This document shows positions 1-64,000 of a stretch of DNA of 64,000 nt, piece after piece (position 1 is the stretch's first letter; each line of letters opens with the position of its first letter). Position numbers and translations under genes: made by a program. The notes under the pieces are model-generated. The model had not been told where the DNA came from. It made no database searches and saw only the letters and a program-made list of their open reading frames with translations. The stretch is from contig OZ251242.1 of NCBI GenBank assembly GCA_965240325.2, positions 1 to 64,000 on the forward strand, given 5' to 3'. The DNA comes from Rebecca billardiae RCC1528. Its lineage: Eukaryota > Protista > Haptophyta.

Positions 1-106
1 AGCAGCTCAGAATCTCCAGCCGAAATTCTGGGCGCCAGTACATACAGCCGCTCGGAACCTTCTGCTAACATTCTGGGCGGGACCATATGCAGCCAGTCAG
101 AATCGC

Positions 107-271
107 TGGGATTGGGATGGCCCAACCTCGGTTGGGATTAGGATGGGTTGGGATTGGCAGGATGGCCCAACCTGGGGTTGGTTGGGATTAGGATGGGTTG
201 GGATTGGGATTGGGATGGCCCAACCTGGGGTTGGGATTAGGATGGGTTGGGATTGGGATGGCCCAACATGG
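107..271. repeat. G-rich ~42-50 bp minisatellite (GGGATTGGGATGGCCCAACCTGGGGTTGGGATTAGGATGGGTT-like), about 4 copies
   Basis: GGATGGCCCAAC recurs four times among GGGATT/GGGTT runs. Confidence 0.85.
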
Positions 272-931
272 GGTGGCTCAGGCTCGACCGTTCAGGGCTT
301 GGCGTCCGCTGGCGTAGAGTGGCTGGGACCTGGCGTAAGGGGTGCGCAGGCTCGACAGGGCTGCACCAGCTGCCAGCTTGGGCCAGCAGAGAGCTCGGCG
401 ATGGCACCGATGGACCAGCCGGGTCGGCAGGGCCTGGGGCAGTGCCGATCAGCCTGGTGGTGGCTCAGGCTCGACCATTCAGGGCTTGGCGTCAGCTGGC
501 GTAGAGTGGCTGAGGCCTGGCGTAAGGGGTGTGCAGGCTCTACAGGGCTTCACCAGCTGCCAGCTTGGGCCAGCAGAGAGCTCGGCGATGGCACCGATGG
601 ACCAGCCGGGTCGGCAGGGCCTGGGGCAGTGCCGATCAGCCTGGTGGTGGCTCAGGCTCAACCATTCAGGGCATGGCGTCAGCTGGCGTAGAGTGGCTGA
701 GGCCTGGCGTAAGGGGTGTGCAGGCTCTACAGGGCTTCACCAGCTGCCAGCTTGGGCCAGCAGAGAGCTCGGCGATGGCGCCGATGGGCCAGCCGGGTGG
801 GCAGGGCCTGGGGCAGTGCCGATCAGCCTCGTGGTGGCTTGGGCTCTGCCTTTCAGGGCTTGGCATCAGCTGGCGTAGATTGGCTGGGACCTGGCGTAAG
901 GGGTGCGCAGGCTCCACAGGGCTGCACCAGC
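272..931. repeat. 187-bp tandem repeat, about 3.5 copies
   Basis: Units starting ggtggct at 272, 459, 646 and 833. Near-identical ORF translations shifted by 187 nt (342/529/716). Period is not a multiple of 3, so non-coding. Confidence 0.93.
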
Positions 932-1894
932 AGGGTCCCGAAAGCTGAGCCGACCATCAGCCTACCTGCTTGGCTCAGGCCGCCAGTCATCAGTTCAGAG
1001 CTCTGCATCAGCTCACCCAGAGTGGCAGAGGGCCTGTCCCTTAGGCTTGACAGCAGGGCAGCAGCAGTCAATGTGAGCTTGGTGCTTGTAGTACGCTTTG
1101 AGATTTTACAATACAAGGGCGACTACTGTTACACACACTGGAAGACTGTGCCTGCCCACACTCGACTGCGCACAGTATCACGATCGATGAACCAGAACAT
1201 ATCGACGCAGCACTGAGGACAGTGCCTGTCCGATCACCAGCTGCCAGCTCGGGCCAGCACAGCCTCCCAGGCCGGCTCTGCGTGGGCTGGGAGGGCTGGC
1301 GCCAGGCTGCGCCCCGGCTGCGCACTGGGCGCGCAGTGGTGAGGTTAGGAGAGACGCTGTGGCATGCAGTGGGTGCTGCTCTGTGCGCGCCCTTGTTGCA
1401 GGTTGAGCCAAGAGCACGAGGGGGGGGGGGGGGGGCAGCTTTGACAGGTGCTCAGCGCTCGAGCTGCCTGCCTCCCCAACACTGGCTTGCACTCGTCCGC
1501 ACCGCAGCATACTATTTAACGCCCAGAAAGGCAGTCAGCCACAGCCACTCTGCTTAGCAGCCATGCGCTTGCCCGGTCAACTGTCGTTGTCATCATCGAG
1601 GTCTCATCATCGATGATTGACAGCTCACAGCTGCAACTGGAGATCGACTGGCTTGTGCTGAGGCCAGCCACATTATTGCGGGATACTCCCAGCACAGAAT
1701 CAGGACGTATGTACAAGCAGTAGCTGCTCTCACCAGTTGCTGCTCACCAGAGTCAAGTAGGACTAGGCTAGCTTCAGATGGGGGGGAGGGGTGGGGCCTG
1801 CATCGACAGGTGCTATGCTCTGAGACTGCAGGCGCACCCTGCCAGCGTCACACCAGACAAGGCAGATCGGTGAGCTCACACTGGCTAGGTGACT

Positions 1895-2215
1895 GTACAC
1901 TGTACACTTCGTACACTTCTTGATTGTGCATCTGAATGTCATACACTATTGTACCCTTTGTACACTTCTCGGTTGTACATATGACTGTATCTGAATGTAC
2001 ATTTTGAATGCACATATTTGTGCACTTTGTATACTTGTTGATATTGTACATAAGAATGTATCCGAATGTACATTTTGAATGTACATATTTGTACACTCTG
2101 TACACTGATCGATTGCACATCTGAATGTATCTGAATGTACATTTTGAATGGATGTACACATTTTTCACTTTGTAAACTTTTGATTGTACATATGAAGGTA
2201 TCCGAATGTACATTG
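1895..2215. repeat. AT-rich ~70-bp minisatellite rich in TGTACA palindromes
   Basis: Core gtatc(t/c)gaatgtacatt recurs at ~70-bp spacing (units near 1973, 2044, 2113, 2184). Confidence 0.85.
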
Positions 2216-2222
2216 CAACAGT

Positions 2223-2499
2223 GCAGGTAAGGGTTAGGGCGCAGGTAAGGGTTAGGGCGCAGGTAAGGGTTAGGGCGCAGGTAAGGGTTAGGGCGCAGGT
2301 AAGGGTTAGGGCGCAGGTAAGGGTTAGGGCGCAGGTAAGGGTTAGGGCGCAGGTAAGGGTTAGGGCGCAGGTAAGGGTTAGGGCGCAGGTAAGGGTTAGG
2401 GTTAGGGTTAGGGTCGAGGTTAGGGTCGAGGTTAGGGTTAGGGTCGTGGTTAGGGTTAGGGTCGTGGTTAGGGTTAGGGTTAGGGTGGTGGTTAGGGTC
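2223..2499 (+). repeat. Interstitial telomere-like array: (GCAGGTAAGGGTTAGGGC)x10 followed by TTAGGG with TCGAGG/TCGTGG/TGGTGG variants
   Basis: Ten 18-bp units at 2223-2401, then in-register hexamers to ~2499. Confidence 0.92.
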
Positions 2500-2518
2500 G
2501 CCGGTACTAAAATGAGAA

Positions 2519-2631
2519 TTTCTCGAGATTGACCGAACCGATTTCAACGAGACTTGGGCTCTGCCATGGAAATGGGAAGGGCTAGGGGCCCTCCAATTTT
2601 GAGGGGATTCGGCTCGGTCAATCTCGAGAAA
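2519..2631. repeat. Imperfect ~27-bp inverted repeat with ~60-bp spacer
   Basis: Left arm ttctcgagattgaccgaaccgatttc (~2519-2545) pairs with ggattcggctcggtcaatctcgagaaa (2605-2631), about 3 mismatches. Confidence 0.8.
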
Positions 2632-3228
2632 ACATACTTCTAGGCGTCAGCTGGAGGCGGCCACCGCCCGACCGCCGTCCGAGCTGACCGGCCGGCCGGC
2701 TGGGTGCCACGGCACGCAGAGCGGCTGCAGCGCAAGCGCGGCGGCGGCAGGCGCAAGGGGCGCGCGGGCACCAGCATCCGCGCCCAAGCTACCCACTCTG
2801 CCGCGCTGCCGGGCACTGGCTCGCGGGCGCACCCAGCGCTCGTCGCCGCTCGGTGTAGCCCCGCTGCCGAGCGTGGACGGGTCGGCCGCTCGGCTGCCGA
2901 CCTACCGCGCGGCAGCGTTGGGTGAGGCGAGGAGCGGAGGTCCGCGCGAAGAGGCGCGCGCACGCGCAACGCGAGCGCTCTCTCGCGCACCGCCGCCTCC
3001 AGCGCTGCCCGAGGCGATGCCTCGCACGCTGGCCACCGCCGCCGCACCCGCTGCGCTGGCTGGCGCCCCCGGACGCCGGCTGTGACGTCTCGGCCGGCCG
3101 GGCAGCATGGTGGGCACGTGAGGAGAGCGAGGGCGCGCGTGCGCGCCGCGCGCGGCGCGTACGCGCTAACCGCGCGATCCACGCACACTGCGGGCATGCG
3201 CGCGGCGCCCTCACCACCGCCGCCGGCG

Positions 3229-4464
3229 CCGGTGGCGGCAGAAGGCTTGCACCTTGCTCTGCGCATTCAGTCATGAGGCTGTCGAAATAAGGCTCAAGGG
3301 TGGGGGCTGCCGCCCCCACACCCCCGCTTTTTTCTTCCGTGGGGGCTGCCGCCCCCACACCCCCGCTTTGGACCGCCTCCGAACGCTCGTTCAGCCCGCT
3401 CACTGCCGGCGGCGCCGGCGGCGGGCGCGGCGCGCGGGAGCAGCTCGGTGGCAGCCATCGTCGCCGGCGGCAATTTTTGGCGGTGGCATGGAAAAAACAA
3501 GTAGTCGTAGTATTCAAAAACCAATATTCGGACAGATTCGCCCGGTGAAACGGCCGCGCGCTGGACTGAGGCTCTGCTGCCGCCGCGCAATGGCGGCCGG
3601 CCCGCCCAGCGTCGTGGCTGGGCGACTCTGGAGGGTGAGAGCGGCGGAACGGCATATGAGAAGGGTCGGAAGAAGCTATCAGGCGACTCAGTGGGGCATG
3701 CTGGTCACGTCAGGCAGCTTTGTTGCCGCGCCCCCGACCCGCTCGCCACCTGCACTGTTGTTGGGCGCCGGTCGGGTCTGCAGCCGTGCGCCGAAGTAAA
3801 CTGGTGGTCGTAAGGCTGAAGGGGGGGGGCTGCCGCCGCCATACAGCCGCTCTTTATCTTGCGGGGCTGCCGCCTTCACACGCCCGCGCGCTCTTTCGGC
3901 CGCCTCCGCACGCTCGGTCAGCCCGCTCACCGCCAGCACCGGTGGCGGCAGAAGGCTTGCACCTTGCTCTGCGCATTCAGTCATGAGGCTGTCGAAATAG
4001 GGCTCTAGGGTGGGGGCTGCCGCCCCCACACCCCCGCTTTTTCTTCCGTGGGGGCTGCCGCCCCCACACCCCCGCTTTGGACCGCCTCCGAACGCTCGTT
4101 CAGCCCGCTCACTGCCGGCGGCGCCGGCGGCGGGCGCGGCGCGCGGGAGCAGCTCGGTGGCAGCCATCGTCGCCGGCGGCAATTTTTGGCGGTGGCATGG
4201 AAAAAACAAGTAGTCGTAGTATTCAAAAACCAATATTCGGACAGATTCGCCCGGTGAAACGGCCGCGCGCTGGACTGAGGCTCTGCTGCCGCCGCGCAAT
4301 GGCGGCCGGCCCGCCCAGCGTCGTGGCTGGGCGACTCTGGAGGGTGAGAGCGGCGGAACGGCATATGAGAAGGGTCGGAAGAAGCTATCAGGCGACTCAG
4401 TGGGGCATGCTGGTCACGTCAGGCAGCTTTGTTGCCGCGCCCCCGACCCGCTCGCCACCTGCAC
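3229..4464. repeat. Near-identical ~527-bp direct duplication (3229-3755 and 3939-4464)
   Basis: Offset 709-710 bp with very few differences. Each copy has two GGGGGCTGCCGCCCCCACACCCCCGC motifs. Confidence 0.92.
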
Positions 4465-5536
4465 GGTTGACGTGAGCCGGTCGGAGGCCCGGTCGGGCTC
4501 CGCCCGCCCACGCGACGAGCCAAGACTCGAGATCGGCATATGAGACTGCCGCCAAATAAATTGGGGAGGGGTCCTCATACCATGCCCATCACGACCAGCC
4601 GAGTGCGCGCGTGGCCCCGTGATTTTGGGGAGTGGGCACCTCTTATACATACCGCACGCGGCGCCAGGTGCGCACCCGCCCGCGCCACCGCGCCCAACGC
4701 AAGCGCTGCACCTCGGGCACGACCGCACGCCGATCGAGCAGTGCGCACGCTGACGAGAAGGGAGCGCGCTGCGCGCGAGCGCGCGCACGTGGTCCCGCGC
4801 AGTGGCGCGCGCGCAGCGCCATCGATCCATCGCGCACTCCTGCGCACTCCGCCCGCCCGCCACGGGCGCCGCGCCGAGCGCGCGCGCGCGCACGCGACAG
4901 CCCGCACCGGTCCGCCGGCCGCTGCGACCGTCGAGTGTGGCAACGCACGAGCGGTGCATCCGGCCGGTGCCGCAGGCAGCGCGGGCGTGGGCGCGCATGT
5001 GTCGGCCCAGCTCGATGTAGCACGCCGGCGCCCCGCGCCAGCCCGTGGTGCGCGGGCTGCCCGCCAACTCGCCTCACATACGCCGAGCGTGACGCCAGTC
5101 GACCGCCAGCCACCACGCACCGCACGGCTCCGCCTCCTGCGCCGGGGCAGCGAGGGCGCATGCTGGGCTTTCCGCAGCTGCTGCTCACCGGAGCCAGATA
5201 TGACGAGGTGGACGATGGGGGGCCGGGGCGAAGGCAGCTTCGACCGGTGCGGGGCGCTGGGCGGTAGGCATACCCACAATATCTGAGCCGCGCTGCCGGC
5301 CCACTCTGTTGTGCGCGCTGCGCACAGAGCGCGCCCCAGACGGCGGTCACCCATGGGGGCTCTCTGACAGACATGAGCTGCTCGTCCAGTCTCAGACAGG
5401 TCTGGCCGATCGGAACGCGCAGTTCAAGCCCGAGAGCGGGGTCGCTTGACCCAGAGCCTGGCAGCCTGCACCACTCAGCTGGCGGGCGGCGCCGAGCCCG
5501 AGTCAGCGGCCACTAGTGGGGACGGTAGCGCTCAGC

Positions 5537-6285
5537 AACTGACCCAGAGGCCGTGCGCGGGGCATCGGCCGACGTGGACGGCCGCAGTGGACCCTGGGCG
5601 AGCGGAACCCGCGAGGGCACTCCCATGCAAGTACCGCCCCGGTGCGCCGCCACAGCGTGAGCTCGGCGGCCGACGACTGGAGCCGCGGCGGGCGGGCGGA
5701 GCCGAGCCAGTGGCACACTGCGGGCCGAGCCATTCAAGTGGCACTCAGCGACGGACCCAGAGGCCGTACGCGGGGCATCGGCCGACGTGAACGTCCGCAG
5801 TGCTTCGGCGCGTGCCCTCAACCGACGCCCCCAGCGCCCGCGCGTCGGCCTAGAGCTCGGCCGCCCGCGCCAGCTGCGAGCGGTGGCAGTTCGTGCTAAT
5901 AATGGTGGGCCGTGCCCGTGAAGATCAAGATGCATGTGGCACGGCTGGGGCGCGCCCGTGAGGGGCCAGACGCCGCGCCCCACGAGTCAGGCTCGGTCTA
6001 CCGGTAGTATAGAGCGGCACTGCACCACCGCTTGGGTCGGGCGCGCCCTCAGCCGACGCCCCCAGTGTCCGCGCGTCGACGCAGCGCTCGGCCGCGCCGC
6101 CAGCGGTCGGTGCGCATTCGCGGGCTAAGCTGGCTGCGGGCAAGGGCTGACACGCTGGGGGGCGCTTAGGACTGGCCGGGCGCACCACCCCACGCCTCAG
6201 AGGCTCTGTCTACTGGTGGAGTAGAGCGGCACTGCACCGCCGTTTGCTTCGGGCTGCCCTCTCAGCCGACGCCCCCAGCGCCCAG
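5537..6285. repeat. Degenerate ~210-230-bp repeats downstream of, and overlapping the stop of, the primase gene
   Basis: gacccagaggccgt-cgcggggcatcggccgacgtg occurs at ~5541 and ~5754. ctca(a/g)ccgacgcccccag occurs at ~5817, ~6048 and ~6261. tagagcggcactgcacc occurs at ~6010 and ~6222. Confidence 0.7.
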
Positions 6286-7452
6286 GCCCACAGCTACGAG
6301 CAGCGCGGGCGCGCGTCCACTCAGCAGCGCGCGCAGCCCCGCCGCGCCGCGCGCGCCAAAGGCAACGGCGCGGACGGTGCGCCCGCGCGCGCCGTCGCGC
6401 GGCGCGCACGCCGCCGCGTTGCACCGCAGCTCCGCGCCCTCCGCACGCGCGAGGTAGTAGAGGCACAGCGTCGCGTGCTCGCGCCGCGCGTGCGGGCACG
6501 CGCGGCAGCGCGTGCCGCACAACCACGCGCCGGCGACGTGCCGCGTGCGCGCGGCAGAGACGGCTGGCGGGAGCGGAGGCCCGGGCGCACCGGCGAGCGC
6601 GTCGTTCACCGCGCGCAGCAGCGCGCCGCCACCATCCTCGCGGCCGCCGCGGCCGGCGGCGGCCGCGAGCGGCCGCGGCGGTGCGGCGGGCGGCGGCGGC
6701 GCGCGCGGCCGCTCGGCGGCGGGCCACGCGGCCGTGCGCACGCGCGCGCGCTCGGACCACCACAGCGGGTCGTCGCGCCGGCGGTCGGCGCGCGGCAGCT
6801 CGCGCGCGTACACCAGCGGCGCGCCCGCCGCCTCGCGCAGCGCGAGCGGCTCGTACGGCGCCGAGCCGTCGAGCTTGGGGCACCAGAGCATGCGCAGCCC
6901 GCCGCCGCCGTACACGCTCGCGTCGACGCACAGGCCGGGGTGCGCCGCGCGGAGGCCCGTGGCGTCGAGCGCGCGCGCGAGCGCCCCCGCCAGCCGGCAC
7001 GCCGCCACGGGCCCCACGAGCGCCTCGTCGCCAAAGTAGAGGTGGTAGCCGCCGCGCGCGAGCGGCCGGCCGGCCGCGTCGCGCCCCGCAGCGCTCGGCG
7101 CGCGCGTCGCGGCGTACATGGCGAGACGCGGCTCATGGAGCTCGGCGCAGAGCGCGTCGTGCAGGGCGGCGAGCAGCGTGCCCTCCTCCTCCCGCGTGAG
7201 CGCGCGCTCGAGCTTGGCGTCCACGTCCACGGCGAAGCGGCCGCGGACCGGGTCGAACCGCTCGACCACCATCGGCGCGGCGCCGCGCGCGCGCAGCGCG
7301 AGCAGCGCGCGGTCGAGCTCGGCGAGGCGGTGCGAGGCGACGAAGAGGCGGGCGCGCGGCACCACCTGGTGCGTCTCGAGCTGCGCGTACGCGCACGGGA
7401 ACGCGAGGCGGAGCTCGTCAGTCGCCGCATCGGCCGCGCCCCCGGCCGGCAT
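6262..7452 (-). CDS. Archaeo-eukaryotic primase (AEP)/PrimPol-like protein with C-terminal Zn-binding domain, NCLDV/herpesvirus-primase-like, intronless, 396 aa
   Basis: Motif I RFAVDVD (hhhDhD), motif II GYHLYF, motif III VDASVY followed by GLRMLWCPK and PY. C-terminal CPHARREH...LYY...RC..AC matches the C-H-C-C Zn finger of PrimPol/UL52-type primases. Confidence 0.8.
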   Translation of the reverse strand: MPAGGAADAATDELRLAFPCAYAQLETHQVVPRARLFVASHRLAELDRALLALRARGAAPMVVERFDPVRGRFAVDVDAKLERALTREEEGTLLAALHDALCAELHEPRLAMYAATRAPSAAGRDAAGRPLARGGYHLYFGDEALVGPVAACRLAGALARALDATGLRAAHPGLCVDASVYGGGGLRMLWCPKLDGSAPYEPLALREAAGAPLVYARELPRADRRRDDPLWWSERARVRTAAWPAAERPRAPPPPAAPPRPLAAAAGRGGREDGGGALLRAVNDALAGAPGPPLPPAVSAARTRHVAGAWLCGTRCRACPHARREHATLCLYYLARAEGAELRCNAAACAPRDGARGRTVRAVAFGARGAAGLRALLSGRAPALLVAVGLGAGGVG

Positions 7453-8796
7453 GCTGGGCGCACCCTCGGCGCCGAACGGCCCGCCGCGTGATCGTCGAGT
7501 CGTCGACGTCCGCCTCCTCTCGTGGTCGCCATGCTGCCGGGATTTGAGATTTCCTCATTTCCAGCGATCGGAACTCGGAAGCCAGCATGGCGGCGCTCCA
7601 TCCCCGCCGTCCGCCGGAGGGCGGCTTGTCGCGCGCGCCGGCGCCGTGGTGTGCGAGTGGATCCGCGCGCCGTGGGGGCACGCGCCCAGAGTGCGCATCG
7701 GCCAGCTCACAGCGCCCCACGCGCGCCCACGCGTGGCCATCGCGGCGGCGCTGGCGCACCGCCGCCCCTCGGCTCGGCCGCGCTGCCACGCAAACACTGC
7801 GCGGCCGCGCTGCGGCGGCCGCGCGCGGCCGCGCGAGCGCGCGGCCGAGCGGTCGAGCGCGCGTGCTGGGAGGATGCATTCGCGTCTCCGCCAGTCGCAC
7901 GCACGACGCCGCACAGTGCGCGATGCCAGCCAGCAACGCGCGAACTGCCGCCAGGTGTGCGCGCAGCGCTGGGCACGCGCTTGGCCGCTCGACGTAAAGG
8001 CTGCGCGACTCCTGCCCGCCACCGCCGACCGGCGGTGATCGCGCCAGAGTGTGCGCTCGCCTCGACCGCCCCGCGCCATGGCAAGGGACGGCCGCTCGCC
8101 CTCGAAGCGAGGCGCGTGCGCGAGCGGCGTGCGCGGCGCGGCCGTGATGGCGCGCACGGGTGGAGGATGGGGGCGCGGGGGCGGGGGCGGGCTGGGCCGG
8201 TGTGTTGCGCCAGCCACGACCGCTGCTCGCCGCCGCGATGGTCGCGCTCGACAGTGCTGCGACAGTGCTCGTCTCGGCCGCCGCGGCAAGGCGCGCCCGC
8301 TCCTTCGAAGTGAGGCGCGCGCTCGACCAGCCGCACCGCAGTGGGACGGCCGTGCGCAGATGAGCTGGCGCTCACGCGCGATGAGGAGCGCCCTGATGCT
8401 TGCCGCTCACTACGCGGCCCACCAGGCGGCCCACCAGGCGCAGGCTTGACGAAGGGTCTGATGGGGGGCCGGGGCGGGGGCAGCTTCGACCGGTGCGAGG
8501 CGCTGGGCCGGCTGTGGAGCTCCACGCCCGCAGCTTCCTGGCGTGCGCTTTGCAGCAGCACTCTGCGGGCGCCGCCGCGCGCGCGGAGCGCTCCGCTTGA
8601 GCGTGGCGCGGTCGCCGCAGCCTCGGTGCAGCACGCGCGCGCGCGACTGGCGACTGAACGCGGGCTCACACGTCCCAAAGCGCGAGAGCAGTGCCATCGG
8701 CAGCCGTAATGCGTGCGCTGCTCGGCGCTGCTGCTGCGCACCGCGCTCACACTCTGGCTGGGCCGCCCTCACCGCATGCGGGGATGCCCTGGCGGC

Positions 8797-9420
8797 CGCT
8801 GGATGGATCGGCGGCCTCTAGACGCGGTCCGACCGACCGACCCGACCCCCTCGACGGTCAGCCACGCCACTTGTCAGAGCGGACGCCGCCTCGCCGCGAA
8901 CGGAGGCCTCACGCGCACGGCCGCGCGGTCGCAGCGCCCAACCACCGCCCGCGAGCCGACCGCGCGAGTGCCGCGCTGCGAATGATCAGTGCACCAAAGC
9001 GAGTCGAGGCGCTGGGTGGATGCGCCTCAAGAGACGCGGTCCGACCGACCGACCCGACCCCCTCGACGGTCAGCCACGCCACCGGTTGGGGTGGGCGCCA
9101 CCTCGCCGCGAACAGAGGCCTCACGCGCACCGCCGCGCAGTCGCAGCATCGTCCAACCACCCGCCGCGCCGAGCTCACCGCTGGCCGCGCGCTGCAGGAG
9201 CGCGCGCAGTGCTGCGCCAGAATCGGTGCACCCAAGCGGGATATATGATGACTACTACGCGCGCTGGCGGATAGATGCTGGGTCCGCCGCCTCTAGAGAC
9301 GCGTTTCGACCGAATAACAATAAGTCGACTCCGCCCTGGACGGTCAGCCGCGCCGCCAGTCAGAGCGGACTCGGCGGCGATGCCGTCATCAACTGAAGCA
9401 TCACGCGCACTGCCGTGTTG
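8797..9420. repeat. Degenerate ~212-265-bp tandem repeat, 3 copies, with a (CCGA)n-like core
   Basis: gacgcggtccgaccgaccgacccgaccccctcgacggtcagccacgccac at 8821 and 9033, plus a diverged copy near 9298. Confidence 0.8.
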
Positions 9421-9831
9421 TCAAGCTGAGTGGCATAATGCCACTACCACTCTGCGGCGGCCAGCCGCGGGCGCAGCGCGCGTTGCTAATGCCTATACTC
9501 CGGGTGCGCTCGAGTGGGGTGACGCGCGCACTGCAACCCCAATAAGCCCCCATCATTTGGGGGGAATACTGCGCACGCATATCTCCAACTTCGCCAGAGC
9601 TCGCAGAGGAGCCGCCGTGAGTGAGTGGGCGACCTGCGCAGGTGGGCCTGCGCGGGGCCTGCGCGACTGCTTCTCGCCACCGCTGACCCGCGATGACCGC
9701 GCTCGAGCGCGCGCGGACCAGCCGCCACCTCGCGGCTACTACTACGCGACGAGCTTGGCGGAGGCGATGGAGCGCCCCATCGGCACCCGCCACCAGAGGC
9801 ACGCGCCGACGAATGCGATCGCCCCGTGCTA

Positions 9832-11685
9832 CTACGCTCGCCTGGCACGCCGGCGACGCCTCGTTCGGCGCCGCAACCTGCGGCGGCCGAGCGCCGCGAC
9901 GAGCTGCGCGAGGCGGTGCGGCGGCCTGCTGACGAGCGCCCTGCGCACGCACTTGGCCGCGTCGCCGTCCAGCAGCAGCACGCGGCCCGCCGCCGCGCCG
10001 ACGCTCAGCAGGCCGATCATCGTCGAGAACTTGGACGAGGAGCTGCCCACCACGCCGTCGGAGAGCAGCGCGAGGTACAGGTCGAGCGCCACGCGGTCCC
10101 AGCCCGCCTGCGCGCCGCGCCACGCCGCTCCCGCGCCGTGCGGCGCGTGGCGCGCCCAGCGCGGCAGTGCCACGCGCGTGAGCGCGTTGTGCGCGATGCG
10201 CCCGGCCGACGCCGCGAGCGCGTGCCCGCGGAGCGCGGGGTGCGCGCACGCGTAGCGCTCGACCGCCGGCGAGTCGGTGAGCACGAGCAGCCCCCAACGC
10301 TCGCCGCCCGCCGAGCTCGCGTTGGGGAGCGCACCGCCCACGACTGGCGCCACGGCGGGCGCGTCGGCGCCGGACGGCGCTGCGGCGGGCGGCGGCGTGC
10401 GCCCGCTCGCCACGCGCACGCCCTGCGGCGCGCCGCCGCGCGCGAGCGTGTGGCTCAGCCTTGCGCCGCAGCCGAGCGCGCGGCTCACAAAGCCGCGCAC
10501 CGCCGTCCCCGCCGCGGGGAGCGCCCCGTGCGCGCGCGCGTCTCCGCACGCGCCAGGCTGTCGCCAGAGCGCGCGTGCTCGCTTGAGCTCGCTCGCGCAC
10601 TGCTCGCGCACGTACGCCTCGACCCACTCGAGCGAGGCGTCGCGCGCCGCGCCCTCGCGAGCGCCGCCACCACCGATGCCGGCCCGGCCTGCCGCGCCCG
10701 CGCCGGAGGACCCCTCAGCGGCAGCAGCAGGAGCAGCGGCGGCGGCAGCGGCCGCCGCGGCTGTGCCGTTGGCGGGAGCCACGCCACCGGCGCCGTGCGC
10801 GTGCGCGTCGGCGAGGCGGTGCACGGCGTCGACGTAGAAGGCGCGCACGTGCACCGCGACGAGCGCGTCGAACCCGTCCATGCGCGCGAGCGCGCGCGCG
10901 GCGAGCGAGCGCAGGCGCGCGCTTGGCCAGAGCCACGTGTGGCGTGCACACGCGAGGGAGCGGCAGCTGGGTGCGGCGTGCGGCGCGGCGGCGGGCGGCG
11001 CGGGGAGCGCGGAGACGGCGCGCACGAGCGACGGGAGCACGCGCACGGCCACGCGCACGAAGCTCGCGCCGCCGCCCGCGCGCGAGCGCAGCCAGCGCAC
11101 GAGCGAGCGCGGCGCGCACTCTCGCTCGCTGCACACGCTGCGCGTCCAGTTCGAGCCGCGCGCGCGGCGCGCCGCCTCGACGCGCGCGCGCGCGGAGCGG
11201 CTCCACCGCCACGCGTACCCGCCGTGCGCCTCAAAGTACACGCCCGGGTCGAAGGCGCACACGCGCGGCAGCTTGGCGCGCGCCTCGTCGCCGACGGCGA
11301 TGCCGGCCGCCTCCGTGTCGCACGCGGCGAACGAGAGGAAGGGCGCGAAGCCGGCGCTCGCCGCGGCGTGGAGGAGGTCGAGCATCGGTGGGAATGTGCT
11401 GCCCAGCCCCGTCTTCACCGTGCCCTCCGCAAAGTGAAAGACAGCCACGCGGGGGAGCTCGTCGTACAGCCGCGCGATGGTGTGCTCCGCGCCGAGCGCG
11501 TGGCACGCGCACTCCGTCGCGAAGACGCGCTGGTTCCGGCGCACCCAGCGCGAGCGCGCGAAGACGTGCCCTGCGCTGTCGCCGCCCAGCCCCTCGGCGC
11601 GCGCGCCGCTGCGGTAGTGCGCGGCGGCCGCCAGCACGAGCGCGGCGGCGGCGGAGCGGCGGTCGAAAGCCCCACCGGCCGTCAT
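9832..11685 (-). CDS. Putative glycosyltransferase, fucosyltransferase superfamily (alpha1,2/alpha1,6/O-FucT, NodZ-like GT-B fold)
   Basis: The three superfamily motifs appear in order: VAVHVR, LLVLTDSPAV, DLYLALLSDGVVGSSSSKFS. Hydrophobic N-terminus. The ATG at 11685 is in ccgccATG context; an in-frame ATG also exists at 11739. Confidence 0.7.
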   Translation of the reverse strand: MTAGGAFDRRSAAAALVLAAAAHYRSGARAEGLGGDSAGHVFARSRWVRRNQRVFATECACHALGAEHTIARLYDELPRVAVFHFAEGTVKTGLGSTFPPMLDLLHAAASAGFAPFLSFAACDTEAAGIAVGDEARAKLPRVCAFDPGVYFEAHGGYAWRWSRSARARVEAARRARGSNWTRSVCSERECAPRSLVRWLRSRAGGGASFVRVAVRVLPSLVRAVSALPAPPAAAPHAAPSCRSLACARHTWLWPSARLRSLAARALARMDGFDALVAVHVRAFYVDAVHRLADAHAHGAGGVAPANGTAAAAAAAAAAPAAAAEGSSGAGAAGRAGIGGGGAREGAARDASLEWVEAYVREQCASELKRARALWRQPGACGDARAHGALPAAGTAVRGFVSRALGCGARLSHTLARGGAPQGVRVASGRTPPPAAAPSGADAPAVAPVVGGALPNASSAGGERWGLLVLTDSPAVERYACAHPALRGHALAASAGRIAHNALTRVALPRWARHAPHGAGAAWRGAQAGWDRVALDLYLALLSDGVVGSSSSKFSTMIGLLSVGAAAGRVLLLDGDAAKCVRRALVSRPPHRLAQLVAALGRRRLRRRTRRRRRARRA

Positions 11686-11824
11686 GGCGGTCCGGATGGA
11701 CTTGTTTTGGGTTACAGGGGCGTTCCCCGCACTGGTCATACGCCAAATCGAACCGCGTTCCTATTGAAATTGGCTTCCTCTATTTCAAGCGGGTACATTT
11801 GATTACGGCCCGCGCCAGTCCGGT

Positions 11825-11855
11825 AGCAATGCCCCCCCCAGGGGGGGGCATTGCT
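11825..11855. repeat. Perfect palindrome AGCAATG-C8-A-G8-CATTGCT
   Basis: 15-bp arms around a single A, read directly. Confidence 0.9.
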
Positions 11856-12087
11856 TTCGGGAGCGTGTGGCAGGATCCCGGGAACGCCCTTGTGTACAGC
11901 CTTACAGTTTACTATGTTTTAACGTGCACACTTGGTTACTAGGCGTGATACGTTAAATCATAGAATGAGTACAGTTTACTAAGAATAAGAGACGCACACA
12001 GCTCAGGCAGGCGAGATTGACGCCCGCCAACTGTCACCGCCCATGAAGCCGTCGCCGATGGTAGCGCCGCCGGAAAAATTCAGTAGG

Positions 12088-12610
12088 GTGCCCCGCTGCT
12101 CCTGCTTGGAGGCGGCCTACTCGACCTAAATATGACGCCCAGCCCGTCGCCAGGCGTGCCCGCCCGCGCACGGAGCGACCGCAGCGCGCATCTGTGGCCG
12201 TTTCACCCTATCGGGCCGCAAGTGCGCGGTGCGCTCCGCTGCTCCTGCTTGGGGGCGGCCTACTACTCGACATAAATATGACGCCCAGCCCGTCGGCAGG
12301 CGTGCCCGCCCGCGCACGGAGCGACCGCAGCGCGCATCTGTGGCCGTTTGGCGGGCCGCCGGCGGCTCTGGGACCCGCGCGGGCGGCGGAGCACCCGATC
12401 GGGCCGCAAGTGCGCGGTGCGCTCCGCTGCTCCTGCTTGGGGGCGGCCTACGGCGACCTGAAATATGACGCCCAGCCCATCGCCAGGCGTGCCCGCCCGC
12501 GCAGGGAGGCACCGCAGCGCGCGTCTGTGGCCGTTTGGCGGGCCTCCGGCGGCTGTGTGACCCGCGCGGGCGGCGGAGCACCCTATCGGGCCGCAAGTGC
12601 GCGGCGCGCC
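12088..12610. repeat. ~190-bp tandem repeat, about 3 copies (first copy internally deleted)
   Basis: ccgctgctcctgcttgg-ggcggcctac...aaatatgacgcccagccc recurs at ~12094, ~12236 and ~12424. Confidence 0.85.
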
Positions 12611-13169
12611 CCGCTGCCCCGGTGCACCGTTGCCGCCCGCCCTGGCTCCGCCCTGGCTGGCATGCCCGCTGGCGTGCGCGGTGGCGGCGGCCCTGCCGCT
12701 CGCCGCGCGCGCGGGGCGGCGGGGCCGGGCCTGCCAGGGCGCGGCATGTGCCGCCGCCGCCGCCGCCGCTCTGAGTCAGTGTGACTACCAGTGACGACCG
12801 TACGGTGTGAGTCTGTGAGTGTCGTGACTGCTCGGCGCGCCCCGGTCGTACAGTGGCATATCAATCAGAGCGTGATGCTGATATCACAGCTCGCCTGGTG
12901 AACCGCATCAGGCGAACAGGCACTAGATACGACTGCTATCTAGACGAATGGCGACACTGACAGTCTGGCAGAACCGGGGCCCAGGGCTACGGTGCCCGCC
13001 GGGTCATTCACTTGGGCTCGCCGGCCCGGATCCAGCGTCAGCCAGCTGATGCGTCGGCTGCTGCATCCACGGAGCGGGCGCCGGTGGCGGCAGCAGCGGA
13101 CGACGACCGGCGGGGTGCACGGCGCCCGGCGCGCGCCTCCGCGCGCGGCGCAGGCCGCCCCCCCGCCGC

Positions 13170-13777
13170 TCAGCCCAGCGCGTGCCGGCGGTCGGGCGAC
13201 ATGGCCGACGCGGCGGTGCGCACGGCGGGCGGCACGCCCTCCAGCGGGTGCGGCTCCCACGGCGCGCTCGGCGCGCGCGGCGGCGAGGCGCGGCGGCGGT
13301 GGCGGCCCGGGCGCGTGTCGTGCTCGAGCCCACGCGCGTACACGTTGTCCGTGCCGAACGCGATCGAGGAGCTCATCAGCTCGCGCTTCATCTGGGCGCC
13401 CGTGACGATGCGGCCGCCGGCGGCCGGCAGCAACGCTGCAGGCCCCAGCGCGGCGGGCACGCGCGCGCGGGGCGTCAGCGGAGCCCGGGCGGTCGGACGC
13501 GCGCGGAGGGCGGCACCGCCGCCCGAGCCGCGCGCCGCGCCGCGCGCGCACCGAGTGGCGGGCGCTCGCCCTTGCCCACGGCCGCCCAATGCTCGCGCAC
13601 AGCGGCGTTCGCCGACTCGCTCTCGGTCGAGCGCGCGAGCGGGTCGTCGTGCGGCAGGAGGGACCAATTGCCGAGGACGGACGTGGTGATGGGGACGCCG
13701 GGCGTGATGATGCGCGGCGCGGGTGGCTGCCAGGACGGGCCTGACCCGTGCGCGCCGCGCGCGCGCCGAGAGCCCAT
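13170..13777 (-). CDS. Hypothetical protein, 2 exons (~163 aa): join(complement 13777..13552, 13435..13170)
   Basis: Intron gtgcgcg...ctgac...cctgcag (13551-13436) has the same style as the ubiquitin introns. It joins ORF 13475..13777 in frame to the tail of ORF 13170..13901 (...RPPL-A-LLPAAGGRIVTGAQMKRELMSSSIAFG...). No family recognised. Confidence 0.55.
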
Positions 13778-13984
13778 CGCGGTGCGAGCTGCCGGCCGTG
13801 GGTTTGAACGCGCCCGTGTGAAAAAGCCCGCTGCGGCGTGAAAACAAATGTGTGCGGCTCAAGGATGGCGGAGCGCCCGGACTTTCTCCGAGCGTAGTCA
13901 ACCTGCGCGAGATGAGTGGGTCCGGGCGCGTGCGGGCCCGATCCCACGTGTCAAGCAGGCGGCAGGGCTGACGCGGAGGGAGCC
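13778..13984. promoter_or_regulatory. Probable compact bidirectional promoter region
   Basis: 207 bp between divergent start codons (13777 minus, 13985 plus). Contains CCACGTG. Positional inference only. Confidence 0.35.
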
Positions 13985-14820
13985 ATGCAGGTGCGTGGAG
14001 ACCACGCCCGGCGCGGCGTGGGGCCGCGCAGCGTGGCGCGTTGGCGCGGCGGGAGGGCCGGCCGCTCGTGCGAGGGCGTGCACGGCCGCCAGCCGCGTGC
14101 CCGCCCGCTCCAAGCCTCGCCGCTCACGCGCGCCACGGCCGCGGCGGCGCGTGCGGGCGTGCGCGTGCCCGTGCAGATCTTTGTCAAGACGCTGACAGGG
14201 AAGACGATCACGCTCGAGGTCGAGCCGTCCGACTCGATCGAGAACGTGAAGGTGCGGGCGACGCTTCCCGCGGGGACCAGGCGGCACGCGCCGACCAGCG
14301 TCTCGGCTCGACCGGGCGGGCCGGCGGCACCTGCTCACGGTCGGCCCTCGCCGCCCGCCGCGCCGCGCCACTCGCGCGCGCGCGCAGGCGAAGATCCAGG
14401 ATAAGGAGGGCATCCCGCCGGATCAGCAGCGGCTCATCTTCGCGGGCAAGCAGCTCGAGGATGGGCGCACGCTCTCGGACTACAACATCCAGAAGGGTGC
14501 GCGCGCGCACCTCGGCGGGCCGCTCGCGCGGCCGGCGCGGCGGGCGCGCGCTGCGTGGCACGGGCCCGTGCGGCGTGCGGCTGAGGGCACGTGCCGCGCG
14601 CCGCGGCGCACGCGCGCGCGCAGAGTCGACGCTCCACCTGGTGCTGCGGCTGCGCGGCGGTGTGATCGAGCCGTCGCTGGTCGTGCTCGCCAAGAAGTAC
14701 AACCAGGACAAGATGGTCTGCCGCAAGTGCTACGCACGGCTGCCGCCGCGCGCGACCAACTGCCGCAAGAAGAAGTGCGGGCACACCAACCAGCTGCGCC
14801 CGAAGAAGAAGCTCAAGTGA
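13985..14820 (+). CDS. RPL40: Ubiquitin-60S ribosomal protein L40 fusion, 128 aa: join(13985..13990,14177..14251,14388..14496,14624..14820)
   Basis: Splicing at three GT-AG introns gives [76 protein letters not shown] + VIEPSL...CRKCYARL...[19 protein letters not shown]. Total 387 nt. Confidence 0.99.
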
Positions 14821-15489
14821 GCTTGGCACGCGCGCGCCGCCGGGCGGCTCGGGCGGCCGGCCTGGCGCGGCGCGGCGGCCGCCCCCGCGGTCGGAGCTCG
14901 AGGCAGCGGGCCGTGGCAGGGCGCCCGGCCGGCTGCTGCCCACGCCGCTGGCACGCCGTGCGGGCGGCGCGGGGCTCGCCACGCTGCGTGCTCGCCGCGA
15001 GCTCGTGGCGTCGCCTGCTACGGGCGCCCGGCGTGCCGTGCTCGGGTGCCACGCGTACGATCGCACTGCGCCGGCTGTCCATCGGGTGAGTCTGGCGGGC
15101 CCGGTGAGCCGACTGATGGTGGATTCGGGCAGCGGTCGACGTCTCAGGCAAGCCGCCATGAAACCGTCGTCGGCACGGTTGGCATGCGACGACGCAGCAG
15201 CTGTCGTTCACGAGTGAAGGCGCGTGTATGACGGCCACATGGCAATAGTGCATGCATAGTACACGACGCCGGCCCTCGCCGACTGACCGACCAGGTCCCG
15301 CGCTGCCCGCGCCGCGCACGGGCGGCGCACACGGCACAGACTCGCGACTGACCCAGTAGCCGTAGGCAAAAATGACGATGCTACTGATGAGGCGATCTTC
15401 CGCCCACTTCAAGCTGGCAAGTGGCCGCCGCCTCGTCTTGGGCAGGGCAGCGGGATGGATCCCCGCCGACCTGGCACGGCTCCGGCGCG

Positions 15490-15894
15490 ATGGCAGCCGC
15501 CAGCAGCGCCGACGCGCTCCTCGACGAGAGCTGGCTCGGCGTGTTCGCGTACCTCGACGCGCGCTCGCTGTGCCGCTGCGCGCAGGTGTGCGCGCGGTGG
15601 CGCGCGCTCGCGCGCGAGGACGAGCTCCTCTGGCGCCCGCTCTGCGCCGCGCTCTGGGCGGGCAAGCAGAACCACCCGCTCGAGCGCTGGCTGCTGCCGC
15701 TGCCGAGCGCGCCCGGCGCGGAGGAGGGCGCGGCGGCGCCGGGCGCGGCCGCGCCCGCGCCGGCGGAGGACGAGGCGGCGGCACGCGCCGAGCAGGAGGC
15801 GCAGCTCCGCGCCGAGCAGGCGCGTATCATCGCCGAGATCGAGGCGACGCAGCGCGCGCACGCGCAGCCCGCGGCTGCGGCGGGCGCGGCCGAG

Positions 15895-15941
<47 letters not shown>

Positions 15942-16989
15942 GGAGGAGGAGGTGGAGGAGGAGGGCGGTGAGGGGGCGGGCGAGGTGCTCGTGTTCCACG
16001 ACCACGCCGCCTTCGCCCACTTCAACGCGCTCGTGCGCGAGCTGCAGAACTGCCGGCTGCGGCTCGCGCTCGCGCTCACGCGCGCGCGCGACGAGCGCGC
16101 GGCGGGCGCGGGCTCGGACGCGCGCGCGCCGATCGCGCGGCCGCGCTCGCGCGCGATGCCGGTGCTCGGCGCGGAGACGGGCGCGCGCGCGCTCTCCCAG
16201 CCCCGCGCGCAGCCCGCCGCCGCCGCCTCGCCCGCCGCCCTCCGCTTCCGCGAGCTCTCGTGGCGCGGCTCGTACGCGGCGTCCGCGCGGGATGCGCGGC
16301 GCGTGTGCGTGGCGGCTGAGGACCTGGAGGGGCGCGGGCTGATCGACTTTGACGGCGCGCTGGAGGAGATGGCGGTGGCGGGCGGGCTGTTCGTGGACAA
16401 CCGCGCGTTCGCCGCCTCGCCCGGCCGGCTCTTCCTCGACGGCGCGCGCCTCGTCCTCATCGACATTGCGCAGTCGGCGCTCGTCTCGCGCACGGCCGAC
16501 TGGGGGTGGCTCTTCCGCGTGGACAACGGCCGCGTGGCCTTCTGGTCGGCGGAGCAGCGCGCCGCGCCGGCGGAGTACAGGGGGCCGCTGCGCGCGTGCA
16601 TGGCGCTGGGGGCGTGGGAGGCGGAGCGCGCGCGCCGCGCCGACGAGCACGGCGCGGCGCACGCCGCCGCGTGGGCGGCGGAGTGGGAGGCGGGGCCGCC
16701 GCCCGACCCGCCGTCCGAGCGCTCGCGCGCCGGCGCCGGCGCGCCCGCGTCGCCCTCGGCCGACGCGGAGCTGTGCGCGGCGCTCGGCGCGCTCGCGATC
16801 GAGCGGGGCGGCGCGGCGCGCGGCACGGCCGGCGCCGGCGCGGCCGCCGACGCCGAGGCGCGCACGCACATGTGGCGCCGCGTGCGGCCGCTCCACTCGC
16901 CGCTCGCGCTCACGCTCGTGCCGCAGGTCGAGCGCGCGCCGCCCGCCGCCGCCGTCGTGCCCGCGGGCCGCGGCGCGCAGGAGTGGTAG
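15490..16989 (+). CDS. F-box domain protein, ~499 aa, with poly-Gly/Glu linker
   Basis: N-terminal LLDESWLGVFAYLDARSLCRCAQVCARWRALAREDELLWRPLC is an F-box pattern. ATG at 15490. (GGC)n run at ~15895-15942. Stop followed by further TAGs and an AT-rich tract. Confidence 0.8.
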
Positions 16990-19044
16990 TAGTAGTATTA
17001 TTGGTCTATCTATTTATTAAACTCCTATAGCAGTATACCTGCGGCTTAGACCGTCACCGGCTCGGCCTCGCCCGGGTCCGAACGCTCATCAGGCAGGCAG
17101 CGATTCAACTTGACGTCGCCGCCACGGGCTGAGGCGCGGGCTGCCCCGCGCCGCCGCTGACAGACGGCACAATGCCAATGGCAATGCCGGACTGACTCAC
17201 TACTCAGTCATCACTGACACGGTCGTACCTCAGCGGATCCACTATACAAGCAGGTCAGTAGTCGGCCAGGCGGTATGGCGGGCAGTGCGGCCCCCACCTC
17301 AACCTGCCCACGACCGGTTGACGGTTCCGGGTTCGGTCATCGGTCTGGCCGCTGACTGGCGACTCGTCCCGGTTTGACTGACGCCGCCGCGGCGCCGGGT
17401 GCCCCCACGCCGTGCCACTCTACAGTCTACTGACCCCGTGACCGGGCAGCCTCAGCCCTCACGGCCACGGGGCATTGGCGCGGCCTCAGTCGCGGGGTGC
17501 GGCACGGTAGCAGGTCTGAGCGCCTTACCGCCGGACGTGACGCGCATGAACGGTTCTTGACGCCTGATGGCGCGCTTCGGACAACCGGGCGACCATTGGG
17601 CTGCCGTGGCCCCGTGCTGCGCTCGGCAGTAGGCGCGGGCAGGCCGCGATGACGGTTGAGGGCTGTGCTCTCAGCTCCAAAAATAGAGCGCGGCGGTGTT
17701 AGCCTGAGCGGGAAAGCCGCATCACGGATGATAACGGAATATGCCAGCGTCGCTGTTTTTTGAGGATCGTCAAATTCAGCTTACATTGTTACGGATTTTT
17801 GTTTTGATACATACGAACCTTTGAAAGGTCGCCGATATCAACGAGATACCGTTGTCATACTCTGACGCCTGCGCACCCGTTGCATCGCTGATAGGTCAAA
17901 TGATTACGACCCGAAGTTACCCCCCAAGCCCGCCATGAGGCCAGCCAGGTTTGGCGCTCGCCCAGTGGCGACTGTACGCGGAAACTGGGGCGTTTGAGCG
18001 CTGTTGCGGCGTGGCACTGGGGCGCGAAAGGGGGTCACCCTCTGAGGGGTTTTCACTGCAGTTGCCGCGTGCACGGCCCGCTGTGGCCGTGCACGCGGCA
18101 ACAGGGCTCAGACGGCCCAGTTGTCGCGTGCAGGCGTGTGTGGCTTGCGATGGCAGCCAGCCGTCAGCAGGGGCGCCACGCCCACGGTTCGCTGGTGGGC
18201 TGGCCCGATGGCGTCGCAGAGCTCACGCGTACGGGGGAGGAGGGCATCGACGAGGAGACGACCAAGGGCGAGAAGCAGCCGGGGGCACGCAGCACGGGGC
18301 TCGGAGCATGCCGCCAGCACGCGTGCCTCCACACCGTCGCACGTCACCCTTGCTCGTAGCTGTGCGCTGTGCTGCCACTCATCTCACCATCGCCCATGCT
18401 ACGGGCGCGGCCGGGTGGTGGACATCCACCTGTCGGCGCAGCACTGGCATCGGTGGTCGCCAGACACTTCTCGACTTGCTCTGCGCGTGACAGCAAGGAG
18501 ACGGCAGCCCCACAGCTGTGTGAGCAGATGAGGTCCTACTACTGTACTCGGCGAGGCAGTACTGGCATGGACTGCAGTCCTGGTGCATGCGAGCTACTGG
18601 CATGTTCCCCTACTCAGACGGCAGGGCCATCAATACGGTGCTGCTTCGGATACACGCGCCCAGCGCTGCTGGTAACAGCGGCGCTGTTGATGCTGCAGCA
18701 GCAGTACAGTACCACGACGGGCGGCAGAATCACTCCAGCTATCAGCTCGGTGGTGCTCGCTTGAACGGCCTGGGCAATGGCACGCCGAAAGCAGCGACCT
18801 AGCCCATCGCGTCCACCGCGATGGGGTCGCTGGCACCTGATGATGCTGCGCCCGCGCCCATCCGGGCCAACACCAGCAGCAGCCATGCTCGAATCTGCAC
18901 CGCATGCGGCAGCAGCTTCTGGGATGGTCCCGCTGCGGATGACGGCGTTCGCCGCAGATGACAGCTCGGTGTCGCTCGCTCGAGGGGCCACGGCGACGGA
19001 CGCGCCGAGCGCGTTGACGTCACTCCACGCGACCACGGCACTGC

Positions 19045-20800
19045 CCAGCGCGCTGGAGCCGCTGCCATCTGGTGCGGCTGTGCCTGCGCCCAGCTGGGGC
19101 CCAGCTGCAGCAGCGCTCGACTCCGCGCCGCATTGGCGGCAGCAGCAGGGATGGTGCCACGGCGGGACCCGGCGGTCGACGGAGCTGTCAGCTCGGCGGT
19201 GCACGCCCGAGGCGCGTGGGCGCTGGACGCACCGAGCGCGGTGCCGCTGCTCGCCTCGCCCATCGCGCTGGAGCCGCTGCCATCCGACGCTGCTGCGCCC
19301 GCGCCCAGCTTGGGCAGCAGCGGCAGCGCTCGACTCCGCGCCGCATTGGCGGCAGCAGCAGGGATGGTGCCACGGCGGGACCCGGCGGTCGACGGAGCTG
19401 TCAGCTCGGCTGTGCACGCCCGAGGGGCGTGGGCGCTGGGCGCACCGAGCGCGGTGCCGCTGCTCGCCTCGCCCATCGCGCTGGAGCCGCTGCCATCCGA
19501 CGCTGCTGCACCCGCGCCCAGCTTGGGCAGCAGCGGCTGCGGTCGACTCCGCGCCGCGTGCGGCGGCAGCAGCAGGGATGGTGCCACGGCGGTCGGCGGC
19601 GGTCGACGGAGCTGGAAGCTCGGCGGTGCACGCCCGAGGGGCGTGGGCGCTGGGCGCACCGAACGCGGTGCCGCTGCTCGCCTCGCCCGGCGCGCTGGAG
19701 GCGCTGCCATCGGGCGCTCAGCTGCGCCCGCGCCCAGCTTGGGCAGCAGCAGCAGCGCTCGACTCCGCGCCGCGTGCGGCAGCAGCAGCAGGGATGGTGC
19801 CACGGCGGTCGGCGGCGGTCGACGCAGCTGGAAGCTCGGCGGTGCACGCCCGAGGGGCGTGGGCGCTGGGCGCACCGAGCGCAGTGCCGCTGCTCGCCTC
19901 GCCCGGCGCGCTGGAGCCGCTGCCATCCGACGCTGCTGCGCCCGCACCCGGCCAGGGCAGCAGCAGCAGCGCTCGACTCCGCGCCGCGTGCCGTGGCAGC
20001 AGCAGGGATGGTGCCACGGCGGTCGGCGGCGGTCGACGCAGCTGTCAGCTCGGCGGTGCACGCCCGAGGGGCGTGGGCGCTGGGCGCACCGAGCGCGGTG
20101 CCGCTGCTCGCCTCGCCCGGCGCGCTGGAGCCGCTGCCATCCGACGCTGCTGCGCCCGCGCCCAGCTTGGGCAGCAGCGGCTGCGCTCGACTCCGCGCCG
20201 CGTGCGGCGGCAGCAGCAGGGATGGTGCCACGGCGGGCGGCGGCGGTCGACGGAGCTGTCAGCTCGGCGGTGTGCGCCCGAGGGGCCTGGGCGGTGGGCG
20301 CACCGAACGCGGTGCCGCTGCTCGCCTCGCCCATCGCGCTGGAGCCGCTGCCATCCGACGCTGCTGCGCCCGCGCCCAGCCGGGGCAGCTGCAGCTGCGC
20401 TCGACTCCGCGCCGCGTGCGGCGGCAGCAGCATGGATGGTGCCACGGCGGGCGGCGGCGGTCGACGGAGCTGGAAGCTCGGCGGTGCACGCCCGAGGGGC
20501 GTGGGCGCTGGGCGCACCGAACGCGGTGCCGCTGCTCGCCTTGCCCGGCGCGCTGGAGGCGCTGCCATCCGACGCTGCTGCGCCCGCGCCCAGCTTGGGC
20601 AGCTGCAGCTGCGCTCGACTCCGCGCCGCGTGCGGCGGCAGCAGCATGGATGGTGCCACGGCGGGCGGCGGCGGTCGACGGAGCTGGAAGCTCGGCGGTG
20701 CACGCCCGAGGGGCGTGGGCGCTGGACGCAATGAGCGCGGTGACGCCGCTCGCCTCGTGCCGTAGCGCGCTCGAGCCTCTGCCATCCGATGCCGCTGCGC
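19045..20800 (+). repeat. ~214-bp tandem repeat, about 8 copies (left arm)
   Basis: tcgactccgcgccg recurs at ~19117, 19330, 19543, 19759, 19973, 20187, 20401 and 20615. Confidence 0.93.
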
Positions 20801-21884
20801 CCGCGCCCCGGCGCCGCTGCACGGCTGCAGCTGGCTGGCGGCAGCTGCGCTCCGGAGGCTTCGCGCCGCATGCGATGGTAGCAGCAGGGAGGTGCCACGG
20901 CCAGGCCGGCGGCGGTGGACGTGGTCGGGCGGTGCTGAGTACTGCTTGACACGCCGACCGGTCGTCATTAAAATACTCTACTGTAGTGAGTCTACTAGCT
21001 GAGCTCGGACCAGCAGCTGTGACCGCCAATGCCGTCGCGCAGCGCCGACGAGAGTGAGTGACGACAGCACGGTGACGGGTGAATGTCGGGTGATGTGACC
21101 GCTGCCTGCGACGGCGGCACTGGCGGCAGCCGTCACGGTCAATCCGAGCGGCATTAGCTGATGCTGATTTAGCAGCACTCATCACTATGGCAGACAGAGA
21201 GTCGGACAGCTGCCGCCGCGGGCTGGCTCTGGCTCATGGCTGATGCATCGCCGTCAGCATCGTATGAATTATTGGAGTCGTACGGCTCCAAATTATTATT
21301 GATGATCAACAAGTGAACTGAAAGTCGTCGGATGCCGACGAGATTGATGACGAGGCGTAGCGCAGTGATGCGATACGATCCGGATACGATGACATATATG
21401 CTGTGCCGTGCCGCGTGTCAACTAGCTCCGCGTAGCTACGGCCACGGGACCGGTCGTCCGCGTGAGTGCAGAGTGAGACTCAGTTCACCGTTCAGCGGAC
21501 GACGATGCTGATATACTGCGCGCTGTCGTAGTATATAATAAATATATATATACGTAGTACGTCGTATTGCCTGCCGGATGCCCGGATGCGCTATGATCGG
21601 CGCGCGGCTGCGGCTCGCCATTGATGAGTCACGAGCACTCGGACTCTCTCTGGCTCTCTATATATATACGACTGTACGTACGACCGCCCGTATACCTGCC
21701 GCGCTACGAGTACGACTGCAGTCTGCGCCGCCGGCCGTATGAATATGAGCTGACCGGCGTTGCCCGCCCCGGAACCTGCTGGCAGCGGCTCTGCTCGCAG
21801 CAGGACAGAAGAAGTGTCGTAGCAACGGCACCGGGGGCTGGCCAGCGCGCCTGACGCGTGCATTGTCAGCGTCACTGCATTGCG

Positions 21885-22715
21885 CGCGTCTGCCGCCCAG
21901 GCCCCTCGCGCGTGCAGCACCGAGCTGATAGCTGCATCCACCGCCGCCCGCCCGCCGTGGCGCCATCCCTGATGCTGCTGCCGCACGCGGCGCGGAGTCG
22001 AGCGCGGCCTCTGCTGCCCAAGCTGGGCGCGGGCGCAGCAGCATCGGATGGGAGCGTCTCGAGCGCGCCAGGCGAGGCGAGCAGCGGCACCGCGCTCAAT
22101 GCGCCCGCCGCCCAGGCCCCCCAGGCGCACACCGCCGAGCTTTGAGCTCTAGCGACCGTCGTCGCCCACCGTAGCACCATCCCTGATGCTGCCGCCGCAC
22201 GCGGCGCGGAGTCGAGCGCAGCCGCTGCTGCCCAAGCTGGGCGCGGGCGCAGCAGCGTCGGATGGCAGCGGCTCGAGCGCGATGGGCGAGGCGAGCAGCC
22301 GCACCGCGTTCGGTGCGTCCAGCGCCCAAGCCCCTCGGGCGTGCACCGCCGAGCTGACAGCTCCGTCGACCGCCGCCGACCGCCGTGGCACCATCCCTGC
22401 TGCTGCCGCCGCACGCGGCGCGGAGTCGAGCGCAGCCGCTGCTGCCCAAGCTGGGCGCGGGCAGCCTAGCGCCCGATGGCAGCGCCTCCAGCGCGCCGGG
22501 CGAGGCGAGCAGCGGCACCGCGTTCGGTGCGCCCAGCGCCCACGCCCCTCGGGCGCTCACCGCCGAGCTGCCAGCTGCATCGACCGCCGCCGGCCGCCGT
22601 GGCACCATCCCTGCTGCTGCCACGGCACGCGGCGCGGAGTTGAGCGCAGCTGCTGCTGCCCAAGCTGGGCGCGGGCACAGTAGTGCTCGAGGCAGCGGCT
22701 CCAGCGCGCTTGGCA
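21885..22715 (-). repeat. Same 214-bp repeat in inverted orientation, about 4 copies (right arm)
   Basis: cggcgcggagt(c/t)gagcgc recurs at 214-bp spacing (gtcgag/gttgag at ~21997, 22211, 22425, 22639). Confidence 0.9.
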
Positions 22716-23786
22716 GTGCCGTGGGCGCATCGAGCAGCGTCACCACGCTCGGCGCGTCCGTCGTCCAGGCCCTTCGAACCAGTGACACCAAGCTGTCAGC
22801 CGCGGCGACCGCCGTCATCCGTGCAGGACCATCCCAGCGGCCCAGCTGCTGCTGCCGCGTGCAGCATAGAGTAGAGCGCCCCTCATTCTGCCGGCAGAGT
22901 GGGGCGCAGGTGTTTGAAGCAGCACCCGGCGGTTGGTCCTGCGCTCCTGGGCACGGCTATGTACCTCTTGGTCTCATGGATGCAGGGGAATGCCAGCGCC
23001 CGCCATGCGTGCTCAGTCTATCAGCCTCGCCGAGTAGAGTAGTAGGACCTCATCTGCTCACACAGCTGTGGGGCTGCCGTCTCCTTGCTGTCACGCGCAG
23101 AGCAAGTCGAGAAGTGTCTGGCGACCACCGATGCCAGTGCTGCGCCGACAGGTGGATGTCCACCACCCGGCCGCGCCCGTAGCATGGGCGATGGTGAGAT
23201 GAGTGGCAGCACAGCGCACAGCTACGAGCAAGGGTGACGTGCGACGGTGTGGAGGCACGCGTGCTGGCGGCATGCTCCGAGCCCCGTGCTGCGTGCCCCC
23301 GGCTGCTTCTCGCCCTTGGTCGTCTCCTCGTCGATGCCCTCCTCCCCCGTACGCGTGAGCTCTGCGACGCCATCGGGCCAGCCCACCAGCGAACCGTGGG
23401 CGTGGCGCCCCTGCTGACGGCTGGCTGCCATCGCAAGCCACACACGCCTGCACGCGACAACTGGGCCGTCTGAGCCCTGTTGCCGCGTGCACGGCCACAG
23501 CGGGCCGTGCACGCGGCAACTGCAGTGAAAACCCCTCAGAGGGTGACCCCCTTTCGCGCCCCAGTGCCACGCCGCAACAGCGCTCAAACGCCCCAGTTTC
23601 CGCGTACAGTCGCCACTGCAGAGCGCCAGACCTTACTGATGAGGCGCCATCGGACATTACGGGTGCGAAGCGTCGTCAAAGCAGGGTTGCAAGTCAGACC
23701 CTCTTGCTTGCCCAGCGTCCAGCGACTGAAACAACAGGACTGGCGCGACTGGCGAGTGGCGCAGGGGCTAAGCCAGGAGGGGCGAA

Positions 23787-26700
23787 ATGGCCGCTGGGGC
23801 GGTGCTGCTCGCACTCGCCGCCCCGGCGATACACCCTGTGTTGTTAGGGCTGGCCAGCCCGTCCACGCCGGAAATACTCTTCTCCGGCGAGGCGCACACC
23901 TGTCTCCTCTACGCCGACGCGGGCCTCAAGTGGTGCGCGCCCAGCCGCGCGCGCGCGCCCCGCGCCCGCGGCGCCGCGGCAGTTTGCCCACCACCGGCCG
24001 CTCCCGCCCGGCGCGCGCGCGCGCAGCTTCGGGCAAAACTCGGCCGGCCAGCTCGGGCAGGATGACTCCGACAACCGCGGAGACGATCCGGGCGAGCTCG
24101 GCCTCGCGCTGCCCTACATCAACCTGCCCACCGGCCTGTTTGCCACCGACATCTCCGCGGGAGGCTCGCACACGTGCGCCGTGCTCGGCGACAACACGCT
24201 GCGCTGGTGCGCGCGGCGGGGCGCGCCGGGCCGGGGCGCGCCGCGCCGCGCGAATGACGGGGCACACGCGCGCGACCGCGCGGAGGCGGGGCGTGGGCGC
24301 CGTGCACGGCTACGTTGCGCGCCGGCGCGCACGCGCCGGCCGGGCGCGGCTGAGCGCGCGCCCGCTCGCGCGCGCGGCTGCCGCGCGCCGCAGTTGGGGC
24401 ACGGCGACGGACGGGCGTCTCGGCGGTGGGAACGGGGACGACGTGGGCGACGGCGCCGTCAACTCGCTTGGCATGGGCGACGCGCTCGTCGCCGTCAACC
24501 TCGGCGCGGGCGCGAGCGTGCTGAGCGTGCGCGCCTCGGCCGCCAGCACGTGCGCGCTGCTCACGATCGGTGCGACCACCGGCCTCAAGTGCTGGGGCGA
24601 CAACAAGGCGGGCTCGCTGGGGTACGGGGACAACGCCGACAGAGGCGTGAGCGCCGCCGTCATGGGCGACAGCCTGCCCTTCGTCGCGCTGGGCACGGGC
24701 GACGTGATCAGCAGCTTCGACACGCACCTGGGCGGCCACGTGTGCGTGGTGCTCACCTCGGGCGCAGTCAAGTGGTGCGCGCACGCGCGCACGCACGCAC
24801 GCACGCACGCACGCGCGCACGCAACGCGCGCGCGCGCGCACGCACGCGCGCGCGCGCACGCGCCGTCGGCGGAGTGCGGCTGACCCGCGCGCGGCGCGCG
24901 TGGCGCTGCGGTGTGCGCCTGCGTGCCCGCGCGCCAGCTGGGGCGAGGGCTCGGCGGGCCAGCTCGGCACGGGCCAGAAGCAGGACGTGGGCACCGGCGC
25001 CGCCGACATGGGGAACAGCCTCGCCGCCGTCAACCTCGGCACCGGCGTCACGGCCGACCTCGTCGTGACCACGATCTCGAACACGTGCGCGCGCGTGGGC
25101 TCGGGCAAGCTCAAGTGCTGGGGCGAGGGCTGGACGGGCATGTCGGGCGGCATCCTCGGGTACGGCGACAAGGCGGACCGCTCGATCACCAACGACTTTG
25201 GCGACGCGCTGCCCGAGGTGGACCTGGGCGCGGGGCGCACCGTCGTGCGTGTGCAGATGGGGCTCAAGCACGCGTGCGCGCAGCTGGACGACGGCACGCT
25301 CAAGTGGTGCGCGCGGCAGCCGGGCGCAGCCACGGCGGCGGCGCGCGCTGCCCGGCGCGCCCGCGTCCCACACACACGCCCTGACGGTGCGGTGCACGCC
25401 CTGACGGTGCCTCTCCCGCCCGCCCCGCGCCCCCCCGCGCCACCCTGCGCGCGCGCACTCCGCAGCTGGGGCGCCGGCACGAGCGGCGAGCTCGGCACGG
25501 GCGACAACGACTCGCGCGGCGACGACCCGAACGAGATGGGCGACACGCTGCCGACGGTACAGCTGGGCAGCGGCCGCACCGCCATCCGCGTGAGCGCGGG
25601 CGACGGCTTCTCGTGCGCGCTGCTCGACGACCTCAACCTCAAGTGGTGCGCGGCCGCGCGCGGGCGGGCGCGCGCGCGCAGGGCAGGGCAGGGCAGGGGC
25701 GGAGACGGGGGGCCGGGCGGGGTCGCGCCGGGTGCGCCGCGGTTCCGGGGCGTGCCGGCCACGCGCGCCTGTCGAGGCTGGCGCGCGCCGCGCTGGGCAA
25801 GAGCGTGCGCCGAGGCCGCTGCGCCGCGCGGCCCGGGCCGCTGTGGCGCCCGCCGAGCCGGGCTGACTGACGCGAGAGGCGCGCCCGCGACCACGCACCG
25901 CGCGCCGCGCGGCGCGCAGCTGGGGCGACGCGGCCACGGGCCAGATCGGCAGCGGCTCGCGCACAGACATTGGCAAGTCGCCCGGCGAGATGGGCGACGC
26001 GCTGCCGCCGGTCGGGCTGCCGCAGCCGCCGCCGAGCCCGCCGCCGAGCCCGCCGCCGTCGCCACCGCCGTCGCCGCCGCCGCCGAGCCCGCCGCCGAGC
26101 CCGCCATCACCGCCGCCGTCGCCACCGCCGCCCAGCCCGCCGCCTTCCCCGCCGCCGTCCCCGCCGCCTTCCCCGCCGCCGTCTCCGCCGCCGTCGCCGC
26201 CGCCGGGCCCGCCGCCGTCGCCGCCGCCGAGCCCGCCGCCGAGCCCGCCGCCGAGCCCGCCGCCGTCGCCGCCGCCGAGCCCGCCGCCGAGCCCGCCGCC
26301 GAGCCCGCCGCCGAGCCCGCCGCCGTCGCCGCCGCCGAGCCCGCCTCCGAGCCCACCGCCGTCGCCGCCGCCGAGCCCGCCGCCCTCACCGCCGCCGCCG
26401 AGCCCGCCGCCCAGCCCCCCGCCGGCGCCGCCGCCTAGCCCGCCGCCCTCACCACCGCCGCCGAGCCCGCCGCCGTCGCCGCCGCCGAGCCCGCCGCCGA
26501 GCCCGCCGCCGAGCCCGCCGCCGTCGCCGCCACCGAGCCCGCCGCCGAGCCCGCCGCCGAGCCCGCCGCCGTCGCCGCCGCCGAGCCCGCCGCCATCACC
26601 GCCGCCGCCGAGCCCGCCGCCGAGCCCGCCGCCGTCGCCGCCCCCTAGCCCGCCGCCGAGCCCGCCACCCAGCCCGCCGCCGAGCCCGCCGCCGAGCCCG

Positions 26701-29700
26701 CCACCATCACCGCCGCCGCCGTCGCCGCCGCCGTCGCCGCCGCCCTCCCCGCCGCCGTCGCCTCCGCCGAGCCCGCCGCCCTCGCCGCCGCCGAGCCCGC
26801 CGCCGAGCCCGCCGCCCTCGCCGCCTCCGCCGGCTCCGCCGCCGAGCCCGCCGCCGAGCCCGCCGCCGAGCCCGCCGCCGAGCCCGCCGCCGTCGCCGCC
26901 GCCGAGCCCGCCGCCATCACCGCCGCCGCCAAGCCCGCCGCCCAGCCCGCCGCCGTCGCCGCCCCCTAGCCCGCCGCCGGGCCCGCCGCCCTCGCCGCCG
27001 CCGAGCCCGCCGCCTTCGCCGCCGCCGAGCCCGCCGCCCTCGCCGCCGCCGAGCCCGCCGCCCTCGCCGCCGCCGAGCCCGCCGCCCTCGCCGCCGCCGA
27101 GCCCGCCGCCAAGCCCGCCGCCCTCGCCGCCGCCGCCGTCGCCGCCGCCCAGCCCGCCGCCGAGCCCGCCGCCCTCGCCTCCGCCGAGCCCGCCGCCGAG
27201 CCCGCCGCCGAGCCCGCCGCCGAGCCCACCGCCGAGCCCGCCGCCCTCACCTCCACCGAGCCCGCCGCCGAGCCCGCCGCCCTCGCCGCCTCCGCCGAGC
27301 CCGCCGCCGAGCCCGCCGCCGAGCCCGCCGCCGAGCCCGCCACCGAGCCCACCGCCGAGCCCGCCGCCCTTGCCGCCGCCGAGTCCACCGCCCTCGCCAC
27401 CGCCGCCGTCGCCGCCGCCGAGCCCGCCGCCATCGCCGCCGCCGAGCCCGCCGCCGAGCCCGCCGCCCAGCCCGCCGCCGAGCCCGCCGCCGAGCCCGCC
27501 ACCGTCGCCGCCGCCGCCGTCGCCGCCGCCGTCGCCGCCTCCGAGCCCGCCGCCCTCGCCCCCGCCGAGCCCGCCGCCGAGCCCGCCGCCGAGCCCTCCG
27601 CCGAGCCCGCCGCCGAGCCCGCCACCCAGCCCGCCACCGAGCCCGCCGCCGAGCCCGCCGCCGAGCCCGCCGCCCTCACCTCCGCCGAGCCCTCCGCCGA
27701 GCCCGCCGCCCTCGCCGCCTCCGCCAAGCCCGCCGCCGAGCCCGCCGCCGAGCCCTCCGCCGAGCCCGCCGCCGAGCCCGCCGCCGAGCCCGCCGCCATC
27801 GCCGCCGCCGAGCCCGCCGCCCTCCCCGCCGCCGCCCAGACCGCCGCCCAGTCCGCCGCCTTCGCCGCCGCCCAGTCCGCCGCCGGGCCCGCCGCCGTCG
27901 CCGCCGCCGAGCCCGCCGCCGAGCCCGCCGCCGTCGCCGCCGCCGCCAAGCCCGCCGCCGAGCCCGCCGCCGAGCCCGCCGCCATCGCCGCCGCCGAGCC
28001 CGCCGCCGTCGCCACCGCCCTTGCCGCCGCCAAGCCCGCCGCCAGCGCCGCCACCGAGCCCGCCGCCGAGCCCGCCGCCCAGCCCGCCACCCTCGCCGCC
28101 TCCGCCGAGCCCACCGCCGAGCCCGCCGCCGAGTCCTCCGCCATCGCCGCCGCCGTCGCCGCCGCCGATTCCGCCGCCCAGCCCGCCGCCGAGCCCGCCG
28201 CCCAGCCCCCCACCGAGCCCACCGCCCTCACCGCCGCCGTCGCCGCCGCCGCCGAGCCCACCGCCGAGCCCGCCGCCGAGCCCGCCGCCGAGCCCGCCCC
28301 CGAGCCCGCCTCCGAGCCCGCCGCCCTCACCGCCGCCGTCGCCGCCGCCGAGCCCGCCGCCGAGCCCGCCGCCCGCACCACCGCCGTCGCCACCGCCGAG
28401 CCCGCCGCCGAGCCCGCCGCCCAGCCCACCGCCATCACCGCCGCCACCGAGCCCGCCGCCGAGCCCGCCGCCGTCGCCGCCGCCGTCGCCACCGCCCTCA
28501 CCACCGCCCAGCCCGCCGCCGAGCCCGCCGCCAAGCCCGCCACCACCGTCACCGCCGCCGAGCCCGCCGCCTAGCCCCCCGCCCAGGCCGCCGCCGTCAC
28601 CGCCGCCGTCGCCGCCGCCCAGCCCGCCGCCGAGCCCCCCGCCGCTGCCGCCGCCATCGCCGCCGCCGAGCCCACCGCCATCGCCACCGCCGTCGCCTCC
28701 GCCGCCGAGCCCGCCCCCCAGCCCGCCGCCGAGCCCGCCGCCGTCGCCACCGCCCAGCCCGCCGCCGAGCCCGCCGCCAAGCCCGCCGCCATCCCCACCG
28801 CCGTCTCCGCCGCCTTCCCCGCCGCCCTCCCCGCCGCCGTCGCCGCCGCCGTCGCCGCCGCCGTCGCCGCCTCCGCCAAACACTCCGCCGAGCCCGCCGC
28901 CGAGCCCGCCGCCCAGCCCGCCCCCGGCGCCGCCCCCTTCTCCGCCGCCGAGCCCGCCGCCGTCGCCGCCGCCGTCGCCGCCGCCCAGCCCGCCACCAAG
29001 CCCGCCGCCGTCGCCACCGCCATCGCCGCCGCCGCCAAGCCCGCCGCCGAGCCCGCCGCCCAGCCCGCCACCGTCGCCGCCGCCAAGCCCGCCGCCGAGC
29101 CCGCCGCCGTCGCCGCCACCGAGCCCGCCGCCATCGCCACCGCCCAGCCCGCCGCCCAGCCCGCCACCGAGCCCCCCGCCGTCGCCACCCCCATCGCCGC
29201 CGCCGCCGTCGCCGCCGCCTTCGCCGCCCCCCAGCCCACCGCCGAGTCCGCCGCCGAGCCCTCCGCCACCCTCACCGCCTCCCAGCCCGCCGCCGAGCCC
29301 GCCGCCGGGCCCGCCGCCGTCGCCGCCGCCCAGCCCGCCGCCGTCCCCACCGCCGTCTCCGCCGCCGTCGCCGCCGCCGCCATCGCCGCCGCCCAGCCCG
29401 CCACCGTCGCCGCCGCCCAGCCCGCCGCCGAGCCCGCCGCCGTCGCCGCCACCGAGCCCGCCGCCATCGCCACCGCCCAGCCCGCCGCCCAGCCCGCCAC
29501 CGAGCCCCCCACCGTCGCCACCCCCATCGCCGCCGCCGCCGTCGCCGCCGCCTTCGCCGCCTCCCAGCCCACCGCCGAGTCCGCCGCCGAGCCCTCCGCC
29601 ACCCTCACCGCCTCCCAGCCCGCCGCCCAGCCCGCCGCCGGGCCCGCCGCCTTCGCCGCCGCCCAGCCCGCCGCCGAGCCCACCGCCCTCGCCACCGCCT

Positions 29701-32700
29701 CCCAGCCCGCCGCCCAGCCCGCCGCCGAGCCCACCCCCGTCGCCGCCGCCATCGCCGCCGCCGAGCCCACCGCCGAGCCCGCCGCCCTCGCCACCGCCGC
29801 CGAGCCCGCCGCCCAGCCCGCCCCCGTCGCCGCCGCCCTCGCCGCCGCCGAGCCCGCCGCCCTCGCCGCCGCCCTCGCCGCCGCCTTCGCCGCCGCCCTC
29901 AGCGCCGCCCAGCCCGCCGCCCAGCCCGCCACCGTCGCCGCCTCCGCCGAGCCCGCCGCCGAGCCCGCCGCCGAGCCCACCACCGTCGCCACCCCCGTCG
30001 CCGCCACCGAGCCCGCCTCCCAGCCCGCCGCCGAGCCCGCCGCCTCCAAGCCCGCCGCCAAGCCCTCCACCCTCGCCGCCGCCAAGCCCGCCTCCAAGCC
30101 CGCCGCCAAGCCCTCCACCCTCGCCGCCGCCAAGCCCACCTCCAAGCCCGCCGCCAAGCCCTCCACCCTCGCCGCCGCCAAGCCCACCGCCGAGCCCGCC
30201 GCCGAGCCCACCGCCGTCACCACCGCCGTCCCCACCGCCCAGCCCGCCACCGAGCCCGCCGCCGAGCCCGCCGCCGTCGCCTCCGCCACCAAGCCCGCCG
30301 CCTTCGCCGCCGCCGTCCCCGCCGCCTTTCCCGCCGCCGTCGCCGCCGCCGACCCCTCCGCCGAGTCCGCCGCCCTCGCCGCCACCGCCGAGCCCGCCGC
30401 CGTCGCCGCCGCCGTCCCCACCGCCCTCGCCGCCTCCGAGCCCGCCGCCGAGCCCCCCGCCAAGCCCGCCCCCCAGCCCGCCACCGAGCCCGCCGCCGAG
30501 CCCGCCGCCGAGCCCGCCGCCGGCCCCGCCGCCGTCGCCGCCGCCGTCGCCGCCGCCGAGCCCGCCGCCGTCGCCGCCGCCGAGCCCACCGCCGAGCCCG
30601 CCCCCCAGCCCGCCGCCATCGCCGCCCCCTCCGAGCCCGCCGCCAAGCCCACCGCCGTCGCCGCCGCCGAGCCCGCCGCCCAGCCCGCCACCCAGCCCGC
30701 CGCCCAGCCCGCCTCCATCGCCGCCTCCCCCGAGCCCGCCGCCGTCCCCGCCGCCGATCCCGCCGCCGTCGCCTCCGCCCAGCCCGCCGCCTAGCCCGCC
30801 ACCGAGCCCACCGCCGGCGCCGCCACCGTCGCCTCCACCGAGCCCGCCGCCGTCGCCGCCGCCGTCGCCGCCCCCGCCTAGCCCTCCGCCGAGCCCGCCG
30901 CCGAGCCCGCCGCCGAGCCCGCCGCCGAGTCCGCCGCCATCGCCACCGCCACGCCCGCCGCCATCGCCACCGCCGTCGCCACCACCAAGCCCGCCACCGA
31001 GTCCACCGCCGTCGCCGCCACCGCCGAGCCCACCACCGAGCCCCCCACCAAGCCCACCACCGAGCCCACCACCAAGCCCGCCACCGAGCCCACCGCCGTC
31101 TCCTCCGCCTTCCCCGCCGCCGTCCCCGCCGCCGTCCCCGCCACCTTCCCCGCCGCCGTCACCGCCACCGTCGCCGCCCCCGAGCCCCCCGCCCAGCCCG
31201 CCGCCGGCGCCGCCGCCCTCGCCACCACCATCGCCACCACCGTCGCCGCCGCCCTCACCTCCTCCGCCCAGCCCTCCGCCGAGCCCGCCACCCAGCCCTC
31301 CGCCGAGCCCGCCGCCGAGCCCGCCGCCGAGCCCGCCGCCGAGCCCGCCGCCGTCGCCGCCGCCGTCCCCGCCGCCGAGCCCGCCGCCGAGCCCGCCGCC
31401 TTCGCCACCGCCGAGCCCGCCACCCAGCCCGCCACCCAGCCCGCCGCCGTCGCCGCCGCCGCCCAGCCCACCGCCCAGCCCGCCACCTTCTCCGCCGCCT
31501 TCCCCGCCACCGAACCCGCCGCCGTCACCGCCGCCGTCGCCACCGCCCTCACCACCGCCCTCGCCGCCGCCCAGCCCGCCGCCGAGCCCGCCGCCCGCGC
31601 CACCGCCATCGCCACCACCGTCGCCGCCACCGTCGCCGCCGCCATCTCCGCCGCCGCCGAGCCCACCGCCGAGCCCCCCACCGAGCCCGCCGCCGAGCCC
31701 GCCACCTTCGCCTCCGCCGAGCCCGCCGCCGTCGCCGCCGCCGTCGCCGCCGCCGAGCCCGCCGCCCAGCCCCCCGCCCAGTCCGCCACCTTCGCCACCG
31801 CCGAGCCCGCCACCAAGCCCGCCGCCCAGCCCGCCGCCGTCACCGCCGCCACCCAGCCCGCCACCTAGCCCGCCGCCTTCTCCGCCGCCTTCCCCGCCGC
31901 CGAGCCCGCCGCCGAGCCCACCGCCATCTCCCCCGCCTTCCCCGCCGCCTTCCCCGCCGCCGTCGCCGCCGCCGTCGCCGCCGCCGTCGCCGCCGCCGTC
32001 GCCGCCGCCGAGCCCGCCGCCGAGCCCGCCTCCGACACCGCCGCCCTCGCCGCCACCATCGCCACCACCGTCGCCGCCGCCGTCGCCTCCGCCGCCAAGC
32101 CCTCCGCCGAGCCCGCCGCCGAGCCCGCCGCCGAGCCCGCCGCCGAGCCCGCCGCCAAGCCCGCCGCCGTCCCCGCCGCCCTCGCCGCCGCCCTCGCCGC
32201 CGCCGTCCCCGCCGCCCAGCCCGCCGCCATCCCCACCGCCCAGCCCGCCGCCGAGCCCTCCGCCGAGCCCGCCGCCGTCGCCGCCGCCGCCCAGCCCACC
32301 GCCCAGCCCTCCGCCCTCGCCACCGCCCAGCCCGCCGCCGAGCCCCCCACCGTCACCGCCGCCCTCTCCACCGCCGTCACCGCCACCTTCACCGCCGCCG
32401 AGCCCGCCGCCAAGCCCGCCTCCATCGCCGCCACCATCGCCGCCACCATCACCACCACCGTCGCCGCCGCCGTCGCCACCTCCGCCCAGCCCGCCGCCGA
32501 GCCCGCCGCCGAGCCCGCCGCCGAGCCCGCCGCCGAGCCCACCGCCAAGCCCGCCGCCATCGCCGCCACCGTCGCCGCCGCCCTCGCCGCCGCCGAGCCC
32601 GCCGCCCAGCCCGCCGCCGTCGCCACCGCCGAGCCCGCCACCGAGCCCGCCTCCGAGCCCGCCGCCATCACCACCGCCGCCTAGCCCACCGCCCAGCCCG

Positions 32701-35700
32701 CCGCCTTCGCCGCCGCCGAGCCCGCCGCCGAGCCCGCCGCCGAGCCCACCGCCGTCTCCTCCGCCGAGCCCACCCCCTTCCCCGCCGCCGTCCCCGCCGC
32801 CGTCTCCGCCGCCGTCGCCGCCACCTTCGCCGCCGCCCAGCCCGCCGCCCAGCCCGCCTCCATCGCCGCCGCCTTCGCCGCCGCCATCACCACCACCGTC
32901 GCCGCCGCCGTCGCCACCTCCGCCCAGCCCGCCGCCGAGCCCGCCGCCGAGCCCGCCGCCGAGCCCGCCGCCGAGCCCGCCGCCAAGCCCACCGCCGTCG
33001 CAGCCACCGTCGCCGCCGCCCTCGCCGCCGCCGAGCCCGCCGCCCAGCCCGCCGCCTTCGCCACCGCCGAGCCCGCCGCCGAGCCCGCCTCCCAGCCCGC
33101 CGCCGTCGCCTCCGCCGCCCAGCCCACCGCCCAGCCCGCCGCCCTCCCCGCCACCGAGCCCGCCGCCGAGCCCGCCACCTTCGCCGCCGCCATCGCCACC
33201 ACCGAGCCCGCCGCCCAGCCCGCCGCCCTCGCCGCCGCCGTCCCCGCCGCCGAGCCCGCCACCTTCGCCACCGCCCAGCCCGCCGCCCAGCCCGCCCCCG
33301 ATGCCGCCGCCATCGCCGCCGCCATCGCCACCGCCGTCGCCGCCGCCCTCACCACCTCCGCCCAGCCCACCGCCCAGCCCGCCGCCGAGCCCGCCGCCGA
33401 GCCCGCCGCCGAGCCCGCCTCCGAGCCCGCCGCCGAGTCCGCCACCGTCGCCGCCGCCGTCGCCGCCGCCCAGTCCGCCGCCCAGCCCACCGCCGTCGCC
33501 CCCGCCGAGCCCGCCGCCAAGCCCGCCTCCCAGCCCGCCGCCGTCGCCGCCGCCGCCCAGCCCGCCACCGAGCCCGCCGCCCTCCCCGCCGCCGAGCCCT
33601 CCGCCGAGCCCGCCACCGTCCCCGCCGCCGTCGCCGCCACCATCGCCGCCACCGTCTCCGCCGCCCAGCCCGCCGCCCAGCCCGCCCCCGGCGCCGCCGC
33701 CCTCGCCACCGCCCTCACCACCACCGTCGCCGCCGCCGTCGCCACCTCCGCCCAGCCCGCCGCCGAGCCCGCCGCCCAGTCCGCCGCCGAGCCCGCCGCC
33801 GAGCCCGCCGCCCAGCCCACCGCCGTCGCCGCCGCCGTCGCCGCCGCCCTCGCCGCCGCCAAGCCCGCCGCCCAGCCCGCCGCCGTCGCCACCGCCAAGT
33901 CCACCGCCGAGCCCGCCTCCCAGCCCGCCGCCGTCGCCCCCGCCGCCCAGCCCACCGCCCAGCCCGCCACCTTCGCCGCCACCGAGCCCGCCGCCGAGCC
34001 CGCCACCTTCGCCGCCGCCATCGCCACCACCGAGCCCGCCGCCCAGCCCGCCGCCCTCGCCGCCGCCGTCCCCGCCGCCGAGCCCGCCACCTTCGCCACC
34101 GCCCAGCCCGCCGCCCAGCCCGCCCCCGATGCCGCCGCCATCGCCGCCGCCATCGCCACCGCCGTCGCCGCCGCCCTCACCACCTCCGCCTAGCCCACCG
34201 CCCAGCCCGCCGCCGAGCCCGCCGCCGAGCCCGCCGCCGAGCCCGCCTCCGAGCCCGCCGCCGAGTCCGCCACCGTCGCCGCCGCCGTCGCCGCCGCCCA
34301 GTCCGCCGCCCAGCCCACCGCCGTCGCCCCCGCCGAGCCCGCCGCCAAGCCCGCCTCCCAGCCCGCCGCCGTCGCCGCCGCCGCCCAGCCCGCCACCGAG
34401 CCCGCCGCCCTCCCCGCCGCCGAGCCCTCCGCCGAGCCCGCCACCGTCCCCGCCGCCGTCGCCGCCACCATCGCCGCCACCGTCTCCGCCGCCCAGCCCG
34501 CCGCCCAGCCCGCCCCCGGCGCCGCCGCCCTCGCCACCGCCCTCACCACCACCGTCGCCGCCGCCGTCGCCACCTCCGCCCAGCCCGCCGCCGAGCCCGC
34601 CGCCCAGTCCGCCGCCGAGCCCGCCGCCGAGCCCGCCGCCCAGCCCACCGCCGTCGCCGCCGCCGTCGCCGCCGCCCTCGCCGCCGCCAAGCCCGCCGCC
34701 CAGCCCGCCGCCGTCGCCACCGCCAAGTCCACCGCCGAGCCCGCCTCCCAGCCCGCCTCCGTCGCCCCCGCCGCCCAGCCCACCGCCCAGCCCGCCACCT
34801 TCGCCGCCACCGAGCCCGCCGCCGAGCCCGCCACCTTCGCCGCCGCCATCGCCACCACCGAGCCCGCCGCCCAGCCCGCCGCCCTCGCCGCCGCCGTCCC
34901 CGCCGCCGAGCCCGCCACCTTCGCCACCGCCCAGCCCGCCGCCCAGCCCGCCCCCGATGCCGCCGCCATCGCCGCCGCCGTCGCCACCGCCGTCGCCGCC
35001 GCCTTCGCCACCTCCGCCCAGCCCACCGCCCAGCCCGCCGCCGAGCCCGCCGCCGAGCCCGCCGCCAAGCCCGCCGCCGAGCCCGCCGCCGAGTCCGCCA
35101 CCGTCGCCGCCGCCGTCGCCGCCGCCCAGTCCGCCGCCCAGCCCACCGCCGTCGCCCCCGCCGAGCCCGCCGCCAAGCCCGCCTCCCAGCCCGCCGCCGT
35201 CGCCGCCGCCGCCCAGCCCGCCACCGAGCCCGCCGCCCTCCCCGCCGCCGAGCCCTCCGCCGAGCCCGCCACCGTCCCCGCCGCCGTCGCCGCCACCATC
35301 GCCGCCACCGTCTCCGCCGCCCAGCCCGCCGCCCAGCCCGCCCCCGGCGCCGCCGCCCTCGCCACCGCCCTCACCACCACCGTCGCCGCCGCCGTCGCCA
35401 CCTCCGCCCAGCCCGCCGCCGAGCCCGCCGCCCAGCCCGCCGCCGAGCCCGCCGCCGAGCCCACCGCCCAGCCCGCCGCCGTCGCCGCCGCCGTCGCCGC
35501 CGCCCTCGCCGCCGCCGAGCCCGCCGCCCAGCCCGCCGCCCAGCCCGCCGCCATTGCCGCCGCCAAGTCCGCCGCCGAGCCCGCCTCCGTCGCCGCCGCC
35601 AAGCCCGCCGCCGAGCCCGCCACCCAGTCCGCCGCCGTCGCCTCCACCACCCAGCCCACCGCCCAGCCCACCGCCCTCACCGCCACCGAGCCCGCCGCCC

Positions 35701-38700
35701 AGCCCGCCGCCCAGCCCGCCGCCCTCGCCGCCGCCGAGCCCTCCGCCGAGCCCGCCGCCTTCGCCCCCTCCATCTCCCCCACCGTCCCCGCCGCCGTCGC
35801 CGCCACCCAGCCCTCCGCCCAGCCCGCCGCCGGCGCCGCCGCCTTCGCCGCCACCATCGCCACCACCCTCGCCGCCGCCCTCGCCACCTCCGCCCAGCCC
35901 TCCGCCGAGCCCGCCGCCGAGCCCGCCGCCGAGCCCACCGCCCAGCCCGCCGCCCAGCCCGCCGCCGTCGCCGCCACCGTCGCCGCCGCCGTCGCCGCCA
36001 CCGAGTCCGCCACCCAGCCCACCGCCTTCGCCGCCGCCAAGCCCGCCGCCGAGCCCGCCACCCAGCCCGCCGCCGTCACCGCCGCCCCCCAGCCCGCCGC
36101 CCAGCCCTCCGCCTTCACCGCCACCGAGCCCGCCGCCCAGCCCTCCGCCGTCCCCGCCGCCATCGCCGCCTCCGAGCCCGCCGCCGAGCCCACCGCCAAG
36201 CCCGCCGCCGAGCCCGCCGCCAAGCCCGCCGCCGTCGCCGCCGCCGTCGCCGCCGCCCAGCCCGCCCCCGACGCCGCCGCCATCGCCGCCGCCGTCGCCG
36301 CCGCCATCGCCGCCGCCCTCACCACCTCCGCCTAGCCCACCGCCCAGCCCGCCGCCCAGCCCGCCGCCGAGCCCGCCGCCAAGCCCGCCGCCGAGCCCGC
36401 CGCCAAGCCCACCGCCGTCGCCGCCGCCGTCGCCGCCGCCCAGTCCTCCGCCCAGCCCACCGCCGTCGCCCCCGCCGAGCCCGCCGCCAAGCCCGCCTCC
36501 GAGCCCGCCGCCGTCGCCGCCGCCGCCCAGCCCGCCTCCGAGCCCGCCGCCTTCGCCGCCACCGAGCCCTCCGCCGAGCCCGCCGCCATCCCCGCCGCCG
36601 TCCCCGCCGCCGTCGCCGCCGCCCTCACCGCCGCCGAGCCCGCCGCCGAGCCCGCCTCCGGCGCCGCCGCCGTCGCCACCGCCGTCGCCACCACCGTCGC
36701 CACCGCCCTCACCACCTCCGCCGAGCCCGCCGCCAAGCCCACCGCCGAGCCCACCACCGAGCCCGCCCCCATCGCCGCCTCCGTCGCCGCCGCCGAGCCC
36801 ACCGCCACGCCCGCCACCGTCGCCGCCACCGTCTCCGCCGCCGTCCCCGCCGCCCAGCCCGCCACCATCGCCGCCGCCAAGCCCGCCGCCGAGCCCGCCG
36901 CCATCGCCGCCGCCGAGCCCACCGCCGAGCCCGCCACCCAGCCCGCCGCCATCGCCTCCGCCCCCCAGCCCACCGCCCAGCCCGCCGCCCTCACCGCCAC
37001 CGAGCCCTCCACCCAGCCCTCCGCCGTCCCCGCCGCCTTCGCCACCGCCGAGTCCCCCGCCGAGCCCGCCGCCGTCCCCGCCGCCGTCGCCGCCGCCGTC
37101 GCCGCCACCCTCTCCGCCACCAAGCCCGCCGCCCAGCCCGCCGCCGGCGCCGCCGCCCTCGCCGCCACCATCGCCACCACCGTCGCCACCGCCGTCGCCA
37201 CCTCCACCCAGCCCTCCGCCGAGCCCGCCGCCGAGCCCGCCGCCGAGCCCACCGCCCAGCCCGCCGCCCAGCCCGCCGCCAAGCCCGCCGCCGTCGCCGC
37301 CGCCGTCGCCGCCGCCCAGTCCTCCGCCCAGCCCACCGCCGTCGCCCCCGCCGAGCCCGCCGCCAAGCCCGCCTCCGAGCCCGCCGCCGTCGCCGCCGCC
37401 GCCCAGCCCGCCACCGAGCCCGCCGCCTTCTCCGCCGCCGAGCCCGCCGCCGAGCCCGCCGCCTTCCCCGCCGCCGTCCCCGCCGCCATCGCCGCCACCC
37501 TCTCCGCCACCAAGCCCGCCGCCCAGCCCGCCGCCTGCGCCGCCGCCGTCGCCGCCACCATCGCCACCACCCTCGCCGCCGCCCTCACCACCTCCGCCCA
37601 GCCCGCCGCCATCGCCGCCGCCGAGCCCGCCGCCGAGCCCACCGCCGAGCCCGCCGCCGAGCCCGCCACCGTCGCCGCCACCGTCGCCGCCGCCCTCGCC
37701 GCCGCCGAGTCCGCCGCCCAGCCCACCGCCTTCGCCACCGCCGAGCCCGCCGCCGAGCCCACCGCCAAGCCCGCCGCCGTCGCCGCCGCCACCTAGCCCA
37801 CCGCCCAGCCCTCCGCCCTCACCGCCACCGAGCCCGCCGCCAAGCCCGCCGCCGTCCCCGCCGCCGTCCCCGCCGCCGTCGCCGCCGCCCTCACCGCCCC
37901 CGAGCCCGCCGCCGAGCCCGCCTCCGGCGCCGCCGCCGTCGCCACCGCCGTCGCCACCACCGTCGCCACCGCCCTCACCACCTCCGCCGAGCCCGCCGCC
38001 AAGCCCACCGCCGAGCCCACCACCGAGCCCGCCCCCATCGCCGCCTCCGTCGCCGCCGCCGAGCCCTCCGCCCAGCCCGCCACCGTCGCCGCCACCGTCT
38101 CCGCCGCCGTCCCCGCCGCCCAGCCCGCCACCATCGCCGCCGCCAAGCCCGCCGCCGAGCCCGCCGCCATCGCCCCCGCCGAGCCCACCGCCGAGCCCGC
38201 CACCCAGCCCGCCGCCATCGCCTCCGCCCCCCAGCCCACCGCCCAGCCCTCCGCCCTCACCGCCACCGAGCCCTCCACCCAGCCCACCGCCGTCCCCGCC
38301 GCCCTCGCCGCCGCCGAGCCCACCGCCGAGCCCACCGCCTTCGCCCCCTCCATCTCCCCCACCGTCCCCGCCGCCGTCGCCGCCACCCAGCCCGCCGCCC
38401 AGCCCGCCGCCGGCGCCGCCGCCTTCGCCGCCACCATCGCCACCACCCTCGCCGCCGCCCTCGCCGCCTCCGCCCAGCCCTCCGCCCAGCCCGCCGCCGA
38501 GCCCGCCACCGAGCCCACCGCCAAGCCCGCCGCCGAGCCCGCCGCCAAGCCCGCCGCCGTCGCCGCCGCCGTCGCCGCCGCCCAGTCCTCCGCCCAGCCC
38601 ACCGCCGTCGCCCCCGCCGAGCCCGCCGCCAAGCCCGCCTCCGAGCCCGCCGCCGTCGCCGCCGCCGCCCAGCCCGCCACCGAGCCCGCCGCCTTCTCCG

Positions 38701-41700
38701 CCGCCGAGCCCGCCGCCGAGCCCGCCGCCTTCCCCGCCGCCGTCCCCGCCGCCATCGCCGCCACCCTCTCCGCCACCAAGCCCGCCGCCCAGCCCGCCGC
38801 CTGCGCCGCCGCCCTCGCCGCCACCATCGCCACCACCCTCGCCGCCGCCCTCACCACCTCCGCCCAGCCCACCGCCATCGCCGCCGCCGAGCCCGCCGCC
38901 GAGCCCACCGCCCAGCCCGCCGCCGAGCCCGCCGCCGTCGCCGCCACCGTCGCCGCCGCCGTCCCCGCCGCCGAGTCCGCCGCCCAGCCCACCGCCTTCG
39001 CCACCGCCGAGCCCGCCGCCGAGCCCACCGCCAAGCCCGCCGCCGTCGCCGCCACCACCTAGCCCACCACCCAGCCCGCCGCCCTCACCGCCACCGAGCC
39101 CGCCGCCCAGCCCGCCGCCGTCCCCGCCGCCGTCTCCGCCGCCGTCGCCGCCGCCCTCACCGCCGCCGAGCCCGCCGCCGAGCCCGCCTCCGGCGCCGCC
39201 GCCGTCGCCACCGCCGTCGCCACCACCGTCGCCACCGCCCTCACCACCTCCGCCGAGCCCGCCGCCAAGCCCACCGCCGAGCCCACCACCGAGCCCGCCC
39301 CCATCGCCGCCTCCGTCGCCGCCGCCGAGCCCACCGCCACGCCCGCCACCGTCGCCGCCACCGTCTCCGCCGCCGTCCCCGCCGCCCAGCCCGCCACCAT
39401 CGCCGCCGCCAAGCCCGCCGCCGAGCCCGCCGCCATCGCCCCCGCCGAGCCCACCGCCGAGCCCGCCACCCAGCCCGCCGCCATCGCCTCCGCCCCCCAG
39501 CCCACCGCCCAGCCCTCCGCCCTCACCGCCACCGAGCCCTCCACCCAGCCCTCCGCCGTCCCCGCCACCCTCGCCGCCGCCGAGCCCTCCGCCGAGCCCC
39601 CCGCCATCCCCGCCGCCGTCGCCGCCTCCGTCGCCGCCACCGTCTCCGCCGCCGAGCCCGCCGCCCAGCCCGCCGCCGGCGCCGCCGCCTTCGCCACCGC
39701 CGTCACCACCACCGTCGCCGCCGCCCTCACCACCCCCGCCCAGCCCTCCGCCCAGCCCGCCGCCGAGCCCGCCCCCGAGCCCACCGCCAAGCCCGCCGCC
39801 CAGCCCGCCGCCGTCGCCGCCGCCGTCGCCGCCGCCCTCGCCGCCGCCGAGCCCGCCGCCCAGCCCGCCGCCTTCGCCGCCGCCGAGCCCGCCGCCAAGC
39901 CCGCCCCCCAGCCCGCCGCCGTCGCCGCCGCCGCCCAGCCCGCCACCGAGCCCGCCGCCCTCCCCGCCGCCGAGCCCTCCGCCGAGCCCCCCTCCGTCCC
40001 CGCCGCCGTCGCCGCCACCATCGCCGCCACCGTCTCCGCCGCCGAGCCCGCCGCCCAGACCGCCCCCGGCGCCGCCACCCTCGCCACCGCCCTCACCACC
40101 ACCGTCGCCGCCGCCGTCGCCACCTCCGCCAAGCCCGCCGCCAAGCCCACCGCCGAGCCCACCGCCGAGCCCGCCCCCATCGCCGCCACCGTCTCCGCCG
40201 CCGTCCCCGCCGCCCAGCCCGCCACCATCGCCGCCGCCAAGCCCGCCGCCGAGCCCGCCGCCATCGCCGCCGCCGAGCCCACCGCCGAGCCCGCCACCCA
40301 GCCCGCCGCCGTCGCCGCCGCCCCCCAGCCCACCGCCCAGCCCTCCGCCCTCACCGCCGCCGAGCCCGCCGCCCAGCCCGCCGCCCAGCCCGCCGCCCTT
40401 GCCGCCGCCGAGCCCTCCGCCGAGCCCCCCGCCATCCCCGCCGCCGTCGCCGCCTCCGTCGCCGCCACCGTCTCCGCCGCCGAGCCCGCCGCCCAGCCCG
40501 CCCCCGACGCCGCCACCCTCGCCACCACCATCACCACCACCGTCGCCGCCGCCGTCGCCACCTCCGCCCAGCCCGCCGCCAAGCCCGCCGCCCAGCCCGC
40601 CGCCGAGCCCGCCGCCAAGCCCGCCGCCAAGCCCGCCGCCCTCGCCGCCACCGTCGCCGCCGCCCTCGCCGCCGCCGAGTCCGCCGCCCAGCCCGCCGCC
40701 CAGCCCGCCGCCATTGCCACCGCCAAGCCCGCCGCCGAGCCCGCCACCGTCGCCGCCACCAAGCCCGCCTCCGAGCCCGCCGCCAAGCCCACCGCCGTCG
40801 CCTCCGCCACCCAGCCCACCGCCCAGCCCACCGCCCTCACCGCCACCGAGCCCGCCGCCCAGCCCGCCGCCCAGCCCGCCGCCCTCGCCGCCGCCGAGCC
40901 CTCCGCCGAGCCCGCCGCCTTCGCCCCCTCCATCTCCCCCACCGTCCCCGCCGCCGTCGCCACCACCCAGCCCTCCGCCCAGCCCGCCGCCGGCGCCGCC
41001 GCCTTCGCCGCCACCATCGCCACCACCCTCGCCGCCGCCCTCGCCACCTCCGCCCAGCCCTCCGCCGAGCCCACCGCCAAGCCCGCCGCCGAGCCCGCCG
41101 CCCTCCCCGCCCCCGAGCCCGCCCCCGAGCCCGCCACCGTCACCGCCGCCGAGTCCGCCGCCGAGCCCGCCGCCCAGCCCACCGCCGGCCCCGCCGCCCT
41201 CTCCGCCACCTAGCCCGCCGCCTTCACCGCCGCCGTCGCCGCCCCCGTCTCCGCCGCCTAGCCCGCCACCCAGCCCACCGCCGTCGCCACCGCCAAGCCC
41301 GCCGCCAAGCCCGCCCCCTAGCCCACCTCCATCGCCGCCCCCGCCCAGCCCGCCGCCGAGCCCCCCGCCTTCGCCGCCGCCGAGCCCGCCGCCAAGCCCG
41401 CCGCCGTCTCCGCCCCCGTCGCCACCGCCAAGCCCTCCGCCGAGCCCGCCGCCGTCCCCACCGCCATTCCCGCCGCCGTCGCCGCCACCATCACCGCCGC
41501 CCAGCCCGCCGCCCAGTCCGCCCCCGGCGCCGCCGCCCTCGCCGCCACCATCGCCACCGCCATCACCGCCGCCGTCGCCGCCGCCGCCGAGCCCGCCGCC
41601 CAGCCCGCCGCCGAGCCCGCCACCGTCGCCGCCGCCGAGTCCGCCGCCGAGTCCGCCGCCATCGCCGCCTCCTGTGCCGCCACCGTCGCCGCCGCCAAGC

Positions 41701-44700
41701 CCACCACCCAGCCCACCGCCGAGCCCACCGCCAAGCCCGCCGCCCAGCCCACCACCCAGCCCGCCACCGTCGCCGCCGCCACCCAGCCCACCGCCCAGCC
41801 CTCCGCCATCGCCTCCACCGAGCCCGCCTCCTAGCCCGCCGCCGTCACCACCGCCGTCGCCGCCACCCTCACCACCGCCCTCGCCGCCGCCGAGCCCGCC
41901 GCCGAGCCCGCCGCCCGCGCCGCCGCCATCGCCGCCGCCGTCACCACCACCTTCGCCGCCGCCCTCACCACCTCCGCCGAGCCCGCCGCCGAGCCCGCCG
42001 CCGAGCCCGCCGCCGAGCCCGCCGCCGAGCCCGCCGCCGAGCCCGCCGCCGTCACCGCCACCGTCGCCGCCGCCCTCGCCGCCGCCGAGCCCACCGCCCA
42101 GCCCGCCACCCAGCCCGCCGCCGAGCCCGCCGCCGAGCCCACCGCCAAGCCCGCCGCCGTCGCCGCCACCACCCAGCCCACCGCCCAGCCCTCCGCCCTC
42201 ACCGCCGCCGAGCCCGCCCCCGAGCCCGCCGCCGTCGCCGCCGCCATCGCCTCCGCCGAGCCCCCCGCCTTCGCCGCCGCCTTCCCCGCCGCCATCGCCG
42301 CCACCGGCGCCGCCGCCATCGCCGCCTCCGAGCCCGCCACCGTCCCCGCCGCCATCTCCGCCGCCGCCGAGCCCACCGCCGAGCCCACCACCGAGCCCGC
42401 CGCCGAGCCCGCCACCGTCTCCACCTCCGAGCCCGCCGCCAAGCCCGCCGCCGAGCCCGCCGCCTTCGCCCCCGCCCAGCCCGCCCCCAAGCCCTCCGCC
42501 ATCGCCGCCGCCGAGCCCACCGCCGAGCCCACCGCCCAGCCCGCCTCCGTCACCGCCGCCGCCCAGCCCACCGCCCAGCCCACCGCCCAGTCCACCGCCA
42601 TCCCCGCCTCCGTCGCCTCCACCATCGCCACCGCCGTCCCCGCCGCCGTCGCCACCTCCGTCGCCTCCACCGAGCCCGCCACCCAGCCCGCCCCCGGCGC
42701 CGCCGCCCTCGCCGCCGCCGAGCCCGCCGCCGTCACCTCCGCCGTCGCCGCCCCCGCCGAGCCCGCCACCGAGCCCGCCGCCTTCGCCGCCCCCGTCGCC
42801 ACCACCATCGCCCCCGCCCAGCCCGCCGCCCAGCCCTCCGCCATCGCCACCGCCCAGCCCGCCGCCCAGCCCGCCGCCCAGCCCTCCGCCATCGCCACCG
42901 CCCAGCCCGCCGCCCAGCCCGCCGCCCAGCCCGCCGCCCAGCCCGCCGCCCCCCAGCCCACCGCCCAGTCCTCCGCCGTCACCGCCGCCGAGCCCGCCCC
43001 CGAGCCCGCCGCCGTCGCCGCCGCCATCGCCTCCGCCGAGCCCTCCGCCTTCGCCGCCGCCTTCCCCACCGCCATCGCCGCCACCGGCGCCGCCGCCATC
43101 GCCGCCTCCGTCACCGCCACCGTCTCCGCCGCCATCTCCGCCGCCGCCGAGCCCCCCGCCGAGCCCACCACCGAGCCCGCCGCCGAACCCGCCACCGTCT
43201 CCACCTCCGAGCCCGCCGCCAAGCCCGCCGCCGAGCCCGCCGCCTTCGCCCCCGCCCAGCCCGCCCCCAAGCCCTCCGCCATCGCCACCGCCGAGCCCAC
43301 CGCCGAGCCCACCGCCCAGCCCGCCTCCGTCACCGCCGCCGCCCAGCCCACCGCCCAGTCCACCGCCCAGTCCACCGCCATCCCCGCCTCCGTCGCCTCC
43401 ACCATCGCCACCGCCGTCCCCGCCGCCGTCGCCACCTCCGTCGCCTCCACCGAGCCCGCCACCCAGCCCGCCCCCGGCGCCGCCGCCCTCGCCGCCGCCG
43501 AGCCCGCCGCCGTCACCTCCGCCGTCGCCGCCCCCGCCGAGCCCGCCACCGAGCCCGCCGCCGAGCCCGCCACCGAGCCCGCCGCCCAGCCCGCCGCCGA
43601 GCCCGCCGCCGTCACCGCCACCGTCGCCGCCGCCCTCGCCGCCGCCGAGCCCGCCGCCCAGCCCGCCACCCAGCCCGCCGCCCAGCCCGCCGCCCAGCCC
43701 GCCGCCCAGCCCGCCGCCGTCGCCGCCACCCCCCAGCCCACCGCCCAGCCCTCCGCCGTCACCGCCGCCGAGCCCGCCCCCGAGCCCGCCGCCGTCGCCG
43801 CCGCCATCGCCTCCGCCGAGCCCGCCGCCTTCGCCGCCGCCTTCCCCGCCGCCATCGCCGCCACCGGCGCCGCCGCCATCGCCGCCTCCGAGCCCGCCAC
43901 CGTCCCCGCCGCCATCTCCGCCGCCGCCGAGCCCACCGCCGAGCCCACCACCGAGCCCGCCGCCGAGCCCGCCACCGTCTCCACCTCCGAGCCCGCCGCC
44001 AAGCCCGCCGCCGAGCCCGCCGCCTTCGCCCCCGCCCAGCCCGCCCCCAAGCCCTCCGCCATCGCCACCGCCGAGCCCACCGCCGAGCCCACCGCCCAGC
44101 CCGCCTCCGTCACCGCCGCCGCCCAGCCCACCGCCCAGCCCACCACCCAGTCCACCGCCATCCCCGCCTCCGTCGCCTCCACCATCGCCACCGCCGTCCC
44201 CGCCGCCATCGCCACCACCGTCGCCTCCACCGAGCCCGCCACCCAGCCCGCCCCCGGCGCCGCCGCCCTCGCCGCCGCCGAGCCCGCCGCCGTCACCTCC
44301 GCCGTCGCCGCCCCCGCCGAGCCCGCCACCGAGCCCGCCGCCGAGCCCGCCACCGAGCCCGCCGCCCAGCCCGCCGCCGAGCCCGCCGCCGTCACCGCCA
44401 CCGTCGCCGCCGCCCTCGCCGCCGCCGAGCCCGCCGCCCAGCCCGCCACCCAGCCCGCCGCCCAGCCCGCCGCCCAGCCCGCCGCCCAGCCCGCCGCCCA
44501 GCCCGCCGCCCCCCAGCCCACCGCCCAGCCCTCCGCCATCACCGCCACCGAGCCCGCCTCCGAGCCCGCCGCCGTCACCACCACCGTCGCCGCCACCCTC
44601 ACCACCGCCCTCGCCGCCGCCGAGCCCGCCGCCGAGCCCGCCGCCCGCGCCACCGCCATCGCCGCCGCCGTCACCACCACCTTCGCCGCCGCCCTCACCA

Positions 44701-47700
44701 CCTCCGCCCAGCCCTCCGCCGAGCCCGCCGCCGAGCCCGCCACCGAGCCCGCCGCCGAGCCCGCCGCCGAGCCCGCCGCCGTCACCGCCACCGTCGCCGC
44801 CGCCCTCGCCGCCGCCGAGCCCGCCGCCCAGCCCTCCGCCATCGCCACCGCCCAGCCCGCCGCCCAGCCCGCCGCCGAGCCCGCCGCCCAGCCCGCCACC
44901 ACCCAGCCCACCGCCCAGCCCTCCGCCTTCGCCGCCGCCGAGCCCGCCCCCGAGCCCGCCGCCGTCGCCGCCGCCATCGCCTCCGCCGAGCCCCCCGCCT
45001 TCGCCGCCGCCTTCCCCGCCGCCATCGCCGCCACCGGCGCCGCCGCCATCGCCGCCTCCGAGCCCGCCACCGTCCCCGCCGCCATCTCCGCCGCCGCCGA
45101 GCCCACCGCCGAGCCCACCACCGAGCCCGCCGCCGAGCCCGCCACCGTCTCCACCTCCGAGCCCGCCGCCAAGCCCGCCGCCGAGCCCGCCGCCTTCGCC
45201 CCCGCCCAGCCCGCCCCCAAGCCCTCCGCCATCGCCGCCGCCGAGCCCACCGCCGAGCCCACCGCCCAGCCCGCCTCCGTCACCGCCGCCGCCCAGCCCA
45301 CCGCCCAGCCCACCGCCCAGTCCACCGCCATCCCCGCCTCCGTCGCCTCCACCATCGCCACCGCCGTCCCCGCCGCCGTCGCCACCTCCGTCGCCTCCAC
45401 CGAGCCCGCCACCCAGCCCGCCCCCGGCGCCGCCGCCCTCGCCGCCGCCGAGCCCGCCGCCGTCACCTCCGCCGTCGCCGCCCCCGCCGAGCCCGCCACC
45501 GAGCCCGCCGCCTTCGCCGCCCCCGTCGCCACCACCATCGCCCCCGCCCAGCCCGCCGCCCAGCCCTCCGCCATCGCCACCGCCCAGCCCGCCGCCCAGC
45601 CCGCCGCCCAGCCCTCCGCCATCGCCACCGCCCAGCCCGCCGCCCAGCCCGCCGCCCAGCCCGCCGCCCAGCCCGCCGCCCCCCAGCCCACCGCCCAGTC
45701 CTCCGCCGTCACCGCCGCCGAGCCCGCCCCCGAGCCCGCCGCCGTCGCCGCCGCCATCGCCTCCGCCGAGCCCTCCGCCTTCGCCGCCGCCTTCCCCACC
45801 GCCATCGCCGCCACCGGCGCCGCCGCCATCGCCGCCTCCGTCACCGCCACCGTCTCCGCCGCCATCTCCGCCGCCGCCGAGCCCCCCGCCGAGCCCACCA
45901 CCGAGCCCGCCGCCGAGCCCGCCACCGTCTCCACCTCCGAGCCCGCCGCCAAGCCCGCCGCCGAGCCCGCCGCCTTCGCCCCCGCCCAGCCCGCCCCCAA
46001 GCCCTCCGCCATCGCCACCGCCGAGCCCACCGCCGAGCCCACCGCCCAGCCCGCCTCCGTCACCGCCGCCGCCCAGCCCACCGCCCAGCCCACCGCCCAG
46101 TCCACCGCCATCCCCGCCTCCGTCGCCTCCACCATCGCCACCGCCGTCCCCGCCGCCGTCGCCACCTCCGTCGCCTCCACCGAGCCCGCCACCCAGCCCG
46201 CCCCCGGCGCCGCCGCCCTCGCCGCCGCCGAGCCCGCCTCCGTCACCTCCGCCGTCGCCGCCCCCGCCGAGCCCGCCACCGAGCCCGCCGCCGAGCCCGC
46301 CACCGAGCCCGCCGCCCAGCCCGCCGCCCAGCCCGCCACCATCGCCGCCACCGTCGCCGCCACCGTCTCCACCGCCGAGCCCGCCGCCCAGCCCTCCGCC
46401 ATCTCCACCGCCCAGCCCGCCACCCAGCCCGCCGCCCAGCCCGCCGCCCAGCCCGCCGCCCCCCAGCCCACCGCCCAGCCCTCCGCCATCACCGCCACCG
46501 AGCCCGCCTCCGAGCCCCCCGCCGTCACCACCGCCGTCGCGGCCACCCTCACCACCGCCCTCGCCGCCGCCGAGCCCGCCGCCGAGCCCGCCGCCCGCGC
46601 CGCCGCCATCGCCGCCGCCGTCACCACCACCTTCGCCGCCGCCCTCACCACCTCCGCCCAGCCCTCCGCCGAGCCCGCCGCCGAGCCCGCCACCGAGCCC
46701 GCCGCCGAGCCCGCCGCCGAGCCCGCCGCCGTCGCCGCCACCGTCGCCGCCGCCCTCGCCGCCGCCGAGCCCGCCGCCCAGCCCTCCGCCATCGCCACCG
46801 CCCAGCCCGCCGCCCAGCCCGCCGCCGAGCCCGCCGCCCAGCCCGCCACCACCCAGCCCACCGCCCAGCCCTCCGCCTTCGCCGCCGCCAAGCCCGCCCC
46901 CGAGCCCGCCGCCATCGCCACCGCCGTCACCGCCGCCATCTCCGCCGCCGAGCCCGCCGCCCAGCCCGCCGCCGAGCCCGCCGCCCGCGCCGCCGCCATC
47001 GCCGCCACCGAGCCCACCACCGTCACCTCCGCCGTCGCCGCCCCCGCCGAGCCCACCACCGAGCCCTCCGCCGTCACCGCCGCCAAGCCCGCCGCCATCG
47101 CCGCCGCCGAGCCCGCCGCCCAAACCGCCGCCGAGCCCGCCTCCGAGCCCGCCCCCGAGCCCGCCGCCGTCGCCGCCACCATCGCCGCCACCTTCGCCAC
47201 CGCCGAGCCCGCCGCCCAGCCCTCCGCCATCACCACCGCCCAGCCCGCCGCCCAGCCCGCCGCCCAGCCCGCCGCCGTCGCCGCCGCCGCCCAGCCCACC
47301 GCCCAGCCCTCCGCCATCGCCGCCGCCGAGCCCGCCGCCGAGCCCGCCGCCATCACCACCGCCGTCACCGCCGCCATCTCCGCCGCCGAGCCCGCCGCCC
47401 AGCCCGCCGCCGAGCCCGCCGCCCGCGCCGCCACCATCGCCGCCACCGAGCCCACCACCGTCACCTCCGCCGTCGCCGCCCCCGCCGAGCCCACCACCGA
47501 GCCCTCCGCCGTCACCGCCGCCAAGCCCGCCGCCATCGCCGCCGCCGAGCCCGCCGCCCCAACCGCCGCCGAGCCCGCCGCCAAGCCCGCCTCCGAGCCC
47601 GCCGCCATCGCCGCCACCATCGCCGCCACCTTCGCCACCGCCTAGCCCGCCGCCCAGCCCGCCGCCGCGGCCGCCACCGTCGCCGCCACCGAGCCCGCCG

Positions 47701-50700
47701 CCCTCGCCGCCGCCCTCGCCGCCGCCGCCGAGCCCGCCGCCGAGCCCGCCGCCATCGCCGCCGCCGAGCCCGCCGCCGAGCCCGCCGCCTTCGCCGCCGC
47801 CGTCACCGCCCCCATCGCCGCCGCCGAGCCCGCCGCCGAGCCCGCCGCCGAGCCCGCCGCCCGCGCCGCCGCCATCGCCGCCACCGTCACCGCCACCGTC
47901 GCCGCCGCCATCTCCGCCTCCACCGAGCCCACCGCCAAGCCCACCACCGAGCCCGCCGCCGAGCCCGCCGCCGTCTCCACCTCCGAGCCCGCCGCCGAGC
48001 CCGCCACCGAGCCCGCCGCCTTCGCCTCCGCCCAGCCCGCCCCCCAGCCCTCCGCCATCGCCACCGCCGAGCCCACCGCCGAGCCCGCCGCCCAGCCCGC
48101 CTCCGTCACCGCCGCCGCCCAGCCCACCGCCCAGCCCACCGCCCAGTCCACCGCCATCCCCGCCCCCGTCGCCTCCACCGTCGCCTCCGCCGTCGCCGCC
48201 GCCGTTGCCACCTCCGTCGCCTCCACCGAGCCCGCCACCCAGCCCGCCCCCGGCGCCGCCGCCCTCTCCGCCACCGAGCCCGCCTCCGTCGCCTCCGCCG
48301 TCGCCGCCCCCTCCCAGCCCGCCACCGAGCCCGCCGCCGAGCCCGCCGCCAAGTCCCCCGCCATCCCCACCGCCCAGCCCGCCGCCGTCGCCGCCACCAT
48401 CGCCGCCACCTTCGCCACCGCCGAGCCCGCCGCCCAGCCCTCCGCCATCGCCACCGCCAAGCCCGCCGCCGAGCCCGCCGCCCAGCCCGCCGCCGTCGCC
48501 GCCGCCGCCCAGCCCACCGCCCAGCCCTCCGCCATCACCGCCGCCGAGCCCGCCGCCTTCCCCGCCACCTTCCCCGCCGCCGTCGCCGCCACCGTCGCCG
48601 CCGCCCTCGCCGCCGCCGAGCCCGCCGCCCAGCCCTCCGCCATCGCCGCCGCCTAGCCCGCCGCCCAGCCCGCCGCCGAGCCCGCCGCCCGCGCCGCCGC
48701 CATCGCCGCCACCGTCACCGCCACCTTCGCCGCCGCCATCTCCGCCGCCGCCGAGCCCTCCGCCGAGCCCGCCGCCAAGCCCGCCACCGAGCCCACCACC
48801 GTCTCCGCCTCCGAGCCCGCCGCCATCGCCCCCTCCATCGCCGCCGCCGAGCCCGCCGCCGAGCCCGCCGCCCAGCCCACCGCCGTCGCCCCCGCCCAGC
48901 CCGCCGCCCAGCCCTCCGCCCAGCCCGCCTCCTTCACCGCCGCCGCCCAGCCCGCCGCCCAGCCCACCGCCCAGTCCACCGCCGTCGCCGCCGCCTTCGC
49001 CTCCGCCGTCGCCACCGCCGTCTCCGCCGCCGTTGCCACCGCCATCGCCGCCGCCCAGCCCGCCGCCCAGCCCGCCGCCGGCTCCGCCGCCCTCGCCGCC
49101 GCCGAGTCCGCCGCCGTCGCCGCCGCCGTCGCCGCCCCCGCCCAGCCCGCCACCGAGCCCGCCGCCCTCGCCGCCACCGAGTCCGCCGCCGAGCCCACCG
49201 CCGAGCCCGCCGCCATCGCCGCCACCATCGCCGCCACCTACGCCCCCGCCAAGCCCGCCGCCCTCGCCTCCGCCGTCGCCGCCACCTTCGCCCCCGCCCA
49301 GCCCGCCGCCGAGCCCACCGCCGCTGCCTCCGCCGAGCCCGCCGCCAAGCCCGCCGCCCAGCCCGCCGCCGTCGCCGCCGCCGCCCAGCCCACCGCCCAG
49401 CCCCCCGCCATCGCCGCCGCCGAGCCCGCCGCCGAGCCCGCCGCCGTTGCCACCGCCGTCACCGCCGCCATCTCCGCCGCCGAGCCCACCGCCGAGTCCG
49501 CCGCCGAGCCCGCCGCCCGCGCCGCCGCCATCGCCGCCACCATCACCGCCGCCGAGCCCACCGCCATCTCCGCCGCCTCCGAGCCCTCCGCCGAGCCCGC
49601 CGCCAAGCCCGCCGCCGAGCCCTCCACCGTTGCCGCCTCCGAGCCCGCCGCCATCGCCCCCGCCGTCGCCCCCGCCAAGCCCGCCACCGAGCCCGCCGCC
49701 GTCACCGCCGCCGAGCCCGCCCCCGCCCAGCCCACCACCGAGCCCACCGCCATCACCGCCACCGAGCCCGCCCCCGCGCCCGCCGCCGTCGCCGCCGCCG
49801 TCGCCACCGCCGAGACCTCCGCCATCTCCGCCGCCGAGCCCACCGCCGAGTCCGCCGCCGGCGCCGCCGCCCTCGCCTCCGCCGAGCCCACCGCCGTCAC
49901 CTCCGCCGTCGCCGCCCCCGCCCAGTCCGCCTCCGAGCCCGCCGCCGAGCCCGCCGCCTAGCCCACCGCCGAGCCCGCCGCCGAGCCCGCCACCGTCGCC
50001 GCCACCGTCGCCGCCACCGTCGCCGCCGCCCAGCCCGCCGCCCAGCCCGCCGCCTTCGCCACCGCCGAGCCCGCCGCCCAGCCCACCGCCCAGCCCGCCG
50101 CCGTCGCCGCCGCCACCCAGCCCACCACCCAGTCCACCGCCCTCGCCGCCGCCGAGTCCGCCGCCCAGCCCACCGCCGTCGCCGCCGCCGTCCCCGCCGC
50201 CCTCTCCGCCGCCGAGCCCGCCGCCCAGCCCGCCGCCCTCTCCGCCGCCGAGCCCACCCCCGAGCCCACCGCCGTCGCCACCGCCGGCGTCTCCGCCGCG
50301 CCCCCCACCGAGCCCGCCGCCGTCCCCTCCGCCGTCGCCGCCGCCGCCCTCCCCGCCGCCCTCGCCGCCACCAGCACCACCGCCCAGCCCGCCGCCCAGC
50401 CCGCCGCCCTCTCCGCCGCCGAGCCCGCCGCCGAGCCCACCGCCGTCGCCGCCGCCCAGCCCGCCTCCTTCGCCGCCGCCCTCCCCGCCGCCGCCCAGCC
50501 CGCCGCCAAGCCCGCCGCCGTCGCCCCCGCCGTCGCCGCCGCCGTCGCCGCCACCGCCATCGCCACCGCCCAGCCCGCCGCCCTCTCCGCCGCCGAGCCC
50601 ACCGCCAAGCCCACCGCCGTCGCCCCCGCCCAGCCCGCCGCCCTCGCCGCCGCCCTCCCCGCCGCCGCCCAGTCCGCCGCCAAGCCCGCCGCCGTCGCCC

Positions 50701-53700
50701 CCGCCGTCGCCGCCGCCGTCGCCGCCACCGCCATCGCCACCGCCAAGCCCGCCGCCAAGCCCGCCGCCGTCGCCTCCGCCGTCGCCCCCGCCCGGCCCGC
50801 CGCCGAGCCCGCCGCCGGGACCGCCGCCCTCGCCGCCGCCGAGCCCGCCGCCCTCGCCGCCGCCCTCGCCGCCACCTTCGCCGCCGCCCCCGTCCCCGCC
50901 GCCATCCCCACCGCCCAGCCCGCCGCCGTCGCCCCCGCCAAGCCCGCCACCCAGTCCACCACCAAGCCCGCCGCCAGTGCCTCCGCCCTCGCCGCCGCCG
51001 AGCCCGCCCCCGTCGCCACCGCCCTCGCCGCCGCCGCCTAGTCCGCCGCCCAGCCCTCCGCCCTTGCCGCCGCCGTCGCCGCCGCCGAGCCCGCCGCCGC
51101 GTCCGCCGCCGTCCCCGCCGCCGTCGCCCCCGCCATCGCCGCCCCCAGCCCCGCCGCCGAGCCCGCCGCCGAGCCCGCCGCCCTCGCCGCCGCCGAGCCC
51201 GCCGCCGAGCCCGCCGCCGAGCCCCCCGCCGAGCCCGCCGCCAAGCCCACCACCGAGCCCGCCGCCGAGCCCGCCGCCACGCCCACCGCCTCTGCCGCCG
51301 CCTTCGCCGCCGCCCAGCCCGCCGCCGTCGCCGCCGCCTTCGCCGCCGCCGCCAAGCCCGCCGCCGAGCCCGCCGCCGAGCCCACCGCCAAGCCCACCAC
51401 CGTCGCCGCCGCCATCGCCGCCGCCGAGCCCGCCACCAAGCCCGCCACCCAAGCCGCCGCCGAGCCCGCCGCCCGCGCCACCGCCGAGCCCACCGCCCAG
51501 CCCGCCGCCAGCGCCACCGCCGTCGCCGCCACCGAGTCCGCCGCCCAGACCGCCGCCCAGCCCGCCTCCGGAGCCGCCCCCTTCTCCGCCTCCAAGCCCA
51601 CCGCCGTTGCCTCCGCCGTCGCCGCCGCCGCCGAGCCCGCCGCCGAGCCCGCCCCCGAGCCCGCCGCCGTCGCCGCCGCCGTCCCCGCCGCCCTCGCCGC
51701 CACCGACCTTGCCACCCAGCCCGCCGCCTTCGCCGCCGCCCAGCCCGCCGCCGAGCCCGCCGCCGAGCCCCCCGCCGAGCCCGCCGCCAAGCCCACCACC
51801 GAGCCCGCCGCCGAGCCCGCCGCCAAGCCCACCGCCGCTGCCGCCGCCTTCGCCGCCGCCCAGCCCGCCGCCATCGCCCCCGCCCTCTCCACCGCCGCCC
51901 AGCCCGCCACCGAGCCCGCCGCCGAGCCTACCACCAAGCCCGCCGCCGTCGCCACCGCCAAGCCCGCCGCCAAGCTCTCCGCCTTCGCCGCCGCCGTCCC
52001 CTCCGCCGAGCCCTCCGCCCACGCCGCCTCCGAGCCCGCCGCCCAGCCCGCCGCCGACGCCGCCGCCATCCCCGCCTCCACTTCCGCCGCCCAGCCCGCC
52101 GCCGAGCCCGCCGCCGGCGCTGCCACCCTCGCCACCACCGAGCCCGCCGCCGTCGCCGCCGCCCTCTCCGCCGCCGCCGAGCCCGCCACCGAGCCCGCCG
52201 CCAAGCCCGCCGCCTTCACCGCCACCGTTGCCGCCGCCGAGCCCGCCACCGAGCCCGCCACCAAGCCCGCCGCCGAGCCCGCCGCCGAGCCCGCCGCCTT
52301 CGCCGCCACCCAGCCCGCCACCTTCGCCACCGCCGTCGCCCCCGCCGCCGAGCCCACCGCCGAGCCCGCCTCCGAGCCCGCCGCCATCGCCACCGCCGAG
52401 CCCGCCCCCGAGCCCTCCGCCGAGCCCTCCGCCGAGCCCGCCACCCTCGCCACCGCCGAGCCCGCCGCCGTCGCCGCCGCCCAGCCCACCACCGAGCCCG
52501 CCACCGGCGCCGCCGCCGTCACCGCCCCCGAGCCCGCCCCCGAGCCCGCCGCCAGCGCCGCCGCCTTCGCCGCCCCCCTCGCCACCTCCGAGCCCGCCAC
52601 CGTCCCCCCCGCCTTCGCCGCCGCCTCCGAGCCCGCCGCCCAGCCCGCCGCCCAGCCCGCCGCCCTCGCCCCCGCCAAACCCACCGCCCAGCCCGCCGCC
52701 GAGCCCGCCACCGAGCCCGCCCCCAAGCCCACCGCCGAGCCCGCCGCCGACGCCACCGCCGAGCCCGCCGCCATCGCCGCCGCCCTCGCCTCCACCGCCG
52801 AGCCCACCCCCGAGCCCGCCGCCATCGCCGCCGCCATCGCCACCGCCGAGCCCGCCGCCGAGCCCGCCGCCGAGCCCGCCGCCGAGTCCGCCACCCTCGC
52901 CACCGCCGAGCCCGCCGCCATCACCGCCGCCAAGCCCACCACCCAGCCCGCCACCGGTGCCGCCGCCATCGCCGCCACCGTGGCCCCCGCCGAGCCCGCC
53001 GCCGAGCCCGCCGCCGCGGCCGCCACCGTCGCCGCCACCGAGCCCGCCGCCGTCGCCGCCGCCCTCGCCGCCGCCGCCGAGCCCGCCGCCGAGCCCGCCG
53101 CCATCGCCGCCCCCGAGACCGCCGCCATCGCCGCCGCCCTCGCCTCCGCCGCCAAGCCCGCCGCCGAGCCCGCCGCCGTCGCCGCCGCCATCACCACCAC
53201 CGAGTCCGCCGCCGAGCCCGCCGCCGAGCCCGCCGCCAAGTCCGCCACCCTCGCCACCGCCAAGCCCGCCGCCGGCGCCGCCGCCGAGCCCGCCACCGAG
53301 CCCGCCGCCGGCGCCGCCACCGGCGCCGCCGCCATCGCCCCCGCCAAGCCCACCGCCGAGCCCACCGCCGCGGCCGCCGCCGTCGCCACCGCCGAGCCCG
53401 CCACCGTCCCCACCGCCGTCCCCGCCGCCGCCGAGCCCGCCGCCGAGCCCGCCGCCGAGCCCGCCGCCGAGCCCGCCGCCGAGCCCACCGCCGAGCCCGC
53501 CGCCATCTCCGCCGCCGAGCCCGCCGCCCTCCCCGCCGCCATCGCCTCCGCCGCCGAGCCCGCCGCCGAGCCCGCCGCCGAGCCCGCCGCCGTCGCCGCC
53601 GCCGAGCCCGCCGCCGAGCCCGCCGCCGTCGCCGCCGCCGTCCCCGCCGCCTAGTCCGCCACCCAGCCCCCCGCCGAGCCCGCCGCCGAGCCCGCCACCG

Positions 53701-56700
53701 TCGCCACCGCCGAGCCCGCCACCGTCGCCGCCGCCCAGCCCGCCCCCGAGCCCGCCACCGGCGCCGCCGCCGTCGCCGCCACCGTCGCCCCCGCCGAGCC
53801 CACCGCCGAGTCCACCGCCGTGGCCACCACCGTCGCCGCCGCCGTCGCCGCCGCCGTCGCCGCCGCCGTCGCCGCCGCCGCCGAGCCCGCCGCCGAGCCC
53901 GCCGCCGAGCCCGCCGCCAAGCCCGCCGCCAAGCCCGCCGCCAAGCCCGCCACCGTCGCCACCGCCACGCCCGCCGCCGTCGCCGCCGCCCTCGCCTCCA
54001 CCGCCAAGCCCGCCTCCGAGCCCGCCGCCTTCGCCGCCGCCGTCGCCACCGCCGAGCCCGCCGCCGTCACCGCCGCCCTCACCTCCGCCGCGGCCGCCAC
54101 CCACGCCACCGCCGAGCCCGCCACCGTCGCCACCGCCAAGCCCGCCCCCGAGCCCGCCGCCGGCGCCGCCGCCGAGCCCGCCGCCCTCGCCACCGCCGAG
54201 CCCACCGCCGTCGCCGCCGCCGAACCCGCCGCCGTCGCCGCCGCCGTCGCCGCCGCCGTCGCCGCCACCGTCGCCGCCGCCGCCGAGCCCGCCGCCGAGC
54301 CCGCCACCGAGCCCGCCGCCGAGCCCGCCGCCGAGCCCGCCCCCACGGCCGCCGCCGTCGCCGCCGCCGAGCCCACCGCCATCGCCGCCGCCGTCGCCTC
54401 AGCCGCCGAGCCCGCCGCCCAGCCCGCCGCCCAGCCCGCCGCCGCGCCCGCCACCCTCGCCACCGCCGAAGCCGCCGCCGTCCCCGCCCCCATCGCCACC
54501 GCCGAGCCCGCCCCCGAGCCCTCCGCCGCGTCCGCCGCCGTCGCCGCCGCCGAGCCCGCCGCCGTCGCCGCCACCGTCGCCACCGCCGCCGAACCCGCCG
54601 CCAAGACCACCACCCAGCCCGCCGCCGAGCCCTCCGCCATCCCCGCCTCCAAGCCTGCCGCCGTCGCCACCGCCGTCCCCGCCGCCCGGCCCGCCGCCGA
54701 GCCCGCCGCCGTCCCCGCCTCCGAGTCCGCCACCGAGCCCACCGCCGAGCCCACCACCGTTGCCACCACCGTCGCCACCGCCGGGCCCGCCGCCGTCACC
54801 GCCGCCGTCGCCGCCACCTCCGAGCCCGCCTCCAAGCCCGCCACCCAGCCCGCCGCCGAGCCCGCCGCCATCCCCGCCTCCAAGCCTGCCGCCGTCGCCG
54901 CCGCCGTCCCCGCCGCCCAGCCCGCCGCCGAGCCCGCCGCCGTCGCCACCGCCCAGCCCGCCGCCGAGCCCTCCGCCGTCGCCGCCGCCATCGCCGCCGC
55001 CCAGCCCACCGCCTTCGCCGCCGCCCAGCCCACCGCCGCCGAGCCCGCCCCCGAGCCCGCCGCCACGCCCGCCGCCGTCGCCACCGCCCAGCCCGCCGCC
55101 GAGCCCTCCGCCGTCGCCGCCGCCATCGCCGCCGCCCAGCCCACCGCCTTCGCCGCCGCCCAGCCCACCGCCGCCGAGCCCGCCCCCGAGCCCGCCGCCA
55201 CGCCCGCCGCCGTCGCCACCGCCCAGCCCGCCGCCGAGCCCTCCGCCGTCGCCGCCGCCATCGCCGCCGCCGAGCCCACCGCCATCGCCGCCGCCCAGCC
55301 CACCGCCGCTGAACCCGCCCCCCAGCCCGCCGCCACGCCCGCCGCCGTCGCCACCGCCCAGCCTGCCGCCGAGCCCTCCGCCGCTGCCGCCGCCGAGCCC
55401 GCCGCCGTCGCCCCCGCCCTCGCCTCCACCGCCGAGCCCACCCCCGAGCCCGCCGCCGGTGCCGCCGCCCATACCCCCACCATCGCCCCCGCCGAGCCCA
55501 CCGCCGAGCCCACCGCCGGTGCTGCCACCATCGCCCCCACCGAGCCCACCGCCTTTGCCGCCGCCGTCGCCGCCGCCTCCGAACCCAGCGCCGCGCCCAC
55601 CGCCCAGTCCACCGCCGAGCCCGCCGCCGAGACCGCCACCGTCGCCGCCGCCGAGCCCGCCGCCGCGAGAGCCGCCGCGGCCGCCGCCATCGCCGCCGCC
55701 AAGCCCGCCGCCCACTGTGTCGCCGGTGCCCCCGCCGAGCCCGCCGCCTTCGCCGCCGCCGGCACTGCCGCCAGCGCTGCCGCCACTGCCGCCGCCACCG
55801 CCTCGCATGGAGCCGTTCACGCCACCGTCACCGCCCAGCCCGCCACCCTCGCCGCCGCCAAGCCCGCCGCCGTCGCCACCGCCCAGCCCACCACCAAGCC
55901 CGCCGCCATCGCCGCCGCCATCGCCGCCGCCATCGCCACCGCCGAGCCCGCCGCCGAGCCCGCCGCCGAGCCCGCTACCCTCACCACCGCCAAGCCTGCC
56001 ACCATTGCCTCCGCCTAGTCCACCACCAAGCCCGCCACCGGCGCAGCTGCCTTCGCCGCCGCCATCGCCACCGCCGAGCCCGCCACCCTCGCCGCCGCCA
56101 AGCCTGCCGCCATTGCCACCGCCCAGTCCACCACCAAGCCCGCCGCCATCGCCGCCGCCATCGCCGCCGCCATCGCCACCGCCGAGCCCGCCACCCTCAC
56201 CAACGCCAAGCCTGCCGCCATTGCCTCAGCCCAGTCCACCACCAAGCCCGCCGCCGTCGCAGCCGCCATCGCCGCCGCCATCGCCACCGCCGAGCCCGCC
56301 GCCGAGCCCGCCGCCGAGCCCGCCACCCTCACCACCGCCAAGCCTGCCGCCATTGCCTCCGCCCAGTCCACCACCAAGCCCGCCGCCATCGCCGCCGCCA
56401 TCGCCGCCGCCATCGCCACCGCCGAGCCCGCCGCCGAGCCCGCTACCGTCGCCACCGCCGAGCCCGCCGCCGCGCGAGCCGCCACGGCCGCCGCCATCGC
56501 CGCCGCCAAGCTCGCCGCCCACTGTGTCACCGGTGCCCCCACCGAGCCCGCCGCCTTCGCCGCCGCCGGTACCGCCGCCCACGCCGCCGCCACTGCCGCC
56601 GCCGCCGCCTCGCATGGAGCCGTTCACGCCGCCGTCACCGCCGAGCCTGCCGCCGAGCCCGCCACCCTCGCCACCGCCAAGCCTGCCGCCATTGCCTCCG

Positions 56701-59700
56701 CCTAGTCCACCGCCAAGCCCGCCGCCATCGCCGCCGCCATCGCCGCCGCCATCGCCACCGCCGAGCCCGCCGCCGAGCCCGCCGCCGAGCCCGCCACCCT
56801 CACCACCGCCAAGCCTGCCGCCATTGCCTCCGCCCAGTCCACCACCAAGCCCGCCGCCATCGCCGCCGCCATCGCCGCCGCCATCGCCACCGCCGAGCCC
56901 GCCGCCGAGCCCGCCGCCGAGCCCGCTACCGTCGCTGCCGCCAAGCCCGCCGCCATTGCCACCACCCAGTCCACCACCAAGCCCGCCGCCGGCGCAGCTG
57001 CCATCGCCACCGCCGAGCCCGCCACCATTGCCTCCGCCCAGTCCACCACCAAGCCCGCCGCCATCGCCGCCGCCATCGCCACCGCCGAGCCCGCCACCCT
57101 CGCCACCGCCAAGCCTGCCGCCATTGCCGCCGCCCAGACCACCACCAAGCCCGCCGCCATCGCCGACGCCATCGCCGCCGCCATCGCCACCGCCGAGCCC
57201 GCCGCCGAGCCCGCCGCCGAGCCCGCTACCGTCGCCGCCGCCAAGCCCGCCGCCATTGCCACCGCCGAGCCCGCCGCCGAGCCCGCCGCCGAGCCCGCTA
57301 CCCTCACCACCGCCAAGCCTGCCACCATTGCCTCCGCCTAGTCCACCACCAAGCCCGCCACCGGCGCAGCTGCCTTCGCCGCCGCCATCGCCACCGCCGA
57401 GCCCGCCACCCTCGCCGCCGCCAAGCCTGCCGCCATTGCCACCGCCCAGTCCACCACCAAGCCCGCCGCCATCGCCGCCGCCATCGCCGCCGCCATCGCC
57501 ACCGCCGAGCCCGCCACCCTCACCAACGCCAAGCCTGCCGCCATTGCCTCAGCCCAGTCCACCACCAAGCCCGCCGCCGTCGCAGCCGCCATCGCCGCCG
57601 CCATCGCCACCGCCGAGCCCGCCGCCGAGCCCGCCGCCGAGCCCGCCACCCTCACCACCGCCAAGCCTGCCGCCATTGCCTCCGCCCAGTCCACCACCAA
57701 GCCCGCCGCCATCGCCGCCGCCATCGCCGCCGCCATCGCCACCGCCGAGCCCGCCGCCGAGCCCGCTACCGTCGCCACCGCCGAGCCCGCCGCCGCGCGA
57801 GCCGCCACGGCCGCCGCCATCGCCGCCGCCAAGCTCGCCGCCCACTGTGTCACCGGTGCCCCCACCGAGCCCGCCGCCTTCGCCGCCGCCGGTACCGCCG
57901 CCCACGCCGCCGCCACTGCCGCCGCCGCCGCCTCGCATGGAGCCGTTCACGCCGCCGTCACCGCCGAGCCTGCCGCCGAGCCCGCCACCCTCGCCACCGC
58001 CAAGCCTGCCGCCATTGCCTCCGCCTAGTCCACCGCCAAGCCCGCCGCCATCGCCGCCGCCATCGCCGCCGCCATCGCCACCGCCGAGCCCGCCGCCGAG
58101 CCCGCCGCCGAGCCCGCCACCCTCACCACCGCCAAGCCTGCCGCCATTGCCTCCGCCCAGTCCACCACCAAGCCCGCCGCCATCGCCGCCGCCATCGCCG
58201 CCGCCATCGCCACCGCCGAGCCCGCCGCCGAGCCCGCCGCCGAGCCCGCTACCGTCGCTGCCGCCAAGCCCGCCGCCATTGCCACCACCCAGTCCACCAC
58301 CAAGCCCGCCGCTGGCGCAGCTGCCATCGCCACCGCCGAGCCCGCCACCATTGCCTCCGCCCAGTCCACCACCAAGCCCGCCGCCATCGCCGCCGCCATC
58401 GCCACCGCCGAGCCCGCCACCCTCGCCACCGCCAAGCCTGCCGCCATTGCCGCCGCCCAGACCACCACCAAGCCCGCCGCCATCGCCGACGCCATCGCCG
58501 CCGCCATCGCCACCGCCGAGCCCGCCGCCGAGCCCGCCGCCGAGCCCGCTACCGTCGCCGCCGCCAAGCCCGCCGCCATTGCCACCACCAAGCCCGCCAC
58601 CGGCCCAGCTGCCATCGCCGCCACCGTCGCCGCCGCCGAGCCCGCCGCCGCGCGAGCCTCCACGGCCGCCGCCATCGCCGCCGCCAAGCCCGCCGCCGAG
58701 CCCGCCACCCTCACCACTGCCAAGCCTGCCGCCATTGCCTCCGCCCAGCCCACCACCGAGCCCGCCGCCATCGCCGCCGCCATCGCCGCCGCCATCGCCC
58801 CCGCCGAGCCCGCCGCCGAGCCCGCCACCATCGCCGCCACCGAGCCCGCCGCCCAGCCCGCCCCCGATGCCGCCGCCATCGCCGCCGCCATCGCCACCGC
58901 CGTCGCCGCCGCCCTCACCACCTCCGCCTAGCCCACCGCCCAGCCCGCCGCCGAGCCCGCCGCCGAGCCCGCCGCCGAGCTCGCCTCCGAGCCCGCCGCC
59001 GAGCCCGCTACCGTCGCAGCCGCCAAGCCCGCCGCCATTGCCACCACCAAGCCCGCCACCGGCCCAGCTGCCATCTCCGCCGCCATCGCCCCCGCCGAGC
59101 CCGCCACCGTCGCCGCCGCCGAGCCCGCCGCCGCGCGAGCCGCCACGGCCGCCGCCATCGCCGCCGCCAAGCCAGCCGCCGAGCCCGCCACCCTCACCAC
59201 CGCCAAGCCTGCCGCCATTGCCTCCGCCCAGCCCACCACCGACCCCGCCGCCATCGCCGCCGCCATCGCCCCCGCCGAGCCCACCGCCGTTCCCGCCTCC
59301 GAGCGCGCCGCCGAGCCCGCCGCCACGCCCGCCGCCGAGCCCGCCGCCCAGCCCGCCGCCGTCGCCCACACCGTCACCGCCGCCGAGCCCGCCGCCCTCG
59401 CCGCTGCCCAGCCCACCGCCGCCGCCACCGCCGCGCCCGCCGCCGAGCCCGCCGCCGAGCCCGCCGCCGAGCCCGCCGCCCTCGTCCCCGCCGCCGCTCC
59501 TGCCGCCGCCGCCACGCACGGAGCCCTTCACGCCGCCGGCGCGCCCGCCGCTTCCGCCGCCGAGCCCCCCGCCCGCGCCGCCGCCCGCGCCGCCGCCCTC
59601 TCCGCCGCCCTCGCCGCCGCCCGCGCCGCCGCCGCCGCCCGCGCCGCCCCCGCTCGCGCCGCCGCCGTCGTTCCCGCCCTGGGCCTCGCTCAGCTCGCTG

Positions 59701-62700
59701 CTGCTCTCGGCCGAGCCCACGGCTGTGCCGCTCGGCGGCGGCGCGGCGGCGGGCGGCGGCGCGGCGGCGCGCGTGCTCACGCTGAGCGGCGTCGGCTTCG
59801 GCCGCGCGGTGGGCGCGGTCCGCTCGTACTGCGCGGTGTACGCCGCCGCGCCTGGCGCCGCCGCGCCGTCCGACGACGCGATCATCGCCGGCCTCGCGCC
59901 CGCCGCCACCTCGGCCGCGGCGGTGCTCTCGGACGGGTCGGCGAGCTGCGAGCTGCCGGGCGGGCTGGGCGAGGGCTCGTACGCGCTGGCGCTGTGGCTG
60001 GGCGGCGCGGGGGGCGGCGAGGCGCACGCGGCGCCGACGCTGTTCGGCGCGCCCGTGCTCCGCGTCTTCGACCCGTCCGCGCTCGCCGTGCGCGCGCTCG
60101 GCCCCGCCGCCGGCCCGGTGGGCGGCGGCACCGTCGTCACGCTCGAGGGGCAGGGCTGGGACCGCGGGCTGCTGCGCGCGCGCGGGCTGTCGCTGTGCTG
60201 CGTGCTGCCGGCGCTGGGCGCGGGGTGCGCGGCGGGCGCGACGGTGCTGCCGCCGCGCAACGGCACGAGCCGCGCCGCGTGCACCCTGCCCGCGCTCGGC
60301 GCGCCCGGCGCGCTGAGCGTCGAGCTCGGCCTCTGGTCGGAGGCCAGCATGGCCGCCAGCATGGCCGCCGCAGCCGGCGGCGCCAACGGCACGAACGGCA
60401 CGGCGGGCGGCAACGGCACGTCCGCCGCCGCCGCGGGCCTGCTCGGCCGCAGCGCGTCGGCGGCGCGCTTCCACGCGTACGCGCCGCCCAACGTGAGCTC
60501 CGTGCTCCCCGCGTCAGGCCGGGCTCTGCACACGCGCGTCACGGTGCAAGGCGGCGGCTTTGCCGAGCTGGCCGCGGCCGGGCTGGGCCACCTGCTCGCC
60601 TTCGCGTTCGGCCGGGCGCAGGCGGCGGCCGCGCCGCTCGAGGTGGATCCGGGCGGGGAGTGGGCGGTGGTGCTCGCGCCGCACGGCCCGCCCGGCCCGG
60701 CGCAGCTCCTCGTCGCGCTCAACGGCCAGCAGTTTGCGCCCGCGCGGCGCGGCGGGCCGGGCGCGGTGTACTTTGAGCTCACGGACGGCGCGCACGCGCC
60801 CGTGCTCGAGGGGGCGAGCTTCGTCGCGGGGAGCTCGGGGGAGAGCGGCGGGCTGCGCGCGGCGGGCGTGGAGCTGCTGCTGCTCCGCTTCGACGCGGGG
60901 CGCGAGACCGACCGCGCCGGGATGGGCGGCGCTGTGGGCGACTGCGCGTCGGTGCTGGACGCGCGCACGCTCGCGCTCGTCACGGGCGACGGCGGCGGCG
61001 GCGGCGGCTCGGCGGGCGCGCGCGCCGCCGCCTCGGCCGCGTGCTACTGGCCGGACGCGTCGACGCTCGCGGTGCGGCTGGGCGCGGGCGCGGCGGTGCG
61101 GCCGGGCGACGTGGTCGGCGTGCGCGAAGGCGCGGTGCGCCCCGCGGAGTGCGCCTCCGCCCCCGCCCTCTGCGCCACGCTCCGTCTCAACAGCTCCACA
61201 GTGGCCATCGACGCAGACGCGCCGTGCGGCGCGCTCGGCGCGTGCCCGGAGCACGTGGCGGCGCTGCGCGGGCCGCGCGCGGTGTCGTCGTGCGCGGGCG
61301 CGAGCATCGCGCTCGACGGCAGCGGCTCGAGCGGCGGCGGCGGCGCGTTCGGCCTGCAGTTCGAGTGGCGGCTCGTGCGCGCACTCTCGGACGCAGAGGG
61401 CGCGGCGCAGCTGGACGCGGCGCTGCGCGCGCTGCCGCCGAGCGCCGCCGCGCCCACGCTGCGAGGGCTGCCCGCCGCGCCGCCCGCGGGCTCGGCCGGG
61501 TACACGTTCGCGATGCGCGTGCGCGCGAGCTTCGACGCGCTGGCCGAGCCGGGCGCCGCCGAGCCCGGCGCGTGGTCAGCGCCCGCCTTCCAAGCCGTGG
61601 CGCGCGCGCCGGGCGCGCCGCCGGCCGTCGACATCGACGGCCCGGCCGAGCGCGCGGTGCGGCCGGACGCGCGCACGACGCTGCTGGCGCGCGCGAGCCT
61701 CGCGCCGTGCTGGGCGGGCGGCGCGCGCGTGGCGTTCGCGTGGAGCCTGCTCGGCGTCTTCGACGGCGCGGGCGCGCCCCTCAACGACAGCGCCGCGCAG
61801 CCGTGGCCCGAGCTGCCGCCGCCGAGCGCGGGCGGCGCCTCGCTGTCGCTGCCGCCGCACGCGCTGGCCGCCGGCCGCCGGTACGAGCTGCGCGTGGCGG
61901 CGGCGATGGCGGAGGCGCCCGCGGGCGCGGCGGCGGCGGAGGCGCGGTGCGTGCTCGTCGTGCGCACGCTGCCGCTCGCCCTCCGCCTCGCCGACGCCGA
62001 GCGCCGCGTCGACGCGTCCGCGCCGCTCGAGGTGGACGCCTCGGCCTCGCGCGACCCAAACGTGCCGCCTGCGGGTGCGGGGGGCTCGCACCTGGTCTGG
62101 GCGTGGGACGTGCGGCGCGCGAGCGCGCCCGCGGGCGCGGGCGGCGGCGGCGTCTCCGCGCTGGGCCCGCCGCTCGCGCTGCCCAACGGCTCGCGCACCG
62201 CCTCTCCCGTGCTCCGCCTCCCGGGCGGCGCGCTCGGCGTCGGCTGGTACGTCGCGTCGGTCACGCTCAGCGCGCCTGGCCTCCCGCCCGCGCGCGCCTC
62301 GGTGGCGGTGGAGGTGGTGAACGGGACGGGCGGGCCGCCGCTGCCGACGCTCTCGCTCGCGCACCTCGGCGGCGCCGCCTCCAACCCGGACTGGCACGCG
62401 CTCGCGCCCAGCTCGGGGCGCGTCGTGCTGCAGGCGAGCCTCGACGCCGCCTCGCGCGCGCGCGCCGCGCGCGGCGAGGAGTCGTTCGCCTTCGAGTGGC
62501 GCGCGTACACGCTGGGCGCGGGCGGCGCGCGGCTGGGCGCCGGGCTCGAGCTCGCGGACGCGGGCGGCGTGACGACGACGGGCGCGGCGCTGCCCACGCT
62601 CGCCTTCCGCCCGGGCGCCCTCTCCGGCGGCGAGACGTACGTCTTTGAGCTCACCGTGCGCGGCTCAGCCTCGCGCGAGGCGCGCGCGGCCGTGCGCGTG

Positions 62701-64000
62701 CGCGTCAACCTGCCGCCGTACGGCGGCGGGCTGGCGGTGCGGCCGGCGGCGGGCGAGGCGCTGACCACGCAGTTCGAGTGCGAGGCGGCGGGCTGGCTCG
62801 ACGACGTGGAGGACGGCGCGGACGCGCTGCCCCTCAGCTACGCGTACGCGCACGCGCTCGCGGTCGACGACGACGGCGGCGACGACGGCGGCGACGACGC
62901 GCCCGGCGGCGGCGGCGCGCCGTCGCAGGCGCTCGGCCGCGGCGGCGCGGGCGTGGCGGTGCTGCGCGGCGTGCGGCTGCCGGGCGGGAACCGCACGCTC
63001 ACGGTCGTCGTGTCCGACGCGTGGGGCGGCGCGGCGTCGGCGCGCGCGCCCGTGGCCGTGCGCCCGCCGCCGCCGAGCGCCGCGCTCGGCGTAGCGCTGC
63101 GCGCGCTCGCGCAGCCGGGCGGCGGCCCGGTGCCGCCGCCGCTGCTCGGAGGCGGCGCCGCCGTCGCGAACGCGAGCACCGTCGCCGAGCTGGTCGCGGC
63201 GTACGGCGCGCTGCTCGACGAGGCGCGCGCGGCGGTCGCGCGCGCGGACGCGCCCGACGCGAAGCGGCTCGTCGGCCTGTTGGGCTGGCTGCTGCAGTAC
63301 GCGGGCGCGCTCGGCGCGCTCGCGCGCGCGGGCGGCGACGTGTCGGATCTGGGCGGGCTGGTGGTGGCGCTGCTGAACGTGACGGCGGGCGCGGCGGCGG
63401 TCGCGCCGCCGACGGCGGAGGCGCGCGCGCAGTGGGCCGCGGCGCTCGTCGCCGCGCTCGGCGGGCTCGGCGGCGCCGCGCTGCCGTGCGCCGCGCGCGC
63501 GTCCGCGCTCGCGCAGGCGGCGCAGCTCGTCGACGGCGCCGCGGCCGACGCGTCCGGCCTCGACGAGCCCACCGGACGCCTCGCCTTCTCCGCGCTCGGC
63601 GCGGCGCTCGCCGGCGCGGCCGTGGCGTGCGGCGTGGACGGCGCCGCGGCGCTCGAGGCGGCGGGCGCGGACGGCGCGGCGGCGCTCGCGCGCGCGCTGC
63701 TCGCGCGCGCGGCGCCGTCCGAGCCGGCGCTGGCCCTCGTGTCTGCGCCGCTCAACCTGACGGCCGCGCGGCTGCACGCGCCCACGCAGCTCGCGCTGCC
63801 GCTGTGGCTGCCCGGCGCGGGCGGCGCGGGCGGGATGCTCACGCCGCCCGCGCTCGCCGCCGCGCTCTCGCCGAGCGGCGCGCTGCTCGCCGTCGACGTG
63901 GTGCTCCTCTCCGCTGGCGCGAGCGCGCGCACGGCTGGCGCGCTCGGCGGCGGCGGCGCCTCTGCAGACGGCGTGGAGGGCGGCGCGCTCGCGTTGGGTA
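23787..64000 (+). CDS. Giant extracellular protein, 3'-incomplete, >13,100 aa: signal peptide + RCC1-type propeller + Ser-Pro3/4 stalk + IPT/TIG-like + REJ (polycystin-1-like). join(23787..23932,24027..24206,24394..24774,24938..25306,25466..25645,25920..>64000)
   Basis: Five GT-AG introns each restore a (K/R)C(W/F)G motif. Exon 6 reads in frame +1 from CWGDAATGQIG...EMGDALPPVGLPQ into PPPSPPPS and stays in register at every line checked. The in-frame ATG at 25990 yields no terminated ORF in the track, implying no stop before 64000. Confidence 0.9.
23870..26020 (+). other. RCC1/BLIP-II repeat domain, 7 blades
   Basis: Repeats such as SAGGSHTCAVLGDNTLRCWG, CFGQNSAGQLGQDDSDNRGDDPGELG and CWGAGTSGELGTGDNDSRGDDPNEMGDTLPTVQLG. 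Exons give half+1+2+2+1+half = 7 repeats. Confidence 0.9.
26026..59679 (+). repeat. 33.6-kb coding array of (AGC/TCG)-CCG-CCG-CCG encoding ~11,200 aa of extensin/HRGP-like Ser-Pro3/4
   Basis: 12/15-nt units. Variation is concentrated at synonymous third positions of Pro codons (CCG/CCC/CCA/CCT) and among Ser codons (AGC/AGT/TCN), which identifies the Pro/Ser frame as the coding one. Confidence 0.95.
59690..60790 (+). other. About three IPT/TIG-like Ig-fold domains
   Basis: SAEPTAVP...VLTLSGVGF; ALGPAAGPVGGGTVVTLEGQGW; NVSSVLPASG...RVTVQGGGF...LLVALNGQQF. Confidence 0.65.
61250..63065 (+). other. REJ (receptor for egg jelly/polycystin-1) module
   Basis: IALDGSGS...QFEW; LSLPPHALAAGRRYELRV; LEVDASASRDP; LAFRPGALSGGETYVFELTV; VNLPPYGGGLAVRPAAGEALTTQFECEAAGWLDD...PLSY; VVVSDAWGG. 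Confidence 0.8.

What the first reader, a model, noticed from the sequence alone, without database searches (positions are those of the whole stretch)
23787..64000. Hidden >13,000-aa surface protein: RCC1 propeller head on a micrometre-scale polyproline stalk attached to a polycystin-1-like base
Seen: one spliced reading frame, absent from the ORF track, giving a hydrophobic leader, 7 RCC1-type repeats, ~11,200 aa of Ser-Pro3/4, ~3 IPT/TIG-like domains, a REJ module and a helical region, still open at 64000. About 13 of ~17 Asn in the C-terminal part sit in N-x-S/T sequons, supporting secretion. Established: Ser-Pro(n) repeats are hydroxylated and glycosylated and form polyproline-II rods at ~0.31 nm per residue; REJ modules precede GAIN/GPS and membrane segments in polycystin-1-family proteins; algal agglutinins use a head-on-Pro-shaft design with far shorter shafts. 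Inference: a fully extended stalk would be ~3.5 micrometres, comparable to a microalgal cell. This suggests a single-molecule antenna, tether or hair that couples distant binding by the propeller (prey, mate, substrate) to a polycystin-like mechanosensory anchor. I know of no described protein with this combination at this scale.
Basis: partly seen in the sequence, partly recalled or inferred. Interest (0 to 1): 0.95.

Follow-up and report, generated by a model that had tools for sequence, protein, structure and literature searches.

The report
Giant stalked REJ-type surface receptor gene
The window holds one very large, so far unannotated algal gene for a surface protein: a propeller-shaped head on a roughly 11,200-residue Ser-Pro rod (up to about 3.5 micrometres if stretched out), joined to a sea-urchin-REJ/polycystin-1-type base. 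It is the extreme member of a gene family that also exists, overlooked, in the haptophyte Diacronema lutheri.

Summary
Six exons (five GT..AG introns, each splitting the Cys codon of an RCC1 blade) give a stop-free reading of 13,112 codons that is still open at 64000. It encodes:
- a leader;
- a closed 7-blade RCC1 propeller;
- an 11,211-residue Ser-Pro3/4 rod;
- IPT/TIG-like sandwiches;
- a REJ module (Pfam 8e-20; best fold match sea-urchin suREJ1, TM 0.63);
- a helical bundle where relatives have the start of GAIN.

The array is not a simple satellite. Its codons are scrambled, and block copies differ mostly at third positions (428 synonymous vs 36 replacement codon pairs in one block family). 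So frame +1 is under protein-level selection.

Relatives (39-40% identity) continue with GPS about 115 residues on, then membrane helices and an EF-hand. They show no Pfam PLAT or PKD_channel match. All five relatives whose DNA I checked carry a Pro-rich rod upstream. In D. lutheri a single 5,921-codon ORF holds leader, 1,870-residue rod and base, and the public gene model leaves the rod out.

The closest described design is Chlamydomonas MST3/Mstax, so the concept is not unprecedented. This architecture, lineage and rod length are undescribed. Unchecked notes of this scan report many shorter paralogues in the same genome. I obtained no transcript or read evidence. The function (tethered hair or mechanosensor) is inferred.

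The parts
23787..23932 (+). Exon 1: start codon, hydrophobic leader (about 23 aa) and the N-terminal strand that closes the last propeller blade
   Evidence: In-frame stop six codons upstream.
23933..25919 (+). Head region. Exons 2-5 are 24027-24206, 24394-24774, 24938-25306 and 25466-25645. The five introns are 23933-24026, 24207-24393, 24775-24937, 25307-25465 and 25646-25919. All are GT..AG and phase 2 in the Cys codon of L-K-C|W-G.
   Evidence: Pfam RCC1 on single exons.
25920..26025 (+). Start of exon 6: the last half RCC1 blade, which runs directly into the rod
26026..55300 (+). Distal rod. About 9,750 aa of nearly pure SPPP/SPPPP (98-99% Ser+Pro). It is a mosaic of higher-order blocks of 780, 828 and 1,266 nt at 80-90% identity.
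55301..59658 (+). Proximal rod. About 1,450 aa, 84-94% Ser+Pro. Recurring non-Ser/Pro landmarks are REPPRPPP x5, PPPPR(M/T)EPFTPP x4, AQLPSPPP x6 and TVSPVPPP x3. There is a 1,323-nt higher-order repeat, which includes a 1,055-nt exact duplicate at 55,934 and 57,257.
59700..60800 (+). About three IPT/TIG-like beta sandwiches
   Evidence: Pfam TIG 1.5e-4. AF2 model of 59920-61719 has pLDDT 78 and its best PDB match is plexin A1 IPT3-6, E 1.5e-8. Relatives score TIG at 1e-22 to 1e-30 at the aligned place.
60801..61830 (+). Conserved Cys-rich linker and the N-terminal part of the REJ module
   Evidence: Invariant Cys, Trp and Gly columns in alignment A2.
61831..63084 (+). REJ module (tandem beta sandwiches)
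   Evidence: Pfam PF02010 at 7.9e-20. AF2 pLDDT 76, pTM 0.75. Foldseek best match suREJ1 Q26627, E 1.4e-34, TM 0.63, followed by PKDREJ, PKD1L1 and PKD1L2.
63082..63999 (+). Helical bundle of about 210 aa, then the start of a beta domain, read as GAIN subdomain A and the beginning of subdomain B. The frame is still open at the window end.
   Evidence: AF2 helices at residues 528-736 and strands from 744. In relatives the Pfam GPS domain starts about 83 aa and the cleavage motif lies about 115 aa beyond the aligned end.

Best explanation
One gene encodes a secreted, membrane-anchored giant glycoprotein. From the N-terminus it has a signal peptide, a disulfide-rich 7-blade RCC1-type propeller (the ligand-binding tip), and an 11,211-residue Ser-Pro3/4 rod.

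The rod is presumably hydroxylated and O-glycosylated into a polyproline-II glycofibril with a contour length of up to about 3.5 micrometres. It has two parts:
- a bare distal part of about 9,750 aa;
- a proximal part of about 1,450 aa with recurring non-Pro motifs that may bind partner proteins.

After the rod come IPT/TIG domains, a REJ module and a GAIN-type domain. By homology, the protein continues beyond the window with a GPS cleavage site, a few membrane helices and a cytoplasmic EF-hand. The expected total is about 13,600-14,100 aa.

It is the longest member of a lineage-specific family of 'head on a rod on a REJ-GPS base' receptors, in which rod length sets how far the head stands from the membrane.

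Most likely working, which is inferred: the rod is a tether or hair. Binding at the head, or drag on the rod, pulls on the REJ/GAIN-GPS joint, as in polycystin-1 and adhesion GPCRs, and this is coupled to Ca2+ on the inside. The architecture and the selection on the frame are shown. Glycosylation, cleavage, location and signalling are inferred.
For: Gene model:
- A stop-free spliced frame of 13,112 codons with five canonical introns, all at the same blade position.
- The only signal-like leader lies before the head. The base has no leader of its own, yet it has 13 of 17 Asn in sequons, 18 Cys and an ectodomain fold. It therefore needs the upstream start to enter the secretory path.

The rod is coding and under selection in frame +1:
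- Third-position identity reaches 0.51 at best at any lag, against a 0.41 background.
- Both Ser codon families are used (AGC 1,371, TCG 770).
- Between higher-order block copies, differences by codon position are 99/88/449, with 428 synonymous and 36 replacement codon pairs in the block family at 41-45 kb.
- The block mosaic at 80-90% identity looks like old tandem duplications rather than an assembler artefact.

Base:
- Pfam REJ 8e-20.
- Fold match to suREJ1, PKDREJ and PKD1L1.
- 557 relatives. The best, at 2e-90 to 3e-78, show TIG-REJ-GPS followed by hydrophobic segments; three of the six scanned (both D. lutheri proteins and P0007) also score Pfam EF-hand pair above its cut-off, and P0001 scores a single EF-hand below it.

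Conserved design:
- D. lutheri JAGTXO010000041.1 has one uninterrupted ORF of 5,921 codons holding a leader, a 1,870-aa SP3 rod, a short second rod and KAG8459354.1.
- Four more relatives from three other samples have Pro-rich rods that run up to the contig start.
- The proximal motif PPPPRTEPF is shared with relative L002.

Precedents for free or core PPII rods at 0.31 nm per residue are MST3 (PMC11015965) and TLP-4 (PMC11725842).
Against: - No transcript, proteomic or raw-read evidence. One run held only a 214-nt exact piece, and the head region found no run.
- The array length rests on the assembly alone.
- GPS, membrane helices and the stop codon are outside the window.
- Proline hydroxylation and glycosylation are known from the green lineage and diatoms, not shown for this organism.
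- The organism is not identified.
- Frames +2 and -3 are also open over about 9,800 codons, so openness alone is weak evidence. The codon-position test carries the argument.
- The relatives' membrane part shows no polycystin channel or PLAT by Pfam, so the signalling mechanism is uncertain.
Confidence: 0.62

Rival explanations
1. The DNA is real, but the locus is not expressed as one chain. The head plus a short piece of rod, and the TIG-REJ base, would be separate products (internal promoter, alternative splicing of the array). Alternatively the giant copy is a decaying, unexpressed paralogue of the shorter family members.
For: No RNA evidence was obtained. The public D. lutheri gene model, built with RNA-seq support, starts after the rod. 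Other notes of this scan put typical stalks at 1,400-3,800 aa, so this copy is an outlier.
Against: - Replacement changes are strongly depleted in frame +1 along the array.
- There is no stop or frameshift over 38 kb.
- The base has no leader of its own, although it is an N-glycan-sequon-rich ectodomain.
- In D. lutheri the leader, rod and base form one ORF. That genome was repeat-masked before gene calling (PMC8379373), which would explain the missed rod.
Confidence: 0.2
2. The array length is an assembly artefact. A shorter Ser-Pro array was expanded or mis-joined, perhaps merging two paralogous genes (the head of one, the base of another).
For: - The region is 34 kb of 85% G+C repeat.
- A 1,055-nt exact duplicate exists at 55,934 and 57,257.
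- Only 45% of 31-mers are unique.
- The genome holds many paralogues with similar rods (notes).
- No reads could be laid on the array.
Against: 75-81% of 101-151-mers are unique, so long accurate reads can place them. Block copies are 80-90% identical, not near-identical, and differ mainly synonymously. The frame is kept through every junction, which random mis-joins would break two times in three.
Confidence: 0.12
3. The gene model is right, but the protein is a passive coat or matrix component. The rod would act only as spacer or bulk (a brush that keeps grazers, viruses or surfaces away, or a shed glycofibril), with no signalling role for the base.
For: TLP-4-type free glycofibrils occur in natural waters and their producers are unknown (PMC11725842). 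GPS cleavage would allow the head-rod-REJ fragment to be shed. The relatives' membrane part has no recognisable channel.
Against: The conserved REJ-GPS-membrane-EF-hand base in relatives and the variable ligand-type heads in the paralogue notes (RCC1, LRR, lectin) suggest receptors rather than filler.
Confidence: 0.25

Closest known systems
Chlamydomonas reinhardtii MST3 / Mstax (Cre06.g309951), core of the ciliary mastigoneme (PMC11015965; bioRxiv 10.1101/2024.12.24.630281)
   Same: A single giant chain (8,572 aa) with a signal peptide, a binding-type N-terminal module, a Pro-rich polyproline-II region several thousand residues long that spans a filament of about 0.9 micrometres, Ig-like domains next to the membrane, and a polycystin-family membrane anchor. 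Its bare N-terminal PPII stretch forms a free glycosylated rod at about 0.31 nm per residue.
   Different: - MST3 has C-type lectins rather than RCC1.
- Its rod is 42 complex P13/P11(XXP)3 repeats sheathed by MST1, not about 2,800 plain SPPP units.
- Its base is a PKD2-like channel domain completed by SIP, not TIG-REJ-GAIN/GPS.
- It is from the green lineage.
- No sequence homology between the two was shown here.
Sea-urchin suREJ1 and the polycystin-1 family (PKDREJ, PKD1L1, PKD1L2, PKD1)
   Same: The REJ module followed by the helical start of GAIN. This is the best structural match (suREJ1 E 1.4e-34, TM 0.63 over 805 residues). The Pfam REJ match is 8e-20. Relatives have GPS at the expected distance. 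suREJ1 also carries a ligand-binding head above REJ-GPS.
   Different: - There is an 11,211-aa rod between head and base.
- The head is RCC1 rather than lectin, EGF or PKD repeats.
- The relatives' membrane part shows no Pfam PLAT or PKD_channel match.
- The relatives' cytoplasmic tail carries an EF-hand pair.
- The membrane part of this gene lies outside the window.
Diacronema lutheri KAG8459354.1 and KAG8462819.1 ('EF-hand domain-containing protein')
   Same: Closest named homologues of the base. The representative of KAG8459354.1's 90%-identity cluster matches at 40% identity, and KAG8462819.1 at 38%. The DNA upstream of KAG8459354.1 holds a leader and a 1,870-aa SPPP rod in the same uninterrupted ORF.
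   Different: The D. lutheri rod is six times shorter. There is no RCC1 head: the leader runs straight into the rod. About 12 extra roughly 100-aa repeats lie between the rod and TIG. The public annotation omits the rod altogether.
Plant extensins / LRX chimeras and Chlamydomonas sexual agglutinins (own knowledge)
   Same: Ser-Pro3-5 repeats that form glycosylated polyproline-II rods, and a head-on-shaft design.
   Different: No Tyr cross-link motifs (0 Tyr in 11,211 aa). The shaft is 10-50 times longer. The protein is anchored in the membrane through a REJ-GPS base rather than in a wall.
TLP-4 glycofibril from pond water (PMC11725842)
   Same: A micrometre-scale fibril whose only protein is one linear chain of tetrapeptide repeats (S/T-P-x-x or P-S/T-x-x) with a 12.4 A rise. 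Its gene and producer are unknown.
   Different: TLP-4 has one dihydroxyproline per repeat and a very thick glycan shell. There is no evidence that it comes from this family.

Membership tests
Polycystin-1 / REJ family (PKD1, PKD1L1-3, PKDREJ, suREJ) | REJ module in the ectodomain | tested here: met
   Pfam PF02010 at 7.9e-20. The AF2 model's best Swiss-Prot fold matches are suREJ1, PKDREJ, PKD1L1 and PKD1L2.
Polycystin-1 / REJ family | GAIN domain with a GPS autoproteolysis motif just before the first membrane helix | tested here: inconclusive
   A helical bundle and the start of a beta domain are in the window. The GPS itself would lie about 115 aa past 64000. Relatives have Pfam GPS there.
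Polycystin-1 / REJ family | PLAT/LH2 domain after the first membrane helix, and an 11-helix body whose last six helices are channel-like | not testable with these tools
   This part is outside the window. In the closest relatives Pfam finds no PLAT or PKD_channel, and the PDB sequence search finds only calmodulin-like EF-hands. suREJ1 is a family member with a single helix, so absence would not exclude the wider family.
MST3/Mstax-type mastigoneme core | Repeats of P13...P11(XXP)3 that bind an MST1 sheath | tested here: not met
   The rod is 2,313 SPPP plus 157 SPPPP units with no Tyr. Only the proximal 1,450 aa carry other motifs.
MST3/Mstax-type mastigoneme core | PKD2-like membrane domain lacking S1, completed by SIP | not testable with these tools
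   The membrane part is outside the window. The relatives' membrane part shows no polycystin match by sequence.
Extensins (cell-wall HRGPs) | Ser-Pro3-5 repeats | tested here: met
Extensins (cell-wall HRGPs) | Tyr-containing cross-link motifs (YXY, VYK) | tested here: not met
   0 Tyr, 0 His and 3 Lys in 11,211 aa.
RCC1-like seven-blade propellers | Seven repeats of about 50-65 aa with the RCC1 consensus, closed by N- and C-terminal strands | tested here: met
   Pfam RCC1 is above gathering on exons 2 and 5 and weaker on exons 3 and 4. There are six full repeats plus split halves at the two ends. The spliced head itself was not folded, because the tool takes no spliced sequence by reference.
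Adhesion GPCRs | GAIN/GPS followed by a seven-helix class B2 domain | not testable with these tools
   Outside the window. Relatives show no Pfam 7tm_2 match.

The most novel reading that the evidence does not exclude
These genes encode single-molecule, micrometre-long glycosylated polyproline hairs. They would be the molecular identity of the fine non-tubular hairs or coat of pavlovophyte-type haptophytes. The family would use genetically fixed rod lengths (about 0.4 to 3.5 micrometres) to place different binding heads at defined heights above the membrane, each wired through a force-sensitive REJ-GAIN/GPS joint to Ca2+ signalling. This 13,000+-aa member would be the outermost 'whisker', reaching about a cell diameter.
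Probability: 0.15. Interest if true: 0.85.

Novelty: new variant of a known kind. Interest (0 to 1): 0.62.

Why it matters
If it is expressed as one chain, this would be the longest hydroxyproline-rich-type rod known to me. It is about 11,200 residues, several times any single Pro-rich stretch in MST3, and the protein would be among the largest known.

It also shows that the design 'rod on a polycystin-family base', so far known from one Chlamydomonas protein, occurs in a second, distant algal lineage. Here it comes with a different base (REJ-GPS) and interchangeable heads.

There is a practical point as well. Repeat masking made public annotation drop the rods, so database proteins of this family are headless and stalkless. 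The D. lutheri example shows this directly.

The family offers a natural length series for testing how polyproline-II glycofibrils behave as molecular rulers, tethers or force transmitters. It also gives candidate producers for orphan glycofibrils seen by cryo-EM in natural waters.

Tried and rejected
- The search for homologous proteins with the TIG-REJ part inside a 5,000-aa query, and with the neighbouring F-box ORF, both returned nothing. So this genome's proteins are not in that collection, and the organism could not be named.
- blastn of the window against the D. lutheri loci gave only array-to-array matches at 72-75%, which says nothing about species.
- The look-up of sequencing runs listed no run for the head and one weak holder for the base. 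Read laying on 59500-63999 gave a single exact 214-nt contig (61900-62113) and otherwise noise, so splice joints and array length could not be checked.
- The metagenome scan with the REJ part found no relative. The alignment was too diverse to be used as a query.
- Foldseek against the PDB returned only generic tandem Ig/FN3 arrays for the REJ model. The Swiss-Prot AlphaFold library was what resolved it.
- The Atlas search of a relative's membrane part gave only low scores.
- tblastn of the RCC1 head against the relatives' loci found nothing. Most of those contigs end inside the rod.
- I rejected the simple-satellite reading on the codon-position test.
- I rejected a green-algal extensin or agglutinin assignment because Tyr is absent and the nearest named homologues are haptophyte proteins.
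- The donor string GTGCGCG is too common in this G+C-rich DNA to be used to look for further introns.
- The spliced head was not folded or searched, because it has no single reference and I did not type it in.

Full report
**What is in the window**

The window is extremely G+C-rich: 61-78% outside the feature and 84-89% inside it. Frame +1 has no stop from 25867 to the last base, 12,711 codons. The ORF listing does not show this frame because it runs off the end.

Reading the three forward frames between 23300 and 26050 shows RCC1-type repeats that jump between frames. At each jump the sequence reads ...L-K-W-C-A in one frame and ...S-W-G in the next.
- The donor is always TG|GTGCGCG and the acceptor always CAG|C or CAG|T.
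- Splicing therefore restores L-K-C-W-G, the same motif seen in the two blade junctions that have no intron.
- The exons are 23787-23932, 24027-24206, 24394-24774, 24938-25306, 25466-25645 and 25920-63999+.
- Joined, they give 39,336 nt, an exact multiple of three, with no stop.
- The ATG at 23787 is the first after an in-frame stop.

**Anatomy of the product (13,112 aa inside the window)**

Leader. Residues 1-23 are the only strongly hydrophobic leader in the protein. No Phe follows the likely cleavage site, which by my own knowledge of haptophyte bipartite plastid signals argues for the secretory route rather than the plastid.

Head. Residues about 30-453 are one closing strand, six full RCC1 repeats of 60-66 aa and a final half repeat, i.e. 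a closed seven-blade propeller.
- It has two conserved Cys per blade, 14 in all.
- Single exons score above the Pfam RCC1 gathering cut-off: exon 2 at 27.8 bits and exon 5 at 28.6 bits, against 21.7.

Rod. Residues 455-11,665 contain 8,347 Pro and 2,539 Ser, with no Tyr, His or Cys.
- Units are 2,313 SPPP and 157 SPPPP. The SPPPP units most often lie 16 units apart.
- The distal ~9,750 aa are 98-99% Ser+Pro.
- The last ~1,450 aa drop to 84-94%. They carry recurring landmarks: REPPRPPP x5, PPPPR(M/T)EPFTPP x4, AQLPSPPP x6 and TVSPVPPP x3.

Base. Residues 11,666-13,112 are the membrane-proximal ectodomain.
- An AlphaFold model of 59920-61719 (pLDDT 78) shows tandem beta sandwiches. Its best PDB match is plexin A1 IPT3-6.
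- Pfam gives REJ at 7.9e-20.
- An AlphaFold model of 61501-63999 (pLDDT 76, pTM 0.75) has about 520 residues of beta sandwiches, a helical bundle of about 210 residues, and then new strands.
- Against Swiss-Prot AlphaFold models its best matches are sea-urchin suREJ1 (E 1.4e-34, TM 0.63 over residues 1-805), then PKDREJ, PKD1L1 and PKD1L2.
- 13 of 17 Asn are in N-x-S/T sequons, against 9% expected (P = 4e-11).

**Is the array a real coding sequence?**

Openness alone proves little here, because frames +2 and -3 are also open for about 9,800 codons. The decisive evidence is codon structure.
- TRF finds the 12-nt period at only 72% match.
- Pro uses CCG/CCA/CCC/CCT at 5,563/1,464/858/462. Ser uses both codon families, AGC 1,371 and TCG 770.
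- Third-position identity reaches 0.51 at best at any lag, against a background of 0.41.
- The array is a mosaic of sub-arrays with higher-order periods of 828, 1,266, 780 and 1,323 nt at 80-90% identity, separated by more diverged stretches.
- Between copies of these blocks the differences lie at codon position 3. At 41-45 kb the counts by position are 99/88/449, with 428 synonymous and 36 replacement codon pairs. The 828- and 1,266-nt blocks show similar ratios.
- Neutral decay would put two thirds of the changes at positions 1 and 2.

So frame +1 has been kept by selection on the protein through several rounds of block duplication.

This pattern also argues against an assembler artefact. 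In addition, 75-81% of 101-151-mers in the array are unique. One 1,055-nt exact duplicate (55,934 and 57,257) is the youngest block. The assembled length itself could not be checked against reads.

**One chain or several?**

No RNA evidence was obtainable. The indirect argument has two parts.
- The base is an N-glycan-sequon-rich, Cys-containing ectodomain without any leader of its own. The only leader is 11,600 residues upstream.
- A homologue in a public genome shows the same arrangement in one ORF (see below).

**Relatives**

An exhaustive HMMER search with 60400-63999 found 557 relatives, 14 of them below 1e-30. The best match at 39-40% identity over about 1,000-1,100 residues.
- They share TIG, REJ, sometimes an EGF, then GPS, then hydrophobic segments. 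Three of the six scanned also score Pfam EF-hand pair above its cut-off.
- Pfam finds no PLAT or PKD_channel in them.
- A PDB sequence search of one relative's C-terminal 1,050 aa finds only calmodulin-like EF-hands.
- The window end aligns about 83 aa before the relatives' GPS domain, about 115 aa before the cleavage motif and about 170 aa before the first hydrophobic segment. The relatives end 500-1,000 aa after that point.

The named relatives are two 'EF-hand domain-containing' proteins of the haptophyte Diacronema lutheri. [quoted passage not shown]

I fetched the DNA around five relatives.
- In D. lutheri JAGTXO010000041.1, the 5.6 kb just upstream of KAG8459354.1, where no gene is called, is an SPPP array in the same frame.
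- That frame is open for 5,921 codons. It reads: leader, 1,870-aa rod, a small domain, a 90-aa second rod, then the annotated protein.
- The public model starts after the rod and treats the second rod as an intron. This fits the repeat masking described in PMC8379373.
- Three contigs from two short-read runs, and a TARA metagenome scaffold, all have Pro-rich reading frames that run from the contig's first bases into the TIG-REJ gene. One of them shares the proximal motif PPPPRTEPF.

So the rod-TIG-REJ-GPS design was seen in every relative whose DNA I checked. Public protein sets miss the rods in each of these.

Unchecked notes of this scan list many further paralogues in this same genome, with RCC1, LRR or lectin heads on rods of about 1,400-3,800 aa. 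I could not read those loci. If the notes are right, the present gene is the extreme of a length series.

**Organism**

Not identified. Its proteins are not in the 15-billion-protein collection. The G+C content, the nearest named homologues and the shared rod design point to a pavlovophyte-like haptophyte. This is an inference.

**How it probably works**

Shown: the architecture, and the selection on the frame.

Inferred from established cases:
- Ser-Pro3/4 stretches are hydroxylated and O-glycosylated and form polyproline-II helices.
- Bare, Pro-dense stretches form free rods, while stretches with intricate non-Pro patterns bind partners (Dai et al., PMC11015965).
- MST3's 429-residue tip measures 146 nm against a theoretical 133 nm.
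- The TLP-4 fibril rises 12.4 A per tetrapeptide (PMC11725842).
- At 0.31 nm per residue, 11,211 residues give a contour length of 3.48 micrometres. This is a contour length, not necessarily a straight reach.

The polypeptide alone is 1.25 MDa. With green-alga-type glycans it would be several MDa, which is a rough inference.

The proximal decorated 1,450 aa may carry a sheath or dock to neighbours.

The REJ-GAIN/GPS joint is the part that, in polycystin-1 and adhesion GPCRs, is cleaved and responds to pulling. The relatives' cytoplasmic EF-hand suggests a Ca2+ link. I therefore favour a tethered hair or antenna whose head binds a ligand and whose base reports force. A passive coat or shed fibril is the main functional alternative.

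Giant genes missed by annotation have a precedent in haptophytes: PKZILLA-1, with a 136-kb transcript and 45,212 aa (bioRxiv 10.1101/2024.01.29.577497).

**Comparison with what is known, and verdict**

The nearest described system is MST3/Mstax. It shares the concept (giant rod plus polycystin-family anchor) but has a different head, rod grammar, base and lineage. It was the only paper in the library that combines polycystin, extensin and alga.

The base is a member of the REJ family by sequence and fold. Membership in polycystin-1 proper cannot be tested in this window and looks unlikely from the relatives. The rod fails the extensin cross-link criterion.

I file the finding as a new variant of a known kind.

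Noticed in passing
L003 (Diacronema lutheri JAGTXO010000041.1, record 69591-101406 reversed), locus nt 4051-21813: One uninterrupted ORF of 5,921 codons holds a leader, a 1,870-aa SPPP rod and the annotated KAG8459354.1. The public model begins after the rod and splices out a second 90-aa rod, so the deposited protein lacks about 2,100 N-terminal residues.
   Followed up: yes
window 15421-16989 (+): An ORF with an F-box (Pfam F-box-like 2.9e-11). It has no near-identical protein in the large protein collection, which is why the organism could not be named.
   Followed up: partly
window 6244-7491 (+) / 6262-7452 (-): Another note of this scan calls this a giant-virus-type primase-polymerase. 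Pfam at E <= 0.01 found nothing in either strand's ORF. I did not examine it further.
   Followed up: partly
window 1-4000: G+C is 61-64% here against 70-78% in the following 20 kb. I found no explanation. Only the 2789-3655 (-) ORF was scanned, and Pfam found nothing in it.
   Followed up: no
window 55300-59658: The membrane-proximal end of the rod is the least pure and carries the youngest duplication (1,055 nt exact, lag 1,323). The distal part is purest. This gradient may say something about where the array grows and where partners bind.
   Followed up: partly
L003 nt 26110-27509: In D. lutheri a Glyco_transf_29 (sialyltransferase-type) gene lies about 4 kb downstream of the stalked-receptor gene. 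This may be coincidence.
   Followed up: no
L006/L007 (TARA Oceans metagenome scaffold and a second assembly): A lower-G+C (58%) relative has a differently patterned Pro-rich rod (PPFAPPPPLPP-type units) upstream of TIG-REJ. Rod 'grammar' therefore varies between lineages while the base is kept.
   Followed up: partly
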